64,000 bases of DNA from Candidatus Cloacimonadales bacterium (lineage in GTDB: Bacteria > Cloacimonadota > Cloacimonadia > Cloacimonadales > JAFGVF01), in contig CAXXOU010000004.1 of NCBI GenBank assembly GCA_963677495.2, positions 896,001 to 960,000 of the forward strand. Direction: 5' to 3'. Under the pieces are notes generated by a model that saw only the letters and a list, made by a program, of their open reading frames with translations, made no database searches and had not been told where the DNA came from. The number at the start of each line of letters is the position of its first letter. The stretch's first letter is position 1. Of the stretch, positions 1-64,000 are shown piece after piece. The position numbers were made by a program, and so were the translations under genes.

Positions 1-200
1 CCGTCACGTTGAGTAACACAAAAAATAAGTTTATCATAAACAAGAGCTTGCTCAACTGCTTCCTTTGATATCTCTCTGCCTACGAGTACAGGTGCAATAA
101 TTCTAGGTGCAATAAGCATACGTCTTAGAGGAATAACATTATATTGTCTGTCCTCAAAATGTTCTATATCTATTTTTTCAGGATTTATTGTAATCGCCAC
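1..200 (-). CDS. lon: Lon protease, N-terminal part (runs off window start)
   Basis: GTG at 200 after AGGAGG; hand translation MAITINPEKIDIEHFEDRQYNVIPLRRMLIAPRIIAPVLVGREISKEAVEQALVYDKLIFCVTQR matches the Lon N-domain pattern PLR..V.P...P..VGR..S..A. Not in ORF track. Confidence 0.75.
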   Translation of the reverse strand, partial: MAITINPEKIDIEHFEDRQYNVIPLRRMLIAPRIIAPVLVGREISKEAVEQALVYDKLIFCVTQRD

Positions 201-363
201 TTTTCCTCCTTTGGAATCTGGTTGCAAAAAAGAAGAGTCCCTGCTCTATGTCAATTCATTTATCGTACTGTAATAATAGCATAAAGTTATGATAAAACAA
301 AATGTCAAGATAAAGAGAAAAGTCTGTGTAGTTCACAGACTTAAAAATAGTTTGAAAGCTAGT

Positions 364-894
364 TTATTTGAATCTGATTAGAAAAGATGCCATCGGAATG
401 TACATACTTATATAGCCATCATCACGGAAAGTAACCGGCCAATGAATTGCAAGTATACCCCAATCATTCATTTTTAAATCAAATCCAAGTCCCATACCAT
501 AGTAGTATTTCTCTTTAATCTCGGTTTCGTAATCTTTACCATCTACTTCCTGTTCCAAAACGTCTAGTTCATGACGATCTTCACGATAATGATATGAGCC
601 GCCAAGGAAATAGAAGAAAGTGCTTTTTTTGAAATCTTTTAATTTGTAAGTGGCCATACCACCAGCGTTGAAGTATGAATCAAATTTAGCACCTTTTTCA
701 CCGTCTGCAGCTCCACCAAGAACTAATCCCATACCCCATGGTGAACCACTAATTCTGTACATAAGACCACTGCCGATCAGGTCACTGGCATGAGCTCCCA
801 TATACTGCTTCGTCGATGTTTCTTTATACTCTATAGCTGTTAGAGTGGTCAGTAGGAAACATACTACCATAATCAAAATAAGTTTTTTAAACAT
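364..894 (-). CDS. Hypothetical secreted/outer-membrane beta-strand protein
   Basis: Signal peptide, Gly/aromatic alternating strands, near-terminal Phe. Confidence 0.55.
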   Translation of the reverse strand: MFKKLILIMVVCFLLTTLTAIEYKETSTKQYMGAHASDLIGSGLMYRISGSPWGMGLVLGGAADGEKGAKFDSYFNAGGMATYKLKDFKKSTFFYFLGGSYHYREDRHELDVLEQEVDGKDYETEIKEKYYYGMGLGFDLKMNDWGILAIHWPVTFRDDGYISMYIPMASFLIRFK

Positions 895-1256
895 AGATTC
901 TCCACCTTTTCTTCATAATCTACCTGTGCCGATACTAAACACAGAATTAATATTGTAAAGTTTTTTATTTATCTATGTGAATATTTCACTCCTATTAGAG
1001 TAGTGATTTGTTTAATTATTAATTTATGATATCAGATTGTGTTACAAATCTTAGATCCCCAAAAGGAGAATGTAATACAAGGAAAATTAAATCTTTCGAT
1101 TGAGATATATTTGCTTAAACTTCTGATCCACAATCAAGAATTAGACACTTCTAACATTTGTCAGCTAATTTCAATCTAACAAAAAAATAGTGAAAAAGCT
1201 TGACATCGGATAAGAGAGGATTATGTGGATATAAGAAAATAACACAGGAGGAACAA

Positions 1257-1427
1257 ATGGCTGTTAAAATTAACAAAGAAACATGTATCGGTTGCTCAGC
1301 ATGTATCGACTCATGTCCTGTTGCTGCTTTAGTAATGGAAAATGACAAAGCTGTTGTGAACGAAGAAACTTGTATCGATTGTGGTGCTTGTGTATCAACT
1401 TGCCCAGTTGCTGCTATCGAATTATAA
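1257..1427 (+). CDS. 2x[4Fe-4S] ferredoxin (56 aa)
   Basis: Two CxxCxxCxxxCP motifs; ATG at 1257 after AGGAGG. Confidence 0.93.
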   Translation: MAVKINKETCIGCSACIDSCPVAALVMENDKAVVNEETCIDCGACVSTCPVAAIEL

Positions 1428-1445
1428 GAAATCTTTTGGATTTTT

Positions 1446-1469
1446 AGGCTATTGAGAAATCAATAGCCT
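1446..1469. terminator. Bidirectional intrinsic terminator
   Basis: aggctattga-gaaa-tcaatagcct between convergent genes. Confidence 0.75.
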
Positions 1470-1473
1470 TTAT

Positions 1474-2814
1474 TTATTTCCCGATACAGAAATTATCGAA
1501 GATTTTATTTAAGATATCATCGTTTGATATTTTACCAATAACTTCTTCAAGATGCTGTGATGCTTCCTTTAAATCAAATGCTGTGAATTCATAACCAAGT
1601 TCTGCATCAATAGACTCAACTGCTTTCTCCATTGACTTAATTGCATGTAGTACTGCATTAACTTGTCTCCTATTAGTAAGCAATACTGATTCAGATTCAC
1701 TAACTTTAAGTTGTTCTAAAAGCTCCTTCTCAAGATTACCAATGCCATCTGAGGATAGGGCAGAGCATATTATGTAATCTTGATACTCACTCGGTATGAT
1801 CGCATCAGAATTATCAACTTTATTTAGAACCTTGATTATCTTATCGTTATCAATATTCTCAATATAAGCACTAGGACTAATACTGGGCTGTGTTATATCA
1901 TGTACATAAACAACCTTGTCAGCTTTATCAATGATATCTAGAGAACGCTGGATTCCAAGCTTTTCAATGTCATCAGATGTCTCACGGATACCTGCTGTAT
2001 CAAAGAATTTAACCAAATACCCCTGAATTGATACTACCTCTTCAAGATAGTCGCGTGTTGTACCAGGTGTAGGAGTTACAATTGCTCGTTCACATTCCAG
2101 GAACTGATTGAATAAACTGGATTTTCCTGCATTAGGTGCACCTATCAGACAAACCTTTAATCCATCCCTAAGAATTCTACCATTCTCACCGGTGTCAGCA
2201 AGTTGCTTCAACTCATTTATATACACTATCAGTTTTGCTTTCAAGGCAGACATATCAATCTCAGGATTGTCATCTTCTAGAAAATCGATCTCCAGTTCAA
2301 CTTGCATTCGATATGCTATAAGCTTATCAAGAAGCTCTTCTATCTTATGAAATAGCGATCCTTCCAACTGTTTCATTGCTAAATCGTGCGATTTGACTGT
2401 CTGACTATTAATAAGATCGTTAACAGCTTCAGCTTGGGTAAGGTCAAGTTTGTTATTGAGATACGCTCTTAAAGTGAATTCACCCGGATTGGCTAATCTG
2501 ACATCTCTTAAAAGAGCTTGAAGGATTCTGTCTGCAATGAATTGAGAACCATGACAGCTAATCTCGACAACATCCTCTCCGGTATAACTATGTGGTGTTT
2601 TAAAGATAGTACAGAGAACTTGGTCAAGTATGATGTTATTATCAATAAAATCACAAAATGTAACTGTATTAGCATGCCTTTTCTTAATATCTTTGGACAG
2701 ATATTTGTTTACAATGCTAATACAGTTTTCACCACTAACCCGAAGAACGTGAATTCCACCGGTACCTGGTGGAGTTGCTATGGCAACAATGGGATCGTCT
2801 AGGTAATCGGGCAT
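1474..2814 (-). CDS. mnmE: tRNA modification GTPase MnmE
   Basis: IVAIATPPG, SYTGEDVVEI, GAPNAGKSS, GTTRD, C-terminal FCIGK. Confidence 0.97.
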   Translation of the reverse strand: MPDYLDDPIVAIATPPGTGGIHVLRVSGENCISIVNKYLSKDIKKRHANTVTFCDFIDNNIILDQVLCTIFKTPHSYTGEDVVEISCHGSQFIADRILQALLRDVRLANPGEFTLRAYLNNKLDLTQAEAVNDLINSQTVKSHDLAMKQLEGSLFHKIEELLDKLIAYRMQVELEIDFLEDDNPEIDMSALKAKLIVYINELKQLADTGENGRILRDGLKVCLIGAPNAGKSSLFNQFLECERAIVTPTPGTTRDYLEEVVSIQGYLVKFFDTAGIRETSDDIEKLGIQRSLDIIDKADKVVYVHDITQPSISPSAYIENIDNDKIIKVLNKVDNSDAIIPSEYQDYIICSALSSDGIGNLEKELLEQLKVSESESVLLTNRRQVNAVLHAIKSMEKAVESIDAELGYEFTAFDLKEASQHLEEVIGKISNDDILNKIFDNFCIGK

Positions 2815-2817
2815 AAA

Positions 2818-3108
2818 TTAGATAACTATCTTTCTCTTTTCTGGATCCGGATGTTGACGATAAATAGTAGCAACAAAGCCAACAATTGATATCTTTGTAC
2901 ATTCCAGTTTTTCACAGATTTCGTCAGTTATCTCTTTCTTTTGGTCTTTGAAGTCCTGAAACTTAATTTTCAGTAACTCGTGATTGTTGAGCTCTCTATC
3001 AATAAGAGCAAGAATCTCATCATTGAAGCCTTTTTGTCCAATGTAAACTATGGGTTTCAAAGGGTTAGCAATTGTGCGTAAACGCAGTATTTTCTGTTTA
3101 TTCAACAT
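2818..3108 (-). CDS. yhbY: YhbY/CRM-domain RNA-binding protein
   Basis: LR..A..LKP.V.IG.KG and L..HEL.KIK motifs, 96 aa. Confidence 0.9.
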   Translation of the reverse strand: MLNKQKILRLRTIANPLKPIVYIGQKGFNDEILALIDRELNNHELLKIKFQDFKDQKKEITDEICEKLECTKISIVGFVATIYRQHPDPEKRKIVI

Positions 3109-4965
3109 CTATCTCTCCATTATTATCTCTTTTGAGTGCAAATCTTTTAAGATTGCTTCCGGTGTCAATCCAATCTCTGTCATGAGTAACTCGGTACTTC
3201 CATGTGCAATAAATCTATCAGGAATGCCATAGCTTAGAACAATGCAGTGAGTAAACTTAACAGCATCTCTAATCAATGAGCCAAAACCGCCCTTTAAGGC
3301 GTTAGTTTCTATAGTTATAATATAATCATGGTCTTGGGCTATTTTATTGTAAAAGTCGGCGTTGATTGGGTTTACAAATCTAGCATCAATTAATGTAACA
3401 TTTTGATTGATACTGGATACAATCTCAGAACCAATATTAAAACCTTCTCCAATCCCAATAAAAGCTACTCTTTCGCCTGTCTTGACTAAAACCGGTTGTC
3501 CGATCTCAATAGGCTGTTCAAAAGTGTGAGAAGCAGCTTTCCCACGGGGATAACGAAGGGCAATTGGACCATCAATGTAGTTATTGCTAAACTCAAGCAT
3601 TGCTTCAAGTTCAGATTCACTTGAGGGAGCCATAAAGATCAGATCGGGGATTGATGCAAAAAGGGAGATGTCAAAAACACCATGATGAGTTGCTCCATCA
3701 GCACCTACAAGACCTGCTCTGTCCATACAGAGCACAACAGGAAGTTTCTGTAATGCAACATCATGGATAACTTGGTCAACTGCTCTTTGCATGAACGTTG
3801 AGTAAATTGCAACAAATGGCTTTAAGCCTTTTGTTGCTAAACCTGCTGCAAAAGTAATAGCATGTTGCTCAGCTATACCTACATCAAAAAATCTATTTGG
3901 ATATTTACTTGAAAACTCAACTAATCCGGTACCGGATGCCATGGCTGCAGTTATTGCAATTGTTTTATCATCTTCTTCAGCTAACTTGCATAGTTTTACA
4001 CCGAAAATATCGGACCAAGTTGTACTGCCGTTTTTAGGTTTGACCCCTGTCTCTTTACAGTAAGGTCCAACACCATGATATTTATCGGGATGCTGCTCAG
4101 CTAAAGAGAACCCTTTGCCTTTTTTTGTAACCAAATGCAAAAATACAGGACCATCCATATGAGTCATAATGTTTCGGAATATCCTTACAAGGTGCTTGAT
4201 GTCATGCCCATCAACAGGGCCAATATATTTGTAACCTAAATCTTCAAAGATTATGTTTGGTGCCAGAAGATTTATAACTCCACCTTCAAGCTTTCTAGAG
4301 CCTTTGATAATCCTGTTCTTGAACCTATCAGGCATGGATTCTGTAATACTCCAAACCTTACGCTTCAGCTTGTTATATGATTTACTCACCAAGAAGTCAG
4401 ACATATAACTTTGAAGTCCACCTACATTCTTTGAAATTGACATCTCATTATCATTCAGAATGACTAAGAGCTTATTAAGATTAGTATCTCCACCGTGATT
4501 CAGTGCTTCAAAAGACATGCCACCCGTAAGTGCTCCATCACCAATAATAGCAATGCTGAAACCTTTTTCATTGAGGAGTTTCTTGGCATATGCTATTCCT
4601 AAGGCAGCTGAAATTGATGTACTGCTATGACCTACACCAAAAGCATCATATTCGCTTTCACTTATCTTATTGAAACCACTAAGACCGTTATACTGTCTTA
4701 AGGTTGCAAAATCATCATTTCTACCTGTTAGGATTTTGTATGCGTAACTTTGGTGTCCGACATCCCAGACTATAGAGTCGGTTGGTGGATTGAATACTTT
4801 GAGTAGAGCTATTGCTAAATCACAAGCTCCCAGACTTGGGGCTACATGTCCACCGGTCTGGCAAGTTACATCTATAATTCTTTTACGAACTTCGAAACTT
4901 AGCTCTTGAAGCTCTTTTGTAGTCAGCTTTTTTATATCATTCGGATTCTTTATATTCTTGAGCAT
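3109..4965 (-). CDS. dxs: 1-deoxy-D-xylulose-5-phosphate synthase
   Basis: GGH.APSLG, WDVGHQSY, GDGALTGG, FFDVGIAEQHA, DGATHHG; start moved to MLKNIK after AGGAG. Confidence 0.97.
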   Translation of the reverse strand: MLKNIKNPNDIKKLTTKELQELSFEVRKRIIDVTCQTGGHVAPSLGACDLAIALLKVFNPPTDSIVWDVGHQSYAYKILTGRNDDFATLRQYNGLSGFNKISESEYDAFGVGHSSTSISAALGIAYAKKLLNEKGFSIAIIGDGALTGGMSFEALNHGGDTNLNKLLVILNDNEMSISKNVGGLQSYMSDFLVSKSYNKLKRKVWSITESMPDRFKNRIIKGSRKLEGGVINLLAPNIIFEDLGYKYIGPVDGHDIKHLVRIFRNIMTHMDGPVFLHLVTKKGKGFSLAEQHPDKYHGVGPYCKETGVKPKNGSTTWSDIFGVKLCKLAEEDDKTIAITAAMASGTGLVEFSSKYPNRFFDVGIAEQHAITFAAGLATKGLKPFVAIYSTFMQRAVDQVIHDVALQKLPVVLCMDRAGLVGADGATHHGVFDISLFASIPDLIFMAPSSESELEAMLEFSNNYIDGPIALRYPRGKAASHTFEQPIEIGQPVLVKTGERVAFIGIGEGFNIGSEIVSSINQNVTLIDARFVNPINADFYNKIAQDHDYIITIETNALKGGFGSLIRDAVKFTHCIVLSYGIPDRFIAHGSTELLMTEIGLTPEAILKDLHSKEIIMER

Positions 4966-5089
4966 GATACTCCTTTTAATCAACATTACAGTCGATGTAA
5001 CAAAATGAAACTGTCAAGGGATAAAGTGTTGTTAAATGAGTTAAAGAACATAAGCATTGCCTTATATGTCTGGCAGAAGTCGCATAAAT

Positions 5090-5165
5090 AACCACGGATG
5101 AACCACGGGTAAACCACGCCCAAACCACGGGAACCGCGGTTAACCCGTGGTTTACCCGTTGTCAA
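5090..5165. repeat. 11-bp-phased inverted array, CCACG type (copy A)
   Basis: accacg at 5091, 5102, 5113, 5124, then ccgcgg/ccgtgg/ccgttg at 5134, 5145, 5156. Confidence 0.9.
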
Positions 5166-5267
5166 CTATTAAACTTTACTCCGACTTTCATTGGTTCCAA
5201 CAATATTTATAGACAGTAATTCTTATCTCTTTATCTTGTGAGTATATAAAGATTAATTGGAGGAAAC

Positions 5268-6362
5268 ATGCAATATTTACCTGTTGATATGATGTATAGC
5301 TTCATGATTGAAGTATTCGAAAAACTTGGAGTTCCATCTACCGAAGCTAAGATGTGCGCAGATGTTCTGATAGAATCAGATTTACGTGGAATAGAATCTC
5401 ATGGCATCGGTCGTTTAAAGATGTATTATGATAGGATAAAAGCCGGTATTCAGTTTGTTGATACGAAGATTGATGTAATTAGCGACAGAGCTGCAACAGC
5501 TGTCTGGGATGGTAATCATGGTATGGGACATGTTATTGCAACAAAAGCTATGCAGGAAGCAATAGATAAAGCTAAAAAATATGGAATTGGTTGTGTAACA
5601 GTGAGAAACTCAACTCACTATGGTATTTGCGGATATTATGCTTCAATGGCAATTGAAAATGATATGATTGGTTTCACATTTACAAATGCCAGACCATCAA
5701 TTGCTCCAACGAATGGTGTTGAACCAATGCTAGGTACAAACCCTATCTGTTTTGGTTGTCCTGCTGATGGAGACTATCCGTTTATCTATGATGCTGCAAC
5801 ATCTATTAGTCAAAGAGGTAAAATTGAAGTACTCGCTAGAGAAGAGAAACCAACACCTGAAGGGTGGGCAATTAACCTGCAAGGTGAAACTCAGACTGAT
5901 ACAGCAAAACTACTAGTGGATTTAGTAAAGAAACAAGCATCTATGCTTCCAATTGGTGGTACTGATGAAGTTACTGGTAGTCATAAAGGGTATGGTCTTG
6001 GAATGATGGTTGAGATTCTGAGTGCTGCACTACAGAATGGAAGCTACTTGCAAGGTCTGCATGGTTGGTCTGAAGATGGAAAGACAAGAGTCCCTTATAA
6101 ATTAGGGCATTTCTTCTTAGCTCTAAATATTGATTTTTTCACTGATATAAAAGACTTCAAAGCTATTGTTGGTGATATAATGCAACAGATGATCAACTCG
6201 GACAAGATTCCAGGTAGAGATAGAATCTATGTAGCTGGAGAAAAAGAGTACATAAATGCTATCAGAGTAAAAAGAGATGGCATCCCTATCGTGCCCAATC
6301 TGCGCAAAGATATCGAAGTTATGCAGAAGGAACTGGGAATAGATACTATAAAGTTTGATTAA
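5268..6362 (+). CDS. Ldh_2 family (type 2 malate/L-lactate) dehydrogenase
   Basis: DLRGIESHG, VRNSTHYG, GTNPI, HKGYGL motifs. Confidence 0.88.
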   Translation: MQYLPVDMMYSFMIEVFEKLGVPSTEAKMCADVLIESDLRGIESHGIGRLKMYYDRIKAGIQFVDTKIDVISDRAATAVWDGNHGMGHVIATKAMQEAIDKAKKYGIGCVTVRNSTHYGICGYYASMAIENDMIGFTFTNARPSIAPTNGVEPMLGTNPICFGCPADGDYPFIYDAATSISQRGKIEVLAREEKPTPEGWAINLQGETQTDTAKLLVDLVKKQASMLPIGGTDEVTGSHKGYGLGMMVEILSAALQNGSYLQGLHGWSEDGKTRVPYKLGHFFLALNIDFFTDIKDFKAIVGDIMQQMINSDKIPGRDRIYVAGEKEYINAIRVKRDGIPIVPNLRKDIEVMQKELGIDTIKFD

Positions 6363-6374
6363 TAATTATCATTT

Positions 6375-6401
6375 AAAGAGCGAAGTCTAACTTCGCTCTT
6401 T
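6375..6401 (+). terminator. Intrinsic terminator
   Basis: aaagagcgaag-tctaa-cttcgctcttt. Confidence 0.75.
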
Positions 6402-6417
6402 ATCGTTTAGAGGAACT

Positions 6418-6792
6418 ATGGATATTATATACAAGCAAGAATCGTACAATATTCAAGGTGGAATTTTTGAAGTATATAAAGAAATGGGTGCTGGATTTTT
6501 AGAAAGCGTTTATCAAGAGTGTTTAGAAAGAGAGTTTTTTCGAAGAAAAATTCCATTTGAAGCTCATCCATTACTGCAAATCTCATATAAGGGTGAAATG
6601 ATAAATCAGAATTTCATACCTGATTTTGTGTGCTACGATAAGATCATTGTCGAGATAAAAGCTGTATGTAGTTTAAATGAAGTTCATAAAGCTCAGTTAA
6701 TTAACTATCTTAAGTGTACAGGATTCAAACTTGGGATGTTGGTAAATTTCGGGGAGTATCCTAAAGCTGTCATCAAAAGAATTGTTATTTAA
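6418..6792 (+). CDS. GxxExxY protein (PD-(D/E)XK nuclease-like)
   Basis: GAGFLESVYQECL, PDFVC..KIIVEIKA, AQLINYLK, G.LVNFG. Confidence 0.92.
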   Translation: MDIIYKQESYNIQGGIFEVYKEMGAGFLESVYQECLEREFFRRKIPFEAHPLLQISYKGEMINQNFIPDFVCYDKIIVEIKAVCSLNEVHKAQLINYLKCTGFKLGMLVNFGEYPKAVIKRIVI

Positions 6793-6803
6793 AATCAATA
6801 GAT

Positions 6804-6914
6804 CACAAAAAACACGAAAGACACGAAAAAAAGAAATGGAACTTGTTGAATTATGTTAAGTGTATGGCACATCTACATCATTAAAATGTTTTCGTGCTTT
6901 TCGTGTTTTTTGTG
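6804..6914. repeat. Inverted pair of 9-bp-period CACGAAA repeats downstream of GxxExxY
   Basis: cacaaaaaacacgaaagacacgaaaa (6804-6829) vs ttttcgtgcttttcgtgttttttgtg (6889-6914), 24/26 complementary. Confidence 0.85.
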
Positions 6915-6940
6915 GTTAATATTTCTGATTAGAAATTAAA

Positions 6941-6968
6941 AAAGTCTGCCGTTTTAACAGCAGACTTT
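6941..6968. terminator. Intrinsic terminator for ferritin
   Basis: aaagtctgc...gcagacttt. Confidence 0.7.
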
Positions 6969-6985
6969 CATTATGTAAGTATCAA

Positions 6986-7495
6986 TTACGCACCTGCTGG
7001 TGGAGTAAATGACCTTGTTGCCAGTTCTTTATCCATCATGTAAAGTGTATGTGGATTAGCTGAAACCATCTTGATAGTTGTGAGAAGTTTATCTACGTTA
7101 GCTTCCTCTTCTACTTGCTCATCGATGTACCATTGTAAGAAACTCTTTGCAGCATGATCTTTTTCATCAATCGCTACGTTCATAAGATTGTTTATGCAAT
7201 CAGTAATAAATCTTTCATGCTTTAAAGTCATCTCAAACACTTGAGTAACATTTTCGAAATCAGTCTCTGGTTTATCTATTGCCTGTAAAACAACAGTTCC
7301 ACCGCGTTCAACAACATAATCAAAAAGCTTCATTGCATGAAAGCTTTCCTCTTCATATTGCACATGCATCCAATTGGCAAAACCATCAAGGTTTTGACTT
7401 TTGAACCATGCCGACATTGAAAGGTACAGATAAGCTGAGTAGAATTCTCTATTTATCTGATCATTTATCTCTTTTTCTAACTTTACTGTTATCAT
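6986..7495 (-). CDS. ftnA: Non-heme ferritin
   Basis: IN.EFYSAYLYLSMS, EE..HAMK, FLQWYIDEQVEEE; start at MITVK. Confidence 0.93.
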   Translation of the reverse strand: MITVKLEKEINDQINREFYSAYLYLSMSAWFKSQNLDGFANWMHVQYEEESFHAMKLFDYVVERGGTVVLQAIDKPETDFENVTQVFEMTLKHERFITDCINNLMNVAIDEKDHAAKSFLQWYIDEQVEEEANVDKLLTTIKMVSANPHTLYMMDKELATRSFTPPAGA

Positions 7496-7496
7496 T

Positions 7497-8678
7497 TTAT
7501 TCCTCCTTGAATTCTTCAAGTTTTTCACTGACTCTATCAGTGATAGCTTTTAAATCTTCATCCCCTGGGATATACTGATGACGAATCTTATCCATAATTG
7601 TGAACCCACACTCTTTAAGATATGTTTCAACTATTCCTACAGCTTGACCACCCCAGCCATATGAACCGAAGGCAAGACCGATTCTATCCTGTGGACTAAG
7701 ACCTTTAAGGTAGGTTAAGAAAGCTGCAACTGTTGGCAGAATTCCATTATTGAGAGTAGGTGATCCAACACATATATACTTTGCAGTAGCAACTTCTGTC
7801 ATCACATCAGAGATATGATCATTTTGCAGGTTGACCATTCTTACATGGATACCGGCATGATTGAATGATCTTTGGATGGCATAAGCCATCTTTCTTGTAG
7901 ATTCCCACATTGTATCATAAACGATTAGAGCGTACTTTTCATCTGCTTCATTATGGGACAACATATGATACTCTTCTAGAATCTCTTTTATATATTTCTC
8001 CCATATAAGTCCATGACTTGGGCAAATCATCTCTACATCGAGTGACTTTACTATCTCCAATGCTTTGACAACCATCTTTCTAAATGGGAGAACAATGTTT
8101 GCAAAATATTTCCGAGCTTCTTCAATAGCTATGCTAAACGGATATTCGGAGTCAATTCTTTGTGATGATGCAATGTGCTGTCCAAAAGAATCATTTGAGA
8201 ACAAAATCTTCTCTTCAGGACAATAAGTAACCATGTTGTCAGGCCAGTGAATCATAGGAGTTGGAACAAAGTGCAGTGTTCTTTCACCTAAACTTATTGT
8301 GTCGCCACCTTTTACTATCTCAAGATTGAAATCTTTTTTATACATAAGTTTCAGTGCTTTATCAGCATTTCCTGTTGCATAGATCTTAGCATTAGGTACT
8401 AACTCTGTAAGCATTGGCAAGCCACCTGAATGGTCACCTTCAACATGATTTTGAACTATGATATCAATCTTAGAGGGGTCTATAATCTTTGAGATTCTTT
8501 CTAACATCTCCGGATAAAGCTTAGCCTTAACATTGTCGATAAGTGTCACTTTCTCATCAATAATTAAGTATGCATTATAAGTAGAACCTCTTTGAGTAAG
8601 GTAGCCATGAAAGTTCCTTAAATCCCAATCAATAACTCCTACCCAATAAACTCCTTTTCTAAGTTCTCTAGGTAACAT
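7497..8678 (-). CDS. fprA: Flavodiiron protein (FprA family)
   Basis: GSTYNAYLI, NHVEGDHSG, HWPD, PSHG plus flavodoxin domain (AFGSYGWGG). Confidence 0.93.
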   Translation of the reverse strand: MLPRELRKGVYWVGVIDWDLRNFHGYLTQRGSTYNAYLIIDEKVTLIDNVKAKLYPEMLERISKIIDPSKIDIIVQNHVEGDHSGGLPMLTELVPNAKIYATGNADKALKLMYKKDFNLEIVKGGDTISLGERTLHFVPTPMIHWPDNMVTYCPEEKILFSNDSFGQHIASSQRIDSEYPFSIAIEEARKYFANIVLPFRKMVVKALEIVKSLDVEMICPSHGLIWEKYIKEILEEYHMLSHNEADEKYALIVYDTMWESTRKMAYAIQRSFNHAGIHVRMVNLQNDHISDVMTEVATAKYICVGSPTLNNGILPTVAAFLTYLKGLSPQDRIGLAFGSYGWGGQAVGIVETYLKECGFTIMDKIRHQYIPGDEDLKAITDRVSEKLEEFKEE

Positions 8679-8696
8679 AATTCCTCCATTTATATA

Positions 8697-9497
8697 TTAT
8701 TTTTGACATATTTGACAATAAAAGGTCGATCTTCCGGCTTGTTTTATCCGAACAATTGGATGACCTTTCGGGCAAACTTCTTTTTGATAGACTCTTAAGA
8801 AATTTTGGAAAGAACCAGATTTGTCGTCAACATTCCTAAAATCTGATATCGTTGTACCATTGTGTAGAAGCGCTTCCGTAATAACTTCTTTCGTATATTC
8901 AACAACACGGTCTATTTGCGATCTAGTCAATTTATTTCCTTCAAGAGTAGGGGAGACTTTAGCTCGATATAGTAACTCACATACATAGATATTACCTAAA
9001 CCTGCAACAACATCCTGTCGAAGTAATACATTCTTGATTGGTGCTTTTAACCTTTTTAGCTGTAACTTTAGATACTTTGCGTTAAACTCATCAGATAAAG
9101 GTTCCGGCCCCAACTTCAAAATCGATGGATCTGTTTCATCTTTTGGATAGATCTTTATAGATCCGAAAGTTCTAATATCTTCAAACTGAAGTAATGTCCC
9201 ATCATTAAATCTTATGATAGCTCTTGTATGAGGGGTTAAACTCTCATTATGTACAAATACTAGTTTTCCGGTCATTCTTAAATGGATAACCATACTAAAA
9301 CTGTTTGAGAGTGAGATAATTATATACTTACCTCTACGTGATATATTGTCAATTTTTACAGGTTCTCCAATAAAGTCCTGATTCACAAAATAATCGACTG
9401 TATTTGCTCTTAATTCAACAATTTCTGATATCTGTTTATCAATTACATAGTCTTTTAGACCATTAACAATTGTATTTACTTCCGGTAGTTCCGGCAT
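8697..9497 (-). CDS. mutM: Formamidopyrimidine-DNA glycosylase
   Basis: MPELPEV, RRGKY, HLRMTG, GLGNIY, C-terminal zinc finger. Confidence 0.96.
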   Translation of the reverse strand: MPELPEVNTIVNGLKDYVIDKQISEIVELRANTVDYFVNQDFIGEPVKIDNISRRGKYIIISLSNSFSMVIHLRMTGKLVFVHNESLTPHTRAIIRFNDGTLLQFEDIRTFGSIKIYPKDETDPSILKLGPEPLSDEFNAKYLKLQLKRLKAPIKNVLLRQDVVAGLGNIYVCELLYRAKVSPTLEGNKLTRSQIDRVVEYTKEVITEALLHNGTTISDFRNVDDKSGSFQNFLRVYQKEVCPKGHPIVRIKQAGRSTFYCQICQK

Positions 9498-9584
9498 CAA
9501 TTCTCCTGTTTTTTAGTTAAGATAAACAAACATTGATACTATGCCAATAGTAATATAGCATTTTTACATATATTTAAGTATTAA

Positions 9585-10604
9585 TCATCTCATGCAAATA
9601 TTGTACATCAAAGTTGTTAATAATATGTTTGACTTTGTGCTAATAGATTTAAGCTTTTTGTCGCAATCATACATTAGTGATAAAGCAGTTTTTATTTCAG
9701 TAGCACTATATCGATTCGCAGCATTAATCCTATCATTTCGAAACAATTTGTACACTTCATGCATATGATTTTCCATGATTTCATTATCTGATAGGTTCTT
9801 AGCACGTAGTGCATGAACTTTCCACAATGTTAGAAAGTATCGGGAGATCATTGTAATAATCATCACTGCTGAGTCATTAAGGTTTTCAAAGCTCTCAAGA
9901 ATCGAAACAGTTTGCCTTATATCTCTTCTACCTAAACTGTTTTGTAGATCGAAGACATTACTCTCATTTGAAATGGCAATACATTGCTTTACATCATTCA
10001 GAGTAATCATATTCTTCTTTCCGACATAAAGTAGTAGCTTTTCTAACTCATTATTAGCTGTGAAGTAATCCAGTTTAATGTGTGACGCTAGATACTGAAT
10101 TGCGGAAGAGTCAATACGCACCTGTTTATCTCTTAACTCATCTCTTATCCATCGAGCCAGACCGTCTGCATTATATGGTGTTTTACATTGTATAATAGTT
10201 GCATTAGCTTGAAACGCTTTGTATAATCTTGACCTTGCATCAATCTTTCGAGCAGTAACTATAAGAATAGTACTAAATGATGGTTCTTTTAGATAAGATA
10301 TAATAGATTCATGTTGATTAGTTTTTACCAGATCTATTTCCCGCACAACCACGACTCTGTTTTCAGCAATAAACGGCATTGTATCTGCTTGCTCTACAAT
10401 TTCAGAACCGGTGCACTCATCACCATGCAGAGTTACATAATCAAATTCCAAAGCTTGTTTAGTGAGGAATCTGTTCATAATCATTTTCATTATCCGCTCT
10501 TTAAGAAACTCCTCATCACCGGAAACTAGATATACTGATTGTGGTTCCGATTTTGGAAACTCACGAGTAAACTGATAGTGTGGTACTGCTTTTTTGCTAG
10601 CCAT
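9585..10604 (-). CDS. holA: DNA polymerase III delta subunit
   Basis: VYL.SGDEEFL, MPFIAENRVVVV, NELEKLLLY, NVFDL. Confidence 0.88.
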   Translation of the reverse strand: MASKKAVPHYQFTREFPKSEPQSVYLVSGDEEFLKERIMKMIMNRFLTKQALEFDYVTLHGDECTGSEIVEQADTMPFIAENRVVVVREIDLVKTNQHESIISYLKEPSFSTILIVTARKIDARSRLYKAFQANATIIQCKTPYNADGLARWIRDELRDKQVRIDSSAIQYLASHIKLDYFTANNELEKLLLYVGKKNMITLNDVKQCIAISNESNVFDLQNSLGRRDIRQTVSILESFENLNDSAVMIITMISRYFLTLWKVHALRAKNLSDNEIMENHMHEVYKLFRNDRINAANRYSATEIKTALSLMYDCDKKLKSISTKSNILLTTLMYNICMR

Positions 10605-11416
10605 TAGAAACCTGAAAGTACGAGTATTACGCTAACTAATGAAATTAACCAGCAATAATATGCAAAATATTTTAACTTACGCTTTCTTATTAGATTTAGA
10701 AGCATTGAGATAACAAGGTACCCACTAACAAAAGCACCAAGTCCACCAATTGAATAGCTCATAAGCATTGATTGGTCCAGTTGTAAAAATGCATCAAGGT
10801 TAAGAACAGCAGCACCTAAGATGGCTGGTATACTTAATAAGAATGAGAATCTTGCAGCTTCTGATCTCTTAACACCAATAAATAATGAGGTTGCAATAGT
10901 AGAACCAGATCTGGATATACCGGGTAAAATTGCCATTGATTGACTCAAACCTATAACGATTGCACGCCAAAATCCCATATCTGCTGTGTGGATATGGTCA
11001 AACCTAATTGTATCAGAGAGAAATATAATCAAACCGGTAACACTTAGAAGTCCTGCTACAATAACAGGTTTACTAAACATCTCTTCAAAGAAATCCTTAA
11101 AGAGAAAGCCAATTACACCAGTCACAACTGTACTTATAATCAAATAGAAAACGATCTTTCGATTGTTGACCTGTCTCTCAGGAAACTTTTCATTCTTAAT
11201 TGGAAAGAACGCCTGTGCCAACTCGAAGATATCTTTATAGAAGTATAGAATTACTGCAAGTAATGAACCAAGATGTAGAAATACTTCGAAAGAAGTATCA
11301 ATTGAGTTGATACCTAAGAAATGTTGTCCGAGAACCAGATGTCCTGAACTTGATATAGGGAGGAACTCAGTCAAGCCTTGTATTATCCCTAATAACAGTG
11401 ATTGCAATATATTCAT
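10604..11416 (-). CDS. uppP: Undecaprenyl-diphosphate phosphatase
   Basis: GIIQGLTEFLPISSSGHL, PGISRSGST. Confidence 0.96.
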   Translation of the reverse strand: MNILQSLLLGIIQGLTEFLPISSSGHLVLGQHFLGINSIDTSFEVFLHLGSLLAVILYFYKDIFELAQAFFPIKNEKFPERQVNNRKIVFYLIISTVVTGVIGFLFKDFFEEMFSKPVIVAGLLSVTGLIIFLSDTIRFDHIHTADMGFWRAIVIGLSQSMAILPGISRSGSTIATSLFIGVKRSEAARFSFLLSIPAILGAAVLNLDAFLQLDQSMLMSYSIGGLGAFVSGYLVISMLLNLIRKRKLKYFAYYCWLISLVSVILVLSGF

Positions 11417-11427
11417 TAAAAGCCCTT

Positions 11428-12702
11428 TTATAGTTTTGGTGACTGCATCGATTTTAAATCAGAAAGCCTATACAATGGATACCCATTCTTCGATGCGGTT
11501 ATTATGAATTTATTTAGATTAATCAAATCTTGTTTAGTTTTACAGTGATAATAGTATATTATTGATTTGGAACTATTGGAATTCAATGCTGTTATTATAT
11601 TAAAGCGTGCACCACTGGAACCAATTTTGCCATCTAGTGAATTCTCTTTCTCGAAGTACATCACATCCTTTTCAGCAGAAACAATTTCACTGACAGATTT
11701 AGAGGTTGTCTTTGCATCGATAAAATACATACCCTCTTTTCTAATGCAATCCAGCAGAGTTTCAATTATCTCGCGTTTTGCTGTAGCATGACTACCCATA
11801 TAGTTTGTTGCTCCAACACAGTCGGGGAGAAGTTGCATATAATCTTTAAACTTAGATTTAATCTCTCGTTTAGAGTCACTTACGAGTATAGAGTTTTTCC
11901 CGGCTTTGTATGGGTAACGACCAAGTGGTTCCATGGGCATTCTAATCAGACAAGGGAATCCGGCTTTACTGATTGCTTCATAATGCTGATGAGCAAACTT
12001 CTTTTCCGGTAAAAATGCTACCTGGAGATTCTTATTCATTGGAAGTAAACTCTTAACCATCTCAGCTTTTACATCCTCACCAAAAGTTGCCACTACTGCA
12101 ATTTTTGTTTTACCAGATGCCTGTTTCTCCAAAAATAGTACTAACGAGTGTTGCTTCTCATATCCTGACTTCGAGAATATAAGCTTCTGAGCCTGATACT
12201 TAACTCTGCGTTTGTAGAAGTAAGTCTCTACTCCGTTTACCATCTTGAAACCCTCTTTCTGCATTCTTCCCTTATAGAATATATTACAGAAGTAGAGATC
12301 CTCATTTTGTGCCGGTATCGGTATAAAATATTTTACTTCATTATCGGTTTTCTTAAACCAGATCTTCTCATTATCAACTGATATAGCTTTAGATAGCTTC
12401 TTAATTAAAGCAAGGACTTTCTCATCTTCACTAAGCTCTACTTTCGGTTTATCAAGCTCCGGTTTAGTTGGTTCAGTTTTCTGCTTTTCAACTCTTTTCT
12501 CCTTCTGTTGAGGGGCTGGAGTTGTTATATTTGAATCCTCTTTCTTAGGAGATGATTTAATTATGAAATTAATCAGATAGAACAATCCAACGATTACTGC
12601 TATAAGAAGTATAATCCTAATAATTGAAGCTAGTAATCCACCTTGTTTTTTCTTCTTAATACCTGATTTCTTTTTCTTTGTGCTCTTCTTTTTTTGCGGC
12701 AT
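11428..12702 (-). CDS. Membrane-anchored divergent polysaccharide deacetylase family protein (YibQ-like)
   Basis: Lys-rich N-terminus plus TM helix; MPMEP, G.TNYMGS.AT, YFIDAKT motifs. Confidence 0.7.
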   Translation of the reverse strand: MPQKKKSTKKKKSGIKKKKQGGLLASIIRIILLIAVIVGLFYLINFIIKSSPKKEDSNITTPAPQQKEKRVEKQKTEPTKPELDKPKVELSEDEKVLALIKKLSKAISVDNEKIWFKKTDNEVKYFIPIPAQNEDLYFCNIFYKGRMQKEGFKMVNGVETYFYKRRVKYQAQKLIFSKSGYEKQHSLVLFLEKQASGKTKIAVVATFGEDVKAEMVKSLLPMNKNLQVAFLPEKKFAHQHYEAISKAGFPCLIRMPMEPLGRYPYKAGKNSILVSDSKREIKSKFKDYMQLLPDCVGATNYMGSHATAKREIIETLLDCIRKEGMYFIDAKTTSKSVSEIVSAEKDVMYFEKENSLDGKIGSSGARFNIITALNSNSSKSIIYYYHCKTKQDLINLNKFIITASKNGYPLYRLSDLKSMQSPKL

Positions 12703-12830
12703 TTTCCACCCGTTCATTTAAGTAAGTAACGAATATCTCATGAATGTTGGAAGTCAAGAATAAATCAGACTAATCTTGCTAGCTCCCCTTACATTTGATA
12801 ATAATATTATTGTATGGCACACCTCAACTG

Positions 12831-12994
12831 CTATTCTCCTTCATCTCCCGGCAGTAATAGATGCTTTTAGTTTGGTTGTAACTTACTAATAAATTGGTCA
12901 CTTCTTGGTAATTAGGCCAAGGATTGACCAAGTGTTTGCCAAGGGTTGACCAAGTGTTTCGCAGGAATTACTGCCGGGAGATGAAGGAGAATAG
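12831..12994. repeat. 11-bp-phased inverted array, CCAAG type, with perfect 28-bp terminal inverted repeats (copy B)
   Basis: TIR 12831-12858 / 12967-12994; ttgg-like at 12872, 12883, 12894, 12905; ccaag at 12917, 12928, 12939, 12950. Confidence 0.92.
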
Positions 12995-13035
12995 TAGAGG
13001 AGTTGTTGCATTACAAATAGTAGTATTGTAAGATT

Positions 13036-14987
13036 ATCAAATTAGCTCTGAAGGAGAGAATTTAAAATATATCTGAATGAGCAAATGCTTTGAAGCTCTG
13101 AAAGAGCGACTGTTTAATAGCCCCATGCCTTGGCATGGGGTCACTTATCCTATCACGATTCTTAGTCCTGTAGGGGCGTAAGACAATAACTTAATGTCTG
13201 TGATTTGGTGTTTAAGATTCCTACGCCCCTTCAGGGCTGAAATGTTTTCTGGGATTGTAACCACACGCCGAAGCGTGTGGCTAATGAACCTACGCTACTT
13301 CGTAGCTAAAACATTTGCTTTAATACCTACATAATGATACATTGTAACAATCAATTGATTCCTGCAAACAAACTTTTGTGCTAATCAAATTAGCTCTGAA
13401 GGAGAAAATTAAATTATATCTGAATGAGCAAACGCTTTGAAGCTCTGAAAGAGCGACCGTTTAATAGCCCCATGCCTTAGCATGGGGTCACTTATCCTAT
13501 CACGATTCTTAGCCCTGTAGGGGCGTAAGACAATAACTTAATGTCTGTGATTTGGTGTTTAAGATTCCTACGCCCCTTCAGGGCTGAAATGTTTTATGGG
13601 ATTGTAACCACATGCCGAAGCGTGTGGCTAATGAACCTACGCTACTTCGTAGCTAAATAAGATTTGGTTTAATACCAACATAATGTTACATGTAACAATC
13701 AATGGATTCCTGTAAACAAACCTGTTTTCTAAACAAATTAGCTCTGAAAAAGCGAACGTAAGATATATCTGAAAGAGCAAACACTTTAAAGCTCTGAAAG
13801 AGCGATTGTTTAATAGCCCCATGCCTTGGCATGGGGTTAAGTTTAAAAACAACATGTAGCCCTATATGGGCGAAAGATACACCAAACGATCTTATGTCGC
13901 GTTTAGATATTCCTACGCCCCTTCAGGGCTGAAATGTTTTCTGGGATTGTAACCACACGCCGAAGCGTGTGGCTAATGAACCTACGCTACTTCGTAGCTA
14001 AAACATTTGCTTTATTACCTACATATTGATACATTGTAACAATTAATTGATTCTGGTAAACAAACCTGTGTGCTAATCAAATTAGCTCTGAAAGAGCGAC
14101 CGTTTAATAGCCCCATGCCTTGGCATGGGGTCACTGTCTTACCACGATTTGTAGCCCTGGAAGGGCGTAACTTTAAGGTTGCAAAATACTTAAAATTTGT
14201 TATCATATTAAAAAGTCTGTAGGAGGATTAAATATGTCAACATTCACACAACTTATCTATCACATAGTTTTCTCAACAAAAAACAGAATGCGTTCATTGG
14301 AACTACAACATAAAGAAAGATTTCTTTCCTATATTTGTGGTGTAATTAAAAACGATAAATCCCATGTCTATCAAATCAATATGGTAGAAGATCATATCCA
14401 TATTTTGTGCTCTATTCACTGTCAAACCAATGTCTCTGAGTTTGTCAGACATATTAAGAATGCGACCAATACTTTCAACAAAAGAGAGAAGTTGTTTCCG
14501 ATGTTTGAGGGTTGGCAAAAAGGGTATGGAGCATTTACTGTGAACTGGAAAGAGAAACACCGTTTAGTTGAATATATCAAGAATCAGGAAGACCACCACA
14601 AGCGATATGACTTTATAACTGAGTATAAGCGAATGTTAAAGGATTTTGGTGTATGTTATGAGGAGAAGTATCTTTAATCCTACGCCCCTATAGGGCTAAA
14701 ATGCATTCTGGGATTGTAACCACACGCCGAAGCGTGTGGCTATTGAACATGCGCTACTTCGTAGCTAAAGTTTAGCTCTGAAAGAGCGATTGTTTATTAG
14801 CCCCATGCCTTGGCATGGGGTTAAGTTTCAAAACAGCATGTAGCCCTATATGGGCGAAAGATACACCAAAACAACCTTGTAGCTCGTTTGAATATTATTC
14901 CTGCGCCCCTTCAGGGCTGAATCTTTTTTTGGGATCGTTACCACACGCCAAAGCGTGTGGCTATTGAACCTACGCTACTACGTAGCT
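13036..14987. mobile_element. REP/REPIN-like multi-hairpin array (5 units) containing a Y1 transposase gene (RAYT-like locus)
   Basis: Units start ~13036, 13384, 13732, 14076 and ~14773 (first periods ~345-350 bp); each has gctctgaaagagc, ccccatgccttggcatgggg, gccct..gggc, cgccccttcagggc, ccacacgccgaagcgtgtgg and gctacttcgtagc hairpins. Confidence 0.88.
14234..14677 (+). CDS. tnpA: IS200/IS605-family (Y1, HUH) transposase, REP-associated type; no tnpB
   Basis: YHIVFSTKNR, DHIH (HUH), WQKGYGAFTV, YIKNQ..HH; AGGAGG RBS. Confidence 0.93.
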   Translation: MSTFTQLIYHIVFSTKNRMRSLELQHKERFLSYICGVIKNDKSHVYQINMVEDHIHILCSIHCQTNVSEFVRHIKNATNTFNKREKLFPMFEGWQKGYGAFTVNWKEKHRLVEYIKNQEDHHKRYDFITEYKRMLKDFGVCYEEKYL

Positions 14988-15093
14988 TAAAAAAAGCAAA
15001 TTCCAACACTGTTATATTATCTCTCGATTAAGAAAGGTAAGTTGTAGGCTTTATTGAAATAAGCTACAACCTTTCTCCTTGTTTCATCTTTCT

Positions 15094-15158
15094 TTTTACA
15101 TTCCTCATCTTGCATCTTGCATTTTACATTCCTCATCTTGCATCTTGCATTTTACATT
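15094..15158. repeat. 28-bp tandem repeat built from heptamers
   Basis: (ttttacattcctcatcttgcatcttgca)x2 + ttttacatt. Confidence 0.85.
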
Positions 15159-15165
15159 TGCCTTC

Positions 15166-15303
15166 CCCACATACGCCCATTCAATTAAAATACGACAAAT
15201 TTATAATAGTTATCCACAACTTGTGACTAACTTGATGCTTTGATCAAGAGAGTATCAAGAGAGTATCAGGTGAGTATCAAGAATTGAATGGGGATAAGAT
15301 GGG
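15166..15303. repeat. 11-bp-phased inverted array, TCAAG type (copy C)
   Basis: IR cccattcaatt / aattgaatggg; cttg at 15220, 15231; atcaag/atcagg at 15243, 15254, 15265, 15276. Confidence 0.8.
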
Positions 15304-15396
15304 ATGATGATATGAAAAATAATGCTTTATGTAAGAAAAAGCTTGCAATATAATTGTATTCTATATTAAAATTGCCTTAGATCTTAAGGAGGAACT

Positions 15397-16803
15397 ATGA
15401 AAAAGATAATTCTAATAATGGCAATAGCATTAGTGATAATCTCAATGTACGCTGTAGATTATCAAATAAACTGTAGGGATGACCTTGAATTAGTTGTTAT
15501 ACATGGTAGTGAGACAGATGCTGTCTTTCATCTGAATACTGATATTCAATTTGCTGAAAGGTTTAGCATCCCAATGCTTTGTGGGACTTTCGAAGGACAT
15601 AATTATACAATCAGAAATTTATACTCTCAAAACAGTGGTGATTCTCGCCTAGGATTCATTAATCACGTTAGTGGTGGTACTATTCGAGATTTAAACATGG
15701 TTGATGGATATTCCCATGGGTATAGTGCGATTGGACTACTCGGTGGATATGTTGAGAATAGCTATATAGAGAATTGTCATGTAGAAGGGTTAGTTAGTGG
15801 ATACGAAAGGAATAACTATAATGGTCATTATCCTGATGTAGATGATTATGAAGGCGGTCACTCTATTGGTGGTCTTATTGGTTCTCTAAGAGCTTCTACA
15901 ATTATTAACTGTAGCTCTGATGTAACAGCACTTGGATCTTATGATATTGGTGGATTAGTGGGAAAATCATTTTATAGTGATATCTACAATAGCTTCTCTG
16001 ATAGCTCAATACTCACCACACGAAACCGTAGAGTCGGAGGAGCATTTATAGGTATATTCAAATATGGAGAAGTACGTGATTGTTATTCTACTCTTACATT
16101 AATAGCTCCGCATGGAGAATATAACAGTAATCCAAGAAACTCTTTCATATATTCTATTGAAGACAGTAGTATTTACAATTGCTATGGTTTGATATCCCCT
16201 GACAGTCCAAGTGCTAGTTGCGACTATTTCATTGTTTACGCAAGTGATTTAAATGTAAGAAATTCCGTCCACACGAGGTTAGTTGGAACCAACTCAATCT
16301 ATTCTACACATGGAATTAATTCTTTTATCAATTTGGTTGGAGCACAAATAGATGAGATGCAAGATCTCACGACTTACCTAGACATAGGCTGGGATTTTGT
16401 TGATGAAGATATGAATGGTACAGATGATATCTGGTCAATAAATCCGGATATAAATGATGGGTTCCCTTATTTAACAGATCTTGAATATATGGTGCCTAAT
16501 CTGGAGAATATCAATCCATCAGTTGTTAGTACTATAAAGCTATTTAATGCATATCCAAATCCATTCCAAACTTCTACTGAAATTAGTTTCAAAGTGGATC
16601 AGATGGATGAAGCTACCATCGAAATATACAACATAAAAGGTCAGTTAGTTAAGTCTTATCCAACTTTCGGTAAGGGGAAACATCATATTTCCTGGGATGG
16701 ATTTAATACAAATAGAACGAGATGTACTTCGGGTGTTTACTTTTATCGATTGATTTCTAGTAATTCATCAATCACAAAGAAGATGGTTCTTCTAAAAGAA
16801 TAG
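15397..16803 (+). CDS. Secreted GLUG-repeat protein with FlgD-Ig/T9SS-like C-terminal domain
   Basis: Signal peptide; IGGLIG/IGGLVG repeats; NAYPNPF...IYNIKGQ.V...WDG...SGVYFY...KKMVLLK. Confidence 0.8.
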   Translation: MKKIILIMAIALVIISMYAVDYQINCRDDLELVVIHGSETDAVFHLNTDIQFAERFSIPMLCGTFEGHNYTIRNLYSQNSGDSRLGFINHVSGGTIRDLNMVDGYSHGYSAIGLLGGYVENSYIENCHVEGLVSGYERNNYNGHYPDVDDYEGGHSIGGLIGSLRASTIINCSSDVTALGSYDIGGLVGKSFYSDIYNSFSDSSILTTRNRRVGGAFIGIFKYGEVRDCYSTLTLIAPHGEYNSNPRNSFIYSIEDSSIYNCYGLISPDSPSASCDYFIVYASDLNVRNSVHTRLVGTNSIYSTHGINSFINLVGAQIDEMQDLTTYLDIGWDFVDEDMNGTDDIWSINPDINDGFPYLTDLEYMVPNLENINPSVVSTIKLFNAYPNPFQTSTEISFKVDQMDEATIEIYNIKGQLVKSYPTFGKGKHHISWDGFNTNRTRCTSGVYFYRLISSNSSITKKMVLLKE

Positions 16804-16876
16804 AAGGTAAACACATTCTAATTGACAAATAAGAGCATAACATCCTAATAACAACAAAAGAAAAATTAAGAGGTGA

Positions 16877-17713
<837 letters not shown>

Positions 17714-17717
17714 TTAA

Positions 17718-17762
17718 TAAGCTATAAGCTATAAGCTATAAGCTATAGGCTATAAGCTATAA
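17718..17762. repeat. Heptamer tandem repeat (TAAGCTA)x6
   Basis: taagcta x4, taggcta, taagcta directly after the kce stop. Confidence 0.9.
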
Positions 17763-17773
17763 ATTGAACAAAT

Positions 17774-17805
17774 ACCCACCTTGCTCAGATGAGTGGGTGG
17801 GTTTT
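17774..17805 (+). terminator. Intrinsic terminator
   Basis: acccacc..gctc-agat-gagt.ggtgggt followed by T-run. Confidence 0.6.
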
Positions 17806-17815
17806 GTTTTTAAAA

Positions 17816-17870
17816 GACCCCTCACCCGACATCTGAGTGGATGTCGACCTCTCCCCAAAGGGGCGAGGTT
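17816..17870. repeat. Solitary two-hairpin REP-like element
   Basis: cccctcacc-cgacatc..gatgtcg-acctctcccc-aaa-ggggcgaggt; architecture like the DUF559-associated repeats. Confidence 0.65.
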
Positions 17871-17890
17871 TACAGTTTAAGGAGCAAGCT

Positions 17891-18739
17891 ATGAAGTATT
17901 TGATTGTAGGAGCAAATGGAGCATTGGCACAGTACTTTCTCAAAGATGAAAGATTCTCTGATAACGTCGCTTTAACACATGAAGAACTGGATATTACTGA
18001 TGATGAGATGATTGCTGATGCAATAGAAAAGCATAAACCGAATGTTGTTATTAACTGTGCAGCTTTATCTAATATACACGCTTGCGAAGAGAATCCAGGT
18101 TCCGCAATGCTGGTAAATTGTCTTGGACCAACCCTAATAGCAAAAGCAACAAAGGATAAGGGAATAAAGCTTGTACATTTTAGTACAGCCAGTGTTTTCA
18201 ATGGAAAGGGTGATGGACTTTTCTCAGAAAAAGATATTCCCCGTGCTGAGTATGCATATGCAAGTACAAAAGGGATGGGTGAAGCCGGTATAATGCTTGA
18301 AGGAGACAAGAAAGACCTAATAGTTAGAATCTCCTGGGTATTTGGTGTTACCAGCAAAAGCTTTGTATCAAGAATCCCGAAATTAGTTAAAAGCAATACT
18401 GAGCTCTACGTGAATAATGAACAGATTGCAAAAGCTACTTATGCTAAAGATGTTGTTGATGCTACCTTTAAGATGATTGAAACTGATAAGAAAGGTGTTT
18501 GGCACTTCACTAACTCCGGTGAAACCACACGTTATGAAATAACCGAGTTCGTTAGAAAAGAGTTTGGTATTGACGAATTAGAGGTATATCCTGTTAAGTG
18601 CGATTACTTTGTAGAGAAGATAAAGCAACCGAAGCGAAATGCTTTGGATATAACAAGATATGAAGAACGATTTGGAAAGGTTCGTTCCTGGCAAGATGCC
18701 TACAAAGAGTATTTGGAAGAATTAAAGACAACACAATAA
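17891..18739 (+). CDS. dTDP-4-dehydrorhamnose reductase (RfbD/RmlD)-like SDR
   Basis: GANGAL, VINCAA, ST..VF.G, Y..TK; ATG 17891 after GGAG. Confidence 0.8.
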   Translation: MKYLIVGANGALAQYFLKDERFSDNVALTHEELDITDDEMIADAIEKHKPNVVINCAALSNIHACEENPGSAMLVNCLGPTLIAKATKDKGIKLVHFSTASVFNGKGDGLFSEKDIPRAEYAYASTKGMGEAGIMLEGDKKDLIVRISWVFGVTSKSFVSRIPKLVKSNTELYVNNEQIAKATYAKDVVDATFKMIETDKKGVWHFTNSGETTRYEITEFVRKEFGIDELEVYPVKCDYFVEKIKQPKRNALDITRYEERFGKVRSWQDAYKEYLEELKTTQ

Positions 18740-18751
18740 AGGTGGAAAGTA

Positions 18752-20044
18752 TTGGCAGTAAGAATACACTCGATAGCTGAAGGTTCCCTGGCAGATAGAG
18801 CCGGAATAGTTGCAGGGAGTTTGGTTTTATCCCTGAATGGACATGTGATTCATAACTTCCTGGAGTTACAATACTATTCTGCTGAACAGATTTTAGCCTA
18901 CAAACTCAGACTACCAAATGGGGAAGAGGTAACAAAGCGAGTCTTTCAGGATTGGGTAACTGAACTCGGTATAACTCCTGCTGAACATCGCTGTCGCGAC
19001 TGTGCCAATAACTGTATTTTCTGTTTTATAGATCAGATGCCTACAGGTTTTAGACCTACACTCAATATCAAAGATGATGATTATACTTTCAGCTTTGTTT
19101 ATGGTAACTATGTCACTCTTACTAATATGAGTGAATATGACTTTAAGCAGATTGTTGAGATGCAATTGTCTCCACTTTATATCTCTGTACATACAACCAA
19201 CTCAGAACTTCGTAAGCGTATGATGCGTTACAAACAGGACTTCGATATTTTGGAGAAGCTACGTTACTTTACTGATCATGATATAATAATGGAAACACAG
19301 ATTGTTACGGTTCCAGGATGGAATGATGGTGAAGAGCTAAGAAAGACACTGAACGATCTTTGTAGTCCTGACTTAAACATTGAGTCTATCGGTGTTGTGC
19401 CTGTCGGACTTACGAAGTATAGGGATAATCTTGCTGACCTTAGACCTGTAAACAAAGCAGAAGCGATTGCTACTTTAGAGCTTTGCGATGAGATGCGTGA
19501 GAAGTATGATAAAGACAATATATATTGCTCTGATGAGTTCTATATAAAAGCTGAAATGCCAATTCCTGAAGAGGAATATTATAATGGTTATCCTCAGATA
19601 GAGAACGGTATTGGAATGATAAGGTTAATGCTTGAGAACTGGCAGATGAACAAACCTGAGAAAATGGAAGAACTTAAACCGGATGAGAGAAAGCTTCTCT
19701 TTGTAACTGCAGAGTTAGCGTATCCTTTTGTAAAACAGATAGTCGATGATATTAACGAAGAGTGCAAGAATGCTGTTAGGATAGTGGCAGTGAAGAATGA
19801 GTTCTTTGGAGATACAGTAACAGTTGCAGGTTTGCTCACAGCTAATGATGTTTTAACTCAAATTGAATTGACAGATGGGGAGATACCTGTTCTTCCTGCA
19901 ACAATGTTCTCTGCCGATGCGTTAACTATTGATAATAAGCGCAAAGAGGACTTTGAAGAGTACTGGAAAAGAGAAGTTATAGTTCTTGATTCATTACTCG
20001 AAATAGAAAACTACGATGAAGGAATAGAATGCTGTGAAGTATGA
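18752..20044 (+). CDS. PDZ + radical SAM DUF512 protein
   Basis: CANNCIFC, KDDDY..SF.YGNY.TLTN, VVPVGLTKYR, QIENGIG, VAGLLT. Confidence 0.9.
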   Translation: MAVRIHSIAEGSLADRAGIVAGSLVLSLNGHVIHNFLELQYYSAEQILAYKLRLPNGEEVTKRVFQDWVTELGITPAEHRCRDCANNCIFCFIDQMPTGFRPTLNIKDDDYTFSFVYGNYVTLTNMSEYDFKQIVEMQLSPLYISVHTTNSELRKRMMRYKQDFDILEKLRYFTDHDIIMETQIVTVPGWNDGEELRKTLNDLCSPDLNIESIGVVPVGLTKYRDNLADLRPVNKAEAIATLELCDEMREKYDKDNIYCSDEFYIKAEMPIPEEEYYNGYPQIENGIGMIRLMLENWQMNKPEKMEELKPDERKLLFVTAELAYPFVKQIVDDINEECKNAVRIVAVKNEFFGDTVTVAGLLTANDVLTQIELTDGEIPVLPATMFSADALTIDNKRKEDFEEYWKREVIVLDSLLEIENYDEGIECCEV

Positions 20045-20720
20045 TTTAATACTGTTTGATTTAGACAATACATTGCTTAACTATAAACAAGCTGAGATTG
20101 AAGCCATCGAAGATATGCGTCAATGGCTTGGGGTTGATGTTGAACCCTCTGTTTTCCACAAAACATATAAGAAACTTAATGCACAACTGTGGACTGACTT
20201 TGAGAATGGTTTAGTAGAACTTAAAGTTTTAAAGAGTAAACGCTTTCAGGATATGGCAGAACACTTCAATTATGAGTGTGGCCCGGATGAGTGTGGCATA
20301 AAGTATCAAAAGTTCCTTTCTATGAAAGCATTCCCTGTTGATGGAATGTATGATTTACTTGATAAGCTTCACGGGAAAGCTAAGCTTGCGATCGTGAGTA
20401 ATGGACTTGCAAGAGTTCAGTACAACAGAATCAGTCTTGCAAAGCTTGACAAATACTTCCCACATGTATTCCTCTCGGAAGAACTTGAAGCGATGAAACC
20501 TGAAAGGGATTATTTCGAGAAGGTTTTTAAGGCGTTAGATTGGGATGACTATAGTAAGGCTATCATAATTGGAGATAACATGAATTCTGATATCAAAGGT
20601 GGTGTGAACTTCGGTATTGACACATGCTGGGTGAACCTGTTTGATAATGAGAATGATAGTGGGATTGAACCACACTATCATGTTAAGCATTTATCTGAGT
20701 TGGAAGAGATATTGATATAA
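20034..20720 (+). CDS. YjjG-like HAD nucleotidase
   Basis: FDLDNTL, SNG, KP, IGDN..SDI.GG. Confidence 0.88.
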   Translation: MKYDLILFDLDNTLLNYKQAEIEAIEDMRQWLGVDVEPSVFHKTYKKLNAQLWTDFENGLVELKVLKSKRFQDMAEHFNYECGPDECGIKYQKFLSMKAFPVDGMYDLLDKLHGKAKLAIVSNGLARVQYNRISLAKLDKYFPHVFLSEELEAMKPERDYFEKVFKALDWDDYSKAIIIGDNMNSDIKGGVNFGIDTCWVNLFDNENDSGIEPHYHVKHLSELEEILI

Positions 20721-20733
20721 AGGAGATAGTGAT

Positions 20734-20907
20734 ATGAGTAAAATCAGAAAATGGGCTTGGCTTGTAATCTCAATACTTCTTTTGGTTGGAAGCTATTTTC
20801 AGTTTACATCAGGGAATAGTAAGCTAGCATTAAGCTATATTGTCCTTGGTATTGGAGCACTTGTATTTACTATTATTCAGTTTATAAGAGATAGGAGGGA
20901 TAGATGA
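20734..20907 (+). CDS. Small two-TM membrane protein (57 aa)
   Basis: AAGGAG RBS; MSKIRKWAWLVISILLLVGSYFQFTSGNSKLALSYIVLGIGALVFTIIQFIRDRRDR; ATGA overlap with phnD; below ORF-track cutoff. Confidence 0.75.
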   Translation: MSKIRKWAWLVISILLLVGSYFQFTSGNSKLALSYIVLGIGALVFTIIQFIRDRRDR

Positions 20908-21806
20908 AAAGAATAAATATTTTTATGTTATTGTTTGCAGTTCTTATTCTTGCCGGTTGCGGTGAGAAAGCAGAATTAGGAACAAAAAAGAATCCTGTTA
21001 AGATGTACTTTGTACCATCAATGGAAGCTAGTACTATTGTCACAAGTGGTGAGGCAATTGCTGAGTATCTTGAAGAAACTACAGGTTATGAGTTTGAGAT
21101 AAAGGTACCAACAAGCTATGCATCAGTTATTGAAGCTATGGGTACAGAGCAAGCAGATATTGGTTGGCTTGCTACTTTTGGATATATCTTAGCTAATGAG
21201 AAGTACGATGCTGAAGTGGCTATGACGACTGTAAGAAACGGCCTTAAATCATATCGTGGTGAGTTTATTGCAAAAGCTGATTCAGGGATTGATACGATTG
21301 AAGATATTGCAGGTAAAACTATTGGTTATACAGATGCTGCTTCTACTTCCGGTTATATCTATCCATCAGCTATCCTTAAAATGAAAGGTATTGAACCGGG
21401 ACACAAAAGATTCTTAGGAAGTCATCCTGCAGCTGTGCTTGCTGTTTATCAGGGAAATGTAGATGTTGGTTGTACATTCTGGTCTCCGGCAAACAAAGAG
21501 GGTGTTCCAATGGATGCAAGACAGAAGTTAATGGAAACATATCCTGATATCTTTGAAAAGGTTAAGATTGTAGATTTTACTGATTGGATTCCTAACGATA
21601 CTGTTACATTCAGAAAGAACTTCCCTGCTGATATGAGAGAGAAGATTGTTACTGCTCTTGAAAAGGGTTTTGAGAATCCAAAGATTAAGCAGATGCTCTT
21701 TGACCTTTACCAGATTGATGGACTTGAAAGAGCAACAGGCGCTGATTATGATATTGTAAGAAAAACTCTTGAAGCGCTTGGTATGAGTGCTGCTGATAGG
21801 ATGTAA
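20904..21806 (+). CDS. phnD: Phosphate/phosphite/phosphonate ABC substrate-binding lipoprotein
   Basis: Lipobox LAGC, SY..VIEAM, STSGYIYP, SH..AVLAV. Confidence 0.88.
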   Translation: MKRINIFMLLFAVLILAGCGEKAELGTKKNPVKMYFVPSMEASTIVTSGEAIAEYLEETTGYEFEIKVPTSYASVIEAMGTEQADIGWLATFGYILANEKYDAEVAMTTVRNGLKSYRGEFIAKADSGIDTIEDIAGKTIGYTDAASTSGYIYPSAILKMKGIEPGHKRFLGSHPAAVLAVYQGNVDVGCTFWSPANKEGVPMDARQKLMETYPDIFEKVKIVDFTDWIPNDTVTFRKNFPADMREKIVTALEKGFENPKIKQMLFDLYQIDGLERATGADYDIVRKTLEALGMSAADRM

Positions 21807-22562
21807 ATGGCTGATATAATCAAGATAAAAGATTTAAACAAGTATTACGATAAAGATACTCATGCTCTGAAAGATATCGACTTAGATATAAAAGAGGGTG
21901 AGTTTGCAATTTTGCTTGGGCTGTCTGGCTCAGGTAAATCTACTTTACTACGTTGCTTAAATAGGTTAATCGAACCAACTTCCGGAACAATAACGTTCAA
22001 GGGAATTGATGTTACTAATCTTTCGAACAGGGAGTTACCTGCTGTAAGAAGCAGAATAGGTATGATTTTCCAACAGTTCAATCTAATCAAGAACCTGTCT
22101 GTTCTAACTAATGTGCTAACAGGTAGACTTGGTCAACACTCTCTCTTCCAACCTTGGACTAAATCTGAGAAGGAGATGGCACTGCGGAATCTTGAACGTG
22201 TTGGACTTGCAGACTTTGCAAAACGCAAAGTGAAGAATCTTAGTGGTGGACAACAGCAGAGAGTAGCTATTGCAAGAGCACTTATGCAGACTCCCGATAT
22301 TATTCTTGCAGATGAGCCAGTTGCATCTCTTGATCCTGCTACTGCTGATTCAGTGATGCACTATTTAGGTGAATTGAATAAGAATGACGGCATAACAGTT
22401 GTTTGCTCTTTGCATTTCTTGAGTTTAGCTCGAAAATACGGTAGTCGTGTAATAGCTCTCAAAGATGGACGCAAAGTCTTTGAAGGTAGTCCCGAAGAGA
22501 TAGACGAAGCTCGTTTCCAATCCATTTATGGGGAAGAGGCGCAGGAGATTACGATTAGGTAA
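21807..22562 (+). CDS. phnC: Phosphonate ABC ATP-binding protein
   Basis: GLSGSGKST, NVLTGRLG, LSGGQQQRV, ADEPVASLDP. Confidence 0.92.
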   Translation: MADIIKIKDLNKYYDKDTHALKDIDLDIKEGEFAILLGLSGSGKSTLLRCLNRLIEPTSGTITFKGIDVTNLSNRELPAVRSRIGMIFQQFNLIKNLSVLTNVLTGRLGQHSLFQPWTKSEKEMALRNLERVGLADFAKRKVKNLSGGQQQRVAIARALMQTPDIILADEPVASLDPATADSVMHYLGELNKNDGITVVCSLHFLSLARKYGSRVIALKDGRKVFEGSPEEIDEARFQSIYGEEAQEITIR

Positions 22563-22567
22563 CGCTT

Positions 22568-23587
22568 ATGAAGAATAAAACACTCAATTATCTTAAAGCC
22601 CTTGGAACTGATTTACTGCTGTTCTCATACATGTTTGGTTGCATTGCATATATTGTCAATTACTACACAGAATCTGCTCTAACTAGCTACTTAGAAAGCA
22701 AAGGTTTAAATGTTTTACTATTTGTAGTAGTCTTGACTGTGCTGAAGACTTTTACCTTACTACCTATGCGTCGTTCCTTAGGTTATAGAATCTTTATTAG
22801 AGATGACTCAGAAGGTAAAGGTGGCTACTGGACCTATGTGTTACCACTAATAATAATCACGTTCTTTACAGGTTGGCTTGTTGTAGAAATCAATCCGGTT
22901 GAGTTCTTTACCCAATTTAGAAACTCTAAGAATATTTTATCCGGATTATTCAATCCCAACTTCACTAAGCTGACTCCTTTGCTTACTTCATTGGCAGAAA
23001 CAGTGTTCTTAGCATTTATGGCTACTGTTTTAGCAATACCTACTGCGTTCATTCTTAGTTTCTTTGCAGCTCGTAATCTTATGAACGGGAATGCTATTAG
23101 TGTTTCTGTTTACTTTGTGATTCGAACAATTGCTACTATCTTCCGTTCAATTGAAGCGATTGTATGGGCAATTATCTTCTCTGTTTGGGTGGGTATTGGT
23201 CCCTTTGCCGGTATGCTTGCTTTGACAACACATTCTGTTGCTGCACTTGTTAAGCTTTACTCAGAACAGATTGAGAACATCGATTGGGGACAAGTTGAGG
23301 CTATCAAAGCAACAGGTGCATCAACACTCCAGGTATGGATTTATGCAGTCATACCACAGATTATTTCACCATATCTGGCATTCACTATATATCGATGGGA
23401 TATAAACGTACGAATGGCTACAATCGTTGGTTTTGTAGGTGGTGGTGGTATTGGGCTTGCGCTTATGCAGGAACAACAGATGCTAGCCTGGCGAAATGTT
23501 GGTCTGATTATGTGGCTTATTGCTATTGTTGTCTGGATTATGGATATGGTCAGTGCGAAAGTTAGAGCAAAGTTATTGGATAGTTAG
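22568..23587 (+). CDS. phnE: Phosphonate ABC permease
   Basis: G.GPFAG.LAL, EAIKATGA, WDINVR..TIVG.VGGGGIG. Confidence 0.9.
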   Translation: MKNKTLNYLKALGTDLLLFSYMFGCIAYIVNYYTESALTSYLESKGLNVLLFVVVLTVLKTFTLLPMRRSLGYRIFIRDDSEGKGGYWTYVLPLIIITFFTGWLVVEINPVEFFTQFRNSKNILSGLFNPNFTKLTPLLTSLAETVFLAFMATVLAIPTAFILSFFAARNLMNGNAISVSVYFVIRTIATIFRSIEAIVWAIIFSVWVGIGPFAGMLALTTHSVAALVKLYSEQIENIDWGQVEAIKATGASTLQVWIYAVIPQIISPYLAFTIYRWDINVRMATIVGFVGGGGIGLALMQEQQMLAWRNVGLIMWLIAIVVWIMDMVSAKVRAKLLDS

Positions 23588-23749
23588 ATAAGAACCTTTT
23601 GAAAGTTAAATACTCACTTGGATTATACCATAAACTCAATTATCTGTAGTAGTTATAGTTGACACTGTAACTATTTTTTTATTGTTAAATAGTTAGGGTT
23701 GAAATATCTTGTCTAAAATTAATGAGAAATACTACTTAGAGGAGAGAAG

Positions 23750-26700
23750 ATGAGGAACCGCTTACTTATCTTTGTACTTCTAGTACTGACTATAAGTCTA
23801 CTCAGTGCACAGGAATACAAAGTATCTTTCGAGAGTTTAGAACTCAAAGGCGTTAGCTATGATAACCGTTTACCAATGATTTACAATCCGGGTAATCCAT
23901 GTCTACCTTATAAAACTATCCGTTTACTTGTTCCACAAGATATGATGCTTAGTGATATTGAAGTTATTGAGTCAGGTATCGAAGTTAAAGAGAATATGGA
24001 AATTGATTTTGTTCGTGAACAGAAAACGATTAGTGACAAATCAGCTGACACAACTAAGAAAAATTTTGAAGTTTACAATCGCAATTCTTTTTATCCTGAA
24101 AACTCATTCAAGATACTTTCTACTCAGATGATGAACGGCTACAAGGTTCAAACAATTGCTCTCTATCCTTATAGATATAATCCTGTGACAAAGCAGTTAT
24201 CCGAAACTGCATTTGCTACAGTGATTCCAACATTTGTTGAAAGTAGAGTAGATAGAGATACACGTATGCTTAATCTTTCATCTGAACTTCAAGATAAGAT
24301 TAAGAGCTTAGTTATTAATTCTGAGGTATTAAGCTCATATACAAAAGATGCACAATCCGAAAGTAGAAATATTCCCAGCGCATCCGATCCATATGAAATG
24401 GTTATTGTTACAGGTTCTGAACAGTCAGCCTGGTTTGAACAATATGCTACATGGAAAGAATCAAAGGGCATAGCAACAACTATTGTTTCAATCCAGGAGA
24501 TTTATGCAAATTATACAGGTGTTGATCATGCCGATATGCTTAGAAACTACATCATAGATGCTTATCAAACTTATAGTGGGACTTCTACTCCTCTTAAATA
24601 TATCCTGCTAGGTGGTGATGATGAGATAATTCCTATTCGTGGTGTCTACGGTATTGTTGGTGACACACAAGATTACAACATGCCCTCAGACCTTTATTAT
24701 GCATGCCTTGATGGAAACTGGGATGATAATATGAACATGGTTTTCGGTGAACCTGATGATAATGTTGACTACTATCCTGAAGTGTATGTTGGTAGAATCC
24801 CTGCTGAAACTGAAGTTGAGTTTAACAACTTTTTCAATAAAGCCTATCATTATGTAGATACTACTAGCTATAGCAATAATAAAGCTGCAATGTTAGGTGA
24901 GAATCTAAATATGAACCCTGTAACTTGGGGTGGAGATTATAAAGATGAGATAATGGTGAAGATGCCTGATACTTTCCATATTGAAACGCACTACGAGCGT
25001 GACGATACTTTCTCACGTGAGATTGTAATGGAAACTATCAATAATGGTGTGAATATCATCAATCATATGGGACATGCAAATCAGAGTTTCCTCATGGGTA
25101 TGGTAACTTCCAATATCTCCAGTTTAACAAATACGGAATATGGATTTGTTTTCAGCCAGGGTTGTTACCCGGCTGCTTTCGATGAAGCTACAAGTTTAGC
25201 TAGTGAATCTATTGCTGAGAACTTAATCTTTAGACCAGCAGGTTTAATGGCTTTTATCGGTAACACCCGTTACGGATGGTACTATCCAGGATCAACTGAT
25301 GGTGCATCTCAGTTCTACGACCGTTCTTTCTTCGATGGACTTTATGAAGAAAATATAAGAGAGCTTGGTGAAGCTCATATGTATTGCCTGTTAGATAATG
25401 TTGATGCAATTACAGAAAACTCTGTTATGCGCTGGTGCTATATGGAATTGATTCTTTTTGGAGATCCATCTATAGAGCTTAAAGATCCTGTAAATAACAT
25501 GCCAAATCTTGAACTTGTTGATGTCGAGTATTCTGATGAACTCGGTGATAATGATGGCAATATAAATCCTGGTGAAACTATTAGTATTACTCCTACAATT
25601 CATAATATTGAGGGATGGGATACAGCAGAACAAGTTACTCTCCAACTTATCAATGTTGAAGAACCTGTTACAGTAACTCAAGGTACAATCAATGTGGGGC
25701 AAGTTCCTGCAAATGGGACTGTCAACTCTGGAGATAGTTTCGAAATCACAATTCCTTATGATGTTGAACTTAAAGAATATGATGTTATAATCAATATTAG
25801 TGCGACCATCAATGGGGAAGAGGTATTTAGTCGTGACTTCCATAGCATGTTCACTGTAAATCTTATCAATGGTGATTTCCCTTGGACAACAAGTATTCTA
25901 AGTAAGTCATCTCCAGTTGTAATAGACTATGATAATAATGGTACAAACGAGATTCTCTATGCTGATAATTTTGGTGGTATCACTATACTAAACGACTCAG
26001 GTGAACAGATTGATTCTCTTAGTGTTATCCGTACTGAAAATATTATGTCCAGCTTTGCAGTTGGTGACCTTGATAACGATAATTATCAAGATTATGTATT
26101 TGCTAGCAGAGATGGTAACATCTATGCGTTGGACTATCAAGGTAATTATATTTATGATTACACTGAAGGTGGAATGTTCATCAAGAATCCTGTTGTTGCT
26201 GACCTTAATAACAACGGTACCCTTGAAACTATTGCCATGGATCTTCAGTATAAGTTATATGTTCTGGATAACCAGGGAGCTCCACTTTCTGGATTCCCTA
26301 AAACAGTTGATTATGGTGCTGGATGTGCTCCGGCTATTGCTGATTTAAACGAAAACGGCAATAGAGAGATCATAGTTGGTGGTTCAACCGGTATGCTGTA
26401 TGCATATGATTACCTTGGAAATGTATTAGAAGGTTTCCCGGTTGATTTAGGTTCACCTATTTTCAGTAATCCAACTGTCATTGATAACAATTCAATTGCA
26501 GTTGCTACTACAACTGACCTATTCATAGTTTCAGCAAATGGTGAGATTGAGCATTCAATGTCTCTCCCTTGCACAATTGCTAACAGTGTAATAGCTGTTG
26601 ATTTCTTCCCTTCACTCGAAGGTGTTGAAATCTCATTCGTAACATCAAATGGTGCAATCTATCTTGTAGATAGAGAACTTAACGTGCTTGATGGCTTCCC

Positions 26701-27346
26701 AGTGGAAACAGGTCATCTGTATGCTTGGCCACCTCTCGCAGGTGATATTGATAGTAATGGAACAATTGACCTTGTTGTAGTATCTCAATCTACTAGCATG
26801 TATGTTTTGAATCGTGATGGATCTTCATTTGTTGGCTTCCCATATAACCTTCGTTACAATGGTCATATCGCTTCACAGCTTGTAGATCTTGATAATGACA
26901 ATGATTTGGATATCGTATGCGGAGTTGATTTAGGAATAATGGTTGTTGATACTAAAAGACCTGTTTCAGGTCATTTAAACTGGATGACTTTCAGAGCTGA
27001 TCTACAAAGAACAGGTAACTATAACTACCTTCAATATGTGGATAATGATGAACAGAATCAGGTTGCTGTACAAACCAAGTTATTAGGTAACTATCCTAAT
27101 CCTTTCAATCCAACAACAACTATTGAGTTTGCACTTAAAAAGAAAGGCGCTGTGACTTTGTCTGTATACAATATTAAAGGTCAGAAAGTGAATACACTTG
27201 TTAACGAAGAGTATAGAGCAGGAACACACAGTATTGTTTGGGATGGCTCTGATGCAGATGACAACACAGTTGCAAGCGGAATATACTTCTATAAGCTTCA
27301 GGCAGGTTCATATACAAAGACACGTAAAATGATTCTGATGAAGTAA
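23750..27346 (+). CDS. C25 (gingipain-like) cysteine peptidase with FG-GAP-like repeats and FlgD-Ig/T9SS-like CTD
   Basis: LLGGD, SDLYYA.LDG.W, VGRIP, NHMGH and QGCY catalytic motifs; D.D.DG repeats; NYPNPFNP...KM.L.K. Confidence 0.88.
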   Translation: MRNRLLIFVLLVLTISLLSAQEYKVSFESLELKGVSYDNRLPMIYNPGNPCLPYKTIRLLVPQDMMLSDIEVIESGIEVKENMEIDFVREQKTISDKSADTTKKNFEVYNRNSFYPENSFKILSTQMMNGYKVQTIALYPYRYNPVTKQLSETAFATVIPTFVESRVDRDTRMLNLSSELQDKIKSLVINSEVLSSYTKDAQSESRNIPSASDPYEMVIVTGSEQSAWFEQYATWKESKGIATTIVSIQEIYANYTGVDHADMLRNYIIDAYQTYSGTSTPLKYILLGGDDEIIPIRGVYGIVGDTQDYNMPSDLYYACLDGNWDDNMNMVFGEPDDNVDYYPEVYVGRIPAETEVEFNNFFNKAYHYVDTTSYSNNKAAMLGENLNMNPVTWGGDYKDEIMVKMPDTFHIETHYERDDTFSREIVMETINNGVNIINHMGHANQSFLMGMVTSNISSLTNTEYGFVFSQGCYPAAFDEATSLASESIAENLIFRPAGLMAFIGNTRYGWYYPGSTDGASQFYDRSFFDGLYEENIRELGEAHMYCLLDNVDAITENSVMRWCYMELILFGDPSIELKDPVNNMPNLELVDVEYSDELGDNDGNINPGETISITPTIHNIEGWDTAEQVTLQLINVEEPVTVTQGTINVGQVPANGTVNSGDSFEITIPYDVELKEYDVIINISATINGEEVFSRDFHSMFTVNLINGDFPWTTSILSKSSPVVIDYDNNGTNEILYADNFGGITILNDSGEQIDSLSVIRTENIMSSFAVGDLDNDNYQDYVFASRDGNIYALDYQGNYIYDYTEGGMFIKNPVVADLNNNGTLETIAMDLQYKLYVLDNQGAPLSGFPKTVDYGAGCAPAIADLNENGNREIIVGGSTGMLYAYDYLGNVLEGFPVDLGSPIFSNPTVIDNNSIAVATTTDLFIVSANGEIEHSMSLPCTIANSVIAVDFFPSLEGVEISFVTSNGAIYLVDRELNVLDGFPVETGHLYAWPPLAGDIDSNGTIDLVVVSQSTSMYVLNRDGSSFVGFPYNLRYNGHIASQLVDLDNDNDLDIVCGVDLGIMVVDTKRPVSGHLNWMTFRADLQRTGNYNYLQYVDNDEQNQVAVQTKLLGNYPNPFNPTTTIEFALKKKGAVTLSVYNIKGQKVNTLVNEEYRAGTHSIVWDGSDADDNTVASGIYFYKLQAGSYTKTRKMILMK

Positions 27347-27368
27347 ACAACAGATTTGCAAAATATAA

Positions 27369-27395
27369 GAAAAGACCGGATTATCCGGTCTTTTC
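27369..27395. terminator. Bidirectional terminator
   Basis: gaaaagaccgga-tta-tccggtcttttc. Confidence 0.8.
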
Positions 27396-27422
27396 GTTTT
27401 ATATGTTTAAATATTATCTCGA

Positions 27423-28364
27423 CTAGCTTTCAGCTAAAGCTTTTTGTCCTTCAACTTGAGTTATAAGCTTATTAATCATTCCATGTCTGATTCCACAATC
27501 ATGTACAATGATCTGTTCTTGCTGAGCAACTTCCATGATTGCTTTTACAATAAGCGTTCCCGCTAGAATAATATCAGCACGTTTAGGATGCAAACCTTGG
27601 ATCTGTTTCCTTTCTTCAAGAGTGATATTTGCAAAACATTTAACCATATTATTGATATCACCTTTAGTTAGTTTCAGACCGTCGATCCATTGGGCATCAT
27701 ACTTATCAAGTCCCATCTTAACAGCAGCCAGTGTAGTAACTGTACCACCAATAGCAAGCATTTTACTAATCACTTTCTGAGCGAAGTGTTTTTGTAGAAT
27801 TGTCTGTAGATATGCAGATACAGACTTAACTTCCTCTTCAGTTGGAGGATCGGATTTAATAAACTTATCCTGCATGATTAAAGCACCAACCGGAAGGCTG
27901 ATTTGTTTGATTATCTCATGATGTTGACTAATAGTAAATTCAGTAGAACCACCACCAATATCAAAAACCATATAGTTGGTTTCAGGTTCGTCTAGTTTGA
28001 TCTTTACTGCTTCAAAGGCAAGTTGAGCCTCATCTTCACGGGAGATTATGTTGATGGATATATTGAGCTCTTTCTTAACTAACTTAAGGAAGTCTTCAGC
28101 ATTCTCAGCTCTTCTGAGTACAGCTGTTGAAAAGACTTCAAATTTGTCGACCTTCTCTTGTCTCGCAAGTTCAGCAAATCTAGCTATTGCATGTAGATTA
28201 CGTTCCATTACTGAAAAAGGGATTGCACCGCTTTCGTGGAGGCTTTCACCAAGTCTGCTTACATCTAGCTCATCTTTGATTATCTCAATTCTGCCCTCAT
28301 CATGCTCAGCTAACAAGAACTTCATGGAATTAGTTCCAATATCCAGAACTGCATATCTTGTCAT
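27423..28364 (-). CDS. ppx: Ppx/GppA exopolyphosphatase family protein
   Basis: DIGTNS, TAVLR.A.N, DIGGGSTE, RADII.AG. Confidence 0.9.
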   Translation of the reverse strand: MTRYAVLDIGTNSMKFLLAEHDEGRIEIIKDELDVSRLGESLHESGAIPFSVMERNLHAIARFAELARQEKVDKFEVFSTAVLRRAENAEDFLKLVKKELNISINIISREDEAQLAFEAVKIKLDEPETNYMVFDIGGGSTEFTISQHHEIIKQISLPVGALIMQDKFIKSDPPTEEEVKSVSAYLQTILQKHFAQKVISKMLAIGGTVTTLAAVKMGLDKYDAQWIDGLKLTKGDINNMVKCFANITLEERKQIQGLHPKRADIILAGTLIVKAIMEVAQQEQIIVHDCGIRHGMINKLITQVEGQKALAES

Positions 28365-28426
28365 TAGTATCTCCGTGTGTTGTAGTTCAATTATCGTAAT
28401 AATTGCTAAAAATGAATATATGTCAA

Positions 28427-29167
28427 TTAATAAATTTTATCTACACTACCTGAATAGAAAGGCTGAATCATTCCCTGTTCGAGCTCTAATAATAACGCTC
28501 CCTTACTATTAATTCCCTGAACTTTACCTTTAAATTTATCAAATTCAGTCGATAAAACTATCTCTTTCCCGGTTAGATATGACTGATATCGATAATATTC
28601 TAAGTACTCTTTGAGTCTATTCTCAATGAATTCCGGAAGTTCTTCCGCATATAACTCAAAAAGTTTTTCTAAGAAGAGATCATGGTCTATGTCAGTATCT
28701 AAAGCAATAGAAAGACTAGTGGCAATATCTTGCAATTCTTCAGGAAACTCATGCACATTAGAATCAATCCCAATCCCTACCAGAAAGTAGTTCTTATGCC
28801 CAAGATGTGAAGTTAGAATACCACAAACTTTTCTATTATCAATATATATATCATTTGGCCACTTTATCTTCACTGAGCCTTCTAATTCAGGGAACAAATC
28901 CACTATTGTTTTATGGATGATAACACCTGTGAATAATGTTAGTGAGCTGTCTAAAGGTAAACCGTATAATGCCATAGTAAACCAGAGACCTCCATCAGGA
29001 GAGAACCATTTATTCTTTATACGTCCTTTTCCACCGGTCTGCTCATTCACGACAACAAGGAAGTTACCTTTCACATCCCCGTTTTGTATCATCTTCTGGG
29101 CAGTACTCATTGAACTTGGTACTTTGTTGTATGAGTAAACTTCATCAAATAAGTATTGATTAATCAT
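28427..29167 (-). CDS. birA: Biotin-protein ligase (no N-terminal HTH)
   Basis: QTGGKGR...W.SP.GG, KWPND, KVCGIL. Confidence 0.9.
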   Translation of the reverse strand: MINQYLFDEVYSYNKVPSSMSTAQKMIQNGDVKGNFLVVVNEQTGGKGRIKNKWFSPDGGLWFTMALYGLPLDSSLTLFTGVIIHKTIVDLFPELEGSVKIKWPNDIYIDNRKVCGILTSHLGHKNYFLVGIGIDSNVHEFPEELQDIATSLSIALDTDIDHDLFLEKLFELYAEELPEFIENRLKEYLEYYRYQSYLTGKEIVLSTEFDKFKGKVQGINSKGALLLELEQGMIQPFYSGSVDKIY

Positions 29168-30198
29168 TATAGTATCACCATTGCATCGCCATAACTAAAG
29201 AATCTGTATTCCATTTCGACAGCTTCTTTGTAAGCATTCATTACATTTTCGTAACCTGCGAATGCACTTACGAGCATGAGTAACGTAGATTCAGGCATAT
29301 GGAAGTTGGTAATCAAACCATCAATGATTTTGACTTCTTTGCCCGGATAAATAAAGATATCTGTCCAGTGTCCACCGGCAACGACACGGTTTCCTTCTGC
29401 AAAACTTTCCAATGTACGTGTAGATGTTGTACCTACAGCAATCACTCGTCTGCCTTCATCTTTCGCTTTATTGATTATATCAGCAGAAGTCTGAGGAATT
29501 TCACAATATTCTTTATGCATCGTATGCTCTTCAATGTTATCCGTTTTTACAGGTCTGAAAGTTCCAAGACTCACTCGTAGGTTAACTTCTGTGAGAATTA
29601 CACCTTTTGCTTTTATCTGTTCAAGTAACTCATCCGAAAAATGCAATCCTGCAGTTGGTGCAGCTACAGAACCCTTCTGATCTGCATAAACAGTTTGGTA
29701 GTTTTCTTTATCATCTTCATTGCTTTCTCTTAAGATATAGGGGGGAAGAGGTACTCTACCGTGATCTTCCAAAGCTTCCCAAAAGTCTCCATTGGAAGTA
29801 AATCTAACTATTCTGGAACCTTCATCACCATATCCGATAACTTCACCTGATAAGTTCTCATTGAATATTACTTTAGCTCCATTTTTAAGTCTTCTACCCG
29901 GTTTTACAAGGCATTCCCAATCTTGTCCCTCAATCTGGTGAAGCAGGAATACTTCTACTTGTGCACCGGTAGTTTTAGTACCTTTCAAACGAGCAGGGAT
30001 TACTTTAGTTGTATTGATAACAAGTATATCTCCTGCTTCAAGCAGGGATACAATGTTACTGAATTGATAATGGTTTCGCTTTCCTGTTTCTCGGTTGAGA
30101 TGTAGGAGCTTCGATTCTGTTCTATTTTCTAAAGGATACTGAGCAATCAGATGCTCAGGCAGTTTGTAGTAGTAACTACTTCTTTCTTTTAATGACAT
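29167..30198 (-). CDS. queA: SAM:tRNA ribosyltransferase-isomerase
   Basis: LPEHLIAQYP, PLPPYI, AAPTAGLHF, TNFH.P.STL, YRFFSYGDAM; start at MSLKER. Confidence 0.96.
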   Translation of the reverse strand: MSLKERSSYYYKLPEHLIAQYPLENRTESKLLHLNRETGKRNHYQFSNIVSLLEAGDILVINTTKVIPARLKGTKTTGAQVEVFLLHQIEGQDWECLVKPGRRLKNGAKVIFNENLSGEVIGYGDEGSRIVRFTSNGDFWEALEDHGRVPLPPYILRESNEDDKENYQTVYADQKGSVAAPTAGLHFSDELLEQIKAKGVILTEVNLRVSLGTFRPVKTDNIEEHTMHKEYCEIPQTSADIINKAKDEGRRVIAVGTTSTRTLESFAEGNRVVAGGHWTDIFIYPGKEVKIIDGLITNFHMPESTLLMLVSAFAGYENVMNAYKEAVEMEYRFFSYGDAMVIL

Positions 30199-30925
30199 TT
30201 TTAGCGTTCCTGAGTATAGCTCTAAAAGAGCCGAATATAATTTTACTTTCGAGAAGTACGGGAATCTTTTCTTCATCATCCGTCAACCATATAAAAACAC
30301 GACCAGAGTTAGCGAAAATAGTCTCACCGTCTACAATTGGTTCTATCTTTAAGCATCGAACTTCTCCAAATATAGTATCTATTTTTTCGCGTTTATGACA
30401 AATAATCTTAATAGGTGCAGTTACACCATCAGCTGTCACAGTCAAACTTAGTGTATCTCCCGGAGCCATGTCCTGCTGCCTGGACCAGTAAAAGGCAGAA
30501 AACATATCATGTGTGTCAGCAGGAATCTCCAGATATTTCTCTTTCCATATTTTGTGTTTAAACTTCCATTTGCGGTACATAGTTAGCTTTTCGTCACGCA
30601 TGAATACATGAACCCTATGTTGACGATAATTTCCCTCTTTAAGCTTCTTTATGAACTCATGAGGTAATTTCGACTCAGGATCTATAATTGACTTAATCTC
30701 ATCCCTAACTTTAAATACTGAATCAAAGAAAGAATAAGTGTTAGTCTTAGCGGAAACTTGCACAGCAGTTGTGCTATCATAGCTAACACTATCAACAGCT
30801 AATACTGCTTTTGCTGCTTTAATGAATCCATATTTAATATCAAAAGTGAGTTTCTCTCCAACCTGATAGCTGAATAGTTGTGCTATTCCCAACAACCAAA
30901 CAATAAGGATTATTCCCTTTTTCAT
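30176..30925 (-). CDS. DUF3108-like secreted protein
   Basis: Signal peptide, GEKLTFDIKYG, IWLTDD..KIPV. Confidence 0.7.
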   Translation of the reverse strand: MKKGIILIVWLLGIAQLFSYQVGEKLTFDIKYGFIKAAKAVLAVDSVSYDSTTAVQVSAKTNTYSFFDSVFKVRDEIKSIIDPESKLPHEFIKKLKEGNYRQHRVHVFMRDEKLTMYRKWKFKHKIWKEKYLEIPADTHDMFSAFYWSRQQDMAPGDTLSLTVTADGVTAPIKIICHKREKIDTIFGEVRCLKIEPIVDGETIFANSGRVFIWLTDDEEKIPVLLESKIIFGSFRAILRNAKNVIKRKK

Positions 30926-31669
30926 CTATAACTTACCACCTGTCACAAAAAATTCCTCTCCACTTATATAACTATTATTAGAGTCAGTTAAAAACTTGCA
31001 AATATGGTATATATCATTCCCTTCTGCAAGTCGTTTCTTAGGTATCTGCTCTAACTCTTTTGCATAGTATCTTTTTCTAAACTCTCTATACTCTTCACTA
31101 AAGTGAGAATCGTCTATCTTGATTGGTCCTGGTGAAACAGTATTTATTGTTATATCATAGGACTTGAGTTCTTGTGCTACACTACGTGTAAGATTAGCTA
31201 TAGCTGCTTTTGAAGCTGCATATGCTGTACCTTTCTTTAGGCCTATTCTACTAACATTGGAACCGAACAATACTATCCTTCCATAATTGTTTTGCTTTAG
31301 AACAGGCAAATATACTCTAAGAAGATTATAAGTTGAGAATAGGTTACATTGAACAACATTGTACCAAAGATCCGGTGTAGTATCTTCCAGATTACTGAAA
31401 TCACTACTTCGTATTGATGCAGTATGAACGATAATTTCAGGCACTTTGCCACTCATAACTTTTAGATTATCACAAGCTTTTTCAACGCAATCTAATTGTG
31501 TTAGGTCACACTGAACCATAAATACTCTATCTTTAAAAGATGTAAGCTCTTTAATGCGTTTGTCACTATTATGATAAAGTAGTTGAAGAGTATAGCCATC
31601 TTCTAAAAACTGCTTTGCCAGAAAGCTCCCAATGTTTCCATCTGCACCAGTAATTAAAATAGTTCTCAT
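30926..31669 (-). CDS. SDR family oxidoreductase
   Basis: TGADGNIG, YAASK, N.VSPG. Confidence 0.88.
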   Translation of the reverse strand: MRTILITGADGNIGSFLAKQFLEDGYTLQLLYHNSDKRIKELTSFKDRVFMVQCDLTQLDCVEKACDNLKVMSGKVPEIIVHTASIRSSDFSNLEDTTPDLWYNVVQCNLFSTYNLLRVYLPVLKQNNYGRIVLFGSNVSRIGLKKGTAYAASKAAIANLTRSVAQELKSYDITINTVSPGPIKIDDSHFSEEYREFRKRYYAKELEQIPKKRLAEGNDIYHICKFLTDSNNSYISGEEFFVTGGKL

Positions 31670-32832
31670 TAATTCGACCCTATTACATCCAGTATAAAAT
31701 CAGCACAGTCTGATTTCAAGCCTTCAAACTTATGCTCAGAGTTCTTTGAAAGCATAATTACAGATGTTTCATTACTACCACTAACCCTGATATCATTAGC
31801 AACAACCCAATCAAGATTCTTTCTATCAAGTTTTATCTTTGCATTTTCAATAACGTTTTCTGATTCTGCAGCAAATCCTATTAAATACTGACCGATGAGC
31901 TTGTCACGATCCATGTTAGCAAGTATGTCAACAGTTCTTTCAAGCTTAAGATTCATATCATCTGACTTTTTAATCTTATTCTCAGCTTTATTCTTAGGGG
32001 TATAATCTGCTACTGCAGCGGTCATAATAACTATATTTTGTGATGCATAATGTTTCATCACTTCATAATGCATTTCTTCAGCTGTTACTGCTTTAATTGG
32101 ATTCAAATATTCAGGTATGGTTTCATTCATTCTGCTATGTATAAATGTGACTTCAGCACCGCGCCAATATGCTGTTCTTGCAAGGGATAAGCCCATTTTT
32201 CCACTTGAATGGTTTGTTATGAAACGCATTGGGTCAATATCTTCCTGCGAAGCACCGGCTGTAATCAAAACTTTCTTCCCTTTCATATCTTGATTGCTTG
32301 CTGTAATTGCACGTATTGCATGAACAATTTCGATAGGTGCCGGTAATCTTCCTTTTCCTTCATATCCACATGCAAGCATGCCTTTATCAGGTTCTATTAT
32401 ATAGTTCCCACGTTCCGCAAGAAGTTTTAAATTTGCTTGGGTAGCTGGGTTTGCATACATATAGATATTCATTGCAGGAGCAAAAAGAATTGGTCTGGGA
32501 CTTGCAAGGATAGTTGAACTTAGTAAATCATCTGCGATACCCTGTGCCGTCTTAGCAATGATATTCCCAGTAGCAGGGGCTATTACAATCAAGTCAGCCC
32601 ATCCTGCCCAATCAACATGTGCGATTGGCTCATCCAGCTGAAACTCATGCGTTAGTACCTTGTTTCCTGTTATTGCAGCAAAGTTTATTGGTCCAACGAA
32701 CTCCTGAGCATGCTTTGTCAAAATTGTTCTAACAACAGCACCTTCTTTCTTAAGTCTGCTTGCAATCTCAATTGCTTTGTATGCAGCAATTCCGCCTGTA
32801 ACTCCAAGTAATATTTTTTTATCTTTAAGCAT
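31669..32832 (-). CDS. coaBC: Phosphopantothenoylcysteine decarboxylase/synthetase
   Basis: GVTGGIAAYK, APAMN, IDPMRFITNHSSGKMG, GFAAES. Confidence 0.96.
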   Translation of the reverse strand: MLKDKKILLGVTGGIAAYKAIEIASRLKKEGAVVRTILTKHAQEFVGPINFAAITGNKVLTHEFQLDEPIAHVDWAGWADLIVIAPATGNIIAKTAQGIADDLLSSTILASPRPILFAPAMNIYMYANPATQANLKLLAERGNYIIEPDKGMLACGYEGKGRLPAPIEIVHAIRAITASNQDMKGKKVLITAGASQEDIDPMRFITNHSSGKMGLSLARTAYWRGAEVTFIHSRMNETIPEYLNPIKAVTAEEMHYEVMKHYASQNIVIMTAAVADYTPKNKAENKIKKSDDMNLKLERTVDILANMDRDKLIGQYLIGFAAESENVIENAKIKLDRKNLDWVVANDIRVSGSNETSVIMLSKNSEHKFEGLKSDCADFILDVIGSN

Positions 32833-33171
32833 GTTAACCTACTATCTTCAATTTGTTAAAGATTATTTCCTATTAGTTTCATGTCAAATGAATTCGGATT
32901 ATGTGTAATTATATGACTTAGGATGTAATATTTGGACATGGAATCTTTTATTGCTTTGTTGTATTAAATACCTTACAAACTAATTATTGTCATTCCCTAA
33001 TCTTTCTAAGTCTGGATTGTAACAATAAATTTTCATTGATTAATATTGATTTAAAATCGTTTGATATTCATAGTAACGATTATGCTTTAGTACTGCTGTT
33101 ATAGATGCTTCTCGGAAAATTTCTTAATTAAATTGACATTTGATGCTAATCAGTAATTATAGGATTCAATT

Positions 33172-33990
33172 ATGAATACAAAAAGCAATCCAATTGGAAT
33201 ATTTGATTCCGGGGTTGGCGGACTTACAGTTTTTAAAACAATCCGCCAGACATTTCCAGCCGAAAATATTGTTTATTTCGGTGATACAGCCCGAGTCCCT
33301 TATGGACCTAAATCTAAAAACACAGTTATAGAATATTCTATTCAGAACGCTAGTTTTCTGATTCAACAGAATGCAAAGATAATTATAGTTGCTTGCAACA
33401 CTTCTTCAGCAGTGGCATTGCCATACATTAGAAAGATTACTAACATACCGGTTATTGGTGTGATTGTTCCCGGTGCAATAGCAGCCGTAAACTCAACCAG
33501 AAATGGTAAGATTGGTATAATTGGTACAGAAGGTACAGTTAGAAGTGAAGCCTATCCCAATGAGATATTAGCGTTAAAAGAGAATGCTGAGACCCATTCA
33601 ACACCATGTCCTTTATTTGTTTCACTTGCGGAAGAAGGCTGGGAAAACAGCAATGAAGCTGAGACTATAGCACAAACTTACTTGAAAAACTTGATAGATA
33701 AAGGTGTCGATACAATAGTTCTCGGATGTACACATTATCCAATCCTTAAGCAAACTATTCAAAAGGTTGTTGGAGAAGGTATAAGACTAGTAGATAGTTC
33801 AGAGGCTATTATTGATAGCCTTAGGATGATACTTCCCGATCCTGCCAGTGGCAAGATTGGGCATGATTATTTCTTCGTAAGTGATAATGAAGAGAAATTC
33901 TATACACTAGCTTCACGCATTCTGGAAAAAGAGATATATTCCTTGCAGAAAGTTAAGCTCAGAGAGACATGGTTTGTTGATAATAATTAA
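33172..33990 (+). CDS. murI: Glutamate racemase
   Basis: FDSGVGGL, PYGPKS, ACNT, LGCTHYP. Confidence 0.97.
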   Translation: MNTKSNPIGIFDSGVGGLTVFKTIRQTFPAENIVYFGDTARVPYGPKSKNTVIEYSIQNASFLIQQNAKIIIVACNTSSAVALPYIRKITNIPVIGVIVPGAIAAVNSTRNGKIGIIGTEGTVRSEAYPNEILALKENAETHSTPCPLFVSLAEEGWENSNEAETIAQTYLKNLIDKGVDTIVLGCTHYPILKQTIQKVVGEGIRLVDSSEAIIDSLRMILPDPASGKIGHDYFFVSDNEEKFYTLASRILEKEIYSLQKVKLRETWFVDNN

Positions 33991-34016
33991 TTTAAATTAC
34001 AATATAGATGAGGTGA

Positions 34017-35615
<1,599 letters not shown>

Positions 35616-35627
35616 AGTTGATTATAG

Positions 35628-35659
35628 AAAAGGGGATGCTTGATTCAGTATCCCCTTTT
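35628..35659. terminator. Bidirectional terminator
   Basis: aaaaggggatgct...agtatcccctttt. Confidence 0.75.
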
Positions 35660-35664
35660 GTAAT

Positions 35665-37011
35665 TCAAAGTTTATCAATGCTTTGAATATAAGAGACCAT
35701 GTCAAACTTACGCTTTAGACCCTTATCGTTCATGTAACGTACCTTCCCATAAATGGATCGCTCTTTCCAAGCAGTATCATGCTTACCGAAACACCACGCT
35801 ATTCCTGCATAACCATTGGGACTGAAACCATCAATTGAGTATTTATTGTTTAAATAGATTGCAATCTGGTAAGCATCAATCGGATTTTCTGACCATTCCA
35901 GAATTTTTTTCCCCCAGTACATGCGCATGTAACCATGCATTTTACCGGTAAGGATCATTTCTCTTTGGGCTGCATTCCAGTATGTATCGTGAGTGCTTGC
36001 TTTCTCAAATTTATCTAATGAATATACTATTTCTCTTGAATCGTCACTGTGATCAAGTAGGGTTTGTTTTGCCCATTTCGGAAGTGAATTAAAGTTATCA
36101 TAGTTTTCATTAAAATAAACAAAGTTATGTGATAACTCTCGTCTAACGATGAGTTGTTCGAGGAACCTATCACTGTTTATATCTCCGAGTTTGGAAACCC
36201 TATTGATAATTCTTATTGGTGAGATTTGACCAAAGTTTAAGTATGGACTTAAGTCTGATTGATAGTTCTCTCCGACAAGATTACGACCTTCATTATAGTG
36301 GGGAAGACCTTGTTTAACAAAGCTCTCCATGTGTTTTATTGCTCTTCGTTCACCTGATACAAAACTAACAGGTTTTGCAACTTCATTGATTCCCAGTTTA
36401 TCTGCAAATAACTTGATCTTTGGGTAAAATGAGAAATCTTTAGGGAATTGAAGATTCAAACTCTGATGCTCCAATATCGGTGTTTTAACTCTTTTGGTAA
36501 AACTTGAGAGTTTCTCATGTATTTTGGGTCTGAACGTCCTAGCTGCATACTCTTCTTTATCTGAAGCGATCATGACAGGAACTGTAATGTCTGATTCTAT
36601 GAGTGTAAATCTACAAGGTAAACTCAACTGTTTACGAATCTGTCTATCTTCTTTTAAATAAGCAAAGTCTCCAACAACTTCAACTGCATTTTTAGCAAAT
36701 TTAGTGACCCCTTTCACTCTAGTTGTCATTTCTATATGTAGTTGTATACCTCCTGAATAAAGATCTTTTCTAAGTTTATTCATACCTCGAAGTAGAAAAT
36801 CATATTGTCTCGAGTTAAATAAGGGGTAAGTAATATCGATTATATATAATACTAGTAATGGTTTAGAGTACTTATTAGCGAGCTCAATAGCAAAGTTTAA
36901 AGCATAGTTGTCCCTAATTCTCTGGCTTTTATCCATCCAATATAGAACATATTTACCAGCTGGATTATAAGATGCATTATTCTGATGATGAACTCTTTCT
37001 ATTGCTACCAT
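35665..37011 (-). CDS. phrB: Class II CPD photolyase
   Basis: VLYWM, EY.ARTFRPKI, LSPYL.FGQIS, MHGYMRMYWGKKILEW. Confidence 0.93.
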   Translation of the reverse strand: MVAIERVHHQNNASYNPAGKYVLYWMDKSQRIRDNYALNFAIELANKYSKPLLVLYIIDITYPLFNSRQYDFLLRGMNKLRKDLYSGGIQLHIEMTTRVKGVTKFAKNAVEVVGDFAYLKEDRQIRKQLSLPCRFTLIESDITVPVMIASDKEEYAARTFRPKIHEKLSSFTKRVKTPILEHQSLNLQFPKDFSFYPKIKLFADKLGINEVAKPVSFVSGERRAIKHMESFVKQGLPHYNEGRNLVGENYQSDLSPYLNFGQISPIRIINRVSKLGDINSDRFLEQLIVRRELSHNFVYFNENYDNFNSLPKWAKQTLLDHSDDSREIVYSLDKFEKASTHDTYWNAAQREMILTGKMHGYMRMYWGKKILEWSENPIDAYQIAIYLNNKYSIDGFSPNGYAGIAWCFGKHDTAWKERSIYGKVRYMNDKGLKRKFDMVSYIQSIDKL

Positions 37012-37371
37012 AATAATCAACCCCTTTGTGAGTTATATATCTATAGTATAATTCGTATGTCATGGAATGCAATTATTAAGGGTGGTTAAAAAATTTCTAA
37101 TAGTTTAAACTTTGCTCCGGCAACAGATATTCAACTTTTTTATTTCAAATTAGTTATAATAAAGTATACCAGCAGAAGTTTTATCGAAAACAACTTATCC
37201 TTTAACATTGAAACGTTTGCAGTTAACATTAATCGCTTGTCTACAATGGTTATATGTGAGTATCAATATATGAATCCTGCGGGTCACATAATATCTTAAG
37301 AATAAACTCTTCATCAAGATACTAGTACAGAGCTCTAGCACATCTAATTTCAATCCAAAACTCCATCCCTT

Positions 37372-37401
37372 TAACGGGTTTCTAACGGGAAGCTAATGGG
37401 G
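37372..37401. repeat. Partial 11-bp-phased array, TAACGGG type (copy D)
   Basis: taacggg 37372, taacggg 37383, taatggg 37394; inverted arm not clearly present. Confidence 0.5.
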
Positions 37402-37817
37402 AGCAGATTAGTAGTTAGCAGCGAAAAACCTATAGCTGGTAGTGATAATTATATATGATTAATTTTGGTATCCAAGACAGTGTGTTAAAGACTTTAATTT
37501 AGTTTCATTGCTCTATCATAATAATCGTGACTCAGGTGTCTGATCCTAATGAGTCTCTTGGGCCTTCCTGGGGAAAATTGATAAGAAAGTCTCCATAATT
37601 GTTGCTGCAAAGGTATTGTGAAAATTCTTTATTATGATAGGGCATAGAGGGATTTTAATTGAGTTGAAGAGTGTTTTAGTCTTCATTTAATAAGAGCGAA
37701 GTATTGTTTCAAAGTATATAAACATGAAACGAATGTAGCACTTTTAGTGCTCTTTGTGGCTTCACTTTTTTTTTAAGAATGGTATTTATACTATGAGCAC
37801 GAGTAAATCTAAAAAAT

Positions 37818-37842
37818 AGGCTGATGATATATTCATCAGCCT
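37818..37842 (-). terminator. Intrinsic terminator
   Basis: aggctgatga-tatat-tcatcagcct with A-run on the left. Confidence 0.7.
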
Positions 37843-37873
37843 GTATACCTCGGATGAGGGTTATGAAGAAGAT

Positions 37874-39688
37874 CTATAACTTGATTCTACGTTGTTCAAA
37901 TGTGTCCTCATTGAAAGGACCATCGAAGCTGATGTATCTTGTTTCAGGATCCCAGCTAAAAGGTTTATCTGTATAGAGATTAAACATATTCTTTTGTTTG
38001 CTGTTTAGGAATTTAACAATACTCTCTGCATCCATTTTATCTCGTTTAATTTTTGATACTGCTTGCATTAAACCTACTCGCACTTCAAGATCTCTTACTT
38101 TAACTGCATATCTATTGTATGTTGCAATATAGTTTTCAGATAGTATTACACCGAGTGGATTATATAAGTATTCAAAGAATGTGTACTTGTCTTCAATTTG
38201 GTCATCTAATTTATCAACCATTTCATTTGTTGGAAGTTCAGAGAAACTTGCATTCTGCTCATGCATCGTATAAGCATGGTTAACTATGTTGTTTCCTTTA
38301 AAGAAGAGAGGGTTTGCTTTAGCTATCTCTTGCCTGGAAATAGAATAATCCAATATAGCTTCAGAGCTATCAAATAGGCGAGTTATAAAGGCAGCAGCCA
38401 AATTATACTCATGCATATAACCTTTACGCATACTCCATGCTTCCTTTGAGAAAGGTTTCATGCCATCTATATAATCTAATAACCTTGTATCTACATTCTC
38501 TTCGTATGTAATAAGTTTATCAACACCTTTCTGATGAATCATCATCATTATTGTACTAACAAGCTTGAATATAAGAGAATCTGATTGTTCCATAAGATGC
38601 ATACAAACAGCTTCACCTTTTTGCATCAACTTAATAGCTTCATCTCTGTCTCCATCAATATACTCACTAACAAAGTTAAAAACATATAGACGTTCAAACA
38701 TAACCATAGGCATCATAATTGGAACAGGTGAGATCATATCAGGAATAATCTTATGCTCATACTTATCATATTCGAGGAACTTGTAGTATCTATCTCTAAG
38801 ATAACTATAGTTATTATAATGTTTTTTAATCAATTCTCTGTTCTCTTTTGCAAAGGTTATGAACTGTTCATCAGTTAGCTGATGCATTACATCTAACTCA
38901 GGATCAAGTTTATCAACAGGTGAGTTTAAAGCACTTAACTGTTCATTCACATCAATACCACTATCAGGAGCTAAGATATTGAGTATCTTTTCATTCATAT
39001 CTACAGTTCTTTTGAAACCAACCTCAAACGGGCTTTGGTCTTCCGGGATACCAAACGCACTTACTAAGTAGAATCCGTTTTCTTGAGGATACTCATCGGG
39101 TGCATAATTAATCAAAGCAGCTTCAGCTTCATTGGAAAGGGGTTCTTCATATTGCCAGATGATATTGACTGCAATGAGGATTAGAATGGAGATAAGCATG
39201 AAGACTTTACCCACTTTCCAACGGCTGTAATCTGTTTCTGTTCTTTTAGGTATATCATTATTCTTAGCTTTTCTTGAAATAATCATTGTTGAGGCCAGCT
39301 TATCTGCAAAGTTCTGTTGGCGTGAATCGAATAGTGACCATATGAATCCAATCAATAGTGAGAACCAAGATAGAAAGAACCCTGCATATCTGAGTAGTGA
39401 TATTAATAATATTGGTTTCTTACCTGTTTGCGTTTCAATCATTCTCAAGTCTAAACATAACATCCCTACTGTAGCTCCGAACACATACCACATTAAGATT
39501 GAATATACAGCTGGTATAACAAATATTGTTAACATGAAAGCAATTTGAAGCTTCCCGCCAAATAAAGCTCCCTTATTCAAGAGAAGATATACAATATAAA
39601 ATAAACCAACCCATAAAGCAATATCAATAATGAAAGCTCCTAATCGTCTTAATAATAGTAAATTCTGTTTTGTTTCAACTTGTTCCAT
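37874..39688 (-). CDS. RDD-domain membrane protein fused to a large helical extracytoplasmic domain
   Basis: RRLGAFIID, G.T.G...L.LR, R.Q..ADK.A.T RDD motifs; further TM helix then ~420-aa domain. Confidence 0.78.
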   Translation of the reverse strand: MEQVETKQNLLLLRRLGAFIIDIALWVGLFYIVYLLLNKGALFGGKLQIAFMLTIFVIPAVYSILMWYVFGATVGMLCLDLRMIETQTGKKPILLISLLRYAGFFLSWFSLLIGFIWSLFDSRQQNFADKLASTMIISRKAKNNDIPKRTETDYSRWKVGKVFMLISILILIAVNIIWQYEEPLSNEAEAALINYAPDEYPQENGFYLVSAFGIPEDQSPFEVGFKRTVDMNEKILNILAPDSGIDVNEQLSALNSPVDKLDPELDVMHQLTDEQFITFAKENRELIKKHYNNYSYLRDRYYKFLEYDKYEHKIIPDMISPVPIMMPMVMFERLYVFNFVSEYIDGDRDEAIKLMQKGEAVCMHLMEQSDSLIFKLVSTIMMMIHQKGVDKLITYEENVDTRLLDYIDGMKPFSKEAWSMRKGYMHEYNLAAAFITRLFDSSEAILDYSISRQEIAKANPLFFKGNNIVNHAYTMHEQNASFSELPTNEMVDKLDDQIEDKYTFFEYLYNPLGVILSENYIATYNRYAVKVRDLEVRVGLMQAVSKIKRDKMDAESIVKFLNSKQKNMFNLYTDKPFSWDPETRYISFDGPFNEDTFEQRRIKL

Positions 39689-39727
39689 AAAATACTCCTT
39701 TCGACTAATGTTTTCGTCTTATCATAC

Positions 39728-39743
39728 TGCAAGCAATGTTCCA
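39728..39743 (-). promoter_or_regulatory. Sigma-54 (-24/-12) promoter for the RDD gene
   Basis: Minus strand TGGAACATTGCTTGCA = GG-N10-GC, ~40 bp before the start codon. Confidence 0.72.
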
Positions 39744-39797
39744 AAACGCTAAGACTAAGAAACGTAAGTATATAACGTAATTATGTCTGTTTCACAG

Positions 39798-39834
39798 TGT
39801 CTCAAAATGAACATTAAGTGTTCGATAATGAACA
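39798..39834. promoter_or_regulatory. Tandem enhancer-binding-protein sites (TGT-N10-ACA x2)
   Basis: tgtctcaaaatgaaca (39798) and tgttcgataatgaaca (39819), 21 bp apart. Confidence 0.65.
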
Positions 39835-39889
39835 GTTTTATCAGATTGACAACTATCTTAGTAATTCTTAGATAGCGTCAGGAGTATTT

Positions 39890-41260
39890 ATGATTACTGA
39901 TGCACGTATTTTAATTATCGATGATGATGAAGATATTATCTTCTCACTTAGAGTAATGTTAGATTCTATTTGTTCTAATATGGAATCTACCATTGATCCA
40001 AGGGATATCCCTTCGCTAATACGTCGGAACAGCTATGATGTTGTTCTGCTTGATATGAACTTTAATGATGATGCTATTAGTGGGGAAGAGGGGTTCTATT
40101 GGCTTAGTAGAATCAAAGAGATAAATCCTGAGCTTCCCGTAATTTTGATTACAGCTTATGGGGATATAGAACGTGCTATCAGAGCAATTCATTCAGGTGC
40201 ATATGACTTTATTACCAAGCCCTGGCAGAACGAGAAGATTATTGCGACTGTTAATGCAGCTACAAATTATGCAAGAGCAGAACAGAAGGTAAATATTACA
40301 AAAGCTCAACGTGATTACCTAAAAAAAGATATTGAACACGACTTCTCAGATATTATTGGTGATTCTGAGGTTATGCAGGGAGTACTTAAGACAGTCAGGA
40401 CTGTAGCTTCTACAGAAGCAGATGTTCTGATTATTGGAGAGAACGGTACTGGGAAAGAGCTGATTGCAAGAGCGTTACATAAGAATTCCAATAGGGCAGA
40501 TGAGGTGTTCCTCTCGGTGGATATGGGTGCTGTAAACGGGAACTTATTTGAATCAGAGTTGTTTGGACATGTAAAAGGTGCGTTTACAGGTGCTAATAAA
40601 TCACGTGTCGGTAAACTAGTTGCAGCTAACGGTGGTACCCTATTCTTAGATGAGATAGGAAACCTGGCTTTGGAGCAACAAGTGAAGCTCCTAAAAGTAC
40701 TTGAGGATAGACAAAATGTTTCTTTAGGCTCAAATGTAAAAGAAGAAATAGATGTCAGACTAATTAGTGCAACAAATAGTAATCTGGATTTGGATGTTGA
40801 AGAGGGTAAATTTAGAGCTGATCTTTTATTTAGAATAAATACAATAGAAATTCATCTTCCTCCGCTCCGTGACAGGCTAAAAGATGTTCCTAAGCTTTGT
40901 AACTACTTTCTGGAGCTATACAACAACAAATATAACAAGCAGATAAAAGGTCTCACAAACAGTGCTTTAAGCAAACTCATGGGATACCATTTTCCGGGGA
41001 ATATAAGAGAGTTAAAACATATTATTCATAGAGCTGTAATTCTTTGTGAAGATAAAGCAATCAACTCTAATCACATAAATCTCAAAAATAGAATGAAAGG
41101 TAGTAAGTTGAAGCTTGATACCCTCAACATCGAAGCAGCTGAGGAAGCACTTATTAGGGAAGCGATACAGAAATATCAAGGTAACATGACTAAAGCAGCT
41201 AAAGCTCTTGGCATAAACAGGACATCTTTATACAGAAGGATTGAGAAATATGGCTTATAA
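39890..41260 (+). CDS. Sigma-54-dependent response regulator (NtrC family)
   Basis: Receiver domain, GENGTGKE, GAFTGA, LFLDEIG, PGNIREL, Fis-type HTH. Confidence 0.95.
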   Translation: MITDARILIIDDDEDIIFSLRVMLDSICSNMESTIDPRDIPSLIRRNSYDVVLLDMNFNDDAISGEEGFYWLSRIKEINPELPVILITAYGDIERAIRAIHSGAYDFITKPWQNEKIIATVNAATNYARAEQKVNITKAQRDYLKKDIEHDFSDIIGDSEVMQGVLKTVRTVASTEADVLIIGENGTGKELIARALHKNSNRADEVFLSVDMGAVNGNLFESELFGHVKGAFTGANKSRVGKLVAANGGTLFLDEIGNLALEQQVKLLKVLEDRQNVSLGSNVKEEIDVRLISATNSNLDLDVEEGKFRADLLFRINTIEIHLPPLRDRLKDVPKLCNYFLELYNNKYNKQIKGLTNSALSKLMGYHFPGNIRELKHIIHRAVILCEDKAINSNHINLKNRMKGSKLKLDTLNIEAAEEALIREAIQKYQGNMTKAAKALGINRTSLYRRIEKYGL

Positions 41261-42584
41261 AATTGGCTCAATAAGTAAAGTAACATTCGTTGTAAACCTA
41301 TTCATGTGTATATGTGCAGGAGCATCAGCGTACTTCTTTGCACAGAAAGACTATTTCTCAGCTTGGGTTTCACTTTTGGCTACTGCTATTCTGATTTCAG
41401 GAATTCCAATCTACATTAAAAGAATGATTAGTAACATCACATCTTTGGTCAATTCTTACAATCAGAACTGGAAGAGTAAAGAGGTGGAATTACCAGGATT
41501 TGCTGATGAACTTATAGAGCTAAATCGTGAGTTGATCAGTATGAAGGCACGTATTGAAGATACATGTAAAACAAATGCCATGAGTGCTGTAATCATTGAG
41601 AAGATTATTGAGCATTTACCTTTTGCTGTATTAGTATATGATGAGCAAGCTAAGGTATACTATTCAAATGATATCCTTGTTAATCTAATTGGAGAAAAGG
41701 TCGATTATATCACAGCAGCTAGTCTTAGAAACAGGGAACTTATGAGAAAGATCTCTTTACTGGAAGATGGAAAACAGATAGTCTTTTCGGATAATTCCCA
41801 AGACTTAAGTCGTGAGTTTTTACTATCAAAAAATAGTTTCAGTTTTGATAACAACACACACTTTTTAGTAACAATGAAGGATATCAAGTCCGAGATGGAC
41901 ACACAGGAATCAGTTTCTTGGCAGAAACTCATAAGAGTATTGAACCATGAGATTGCCAATTCTCTTACTCCCATTGCGTCACTTTCTGACACTCTTCTTA
42001 TACAAATGGATAATCCGACTGAGAGTTTTAAATCTAACCTATCATCTTCACTCAAACTTTTCTCTAAAAGAACAAAAGGCCTTATGAAGTTTGTTAAGCG
42101 ATACAGACAACTTGCTGTTATCGAAAAACCTGAACTCAAACCGACAGAACTTAAAGTAATTATTAAAGATACAATCTCATTGTTTGAGAAGGAGTTTGAA
42201 GATAAGGAAATTTCAGTTTCATTAAACGCAACTGAGAGCTCTGCATTTGTAAATGTAGATCAAGCAATGTTCCAACAAGTATTAATAAATCTGATGAAAA
42301 ACTCTATTGAGTCCATGAATCAGTCAGTGCGTAAGAAGCTTTTCATAAACTTAGTAGAGCAGGAAACAGATTCAGTTATAACAATATTGGATACAGGTTC
42401 AGGAATAAGTCCAGATGCTCTTCCGAACATATTTATCCCATTTTTTACTACTAAGAAAGATGGCTCAGGTATTGGACTTGCAATAACAAAACAGATAATC
42501 AGACTTCATAGAGGGGATATAACTGCAACTTCAATTCCTAATGAGGAAACAGTGTTCAAGATTACTTTACCTAATTCATATTAG
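41250..42584 (+). CDS. Sensor histidine kinase (PAS + HATPase)
   Basis: 2 TM helices, HEIANSLTPI, INLMKN, DTGSGI, FFTTK..GSGIGL. Confidence 0.92.
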   Translation: MAYKIGSISKVTFVVNLFMCICAGASAYFFAQKDYFSAWVSLLATAILISGIPIYIKRMISNITSLVNSYNQNWKSKEVELPGFADELIELNRELISMKARIEDTCKTNAMSAVIIEKIIEHLPFAVLVYDEQAKVYYSNDILVNLIGEKVDYITAASLRNRELMRKISLLEDGKQIVFSDNSQDLSREFLLSKNSFSFDNNTHFLVTMKDIKSEMDTQESVSWQKLIRVLNHEIANSLTPIASLSDTLLIQMDNPTESFKSNLSSSLKLFSKRTKGLMKFVKRYRQLAVIEKPELKPTELKVIIKDTISLFEKEFEDKEISVSLNATESSAFVNVDQAMFQQVLINLMKNSIESMNQSVRKKLFINLVEQETDSVITILDTGSGISPDALPNIFIPFFTTKKDGSGIGLAITKQIIRLHRGDITATSIPNEETVFKITLPNSY

Positions 42585-42648
42585 GTATTAACTGCGGGAA
42601 GAATTCTATTGTTCTGTGAAAGTAAAGTGTTGAATAGTAAGATTCAAG

Positions 42649-43644
42649 CTATTTAATCACAGTGAAACCATTAAGTGGACCTTTATCAGAAAGAGTGAAA
42701 TAGCAGGCAACTACGTTCTTATACTTTGCATATAATCTAGCAAGTGTAGGCATATTTATTCCCCCGGACTTTACCTCAATCAATGAATCATTCTCCAATC
42801 GATATAGTTTCGTATGTGATGGACCGGATAATGATTTATGGATAATAGAATAGTAAGTATCCATTTCTGATTGTATCATCGAGAAGTTTGTAGCCATATT
42901 AACATTGATATCTATCTGATTCATCTCTTTACCAGAATCTGATATATCTGTTATTTTCAGTACTCCCTGTCTATTCAAATAATGAATCCTTAGCTGATTA
43001 TTAAAAATCGATAGTTTACATGGCTCATTGTCTAGTGTATCAAATTGATATAGAAGCTGATGACTACCGGTATATATTGAAGACTTTGAGCTAACAACAT
43101 CATAAACTAATGAGTAGTTCGTTCTATTAGCACATGCTGAATCTCTATAATTTGTACCTTTCACAACTTGATTCTTTATAATCTTTAGATTCTCATCTAA
43201 CTCAATTAAACTTGCTTCCTTTATTTCTGATTGCCCACCAATCAAAATTGATTTATAATTAGTTTGTTTTAAAGATATAGCTTCTAGAGGTAGGGAGGTA
43301 GTACGTTGTAAAACTCCCATAGAATTAAAATCAAGTAAGTATGAAGTAAATTTACCTTTTGTTGAAAAAAGAACGCTAAAAGTATCATTTTGCTCTATAC
43401 TTCCCACAAAAACTAATGAATCACCTAGTGTCTTTTCATACTTCGTATTGTTCTGCCAATCAGTGAGTAGAAGATATGTCTCAAATGGCTTCTTGGAAAT
43501 ATCATAAGCAATGATAGAAACAGTCTCATTATTAGTCATAACTATGTTTTGATAGAGTAGTATTTTATTGGGCACTACTGTTTCTGTACATGCAAGCGTG
43601 AGAGTTAAGATAGCAATTAAGCTAAGGTAGGACAACAATTTCAT
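42649..43644 (-). CDS. Hypothetical lipoprotein (paralog of the adjacent gene)
   Basis: Lipobox LTLAC; Y..SK.P.ET.LL motif shared with 43622-44623. Confidence 0.6.
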   Translation of the reverse strand: MKLLSYLSLIAILTLTLACTETVVPNKILLYQNIVMTNNETVSIIAYDISKKPFETYLLLTDWQNNTKYEKTLGDSLVFVGSIEQNDTFSVLFSTKGKFTSYLLDFNSMGVLQRTTSLPLEAISLKQTNYKSILIGGQSEIKEASLIELDENLKIIKNQVVKGTNYRDSACANRTNYSLVYDVVSSKSSIYTGSHQLLYQFDTLDNEPCKLSIFNNQLRIHYLNRQGVLKITDISDSGKEMNQIDINVNMATNFSMIQSEMDTYYSIIHKSLSGPSHTKLYRLENDSLIEVKSGGINMPTLARLYAKYKNVVACYFTLSDKGPLNGFTVIK

Positions 43645-44623
43645 TATGATTAGCTCCATTTATATCTACTTGATAACCGGTTGAGAATACAGTGCCTTCG
43701 AATTCAAAGGGATAGGAATAAATTGCATTCTTAGTACCTCTAAACTTAACTTTCTGAAATTCATCAAACTTAAGAGTATAGAAATTTGTTTCAGTTTTTC
43801 CATTAGTGCTTGAGAATTGGGTTAAATAGTAGAATTTGTTAATAGTGGAAGAGAACACTTGAAAAAAATCACTTCTTTTGATTTTAAAGGATTGATTAGA
43901 AACAACTCTATTAAGAATATTAAACTTAGTTAACTGAATCTCTTCACTATTTACCTGGGTATGCAATTGAATCATGTTTCTCTGTTTAGTTAAGGCACAA
44001 TTCAAAGCATTTTTATTCGTAAACTGGTAGATGGAATCTGAATTTCCTCTATATATATTGCATTTACGGGTTTTCTTATTCATGGAGACATAGATAAACT
44101 GCTCATCTATGAGTATAGCATCAAAAAATATATCACCTTTAAGAGGAATGAACTTCGAGGGTTTAATAAAAGCATCTAAAGTAACTACAATAGGTTTGCT
44201 GTTCTTATCATGTCCAGGCAACACATACCCACCTTTTGGGTGAAGTAACAGCTTTTCAGCTATGAAATCAAAGGTATTTGACTGTACTGTAATTCCTTCT
44301 TTGTCGACTAGTTGAATTATCGATTTGTTTTCAGCTGTATTAAGCAGGAGAACCGTGTTATCTCCTTTTGATTCAGAATCTTTTAGATACATCGACTTAC
44401 CAAGTAAGCGTTTATTAGTAATTTGTCCGGAATCATCTGATTGTAAAAGGAAGGTCTCAGGTGGATTTTTAGAAAGATTATATCCAACAATCTTAAAGCT
44501 TTCAGAAAAGTTCACAATCTCTGAGAATAGAAATAGTTCTCCTGAAACAACTTTTGGGCTGCAGGATAAAAGTATCAATATAACTAGAACAAATAGATAT
44601 CTAAAGATTTTTATATACTTCAT
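43622..44623 (-). CDS. Hypothetical lipoprotein
   Basis: Lipobox LLSC; beta-rich; paralogous N-terminus. Confidence 0.6.
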   Translation of the reverse strand: MKYIKIFRYLFVLVILILLSCSPKVVSGELFLFSEIVNFSESFKIVGYNLSKNPPETFLLQSDDSGQITNKRLLGKSMYLKDSESKGDNTVLLLNTAENKSIIQLVDKEGITVQSNTFDFIAEKLLLHPKGGYVLPGHDKNSKPIVVTLDAFIKPSKFIPLKGDIFFDAILIDEQFIYVSMNKKTRKCNIYRGNSDSIYQFTNKNALNCALTKQRNMIQLHTQVNSEEIQLTKFNILNRVVSNQSFKIKRSDFFQVFSSTINKFYYLTQFSSTNGKTETNFYTLKFDEFQKVKFRGTKNAIYSYPFEFEGTVFSTGYQVDINGANHNEIVVLP

Positions 44624-44676
44624 TAGTACCACCTGAATGTGAGTTAATATTGAGCTTATATGCTGTCAAACAAAAA

Positions 44677-44699
44677 GGCTGCTGATTAAATCAGCAGCC
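44677..44699 (-). terminator. Intrinsic terminator
   Basis: ggctgctgatt-a-aatcagcagcc preceded by A-run. Confidence 0.75.
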
Positions 44700-44721
44700 A
44701 ATACAAGTTTATGTATAATTT

Positions 44722-47700
44722 CTACTTCATAAGAATTGTTTTCTTAGTAGAAACAGTATCGTTATCAGCTTTAAGTCTATAGAAATAAACACCTGAACTA
44801 AGATTTTCAGGTTCCCAAATCACTCTGCCGGTTTCTCTGGCATCACGATCAAGGTGAATAGTTTCTTTCTTCTGACCTTTAATGTTGAATACTTCAATTC
44901 TTGCATTTTGAACATCATCTTTCAAGCTGAATGCAATTGTTGTAGATGGGTTGAAAGGACTTGGATAGTTGCCATGAAGCATATTAGCAGATGTTACAAA
45001 CTGTACATCTTCTTCTGTATCAACTGTTTGGTTGTAAACAACAACGTCGTCAATATACCATCCTTCACCACCAACGTATCCATCAGAGCCGAATACGAAT
45101 CTGAATCTAACGCTACCGGAAGTGTCACCTAAATCAAATACAGCTTGTGTCCAATCAAATGAACCTGAATAGCATTCCTGATAAGCATCAAACGGAGATG
45201 CAGGATTGTCTGTTATCATATTAGGATAGTTACCTTCAGGGTGAATTGTTTCCCAAGCACCACCTTGAACAGACATCTGTACTAAACCACCATCCCAAGC
45301 CATATAGTTAGCATCATCTTCTGCATCCATCCAATGGAAGAACTGAAGTTCACTATCGGGAAGTATATTCAGTTCCATTGTTTCAAGCGCACCATGTGAA
45401 CTATTTGCATATTCCTGTCCACCGGTTGCACCAAATTTCATACTGTAGTTACCTGCGGTAGTATTGTTTCTTTGTGATGAACGATGCCACTGGTTAGCAA
45501 ATTCAGGTGTAATGATATAGTTTTGGAAATTATGTTCGCTTGGCTCAAAAGAGAATGAACCTGAACTTACATAAACACTAATGATATCTTCAATTGAATT
45601 AGTACCACTACCACCTGCGAAGTAGTTTATATCAATTTGAGTATCAAGTGGACAATTCTCTGAAACTTGAAGTGTCAAAGGAACCGTATTTGTACCGGTA
45701 CCATTTACAGGAATTGATTCAACTATTACGTCAGTTGAGTTCAATGCTATATAAGGAGATGTGTTAATAAGGAATACCATCACATCTGATGCTGGAGCAG
45801 AACCACTATTCTCAAATGTGAAGTAAACTTCTACATCGTCACCCGGTGCTACAAAATAGTTATCACTAATAACGTTAATGTTATCTAATCTAAGGTTAGC
45901 AGCATTAAGTGTGATATTAGATGAGAAGTTAGTAAGGTTTCCATTAAATGTAGCTGTATAGTTTAACTCAACTTCAGTTAAGTCTGTGAATGATCCATTA
46001 ATAATGATTTCAAAAGCATTAGTAATTGAAACTTCCTGGGCATCAGTTAAATCATCAATAGTGATTGTGTTGTTTACAATCTCAATAATATCTGATTGAG
46101 AAGAAAGTGTTAGTGTACCACTTGCATCTGTATCCTGTTGTCCAATATTTTCTACAACAACATCGATAAACACATTATCACCTTGAACAAACAAGTTATC
46201 ATCATCGTGGTAGTTTGTTGAAACACAAGTTACGTAAGGTTCGTTTGAAGGGATTACGTTGAAGTTATAAGTAGTAACATAATAGTTATTTCCTTCTACA
46301 ATAAGCTGATATTGTCCTGGAAGAACTGCTTGATCAAAGAGAGCATAGACAAAACCAAAGTCATCTGCTTCACCCATGTAGATAAGCTCGTTACCAGCCA
46401 AAATTCTAGCTTTTGCATTAGGAATACCTACATCAAAGTTAGCAACAAATGATCCACCTGTTACTTCACCTAATTGTTGTATGTTAGCATACTGAGGAGT
46501 AGCTGTCCATTCGCGCATACCGGGATCACCAAAGAGGTTAACCTGATAATAGCACCAGTACATTGTTCCCGGATCCAAGAAAGGAATAACATCAGCTTTT
46601 GAATCAGCTACAGCCCAACCTATTTCATTAATCTCTTCACCAAAAAGGGCATCAATAAATTCTCTATGGTAATACTGTGATGGTCCGTTAGTACTTCCGT
46701 TGCTTCCCCAACCGTATCTTGAGTTAGAAATCATGGCAACAACACCGTTTTCAATAGCTTGGAAACGTTCTGTTATACAATCATCTGTGTAGTATCCGGG
46801 GCTTGTCTCACGGTTATCAAATGCACCACCATAACAACCTTGTGTAAACACAGTACTGAAGTTATGGTTAGATCCATTGTTAGTAATATTTGTATTAGTT
46901 ATATGGCTATTACTCAGGCGCATTGTATAGGTTGTAGCTGAATGACCAAGATGGTTAACAAAGTTATATCCATTACTTAATGCTGTAAGGATAGTATTTG
47001 CACCCCAGCTACCGTCACCACCTAAATCACGGTCATATATAGTATCGATAGTCCAAGATGAAGGAACACCAATAGTAGTGTAACCATGCATTGAAGAACC
47101 ATCAATCATCTCATCCATGTAATCTCCACCATAGGTAGGAGCATCCCAAAGATATTCACCAACCATAAGGTTAGTCTCAATCTCATTCTCTACAGGGATA
47201 GTTTGGTATGATATGATTTTGTTAATAGCGTTTTGAATCTCAGCGTTATTGTTATAACAGATACGTCCAACAGCAACTTCCTGTATCAAGTCAGTTTCCA
47301 TTAACTCACCGTAAAGATTATCACCATCATCATTCCATGTACCGTCTAAAGAACCGTAATAGATATCAGCTGGTATATCTTCATCAGTATAACTTGCTTC
47401 TTGCATCTGTACATAGAAACCTCTATGTGGAATTACATCAGTGTCTCCACCGAGTAACACAGAAGTGATATTGTTGTTTGTATATTCATCAATAATTGTA
47501 TTTCTAATCTTATCCTGAAGGTCATTACCTGTTCCCATGGCTGCAATATCTTGTACAGTAATGTACTCCATTCTAGCACCTTTAGATGCATAGAAATCCA
47601 TTAAGGGTTGCCATTGAGCAACTTTTGATTGATCCATAATAAGTAAATACTCGTATCCATTAGGTACAGCAACTCTTTGTATTGTTGGTAAAGCATTCTG

Positions 47701-48297
47701 ATTATCAACTAATTTACTGAGTCTATCTAAAGTTTTACTATCACTACGATACTTGCTAGTAGCATTACTTGCTCTAAGTGTACTGCTTGTCTCCATAATA
47801 ACTGTTACGCTTCTATAGAAAGTAATTTCTCCAGATACAGGGTTGTATTCAAAAGGAGAGAAGGAAGCAAAGCCGACAGCATGACCTGAAAGGAAATGTG
47901 TGCTTAAGTTTCTATATTCATCATATGGAAAGAGTCTACTGTCATCATAAATAGCATTGTTCTGCTCAGTGAAAATAGGCTCTCCTTCAAAACTAAGAGG
48001 ATAACTCTCTTGAATTGGTTCGATGTTAAAAGTACCATTGAGTTTCTCAGGTAATCTCTTTACAACTTTAATTTCAGAAACCTCTACACCTGACCCGATA
48101 TAAAGCTTAGTACCTGCCCATGGTAATGAAGGTTCTCCGGGTGTACCGGTATTCATAGTACCGGGTAATGTAATTGTGTCATAACTACCATTTGTTCCAA
48201 TAACAGGGTTACTGAAACTGTAATCCATTCTGACTGATGTTGCAGACAAAGCAGCAAACAACAGTGTTAGAATAGCAACAGAAATAATCTTCTTCAT
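44722..48297 (-). CDS. C25 (gingipain-like) cysteine peptidase with propeptide and FlgD-Ig/T9SS-like CTD
   Basis: GEPSLP propeptide, LLGGD, VGRI, NHLGH, QGCY; NYPSPFNP...SGVYFY...K.ILMK. Confidence 0.88.
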   Translation of the reverse strand: MKKIISVAILTLLFAALSATSVRMDYSFSNPVIGTNGSYDTITLPGTMNTGTPGEPSLPWAGTKLYIGSGVEVSEIKVVKRLPEKLNGTFNIEPIQESYPLSFEGEPIFTEQNNAIYDDSRLFPYDEYRNLSTHFLSGHAVGFASFSPFEYNPVSGEITFYRSVTVIMETSSTLRASNATSKYRSDSKTLDRLSKLVDNQNALPTIQRVAVPNGYEYLLIMDQSKVAQWQPLMDFYASKGARMEYITVQDIAAMGTGNDLQDKIRNTIIDEYTNNNITSVLLGGDTDVIPHRGFYVQMQEASYTDEDIPADIYYGSLDGTWNDDGDNLYGELMETDLIQEVAVGRICYNNNAEIQNAINKIISYQTIPVENEIETNLMVGEYLWDAPTYGGDYMDEMIDGSSMHGYTTIGVPSSWTIDTIYDRDLGGDGSWGANTILTALSNGYNFVNHLGHSATTYTMRLSNSHITNTNITNNGSNHNFSTVFTQGCYGGAFDNRETSPGYYTDDCITERFQAIENGVVAMISNSRYGWGSNGSTNGPSQYYHREFIDALFGEEINEIGWAVADSKADVIPFLDPGTMYWCYYQVNLFGDPGMREWTATPQYANIQQLGEVTGGSFVANFDVGIPNAKARILAGNELIYMGEADDFGFVYALFDQAVLPGQYQLIVEGNNYYVTTYNFNVIPSNEPYVTCVSTNYHDDDNLFVQGDNVFIDVVVENIGQQDTDASGTLTLSSQSDIIEIVNNTITIDDLTDAQEVSITNAFEIIINGSFTDLTEVELNYTATFNGNLTNFSSNITLNAANLRLDNINVISDNYFVAPGDDVEVYFTFENSGSAPASDVMVFLINTSPYIALNSTDVIVESIPVNGTGTNTVPLTLQVSENCPLDTQIDINYFAGGSGTNSIEDIISVYVSSGSFSFEPSEHNFQNYIITPEFANQWHRSSQRNNTTAGNYSMKFGATGGQEYANSSHGALETMELNILPDSELQFFHWMDAEDDANYMAWDGGLVQMSVQGGAWETIHPEGNYPNMITDNPASPFDAYQECYSGSFDWTQAVFDLGDTSGSVRFRFVFGSDGYVGGEGWYIDDVVVYNQTVDTEEDVQFVTSANMLHGNYPSPFNPSTTIAFSLKDDVQNARIEVFNIKGQKKETIHLDRDARETGRVIWEPENLSSGVYFYRLKADNDTVSTKKTILMK

Positions 48298-48343
48298 AAT
48301 TTCTCCATCCTGTATATTTATTCTTTCATCTATCTATAACTTA

Positions 48344-48359
48344 TGCAAATTTAGTTCCG
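48344..48359 (-). promoter_or_regulatory. Putative sigma-54 promoter for the C25 peptidase
   Basis: Minus strand CGGAACTAAATTTGCA = GG-N10-GC, ~47 bp before the start codon. Confidence 0.55.
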
Positions 48360-48564
48360 ATATTAAGTTCATATCATTTCAATATGGTAACAAGACAGTA
48401 TAAATAGGGCTTCCTAGCGTGCAAGATATAATTTCTATAGCATAATGATATAGCAGTATCAAAAGTATATATTAGTCAACTTTGTTCACACTTATTAAAT
48501 CTAGTTTGTAACTATTCCGAGTTGTATTTGTTTATGTTAGTGAAAAATGTTATGAGGAGAAATT

Positions 48565-50016
48565 ATGACTAACTTAAAGAGAATCACATTCCTGATAGCG
48601 ATACTGATGTTAATTCAAGGAATCTGGGCTCAATACCCACTTAATGAAAAAGGACAAAGCCCATTTGTAGATGTTGTTAAGAATAGCGGAGACGCTGTAG
48701 TACAGATAAAGGTAGAGGGTGAAGTTGAAAGCTCAAGGAGTATGACTTCTGAGCTATTTCCATTCTATTTCCCTCAGCAGAGGATGCCACAATCAAGACC
48801 ATTCAAATCAATGGGTAGTGGATTTATTATTAAACATGATAAGAAAAGTAGAGAGACCTGGATTGTAACAAACAACCATGTTGTCGAGTTAGGGGAGAAA
48901 GGCACTATCACAGTTACTCTTGCTGATAAGCGAAAGTATGAAGCTGAGATAGTAGGACTAGATCCGAAAACCGACCTGGCAGTTATCAAGATAGAAGTCG
49001 ATAAAGATGAAAAGATAACATCACTTGATTGGGGAAACTCCAATGCTCTTGATATTGGTGACTGGGTGATCGCAATCGGTAATCCATTCGGAGATGTAGG
49101 TCTTGATAGAACTGTTACAGTTGGTGTTGTTTCAGCTAAAGGACGTTCAGGGTTGAACTTCGGACAAGGTTCCCCTGTTTATCAAGATTATATCCAAACC
49201 GATGCATCTATCAATCCCGGTAACAGTGGAGGTCCCCTTTTAGGGCTATCCGGTGATGTTATTGGTGTTAATGCAGCTATTACAAGTCCTAATGGTGGTA
49301 ACATAGGTATCGGATTCGCGATCCCCTCTACTATCGCTCAGAAAGTAGTTTCAGATATTATTAAAGATAAGGAAGTACACAGAGCTTATCTCGGAATTGC
49401 ACCACAAGAGATTGATGACACTCTCAAAGAGACATTTGACCTGAAAGAGGTAGCTGGTGTTCTTGTCTCACAAGTTGTTGAAGACACTCCGGCAGATAAG
49501 GCAGGACTTAAAAAAGGCGACGTTATTCTTGAAATCGATGACATGAAAGTTCCAAACGTTGCTCTTTTCCGAATCGCAATCGCACATAGACCAATCGGTG
49601 TACCTGTTACAATGAAAATTAACCGTAAAAATAAGATTAAATATTTAAAAGCAACCCTTACTAAGTACCCTGAAGATGGTGAAGCAGGATATATTGCAAA
49701 AGCAGAAGCTGAGACCAAAGAGATTGGTATTGAAGTAGTGAATACTAATAGTGAGATTGGAGAGAAGCTTAAGCTTGATGAGATGGATGGTGTTATAATT
49801 AAATCTATCAAAGATGACTCACCTGCTGAAAAAGCCGGACTCCAGGTAGGACTCGTTATCCTTGAAGTTAATGAAGAGAAAGTAAACTCAGTAAGAGATT
49901 ATGAGAAGAAGATGAAATCAATCCTCAAAAACAAAGATAAAGACAACAGAGTTGTATTGCTTTATGTTGCTGATAAGCAAGGAAACAAGAAGTTCGTTGC
50001 TGTTGAAATTGAATAG
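48565..50016 (+). CDS. degP: DegP/HtrA (Do family) serine protease with two PDZ domains
   Basis: GSGFII, TNNHVV, DLAVIK, IQTDASINPGNSGGPL. Confidence 0.95.
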   Translation: MTNLKRITFLIAILMLIQGIWAQYPLNEKGQSPFVDVVKNSGDAVVQIKVEGEVESSRSMTSELFPFYFPQQRMPQSRPFKSMGSGFIIKHDKKSRETWIVTNNHVVELGEKGTITVTLADKRKYEAEIVGLDPKTDLAVIKIEVDKDEKITSLDWGNSNALDIGDWVIAIGNPFGDVGLDRTVTVGVVSAKGRSGLNFGQGSPVYQDYIQTDASINPGNSGGPLLGLSGDVIGVNAAITSPNGGNIGIGFAIPSTIAQKVVSDIIKDKEVHRAYLGIAPQEIDDTLKETFDLKEVAGVLVSQVVEDTPADKAGLKKGDVILEIDDMKVPNVALFRIAIAHRPIGVPVTMKINRKNKIKYLKATLTKYPEDGEAGYIAKAEAETKEIGIEVVNTNSEIGEKLKLDEMDGVIIKSIKDDSPAEKAGLQVGLVILEVNEEKVNSVRDYEKKMKSILKNKDKDNRVVLLYVADKQGNKKFVAVEIE

Positions 50017-50038
50017 TAGATAGTGATATAATGAATAT

Positions 50039-50099
50039 AGCGGAAGTCCAAGGACTTCCGCTGTATTTGTTGCAACGTAACTCAGCAGTCTCGACTGAG
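50039..50099. repeat. Hairpins between convergent genes (terminator or REP-like)
   Basis: agcggaagtcc-aa-ggacttccgct, then ctcag..ctgag. Confidence 0.55.
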
Positions 50100-50146
50100 A
50101 ATAACGCCCCGGAGATACGTTTTACGTAACTCAAAAAGCTGCCCTC

Positions 50147-50602
50147 TTATTCCACAATCCAATGCGTCAGATCTTCATATCGTGGAATCATAGGTAACAA
50201 TCCATTATCAACTGCTTCACTGACAGTTCTTATCGGCAAGTCCATATCAACTACTACCTCTGGTGTGACTGTCGTCAAATCTACGGGATAACCGTCTTTC
50301 TTCAATTTAAACATCATCTTCATCAAAAGAGATGCATAACTTGGAGGTCTACATTTGTGCGTATGTGATAGGTTATACCTATCTGTGTAATCTTTCAAAT
50401 CATCGATGTATTCGGGATTTAGATGTGTTTTGTAAACTGCTATGTTTTTAGAAACATCTCCCATATAATGATTATGGTCTGTGATTTCAGGCATTACAAA
50501 TTCTCTAACCCACATGATGTTTCCATCTTCATCACAGCAATAAACAAGTTTTCCATGTTTACCTGATAGTGATTTGAAAGGAAATGCTAAATAACTTTTC
50601 AT
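50147..50602 (-). CDS. Uncharacterised 151-aa protein
   Basis: AGGAG RBS; N-terminal LSGK.GKLVY...G....VR and C-terminal VDL.TVT...DLPIRTV.EAV..GLLP; no function recognised. Confidence 0.75.
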   Translation of the reverse strand: MKSYLAFPFKSLSGKHGKLVYCCDEDGNIMWVREFVMPEITDHNHYMGDVSKNIAVYKTHLNPEYIDDLKDYTDRYNLSHTHKCRPPSYASLLMKMMFKLKKDGYPVDLTTVTPEVVVDMDLPIRTVSEAVDNGLLPMIPRYEDLTHWIVE

Positions 50603-50726
50603 TTTGATCTCCTTTTTTTCCTTTTCACTATCCCTTGCTCACAAAACCTTTAATTTAGTCACAAACATCCAAACTTATTTTAAAAACTTACAAATATCTG
50701 TTAATTTCTGCTTCTCTGTATCTTAG

Positions 50727-50884
50727 TTTTCTCTCTTCTCTCAGCAGTAATAAGTGATTTTATACTAGTTCTAGCTTGGTCTTATGTTGGAATAATCTTA
50801 GTAATTAGGCCAAGGATAGGCCAAGTGTTTGCCAGGAATTTACCAAGTGTTTGCTAAGAATTAATGCCGAGAGAAGAGGGGAAA
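50727..50884. repeat. 11-bp-phased inverted array, CCAAG type (copy B')
   Basis: Imperfect TIR 50727-50751 / 50860-50884; cttgg-like at 50764, 50775, 50786, 50797; ccaag-like at 50810, 50821, 50832, 50843, 50854; core nearly identical to copy B. Confidence 0.9.
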
Positions 50885-51041
50885 GTGAAACAGATTTTCC
50901 TGTATTGATAGTGTTTAAAAGGAACAGAAGGGTATAAACATACTGTCATATTAAGTTAACTAAGACTATTACAGAATTATGTAATCTCAATAGTAATCTT
51001 TTACCGATGATACTAGTACCGTTTCGATTGAATTACAAAAA

Positions 51042-51067
51042 AACGGGAAGCATTTCTGCTTCCCGTT
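51042..51067 (-). terminator. Intrinsic terminator
   Basis: aacgggaagca-tttc-tgcttcccgtt with A-run on the left. Confidence 0.8.
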
Positions 51068-51085
51068 ACTATTCTATGTAATTTA

Positions 51086-51919
51086 TTAGAATAAATTGTA
51101 TGTTACAGCAACACCGAGTGTTTCTTTGTAATAGATATCTTCATCGATTTCTTTGTCATAATTGAGTTCGAAGTAGAAACCTACACCGACATACTTCATG
51201 ACTTGAATAGTAAGATCATTTTTCCACTGTACATCAAGAGCTTTCCATTCATCCATATCTTCATATAAACCATCAGCTTCTGAGTTGATTAAAGCTTGAT
51301 AGAGACGTAATTCAGATTTGAACTTTGCCATTTTTCCCATGAATACTTCAGAATATTTAGTTACAGATTCGATACCAGAGTCGATAATTGTTGTTTGTCC
51401 TCTTGTCGCAAACTGTCTTGCAGCCCAACCTAATCTGCTGTGAAACTCTCTGTTTTCAAGTTTTACAAAGTATTTTCCAATACCAACAGCTTCAGACCAA
51501 AGGTTTGTATCGAAGAGTTCATTTTCCATGTTTGTGAAATATGTTTCATCTCTAACTGAAGCAAAGAGTGTATAGTGTTTGCTTACATTAAAATCAAAAA
51601 TTGACTCTAAAACGATCTGGTCTTCTGCTTCAGTTGGTTTAAGCCATTCTTCAGTAGTCTTGTTATATGTATGTTTCTGTCCCCATTTCAACTCAGCAGT
51701 ATTAGTCCAATATACTAATTCTGAAAGTGGTCTTTCAGCTGACATATTGACTCTTGCTACCCAATCGATTGCACTTTCTTCATCTCCATTCCAATTGTCA
51801 CTATAATAGCTTTGGTTAAGTAATAGATTTAGGTCACCTTTCACAACCCAAGGTGTTTGTGCGAGCAACATAGATAAACCCATAATTAAAATAAATAAAA
51901 CGGATAGTTTCTTAAACAT
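51086..51919 (-). CDS. DUF3078-like outer-membrane beta-barrel protein
   Basis: Signal peptide, NQ.YYSDNW.G, C-terminal YNLF. Confidence 0.7.
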   Translation of the reverse strand: MFKKLSVLFILIMGLSMLLAQTPWVVKGDLNLLLNQSYYSDNWNGDEESAIDWVARVNMSAERPLSELVYWTNTAELKWGQKHTYNKTTEEWLKPTEAEDQIVLESIFDFNVSKHYTLFASVRDETYFTNMENELFDTNLWSEAVGIGKYFVKLENREFHSRLGWAARQFATRGQTTIIDSGIESVTKYSEVFMGKMAKFKSELRLYQALINSEADGLYEDMDEWKALDVQWKNDLTIQVMKYVGVGFYFELNYDKEIDEDIYYKETLGVAVTYNLF

Positions 51920-51965
51920 ATCTCCTCCTTTTTGTTCAGGTAAATATTATCCAAAAAAAAGAAGA

Positions 51966-51993
51966 GGGCAAGAAATATTTCATTCTTGCCCTT
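51966..51993 (-). terminator. Intrinsic terminator after lysS
   Basis: agggcaagaa...ttcttgccct. Confidence 0.7.
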
Positions 51994-52016
51994 AATATTT
52001 GTTAAGTTATGATTAA

Positions 52017-53513
52017 CTATTCCGGTTTCATTGTAGGGAAGAGGATAACCTCTTTTATTGATTCATTTTCAGTTAAAAGCATAACTAGACGGTCGATACC
52101 GATACCAAGTCCACCTGTTGGAGGCATGCCATATTCCATCGCTTCCAAGAAGTCTTCATCTATAACGTTTGCTTCTAAATCTCCAAGCTCTCTTAGCTTA
52201 GATTGTGACTCAAGACGTTCTCTTTGATCAATCGGGTCATTCAATTCTGTGAATGCATTGGCAAATTCGTAACCGGCAATAAAGAGTTCAAAACGCTCTG
52301 TGAACATTGGGTCACCCGGTTTTGCTTTTGCCAGAGGAGAGATCTCTTTCGGATGATCAATCACAAAGGTAGGTTGAATAAGCTTATGCTCTGCAAAATG
52401 TTCAAAGATTTCAGCGATAAGTTTTCCTGAACCTGCACCTTTAGGAATCTCGATGTTCTTCTCTTTGCAAAAAGCAGATAATTCTTCAAAACTATATCCA
52501 CTTACATCAACACCTGCATGCTCTTCAATGAGCTCAAGCATTGTAGCTCTACGGAAAGGAGTTTTAAGAGAAACCTCGTGTCCTGCATAAGTTACATCTG
52601 TGTTGCCATTAACTTTTGCAGCTCCTTGACTGAAGATATCTTCAGTAATCTTCATCATGCCTTCAAGGTTTGAATATGCTTCATAGAGCTCAATAAGAGT
52701 AAACTCAGGATTATGAGTTCTATCCATACCTTCGTTGCGGAAATTCTTTCCAATCTCATAGACTTTCTCATAACCACCGATGATGAGTCTTTTTAAGTAA
52801 AGCTCAGTAGCGATTCTGAGATAAAGGTCAGTTCCAAGTGTATTATGATGAGTGATGAATGGTCTGGCATTAGCGCCACCATACAAAGGCTGAAGAGTAG
52901 GTGTTTCAACTTCAATATATCCGATTCCATCAAGGTAGGTTCTTACAAATGATACGATTCTGGAACGTTTAACGAAAGTTTCTTTGTTCTCAGGATTAAG
53001 AAGTAGGTCTAAATAACGCTTTCTATATCTTAGCTCAATATCATTGAACTCGTCATAACGCACAGCTTTTCCATCCACTATTTTCTCTTTAACAGTTGGA
53101 ATAGGGCGGATGTTCTTACTTAGCATAGTAACTTTACTAACAAGAATTGAGTACTGACCACGTTGAGTCATGAAAGCGGTTCCGTTTATCTGTACGAAAT
53201 CACTAAGGTCACAGAGTTTGAAAACTTCATAGTTCTCATCACCAACTCCGTCTTTCTTAACAAACAGCTGAATCTTACCAGTCATGTCTGTTAATTGAGC
53301 AAATCCAACTTTGCCCTGACGACGCATAGCGGTGAGACGACCGGTTACGATAACAGCCTCTTCGTTCTTTAAGTACTCCTCTTCATTATCAAGTAAATCC
53401 TTGATGTAATGAGTCCTTTCACAACTTGTAGGATATGGGTTGATTCCCAAATCTCTAATCTTTTGCAATTTCTGCTTTTTGAGACCAATAACCTGTTTTA
53501 CATTCTGTTCCAT
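52017..53513 (-). CDS. lysS: Lysine-tRNA ligase (class II)
   Basis: YGGANARPF.THHN, FRNEG.DRTHNPEFT, YGMPPTGG.GIGIDRL. Confidence 0.98.
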   Translation of the reverse strand: MEQNVKQVIGLKKQKLQKIRDLGINPYPTSCERTHYIKDLLDNEEEYLKNEEAVIVTGRLTAMRRQGKVGFAQLTDMTGKIQLFVKKDGVGDENYEVFKLCDLSDFVQINGTAFMTQRGQYSILVSKVTMLSKNIRPIPTVKEKIVDGKAVRYDEFNDIELRYRKRYLDLLLNPENKETFVKRSRIVSFVRTYLDGIGYIEVETPTLQPLYGGANARPFITHHNTLGTDLYLRIATELYLKRLIIGGYEKVYEIGKNFRNEGMDRTHNPEFTLIELYEAYSNLEGMMKITEDIFSQGAAKVNGNTDVTYAGHEVSLKTPFRRATMLELIEEHAGVDVSGYSFEELSAFCKEKNIEIPKGAGSGKLIAEIFEHFAEHKLIQPTFVIDHPKEISPLAKAKPGDPMFTERFELFIAGYEFANAFTELNDPIDQRERLESQSKLRELGDLEANVIDEDFLEAMEYGMPPTGGLGIGIDRLVMLLTENESIKEVILFPTMKPE

Positions 53514-53676
53514 CTTAGCTCCACATTGTTAGTTAAATTAGTTTGCGGTTATCTGTCGTGTATCTGTGGGGGATAGTATATGACAGTGATAACCGCAATT
53601 AAAATCTTTATTACATGACAATTTGTGAATCACATCTTCGATGTCAATAAAGATTTCTATTGAGTACACAATATAC

Positions 53677-53877
53677 GTAGGTGCATCTAGTCACTCAACT
53701 CTTAAAGGAGTTATTCAGAGTGAAGTGTGCGAACGAAGAAGGACTTCTTTAATATCCGAAACTGAAAAGCGAAAGTTCTTGATGCGAGAACGAAGTTGAC
53801 TTCGAGTTATCGGAATTAGCGATTCACACTTCGTTGAGAATCACTTCTTCCTTGGTCATCTTGCAATTGCATCTACG
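53677..53877 (+). ncRNA. Candidate ~200-nt rod-shaped structured RNA (6S-like) or folded palindromic element
   Basis: Nested stems gtaggtgca/tgcatctac, ggagttattc/gaatcacttc, agtgaagtgtg/cacacttcgtt, tccga/tcgga, gttctt/gagaac; several G.U pairs on + strand. Confidence 0.45.
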
Positions 53878-53907
53878 CAGTTGATGCATTCCATATTTAA
53901 ACCATCT

Positions 53908-54023
53908 ACCAAATCGTAGTCATCCCACTATTTTCCCACTGTGCATGCACTGTGCACCCAGTGAAACAGTGGGTTGGCAGTGCCTTCACAGTGGGGCCAC
54001 AGTGCGTACACCGTGCGTTGGTA
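53908..54023. repeat. 11-bp-phased inverted array, CACTG type (copy E)
   Basis: cact at 53926, 53937, 53948 (cagt 53959); cagtg at 53967, 53978, 53989, 54000 (ccgtg 54011); taccaa/ttggta ends. Confidence 0.85.
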
Positions 54024-54324
54024 AAAAGTGCAGTGAAAGGCAGTAAAAAGGGCAAAAAATGTAGCTAAGTCATTGCAAAAGGCACTGAGTATGTTATTCT
54101 AAAGCTGTCGCAATAGCGACCGAAGGGAGATGGGCGAATAGCGAAAATGGCTATAATCAATTTCGTGACAAGACGCACCAACGCAGATGGTGCACTCCAT
54201 AGTTGTAAGTCATTGTAAAATGCACTGCGTATGTCATCCATTAATCATGAAGGCAAAAATTTGCAATAATCCTTGACGATGTAAAACTTATTTGGATTAT
54301 TATCTCTATTGAAAGGGGTGTGTA

Positions 54325-55011
54325 ATGAAGAAAACGCTATTTATAATAATTCTATCAACACTATTCGTGTCTCTATTATTCTCTGTTAAACAAGAAATCA
54401 ATATTTCTAATCAAGTTGTACTTGATGAAATGTTAGATGAATTGGCAACAAAAGCATATGATAACTTCAAAGAAATTCCACCACATAAACTGAAAGATGG
54501 GGATGAACCAATCAGATGTGCTATTATGCCAATCAACAATGACATTAATGATAGGCTATATAACATTTTGAGTAGTAAACTTACTAAGACCGAGTTTGAT
54601 TTCTATGATAGAAAAGAAATTGATACTAACATTGAAGAACTTGCCTTGCAGAATAATGACTTATATCTTGATGATGGTAGTCTTAATTTTGGTAAGTTTA
54701 AACACTGGAAAGGTGCAATATTTGCTGATATGGACTACAAAAGTGAGACCTTCTTACTTAAAAAGACTCATTATTTAATGCTTAATGTGAAGATGGGAGA
54801 CATTGAAACTAATGGGCATCTGTGGCATGAAACCTTTACTACTGTTAGAAAAGATAAATTCCCAATAACATATCTTGTTATAGGATTAGTAGCTCTACTC
54901 TTCATAAGTATTCTGGTCAATATCGGAACTAAAGGTGTTATGACCAACGCGGTCTTAACGATCACCTTTATCCTGATGATACTTTATGCTGTTTGGTATT
55001 TTGTGGTGTAA
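54325..55011 (+). CDS. Exported CsgG/TolB-N-like domain protein with two C-terminal TM helices
   Basis: Signal peptide; AI.P, F...DR.EID..IEE..LQ pattern; hydrophobic C-terminus. Confidence 0.55.
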   Translation: MKKTLFIIILSTLFVSLLFSVKQEINISNQVVLDEMLDELATKAYDNFKEIPPHKLKDGDEPIRCAIMPINNDINDRLYNILSSKLTKTEFDFYDRKEIDTNIEELALQNNDLYLDDGSLNFGKFKHWKGAIFADMDYKSETFLLKKTHYLMLNVKMGDIETNGHLWHETFTTVRKDKFPITYLVIGLVALLFISILVNIGTKGVMTNAVLTITFILMILYAVWYFVV

Positions 55012-55101
55012 ATTCCCCTCTCGTAGAGGGGTACCGTTGAAACCGGTGGGTGTTTCTATTCCCCTCTTGTAGAGGGGTGCCGACTTGTCGGTGGGGTGTT
55101 T
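55012..55101. repeat. Two direct copies of a ~44-bp two-hairpin REP-like repeat
   Basis: attcccctct(c/t)gtagaggggt(a/g)ccg...ggtggg(g)tgttt at 55012 and 55058. Confidence 0.9.
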
Positions 55102-55118
55102 TCCCTAAAGAGTCGATA

Positions 55119-55520
55119 ATGAATAATAAATATAAAAAATACAAGAAGCTACCGTATAATCCTAAGTTGAAAGAGAAAGCAAAAGCTCTTCGGAAAGCAG
55201 GCAATCTTTCAGAAGCACTTCTTTGGCTTCCGCTAAAAAAGAAGAATTTGCTAGGACTAGATTTTCACAGGCAGAAGATTATCGGGAACTATATTGTTGA
55301 TTTTTATTGTCCTGAATTACAATTAGTTGTTGAAATAGACGGTGTTAGTCACGATTTTAAGATTGAATATGATGAACGTAGAGAAAAGTATCTAGAGTCT
55401 TTAGATTTGACTATAATACATTATAGTGATATAGATGTTAAGAGGAATATGAGTGGAGTTATTGACGATTTGATTGATAGATGCGAGAAGTTGATGTGGA
55501 GAGGTGCGCGGTTTGAGTAA
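55119..55520 (+). CDS. DUF559 (Vsr-like) endonuclease domain protein
   Basis: LPYNPKLKEKAKALRK, E.LLW, FHRQKIIGNYIVDFYC, VEIDG.SH, D.RR..YLE. Confidence 0.92.
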   Translation: MNNKYKKYKKLPYNPKLKEKAKALRKAGNLSEALLWLPLKKKNLLGLDFHRQKIIGNYIVDFYCPELQLVVEIDGVSHDFKIEYDERREKYLESLDLTIIHYSDIDVKRNMSGVIDDLIDRCEKLMWRGARFE

Positions 55521-55562
55521 AACACCCCGTCACTTCGTGCCACCCTTCTGTGAGAGGGGAAT
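55520..55562. repeat. Inverted copy of the DUF559-associated repeat
   Basis: aaacaccccgtcacttcgtgccacccttctgtgagaggggaat. Confidence 0.85.
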
Positions 55563-55700
55563 AAATCGGTGATCTTGCATTATCTGATATACACTAAAGA
55601 TCTTCTGAATGAGATATAATAGTATCAATAGCAGGACTCATCTTTGCAACGAAGACAAGCTGGTAGCAAGGCATGCATAACAGCTCGGTAGAGCTGTGAA

Positions 55701-55745
55701 AATTCCCCTCTTGTAGAGGGGTGCCGTTGGAAACGGTGGGGTGTT
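55701..55745. repeat. Direct copy of the DUF559-associated repeat
   Basis: aattcccctcttgtagaggggtgccgttggaaacggtggggtgtt. Confidence 0.9.
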
Positions 55746-55774
55746 CTCCCCAAAAGAGTACAAAAGGAGGAACA

Positions 55775-57610
55775 ATGCCATTTTGTAGCAATTGTGGCAA
55801 CAAAATAGAGGAACATGACAAGTTCTGTCCAAATTGTGGTACTCCTAATCGGAGTAGTAAAGACACTGCGAGCACTAAACCTGCTCAAGGTACAATCCTA
55901 GAACATGGTAGCTACGGACAATCCAATAGTGAACTACCAAAGGGTTTTGAGATTGAAGGTCGATATAGAATAGAACAAAAGCTTGGTAAAGGTGGATTTG
56001 GTACTGTTTATAAGGCATGGGACAGCAATGTAGATGAATACAAAGCCCTAAAGGTAATTGATAATATATTTTACGATGATAAAAGGGTTATTACCTCTCT
56101 CAAGAAAGAAACTAAGTTACTTCTTAAACTTAATTCAAAACATGTTGTGAGAATATTTGATGTACATCTTCAAGGTGATGTTAAGTTCATTGATATGGAG
56201 TATATCGATGGGGGCGACTTAGTAGATTTGATGTTATCTTATGAGGATGAGAAGGTTCCTGAAGAGCGAGTTATTGAGATAGCTAAACAGATATGCCAAG
56301 GTATGATCGATATCCATGCTCATAACATTATCCACAAAGACCTGAAACCACAGAATGTTATACTTACTAAATCCGGTCAGATAAAGATAATGGACTTCGG
56401 TATCTCAGAGACTTTCAGAAGTAGTATGAGTCGTATGAAAGAGACATCAAAGAGCGGTACACCGGCATATATGAGTCCTGAACAACTACTTGGAAAAGAT
56501 GTAGGCAAAGAATCAGATATATGGAGCTTTGGGGTTATGTTGTATGAATTGCTATCAGGTAAACAGCTTTATACAGGTAGCTCCTTGAATGAAGTTTATT
56601 TTCAGATTCAGAATAGGGAGTATACTAAGATTGATCCCGTTAGCTCAAAACTGAATTTTGTTATTGAAAAATGCTTAGTAAAAAAACATATTAACCGATA
56701 TAGATTATTCGAAGATGTACTGAATCAATTAACTAAGAAAAAAATAAATAAACAATTAATTATTACAGAAGATGTTGAGTATAACGAATTAGCGAAAGAG
56801 CACAAAACAAATATTACTAATGAGATTATTGAAACTAAAATTAACGAATTGAGTAATCATGACCATATTTCTAAAACTGGTATCGAAATGATTAGAGTTA
56901 AAAGCGGGGAATTTATTATGGGTAGTAACGAAATAGAAGCGAAACCTAAAGAAATACCTAAGCACAAAGTAACAATAGATAGCTTCTATATTGGGAAATA
57001 TCCAGTATCACAACAACTATGGAAAGGAATCATGGGTAACAATCCTTCAGAATATATAGGAGAAAGAAAACCTGTAGAAAATGTTAGTTGGTATGATGCT
57101 GTAGAATTTTGCAATAAACTTAGTGATAAAGAAGGATTGGAAAAATGCTATATTGGTTCTGTTGGTAATATCAGATGCAACTGGAACGCGAATGGATACA
57201 GATTGCCTACTGAAGCTGAATGGGAATTTTCAGCTAGAGGGGGAGGATCAAGTGAATTATATAAATATTCCGGTAGTAACAATATTGATGATGTATGTGT
57301 ATATTTATCAAAAAATGGAATTGGATCGAAAGAAATTGGTACAAAAATGCCAAACGAATTAGGAATATATGATATGAGTGGTAATGTTTGGGAATGGTGC
57401 TGGGATCTGTATGGAGAATATATTTCTAAAACTGTTTCAAATCCAACTGGAAGCACTGAAGGGACACATCGTGTATATAGAGGTGGTTGTTGGTATAGCT
57501 ATAGCTCTCATTGTCGATGTGCATTTCGTAGCAAAAACCATCCCATGGTTAAAAATGCGTTCATTGGTTTTCGAATTGCTCGTTCAATAATGAATTCTCA
57601 TGAGGACTAA
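55775..57610 (+). CDS. Zinc-ribbon + Ser/Thr protein kinase + FGE-sulfatase (C-type lectin fold) domain protein
   Basis: CSNCG..CPNCG; GKGGFG, HKDLKPQN, DFG, GTPAYMSPE; YRLPTEAEWE, N.LG.YDMSGNVWEWC, RGG, GFR; ATG 55775 after AAAGGAGG. Confidence 0.93.
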   Translation: MPFCSNCGNKIEEHDKFCPNCGTPNRSSKDTASTKPAQGTILEHGSYGQSNSELPKGFEIEGRYRIEQKLGKGGFGTVYKAWDSNVDEYKALKVIDNIFYDDKRVITSLKKETKLLLKLNSKHVVRIFDVHLQGDVKFIDMEYIDGGDLVDLMLSYEDEKVPEERVIEIAKQICQGMIDIHAHNIIHKDLKPQNVILTKSGQIKIMDFGISETFRSSMSRMKETSKSGTPAYMSPEQLLGKDVGKESDIWSFGVMLYELLSGKQLYTGSSLNEVYFQIQNREYTKIDPVSSKLNFVIEKCLVKKHINRYRLFEDVLNQLTKKKINKQLIITEDVEYNELAKEHKTNITNEIIETKINELSNHDHISKTGIEMIRVKSGEFIMGSNEIEAKPKEIPKHKVTIDSFYIGKYPVSQQLWKGIMGNNPSEYIGERKPVENVSWYDAVEFCNKLSDKEGLEKCYIGSVGNIRCNWNANGYRLPTEAEWEFSARGGGSSELYKYSGSNNIDDVCVYLSKNGIGSKEIGTKMPNELGIYDMSGNVWEWCWDLYGEYISKTVSNPTGSTEGTHRVYRGGCWYSYSSHCRCAFRSKNHPMVKNAFIGFRIARSIMNSHED

Positions 57611-59332
57611 ATGCCATATTGCGTACATTGTTCAAAAGAGATACAATCTGATTGGAAGGTTTGCCCCTTTTGTGGGAAACCTAATGTTTTGAGTCAGAAT
57701 ATGGAAAGTAATGATTCTGTAAAATCTGATACTATCTTAGAAACCGGTGGTTACGGACAATCAATAAGCGAACTACCTAAAGGTTATGAGATAGAAGGAC
57801 GATATAGAATTGATGCAAAACTTGGTAAAGGTGGTTTCGGTACTGTCTATAGAGCTTGGGATAACAATGTAGATGAATACAAAGCTCTCAAAGTGATTGA
57901 TAATATCTTTTATGATGATAAGAGGGTGATTGCATCCCTGAAGAAGGAAACCAAGTTATTGCTGAAGCTCAACTCTAAGTATGTTGTCCGTATCTTTGAT
58001 GTGCATCTTCAAGGAGATGTTAAGTTCATCGATATGGAGTATATAGATGGAGGTGACTTAGTAGATTTGATGCTTTCTTATGATGATGAGAAAGTCCCTG
58101 AAGATAAGGTAATCGAGATAGCAATACAAATATGCCAAGGGATGATTGATATTCATGCTCACAATATTATTCACAAAGACCTTAAACCACAGAATGTTAT
58201 GCTTACTAAATCCGGCCAAGTAAAGATAATGGACTTCGGTATCTCAGAGACTTTCAGAAGTAGTATGAGTCGTATGAAAGAGACATCAAAGAGCGGTACA
58301 CCTGCATATATGAGTCCGGAACAACTACTCGGAAAAGATGTAGGTAAAGAATCGGATATCTGGAGCTTTGGGGTTATGTTGTATGAGTTGCTTTCAGGGA
58401 AACAGCTCTATACCGGTAGCTCAGTGAATGAGGTTTATTTTCAGATACAGAATAGGGAGTATGAAGTCATTGATAATGTCCCTGATTTCATGAACTCTGT
58501 ACTTGAAAAATGTGTTGTACAAAGTTTTAAGGATAGGTTTTCTGATTTTGAGACTTTATCAAAATCTTTAAGTAAACAGAAGTCATTGAAAAAATCAAGT
58601 TTTGCGAATTATACTTCGAAAACAGGGATTGAGATGATTGCTGTTGAGGGTGGAAGCTTTACTCTTGGAAAAAAGGGAGCGTTCAATACGGGAAGCGAGA
58701 CTGAAGCAAGTGTTGATGATTGTTTCATTTCTACCTACCAAATAACTATCAGTAAATGGAATGAAATTATAGAAGATAACTTAAGAAAAGGGAAATACAT
58801 AAATCATCCTGTAACTAAAGTTTCATTCAAAGAAGTTGTACTTTTTTTGAACAAACTAAGTGAGTTGGAAGGGTGTCAACCTTGTTACACTAACATCAAC
58901 ACAAATATACAATGTGATTTTGGTGCTGATGGTTATAGATTACCAACTGAATCAGAATGGGAATTTGCTGCGAAAGGTGGTAACCTGAGACGTGGATACA
59001 AGTATAGTGGAAGTGATAAAGCATCAGAAGTTGCTTGGTGTTGGCCTCATTCATTCAAATCAATTACACATGTTGGAAGATTAAAATCTAATGAGTTAGG
59101 AATCTATGATATGAGTGGTAATGTTTGGGAATGGTGCTGGGATTGGTTTGGTGATTACCCACAACAGAAACTACAAAATTATAAAGGTCCTAAATTCGGT
59201 TCATTAAAAACTGTAAGGGGAGGAGACTGTATAAACACTGCATATTCTAGTCGTGTTATTAATCGTTCTTACATGAGACCTGATGCTAAAACAAAACTGC
59301 TTGGTTTCAGAATTGCTAGGAGTAGGGTTTGA
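57611..59332 (+). CDS. Second zinc-ribbon + Ser/Thr kinase + FGE-sulfatase domain protein
   Basis: Same motifs; kinase domain nearly identical to the upstream gene. Confidence 0.93.
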   Translation: MPYCVHCSKEIQSDWKVCPFCGKPNVLSQNMESNDSVKSDTILETGGYGQSISELPKGYEIEGRYRIDAKLGKGGFGTVYRAWDNNVDEYKALKVIDNIFYDDKRVIASLKKETKLLLKLNSKYVVRIFDVHLQGDVKFIDMEYIDGGDLVDLMLSYDDEKVPEDKVIEIAIQICQGMIDIHAHNIIHKDLKPQNVMLTKSGQVKIMDFGISETFRSSMSRMKETSKSGTPAYMSPEQLLGKDVGKESDIWSFGVMLYELLSGKQLYTGSSVNEVYFQIQNREYEVIDNVPDFMNSVLEKCVVQSFKDRFSDFETLSKSLSKQKSLKKSSFANYTSKTGIEMIAVEGGSFTLGKKGAFNTGSETEASVDDCFISTYQITISKWNEIIEDNLRKGKYINHPVTKVSFKEVVLFLNKLSELEGCQPCYTNINTNIQCDFGADGYRLPTESEWEFAAKGGNLRRGYKYSGSDKASEVAWCWPHSFKSITHVGRLKSNELGIYDMSGNVWEWCWDWFGDYPQQKLQNYKGPKFGSLKTVRGGDCINTAYSSRVINRSYMRPDAKTKLLGFRIARSRV

Positions 59333-59368
59333 GATATGTGAATTGTTAAAGCATAGATTACGGGGATT

Positions 59369-59527
59369 GTAGGGCACGCAGCTTGCTTTTGCCCACAGCT
59401 CGATGAGCTGTATTCATGATGACTGAAATTTATGAGATATACTAAAGAAGTTTAGGAAATAATATAAATTAGCTTCTTTGGCAGAGCTTAGCTATCGCTA
59501 AGCAGACAAGCTGGCAGCATGTCCTAC
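59369..59527. repeat. GTAG...CTAC-bounded REP-doublet-like element
   Basis: gtagggcacgcagcttg vs caagctggcagcatgtcctac; inner hairpins cagctc..gagctg and gcttagc..gctaagc; related remnant at ~55654-55697. Confidence 0.6.
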
Positions 59528-59546
59528 TAGTAAAAGTCTGGTTGTG

Positions 59547-59631
59547 AACCACGAAATAACCACGGGCAAACCACGCCCATACTACGCGAGCCGTGGTTAA
59601 CCCCTGGTTTACACGTGGTCAACCCGTGGTA
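59547..59631. repeat. 11-bp-phased inverted array, CCACG type (copy A')
   Basis: accacg at 59548, 59559, 59570, 59581 (actacg); ccgtgg-like at 59591, 59602, 59613, 59624; colinear with copy A. Confidence 0.92.
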
Positions 59632-59665
59632 AAGTATGACAGATGTGTTGGAAATTGGTGAGGGG

Positions 59666-59709
59666 AAACACCCCGCCGTTGACACGGCACCCCTCTACAA
59701 GAGGGGAAT
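59666..59709. repeat. Inverted copy of the DUF559-associated repeat
   Basis: aaacaccccgccgttgacacggcacccctctacaagaggggaat, near reverse complement of the 55701 copy. Confidence 0.9.
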
Positions 59710-59725
59710 GGGAAAAGGAGAGTAG

Positions 59726-61054
59726 ATGAAGAATTATTGGATTATAGTATTATTAGTGCTGTTTGGATGCACACAAACAAAAAAGATGGAGCCTGAGAGG
59801 AGTAAGGTTACTCACACAATTGAGAAGATTGATTGGATTGAGGAAACTCCTGAGAATACTGATAAGTACATTTATGCTGTGGGGACAGGATCTGATGCTG
59901 CTAGTGCTGATGTGGATGCACGCAATGGGATTGCATCATACTTTGAAACACGCGTTAAGACGCAGTATGAGGAGCAATGGTCTGATGTGGAAACAGAGGA
60001 GAGAAGCTACTTCCAAAGCATGATAACAGAATCAACTATCAGTAATTCAGAAGCTGTATTACCGGGGTTGATGATAATAAAAAGGGCTGAGAAGAACGGT
60101 TCTCATTATTCATTAGCTGCTCTAAATATGACTCTTCTTAAGAAATATCAAAAAAACCTAAACTCTCACTTTGATACGCAACTTCTTCAAGCTGAGATGG
60201 AAGATGACCCTGGTATAGCGTTACAGATGATATACTCAGCATCAACATTACTTGTTAAAAGCGTAGAGCCAATTTTCTATGCAGAGAAAGTACCTGCTAT
60301 TATCCAGTTAAATAGCCAACTCAATGAACTCTATGACGGATTTGAAGTTGAAACTAAGCTAATTAGGGACATGGTTAGTGATGAGTATGAGCAAGTATTA
60401 GTGACACTTACCCATGAAGGTGTTCCGGTTACAGACTATCCCTTTACGATGACAGGTTGTGAATGGAACCCGGATGATAAAGGGAACTATGTTGTTGATG
60501 TATCTGATATAACACAGAGTGCTGTGAGTTTCAAACTTGCATTTGATTATGATAAAGTAACCCTTCCCGAGGAGATAAAATCATACGAAGTGGATATGGC
60601 AAAGAAGTTCATGCGTAACTTGCTAACACGAGATATCTCAACAACATTAACAATTCCAAGAGTTCCAAGAGCATTAGTTATAACAAAAGTGAACTGTGAT
60701 CAACAACTAAATGATAGTTTAATTAATGATACAATCGTAGGGAATCTCTTAGCGGAAGGCATTAAACATGAAGAAGATAAGAGATACGCTAATGTAGTCA
60801 TAAAAGCTATTATTAATGTAAACTACTCTTCCGAAACTGCCTTAGGACATTGCTATAAATCGAATGTGATAATAGAAATAAAGATGAAAGATGAGGATAG
60901 TAAAGTTGTTGAACTTGCAACTGACGAGCAGACAAAAGCATTTGATAAAGACAAAAATAAGGCTGCATCAAAGTCCTTGAAGAAACTGAATCAAATCTTA
61001 ATCGATAGAATTGATGAAGTTACTAAACACATAAATGACAAAATGGGGTTCTAA
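59726..61054 (+). CDS. LPP20-like lipoprotein
   Basis: Lipobox LFGC; WI, YIYAVG.G...A...AR..IA..F pattern. Confidence 0.7.
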   Translation: MKNYWIIVLLVLFGCTQTKKMEPERSKVTHTIEKIDWIEETPENTDKYIYAVGTGSDAASADVDARNGIASYFETRVKTQYEEQWSDVETEERSYFQSMITESTISNSEAVLPGLMIIKRAEKNGSHYSLAALNMTLLKKYQKNLNSHFDTQLLQAEMEDDPGIALQMIYSASTLLVKSVEPIFYAEKVPAIIQLNSQLNELYDGFEVETKLIRDMVSDEYEQVLVTLTHEGVPVTDYPFTMTGCEWNPDDKGNYVVDVSDITQSAVSFKLAFDYDKVTLPEEIKSYEVDMAKKFMRNLLTRDISTTLTIPRVPRALVITKVNCDQQLNDSLINDTIVGNLLAEGIKHEEDKRYANVVIKAIINVNYSSETALGHCYKSNVIIEIKMKDEDSKVVELATDEQTKAFDKDKNKAASKSLKKLNQILIDRIDEVTKHINDKMGF

Positions 61055-61821
61055 TGAACATTGAGTTTTCAGGGTTATCACATATAGGATCTAAGTCAGA
61101 AGAGAATGAGGATAGCTATCTTCTTCCTCAATATAATGATACCTTTGATATAGAGCCGGATGTGGAGAATAAAGGGCATCTGTTTACATTGTGTGATGGT
61201 ATGGGTGGACATAATGCCGGTGAGATAGCAAGTAGATTGTGTTGCAACTGGTTGTTTAAAGAGTTTTATGAAGACAGTGTTCCTGATTCTGAGTTAAGTG
61301 AATGGTTTGCAGATGAGATTGATAGTCTTAATAATCGTTTATACAACCTATCACTGGAACACAGTGAATACACCGGTATGGGTACTACATTAGTTAACCT
61401 GCTTATTCATAATGGGGTTGCATACTATAACAATGTAGGGGACAGCAGACTTTATTTAATCAGAGATAATAAGCTAATGCAACTAACAGAGGATGATTCC
61501 GATGTTTGGAAGCAGTTTCGTTCCGGTTTTATAACAAAGGATGAGATACTTACAAGTGCAAGAAAGAATGTGATAACTCAGGCAATTGCAGTCGGTTCGT
61601 TTGTTGAAGTACATAGATATGACACACTTGAAGTAGAATCTGGTGATTGTTTTCTTCTCTGCTCTGATGGATTGACTGATTATGTATATGATAGAGATAT
61701 CGAAGCCATTTTTAGAGAATACACTAATGTAGATGATATTGCCAACGCTCTTGTAGAGCAAGCGATTGAAAACGATACTAATGACGATACAACAGTTATT
61801 GTTGTGGAGATTATGGAGTAG
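61054..61821 (+). CDS. PP2C/PPM-family Ser/Thr phosphatase
   Basis: ENED, CDGMGGHNAGEIAS, MGTT, NVGDSRLY, LCSDGL, DD.T. Confidence 0.95.
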   Translation: MNIEFSGLSHIGSKSEENEDSYLLPQYNDTFDIEPDVENKGHLFTLCDGMGGHNAGEIASRLCCNWLFKEFYEDSVPDSELSEWFADEIDSLNNRLYNLSLEHSEYTGMGTTLVNLLIHNGVAYYNNVGDSRLYLIRDNKLMQLTEDDSDVWKQFRSGFITKDEILTSARKNVITQAIAVGSFVEVHRYDTLEVESGDCFLLCSDGLTDYVYDRDIEAIFREYTNVDDIANALVEQAIENDTNDDTTVIVVEIME

Positions 61822-61824
61822 AGT

Positions 61825-64000
61825 ATGGCTATATTCGATGAGATATATTGGGAAAAGGGTACTGAGAAGTATTTCTATACTCTTGATGAAATTAATAAGG
61901 CTGCCCAGGTAGCTAAAGAAAAGCATATTGAAAACCGTAGTGTTTTGAAAAGGATGAAGCATTTCTTTAAGTCTAATCAGACAGTTATGGAGATAGATAA
62001 GGATCTTCGAAATGATTATAAAGTGAAATCTGAGGGTAAGAAACCTTTAGAGTTAGCACGAATCCTATCTGATGCATTAATCAAATCCCACTTTTGTTGC
62101 AGTGCTGCAGATTTTAAAAGTGCTCCAATGGAAGCCTATTACAAGTTTCTGGAAAGTGAATACAATCAGTTGAGTAAAGTGTTCATAACAAAAGCTTTTA
62201 TTGCACCTGAGACCATTAATAACTGGGAACCGGTGAAGCAAGCACTTGCTGTTCAAAGAGGATTTGGGAAAGAGGTGCAATCTCAATTGATTAAGATTGA
62301 GAACTTTGAACTGATAAAGCAGGCAAAAGCTGAGATTACAGAGCAGTTATCCGGATTGAAATATGAATACAAAATAGAGTGCATAAACAATGCAAAAGAT
62401 AGGTTTAAAGCTATCTCGCAGTTTGAATATAAAGATGATTATAAAGGTTACTTCTCTCTAATCAACAAAGATGTACTCCTCGTGAACAAGGCAGTCTCCG
62501 AACAGATTGAAAACAGGATTGAAAAGGAGAAGAAACAAAAACATCCTTCTATTAAAGTTTTAACTACTCAGATGGAGCGTTACCATCAATTAGAAACTGA
62601 TTTTGAAACATTCTCAAGTAGCTATAATAATCATAAGTATAAGAATGAACTGGAAAAACTTCAGAAATTAACTGATAGGATGCTAGTATTAGCAGAAAAA
62701 GAATCCGCTACGCTAAAGCGGATTACAGAAATGAAAAGTCCATACAAGCTCATTATTGAATCAGCCAAAAGAGTAGATGAATTAACAATGATACTGGACC
62801 AATTCACGCAAGACTATAAAGAGATACTGAATGCGAAGCATGAATTGCAGGATAGCTTGAATAGATATAAACAATCCATTTCAAACAAATTAGAGCAGCT
62901 ATTTTTACCTATTGAAGCAATTCTAAATGCAACTATATCAGATGTTGGTAGCTGCTACTCATGGCTTGAAGGTTTTGCGCAATGGAAAGATTTGCGACAG
63001 AAGCTTTCAGGTGTTGTTCTGCTTCAGAATAAGTTTGAAGCAATACATACAGAGCAACTAAGAAAGATAAAGCAGTGGTTATTGTCATACAAACTATCTA
63101 GAGATAACTTCGATAATGCAATCTGCGATTATGAAACATTAAAAGAGAGAGTGATCTTAGCCGGACTTTCATCAGAGTTGCTTAGAAACACAGAAGATGT
63201 GAAGAAAAAAGGTCTATCATTTAAAACAGACGCTGATATTGCCTGCAGGGCAATTCACTCTCTACAACAAAGTATAGCAGAGGATAAGCTTGATGCGATT
63301 GATTATGATTATAATCTACTTGAAAAAGTAGTGCTTAAATATAAGAATAATAATGTTTTAATGTTTGCTGATTTGAAGATCAAGTATGAGACTCTGTTAT
63401 CTGAGTTTGAATTGATAAAGTGTAGCGTTAAAGATGTATTAGAGAAACTTGCGTTCACCGGAGATCTTTGTTTATTACACCCAATTTCAAACAAAAGATA
63501 TCTTTTTATCACTTCAAGCACATTGGAGATAGGTTGTGCAAATGAAAAGGATGTTTTCTATCGTAACAGTAAGTTACATATCCCGTTAGCATCAATATCA
63601 GGTAGTCATGGAGTCTTAGATTGTTCCAAGCTAATGTATAGAGATAATAACTCAACAAATGGTAGTTACTCAGCTCAATCACGTGTTAGAAAAGAGTATA
63701 TAGATTTGAACAAAGATGATGATCTGAATCTTGCTATGCAATTTACATTTGATGTGAAACGATTTAATCAACTCGCAGTCCTTAAGTTAACATGGTTTGA
63801 TCGAAATAAAGAGAATCTAGTGAGGTTCTTTAATTCAACTCAGGAGTTTATAGAGTTCTGGGGGAAGTTATATATAGTTCTTGTTTCGCATGATGCAGTT
63901 CTATATATTTCTAAGCTGAACGGTGAAGTTGTTGATCAGATTGATGTTGAAGAAAACTATTATAAGATAGAAGTGAATGACCGAAAGTATAGTTTTAGTG
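61825..64000 (+). CDS. Large helical protein with an FHA-like domain (runs off window end)
   Basis: ATG 61825, frame appears open to 64000 (absent from the ORF track, consistent with no stop); near 63520-63670 LEIGC...SISGSHG...YRDNNSTNGSY. Confidence 0.72.
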   Translation, partial: MAIFDEIYWEKGTEKYFYTLDEINKAAQVAKEKHIENRSVLKRMKHFFKSNQTVMEIDKDLRNDYKVKSEGKKPLELARILSDALIKSHFCCSAADFKSAPMEAYYKFLESEYNQLSKVFITKAFIAPETINNWEPVKQALAVQRGFGKEVQSQLIKIENFELIKQAKAEITEQLSGLKYEYKIECINNAKDRFKAISQFEYKDDYKGYFSLINKDVLLVNKAVSEQIENRIEKEKKQKHPSIKVLTTQMERYHQLETDFETFSSSYNNHKYKNELEKLQKLTDRMLVLAEKESATLKRITEMKSPYKLIIESAKRVDELTMILDQFTQDYKEILNAKHELQDSLNRYKQSISNKLEQLFLPIEAILNATISDVGSCYSWLEGFAQWKDLRQKLSGVVLLQNKFEAIHTEQLRKIKQWLLSYKLSRDNFDNAICDYETLKERVILAGLSSELLRNTEDVKKKGLSFKTDADIACRAIHSLQQSIAEDKLDAIDYDYNLLEKVVLKYKNNNVLMFADLKIKYETLLSEFELIKCSVKDVLEKLAFTGDLCLLHPISNKRYLFITSSTLEIGCANEKDVFYRNSKLHIPLASISGSHGVLDCSKLMYRDNNSTNGSYSAQSRVRKEYIDLNKDDDLNLAMQFTFDVKRFNQLAVLKLTWFDRNKENLVRFFNSTQEFIEFWGKLYIVLVSHDAVLYISKLNGEVVDQIDVEENYYKIEVNDRKYSFS

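What the first reader, a model, noticed from the sequence alone, without database searches (positions are those of the whole stretch)
5090..59631. Dispersed family of 11-bp-phased inverted arrays: same geometry, different core motifs
Seen: six intergenic sites (5090, 12831, 15166, 37372 partial, 50727, 53908, 59547 make five complete types of copy plus the partial one) follow one design. Two to four copies of a ~5-bp core lie exactly 11 bp apart, then a centre, then 3-5 reverse-complement copies again 11 bp apart, often within terminal IRs. The core changes together on both arms: CCACG/CGTGG, CTTGG/CCAAG, CTTGA/TCAAG, CACTG/CAGTG. Linkers vary, so these are not ordinary tandem repeats, terminators, CRISPR or classical REPs. 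Known: 11 bp is about one helical turn (A-form RNA ~11, B-DNA ~10.5), so all cores lie on one face. Inference: an undescribed class of cis element, e.g. a platform for cooperative protein polymerisation, or a cruciform/hairpin substrate of a mobile system whose specificity is set by the core sequence. This is my best candidate for a new system here.
Basis: partly seen in the sequence, partly recalled or inferred. Interest (0 to 1): 0.88.

Follow-up and report, generated by a model that had tools for sequence, protein, structure and literature searches.

The report
Phased DNA arrays with cognate genes
These scattered 11-base-spaced repeats are gene-less copies of arrays that sit in front of a family of small, unstudied, positively charged proteins, each gene carrying its own repeat word, which points to an undescribed protein-and-address system in Cloacimonadota bacteria.

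Summary
Real. All seven sites exist. The genome holds about 190 such arrays, at period 11 only, in a dozen or more word families. Earlier notes of this scan saw the arrays (three times) and, separately, an orphan 150-aa protein family, without linking them. The link: window gene 50147-50602 lies 172 bp from array 50727. The family splits into two clades: 56 of 88 clade II genes carry an array 60-650 bp upstream, against 5 of 80 clade I genes. Each array has its own word, and word similarity follows protein identity. Dispersed arrays match the arrays in front of their own genome's genes (18 of 25 sampled), and none were found in 200-kb samples of four genomes without clade II. The arms show no pairing covariation; copy lengths change in steps of 11 (116 of 117). 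Clade II proteins are basic, with no clear fold match. Clade I and II genes often face away from each other around defence or primase cargo. Best reading (0.6): the clade II protein coats its word on double-stranded DNA, and gene-less copies spread like REPINs. Binding, spreading enzyme and purpose are untested.

The parts
5090..5166 (.). Gene-less CCACG-family array (4+3 words) between dxs and an Ldh_2 gene
   Evidence: not present at the orthologous site of G048
12814..13011 (.). Gene-less CTTGG-family array with outer inverted arms
   Evidence: not present at the orthologous site of G048
15160..15305 (.). Gene-less CTTGA-family array; a TTATCCACA 9-mer (DnaA-box-like, label recalled) at 15210-15218 overlaps its weak arm; 88% like the array in front of family gene C4:777579
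37367..37420 (.). Worn one-armed copy of the AACGG/CCGTT family (22 loci); its closest gene-linked array is in sister genome G182 (L056)
50147..50602 (-). Candidate cognate gene: 151-aa clade II member (P0001) of an orphan family with 22 full-length paralogs in this genome
50613..50687 (-). Conserved leader of the gene with a twice-repeated 7-bp word 20 bp apart; shared with the G048 ortholog (L055), paralog L020 and L020's clade I partner
50727..50884 (.). Gene-linked ('master') CTTGG array, innermost edge 172 bp upstream of the P0001 start; moves with leader and gene as a unit
53900..54100 (.). Gene-less CACTG-family array with its conserved 3' extension; the gene-linked copy of this word is 228-238 bp upstream of family gene L064 in G048
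54066..54233 (+). Two copies (54066-54093, 54206-54233) of a 28-bp motif containing the CACTG word, bracketing a hairpin cassette; typical tail of this family
59547..59634 (.). Gene-less CCACG-family array (4+4 words)

Best explanation
A two-part, gene-plus-address system. Each clade II paralog of an orphan 150-aa protein has a master array of its own 5-7-bp word a few hundred bases upstream (association shown). The basic protein most likely binds that word on double-stranded DNA, one unit per 11 bp, building two cooperative tracks that meet at the centre (inferred). At the master copy this probably controls the module, which often includes a divergent clade I paralog with the same leader and a third orphan gene, and marks the edge of a cargo slot (inferred). 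Gene-less copies are non-autonomous offspring of the master array, copied around the chromosome by a process that leaves no target duplication and adds or removes whole 11-bp units. They appear to persist mainly where the cognate gene is present, as REPINs do with RAYT (pattern shown, cause inferred). The protein itself shows no recognisable catalytic motif, so the copying enzyme is probably another one (inferred). The variable beta-hairpin segment (about residues 22-37) is the likeliest reading surface (inferred).
For: Upstream arrays (score >=30, period 11, 60-650 bp upstream): 61 of 168 family genes, against 0-8 at periods 9, 10, 12, 13 and 2 of 171 downstream. By protein-only clades: 56 of 88 clade II against 5 of 80 others; 48 of 73 against 4 of 73 without this genome. 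Loci outside the tree set: 11 of 14, 0-1 at other periods, 0 of 12 downstream; 15 of 25 clade II against 1 of 7 clade I among genes. Clade I genes stand at the other end of the same slots, an internal control. Dispersed arrays in 200-kb samples: 14, 7, 5, 5, 8 in five genomes with clade II; 0, 0, 0, 0 in two genomes without the family and two with other clades only. Of the 25 sampled arrays, 18 align best to an array in front of a gene of their own genome, 4 to one of the sister genome, 3 to none; in this genome 178 of 189 align to an own-gene upstream region. Word similarity is 0.87 above 75% protein identity, 0.64 at 60-75%, 0.38 below 50%. The CCACG pattern has 96 matches here, 1 in G048 and 0 in G182, neither of which showed a close counterpart of the CCACG-linked gene L010. 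Net charge +5.9 in clade II against +0.7 in clade I. No arm covariation; length steps of 11. Array, leader and gene sit together in different neighbourhoods in G000 and G048. Distant two-domain relatives in G042 have 10-bp arrays instead (4 loci).
Against: No binding was tested; co-inheritance alone also makes word follow protein. 32 of 88 clade II genes had no array at the threshold, including the primase-slot subclade. Within this genome alone enrichment is weak: 9 of 22 genes against 175 of 649 background genes. The two largest families here have loose links: the CACTG copy is 801 bp from L017 and inverted relative to the G048 ortholog, and the CCACG link rests on one gene at 486 bp. The AACGG family (22 loci) has no gene-linked copy in this genome, and CACTG has 17 matches in G182 with no cognate gene among 7 found (83% complete). 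In 2 filled slots the array is nearer the clade I gene (L305, L326). Genomes are kin and were chosen for copy number; clade II support is 0.74; the score threshold was set after seeing the null.
Confidence: 0.6

Rival explanations
1. The arrays are operators or passengers read by something else (the third orphan gene, or a host nucleoid protein) and are only inherited with the clade II gene because they lie in its promoter region; RAYT-type or IS enzymes spread them.
For: A third orphan gene (about 190-220 aa; 38 members in 18 genomes) recurs in these modules. The genome has 7 Y1-transposase-like genes and many hairpin repeats. CACTG arrays are followed by hairpin cassettes.
Against: This genome has 6 copies of the third gene against 15 clade II genes and a dozen or more words, and in most slots that gene sits beside the clade I gene. 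One host protein would not need a new word per paralog. The nearest arrays to the Y1 genes are 542 bp to 46 kb away.
Confidence: 0.17
2. The module is an integrase-less satellite-like or gene-transfer-like element. Clade I and II proteins form a mixed coat on DNA at about 11 bp per step, and the array is the nucleation or packaging signal; dispersed arrays make host DNA packageable.
For: 22 of 23 divergent pairs are one clade I plus one clade II gene; partners share a pair-specific leader (8 of 23 strict against 5 of 506 non-partners, 5 more on a relaxed view). Slots carry restriction, Abi and candidate defence genes, and 3 of 16 slots examined carry a primase-helicase. The N-terminal 80 residues resemble small phage proteins by language-model features (0.87-0.88, lead only).
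Against: Direct repeats at the outer ends in only 2 of 23 pairs. No relative found in viral contigs, phage or plasmid records. Primase-bearing slots are the ones without a clear array.
Confidence: 0.12
3. The element works as a single-strand hairpin (RNA or DNA) with paired words once per A-form turn.
For: Dyad layout; outer arms of two families are slightly more complementary within a copy than between copies (82 and 111 of 5000 permutations reach the observed value).
Against: Inner arms: 21 compensated against 506 uncompensated departures over three families, own-arm pairing no better than permuted. One-armed families exist. Linkers swap position between copies.
Confidence: 0.06
4. The arrays are iteron-type replication origins for a primase-helicase of a small mobile element.
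For: Two inverted clusters of short words; D5-like and BT4734/PriCT-2/DUF3987 primases in three slots, a type tied to mobile elements in PMC5862659 (passages read).
Against: No AT-rich centre (gaps between arms mostly 3-15 bp); about 190 copies on a chromosome; scores 18-29 in front of the clade II genes of primase slots.
Confidence: 0.05

Closest known systems
REPIN-RAYT system (bioRxiv 10.1101/2021.07.10.451892, passages read)
   Same: A gene flanked by a member of its own repeat family; many dispersed non-autonomous copies; several gene/repeat pairs per genome; repeat numbers fall when the gene is missing.
   Different: The linked gene has no Y1/HUH match; the repeat is a phased word array without pairing covariation, not a hairpin doublet; the gene family is multi-copy and changes location.
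Plasmid centromere and operator arrays bound cooperatively by small proteins (R1 parC/ParR with 11-bp repeats, pSM19035 parS/omega, F-type sbm/TraM; recalled)
   Same: Short phased words upstream of the gene for a small basic protein; weak likeness of helices 52-104 to ribbon-helix-helix proteins (TraM 3omy Z 5.1, rmsd 2.0, 46 aligned; PutA, CopASO, omega Z 4.1-4.5).
   Different: Chromosomal, many paralogs with different words, about 190 gene-less copies, no partition NTPase among recurrent neighbours; the fold likeness is below a trustworthy Z and lacks the ribbon strand.
Defence hotspots of P4-like satellites (PMC9122126, passages read)
   Same: A few kb of fast-changing defence cargo between two conserved genes.
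   Different: Bounded by two paralogs of one orphan family facing outward, no integrase among recurrent neighbours, and a phased array inside or beside the slot.
DUF6266 (PF19781) and HMG-box proteins
   Same: N-terminal 80 residues near a DUF6266-containing cluster by features (0.87); HMG_box hits at E 0.006-0.02 in 2 of 146 members and one distant relative.
   Different: No member reaches a Pfam cut-off for either; leads only.

Membership tests
REPIN-RAYT / REP | Linked gene is a Y1 HUH (IS200-like) transposase | tested here: not met
   0 of 146 family members hit Y1_Tnp in Pfam; no conserved His pair in alignments A1/A2.
REPIN-RAYT / REP | Repeat is a palindrome kept as a hairpin | tested here: not met
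   Inner arms lack compensatory change in three families.
REPIN-RAYT / REP | Dispersed extragenic population with a member beside the cognate gene | tested here: met
REPIN-RAYT / REP | GTAG or CGTC end tag | not tested
   Tags named in the title of PMC3733652 (listing); none obvious in the consensus ends, not scanned for.
MITE / IS-derived element | Target-site duplication at fixed ends | tested here: not met
   4-mer flank scan in four families: best excess 2-4 copies of 13-60; ends are ragged.
MITE / IS-derived element | Terminal inverted repeats | tested here: inconclusive
   Imperfect outer arms in CTTGG and CGGGA families, not in CCACG or CACTG.
Plasmid centromere (parC/parS + binder + NTPase) | Phased array upstream of a small DNA-binding gene | tested here: met
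   Arrangement only; binding not tested.
Plasmid centromere (parC/parS + binder + NTPase) | Adjacent ParA/ParM/TubZ NTPase | tested here: not met
   No such gene among recurrent neighbours of 764 ORFs or in slot cargo.
Ribbon-helix-helix proteins | RHH fold | tested here: inconclusive
   Best Z 5.1, rmsd 2.0, 46 aligned, helices only.
HMG box | HMG fold or Pfam score | tested here: inconclusive
   Sub-threshold Pfam hits.
Phage satellite (P4-like, PICI) | Integrase and attachment-site direct repeats | tested here: not met
   Outer direct repeats in 2 of 23 pairs; slots abut housekeeping-type ORFs (judged from ORF starts, not scanned with Pfam).
Phage satellite (P4-like, PICI) | Primase-helicase | tested here: inconclusive
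   3 of 16 slots examined.
CRISPR / known RNA family | Rfam model match | tested here: not met
   0 at gathering score in the window; only chance-level hits at 50600-54400.
Any: sequence-specific binding by the clade II protein | Direct, phase-dependent binding | not testable with these tools
   Needs EMSA, footprinting or ChIP.

The most novel reading that the evidence does not exclude
A new class of integrase-less element in which two paralogous small proteins of an undescribed fold co-assemble on DNA at 11 bp per step from a programmable address array, coating or packaging the slot cargo (defence genes). Each paralog pair has its own orthogonal word, and gene-less arrays seed the same assembly, and insertion of incoming DNA, at about 190 chromosomal sites.
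Probability: 0.15. Interest if true: 0.95.

Novelty: categorically new. Interest (0 to 1): 0.82.

Why it matters
It turns an unexplained repeat class into a testable protein-DNA pair. There are dozens of natural protein/word combinations, so a recognition code for an uncharacterised fold can be read out directly. It would be a second kind of gene-plus-dispersed-repeat partnership beside REPIN-RAYT, apparently without a transposase, and it ties those repeats to defence-gene slots in a phylum common in anaerobic digesters (habitat recalled). Orthogonal, cooperative binders with 5-7-bp words could also be useful parts.

Tried and rejected
Fold searches gave no clear match: Foldseek PDB and BFVD had none at E <= 0.001; VIA-align best Z 3.6 for the whole model and 5.1 for residues 1-104. 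This shows neither a new fold nor a difference. Sequence searches of PDB, Pfam, PHROGs and NCBIfam with the alignments gave nothing significant; none for the third gene either. Homodimer prediction: no verdict. Sequencing runs: no RNA holder listed; four runs of one sample showed no joint that skips or flips an array. No longer fused forms found by word search (weak), although two-domain relatives turned up in G042. A five-word CCACG pattern found nothing in genome contigs (this genome may be left out). Rejected: a fixed strong-arm polarity towards the gene (21 distal, 17 proximal, 18 equal); even spacing (gap CV 0.99) and replication-strand bias; target duplications; attachment repeats at slot ends. 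Literature searches that found no description: (open-access library only; no supplements were read, and tables there could list the protein family).
Full report
Observation. The window is G000:C4:896001-960000 of a 3.41-Mb, four-contig genome. Relatives point to Cloacimonadota (Atlas clusters; named records). All seven listed sites carry words at exact 11-bp steps with a flip in the middle; 37372 is a worn, one-armed copy. A strict scan found 149 arrays genome-wide at period 11, at most 3 at any other period from 7 to 18, and none in a shuffle. A looser scan found 189 non-coding arrays. They sort into sequence families: CACTG 64, CCACG 34, CTTGG/CTTGA 29, CGGGA 16, CCTTG 4 and smaller ones. 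No Rfam family matches.

Anatomy of the repeats. Between outer anchors, 116 of 117 measurable copies (of 137 examined) have the modal length or differ by 11 bp; the detector favours in-phase arms, so this is partly built in. Linkers between words come from a small set and change place between copies. The two arms do not covary: 15 compensated against 297 uncompensated departures in CCACG, 4 against 56 in CGGGA, 2 against 153 in CTTGG, with own-arm pairing equal to permuted pairing (CACTG was not tested this way). Outer arms of two families show a small own-copy excess, driven by a few copies. There is no target duplication, no even spacing and no strand bias. At four orthologous sites in sister genome G048, three lack an array and the fourth has a different family's array and no gene. 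So the copies come and go, and what is kept is word and phase.

The linked gene. Window ORF 50147-50602 (151 aa, no Pfam) starts 172 bp from the 50727 array and is one of 22 paralogs in this genome. The family occurs in 122 of 201 genomes sampled from the phylum, often in many copies; 366 cluster representatives pass E 0.001. I scored 60-650 bp upstream of 176 distinct family genes (168 had enough sequence). At score 30 or more, 61 of 168 have a period-11 inverted array, against 8, 5, 4 and 0 at periods 9, 10, 12, 13, and 2 of 171 downstream. A protein-only tree splits the family. Clade II (92 genes, support 0.74) has arrays in 56 of 88; the rest in 5 of 80. The median distance from array centre to start codon is 277 bp. 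Twenty further loci came from a pattern scan with one subclade: 2 were too short, 4 were already in the tree, and 11 of the other 14 scored 30 or more at period 11, with 0-1 at other periods (some lie in genomes touched).

Each gene has its own word. Similarity of array units is 0.87 for protein pairs above 75% identity (5 pairs), 0.64 at 60-75% (12), 0.46 at 50-60% (32) and 0.38 below. Within one subclade the N-terminal ten residues are nearly fixed while residues 22-37 change along with the word (read by eye). The window module (array, leader, gene) recurs in G048 at another site with 82% protein identity and the same word.

Dispersed copies belong to those genes. In ten 20-kb samples per genome, period-11 arrays numbered 14 (G000), 7 (G048), 5 (G019), 5 (G012) and 8 (G003), all with clade II genes, and 0 in G020 and G032 (no family match) and G036 and G085 (other clades only). 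Of the 25 arrays sampled outside G000, 18 align best to an upstream array of their own genome, 4 (all G048) to one in G000, and 3 to none; one of those three lies 853 bp from a family gene that I fetched later. In G000, 178 of 189 align to an own-gene upstream region, 2 are such regions themselves, and 9 are not matched here, 6 of them matching gene-linked arrays of the sister genomes. Word patterns agree: CCACG 96 matches in G000, 1 in G048, 0 in G182; CACTG 334, 120, 17; CCAAG 109, 13, 1; none in G085 or G044. Against this: enrichment within G000 alone is weak (9 of 22 against 175 of 649), the CACTG and CCACG links in G000 are loose, one 22-locus family has no gene here, a third of clade II genes show no array, and the genomes are related and were picked for copy number.

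The protein. AlphaFold2 gives a confident model (pLDDT 94): a three-strand N-terminal hairpin region followed by helices. Clade II members are basic (+5.9 net, +6.6 in the first 60 residues); clade I members are near neutral (+0.7). Nearly invariant residues are K2, G14, R33, Y72 and L109, with no obvious catalytic set. Helices 52-104 lie weakly on ribbon-helix-helix proteins (best Z 5.1), and HMG-box and DUF6266 likenesses are below threshold. These are leads only.

The wider module. I checked 23 divergent pairs more than 1.8 kb apart, chosen from the coordinate lists: 22 are one clade I and one clade II gene. Partners share a pair-specific leader, a word repeated 20-22 bp apart followed by a TATA...GAGG motif: 8 of 23 by a strict test against 5 of 506 non-partner comparisons, and 5 more on a relaxed view. 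The array usually lies inside the slot next to the clade II gene; two exceptions are L305 and L326. L327 and L041 are empty slots with only the array between the genes, and L326 is L327 plus a 2.9-kb insert with a Mutator-type transposase fragment about 90 bp from the array. Of 55 cargo ORFs from 16 slots, 11 hit PADLOC models (restriction-modification, Abi, candidate systems, PrimPol), and three slots carry primase-helicases. A third orphan gene recurs, 38 times in 18 genomes. Some genomes have the two clades in the same orientation instead, with the array still upstream of clade II. All six copies of one insertion sequence in G000 (IS3-like by its ends; label recalled, not tested) sit just past the end of a CTTGG element.

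How it most likely works. Shown: phase-locked word arrays; one array per clade II gene; word follows protein; dispersed copies derive from gene-linked arrays and track gene presence. Inferred: the clade II protein binds its word on duplex DNA, one unit per 11 bp, in two tracks meeting at the centre; the master array regulates the module and borders the slot; offspring arrays are copied by another enzyme or by recombination and act as docking sites and landing pads for incoming DNA. I put this at 0.6. Rivals are another reader with mere linkage (0.17), a coat or packaging system (0.12), a hairpin (0.06) and an origin (0.05).

Comparison with known systems. It works like REPIN-RAYT in population logic (bioRxiv 10.1101/2021.07.10.451892, passages read) and like plasmid centromere or operator arrays in local layout (recalled), and the slots recall satellite hotspots (PMC9122126, passages read). 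It fails the defining tests of each: no Y1 transposase, no hairpin covariation, no NTPase, no attachment repeats. Nine searches of the open library found no description (listings only, apart from the three papers named). The scan had found the arrays before in this genome and thought them confined to one genus with an unknown reader; here they extend across at least four families of the order and have a candidate reader.

Verdict. Real, undescribed in what I could search, and now directly testable. Interest 0.82; categorically new as an arrangement, with the mechanism still inferred.

Noticed in passing
window 54066-54233; genome-wide: CACTG arrays are followed by 1-4 copies of a 28-bp motif separating several kinds of hairpin cassette: 127 motif hits, 112 within 1.5 kb of a CACTG array, spacings mostly 138-142 or 150-152 bp, again 11 apart. 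Looks like a growing cassette array.
   Followed up: partly
G000 C2:143089, 235670, 359474; C3:93959; C4:220987, 1237818: All six copies of one IS3-like element are inserted just past the end of a CTTGG-family element.
   Followed up: partly
L301:1578-2162, L323:1381-1950 and 36 more; G000 cluster of 6: Third orphan gene family (190-220 aa) tied to these modules, no Pfam or PDB match.
   Followed up: partly
L295, L296, L300, L285 (G042): Two-domain (340-aa) and one 162-aa distant relative have one-armed TATGAA arrays at period 10, not 11.
   Followed up: partly
L341:8246-9679, L342:5351-7846, L343:7068-9959: Slots with D5-like or BT4734/PriCT-2/DUF3987 primases between the outward-facing paralogs, with no integrase-sized ORF recognised at the edges.
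   Followed up: partly
window 15210-15218: TTATCCACA 9-mer beside the weak arm in 11 of 189 arrays (154 such 9-mers in the genome), often as half of a palindrome.
   Followed up: partly
window 53520-53610: Non-coding leader upstream of lysRS is far more conserved in G048 than other intergenic DNA and has an inverted repeat at its ends; possible RNA leader.
   Followed up: no
window 6418-6914: PDDEXK_3 gene followed by an inverted array with about 9-bp spacing (arms 6804-6829, 6889-6914); a parallel small-gene-plus-repeat module.
   Followed up: no
window 13038-14990: Cluster of 347-bp REP-type units around a Y1 transposase gene at 14234-14677.
   Followed up: no
window 55006-55752 and 59659-59714: DUF559 gene flanked by a palindromic repeat family with a further copy beside the 59547 array.
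   Followed up: no
window 15073-15156, 17717-17765: 7-bp tandem arrays; similar ones flank many family genes.
   Followed up: no
L183:1566-17634 (G048): A 16-kb island after the Ldh_2 gene ends in a 201-bp duplicate of that gene's 3' end and begins with a clade II gene.
   Followed up: no
window 56022-58104: Contigs of the same sample join the two tandem kinase-FGE paralogs differently, suggesting a third copy or paralog cross-mapping.
   Followed up: no
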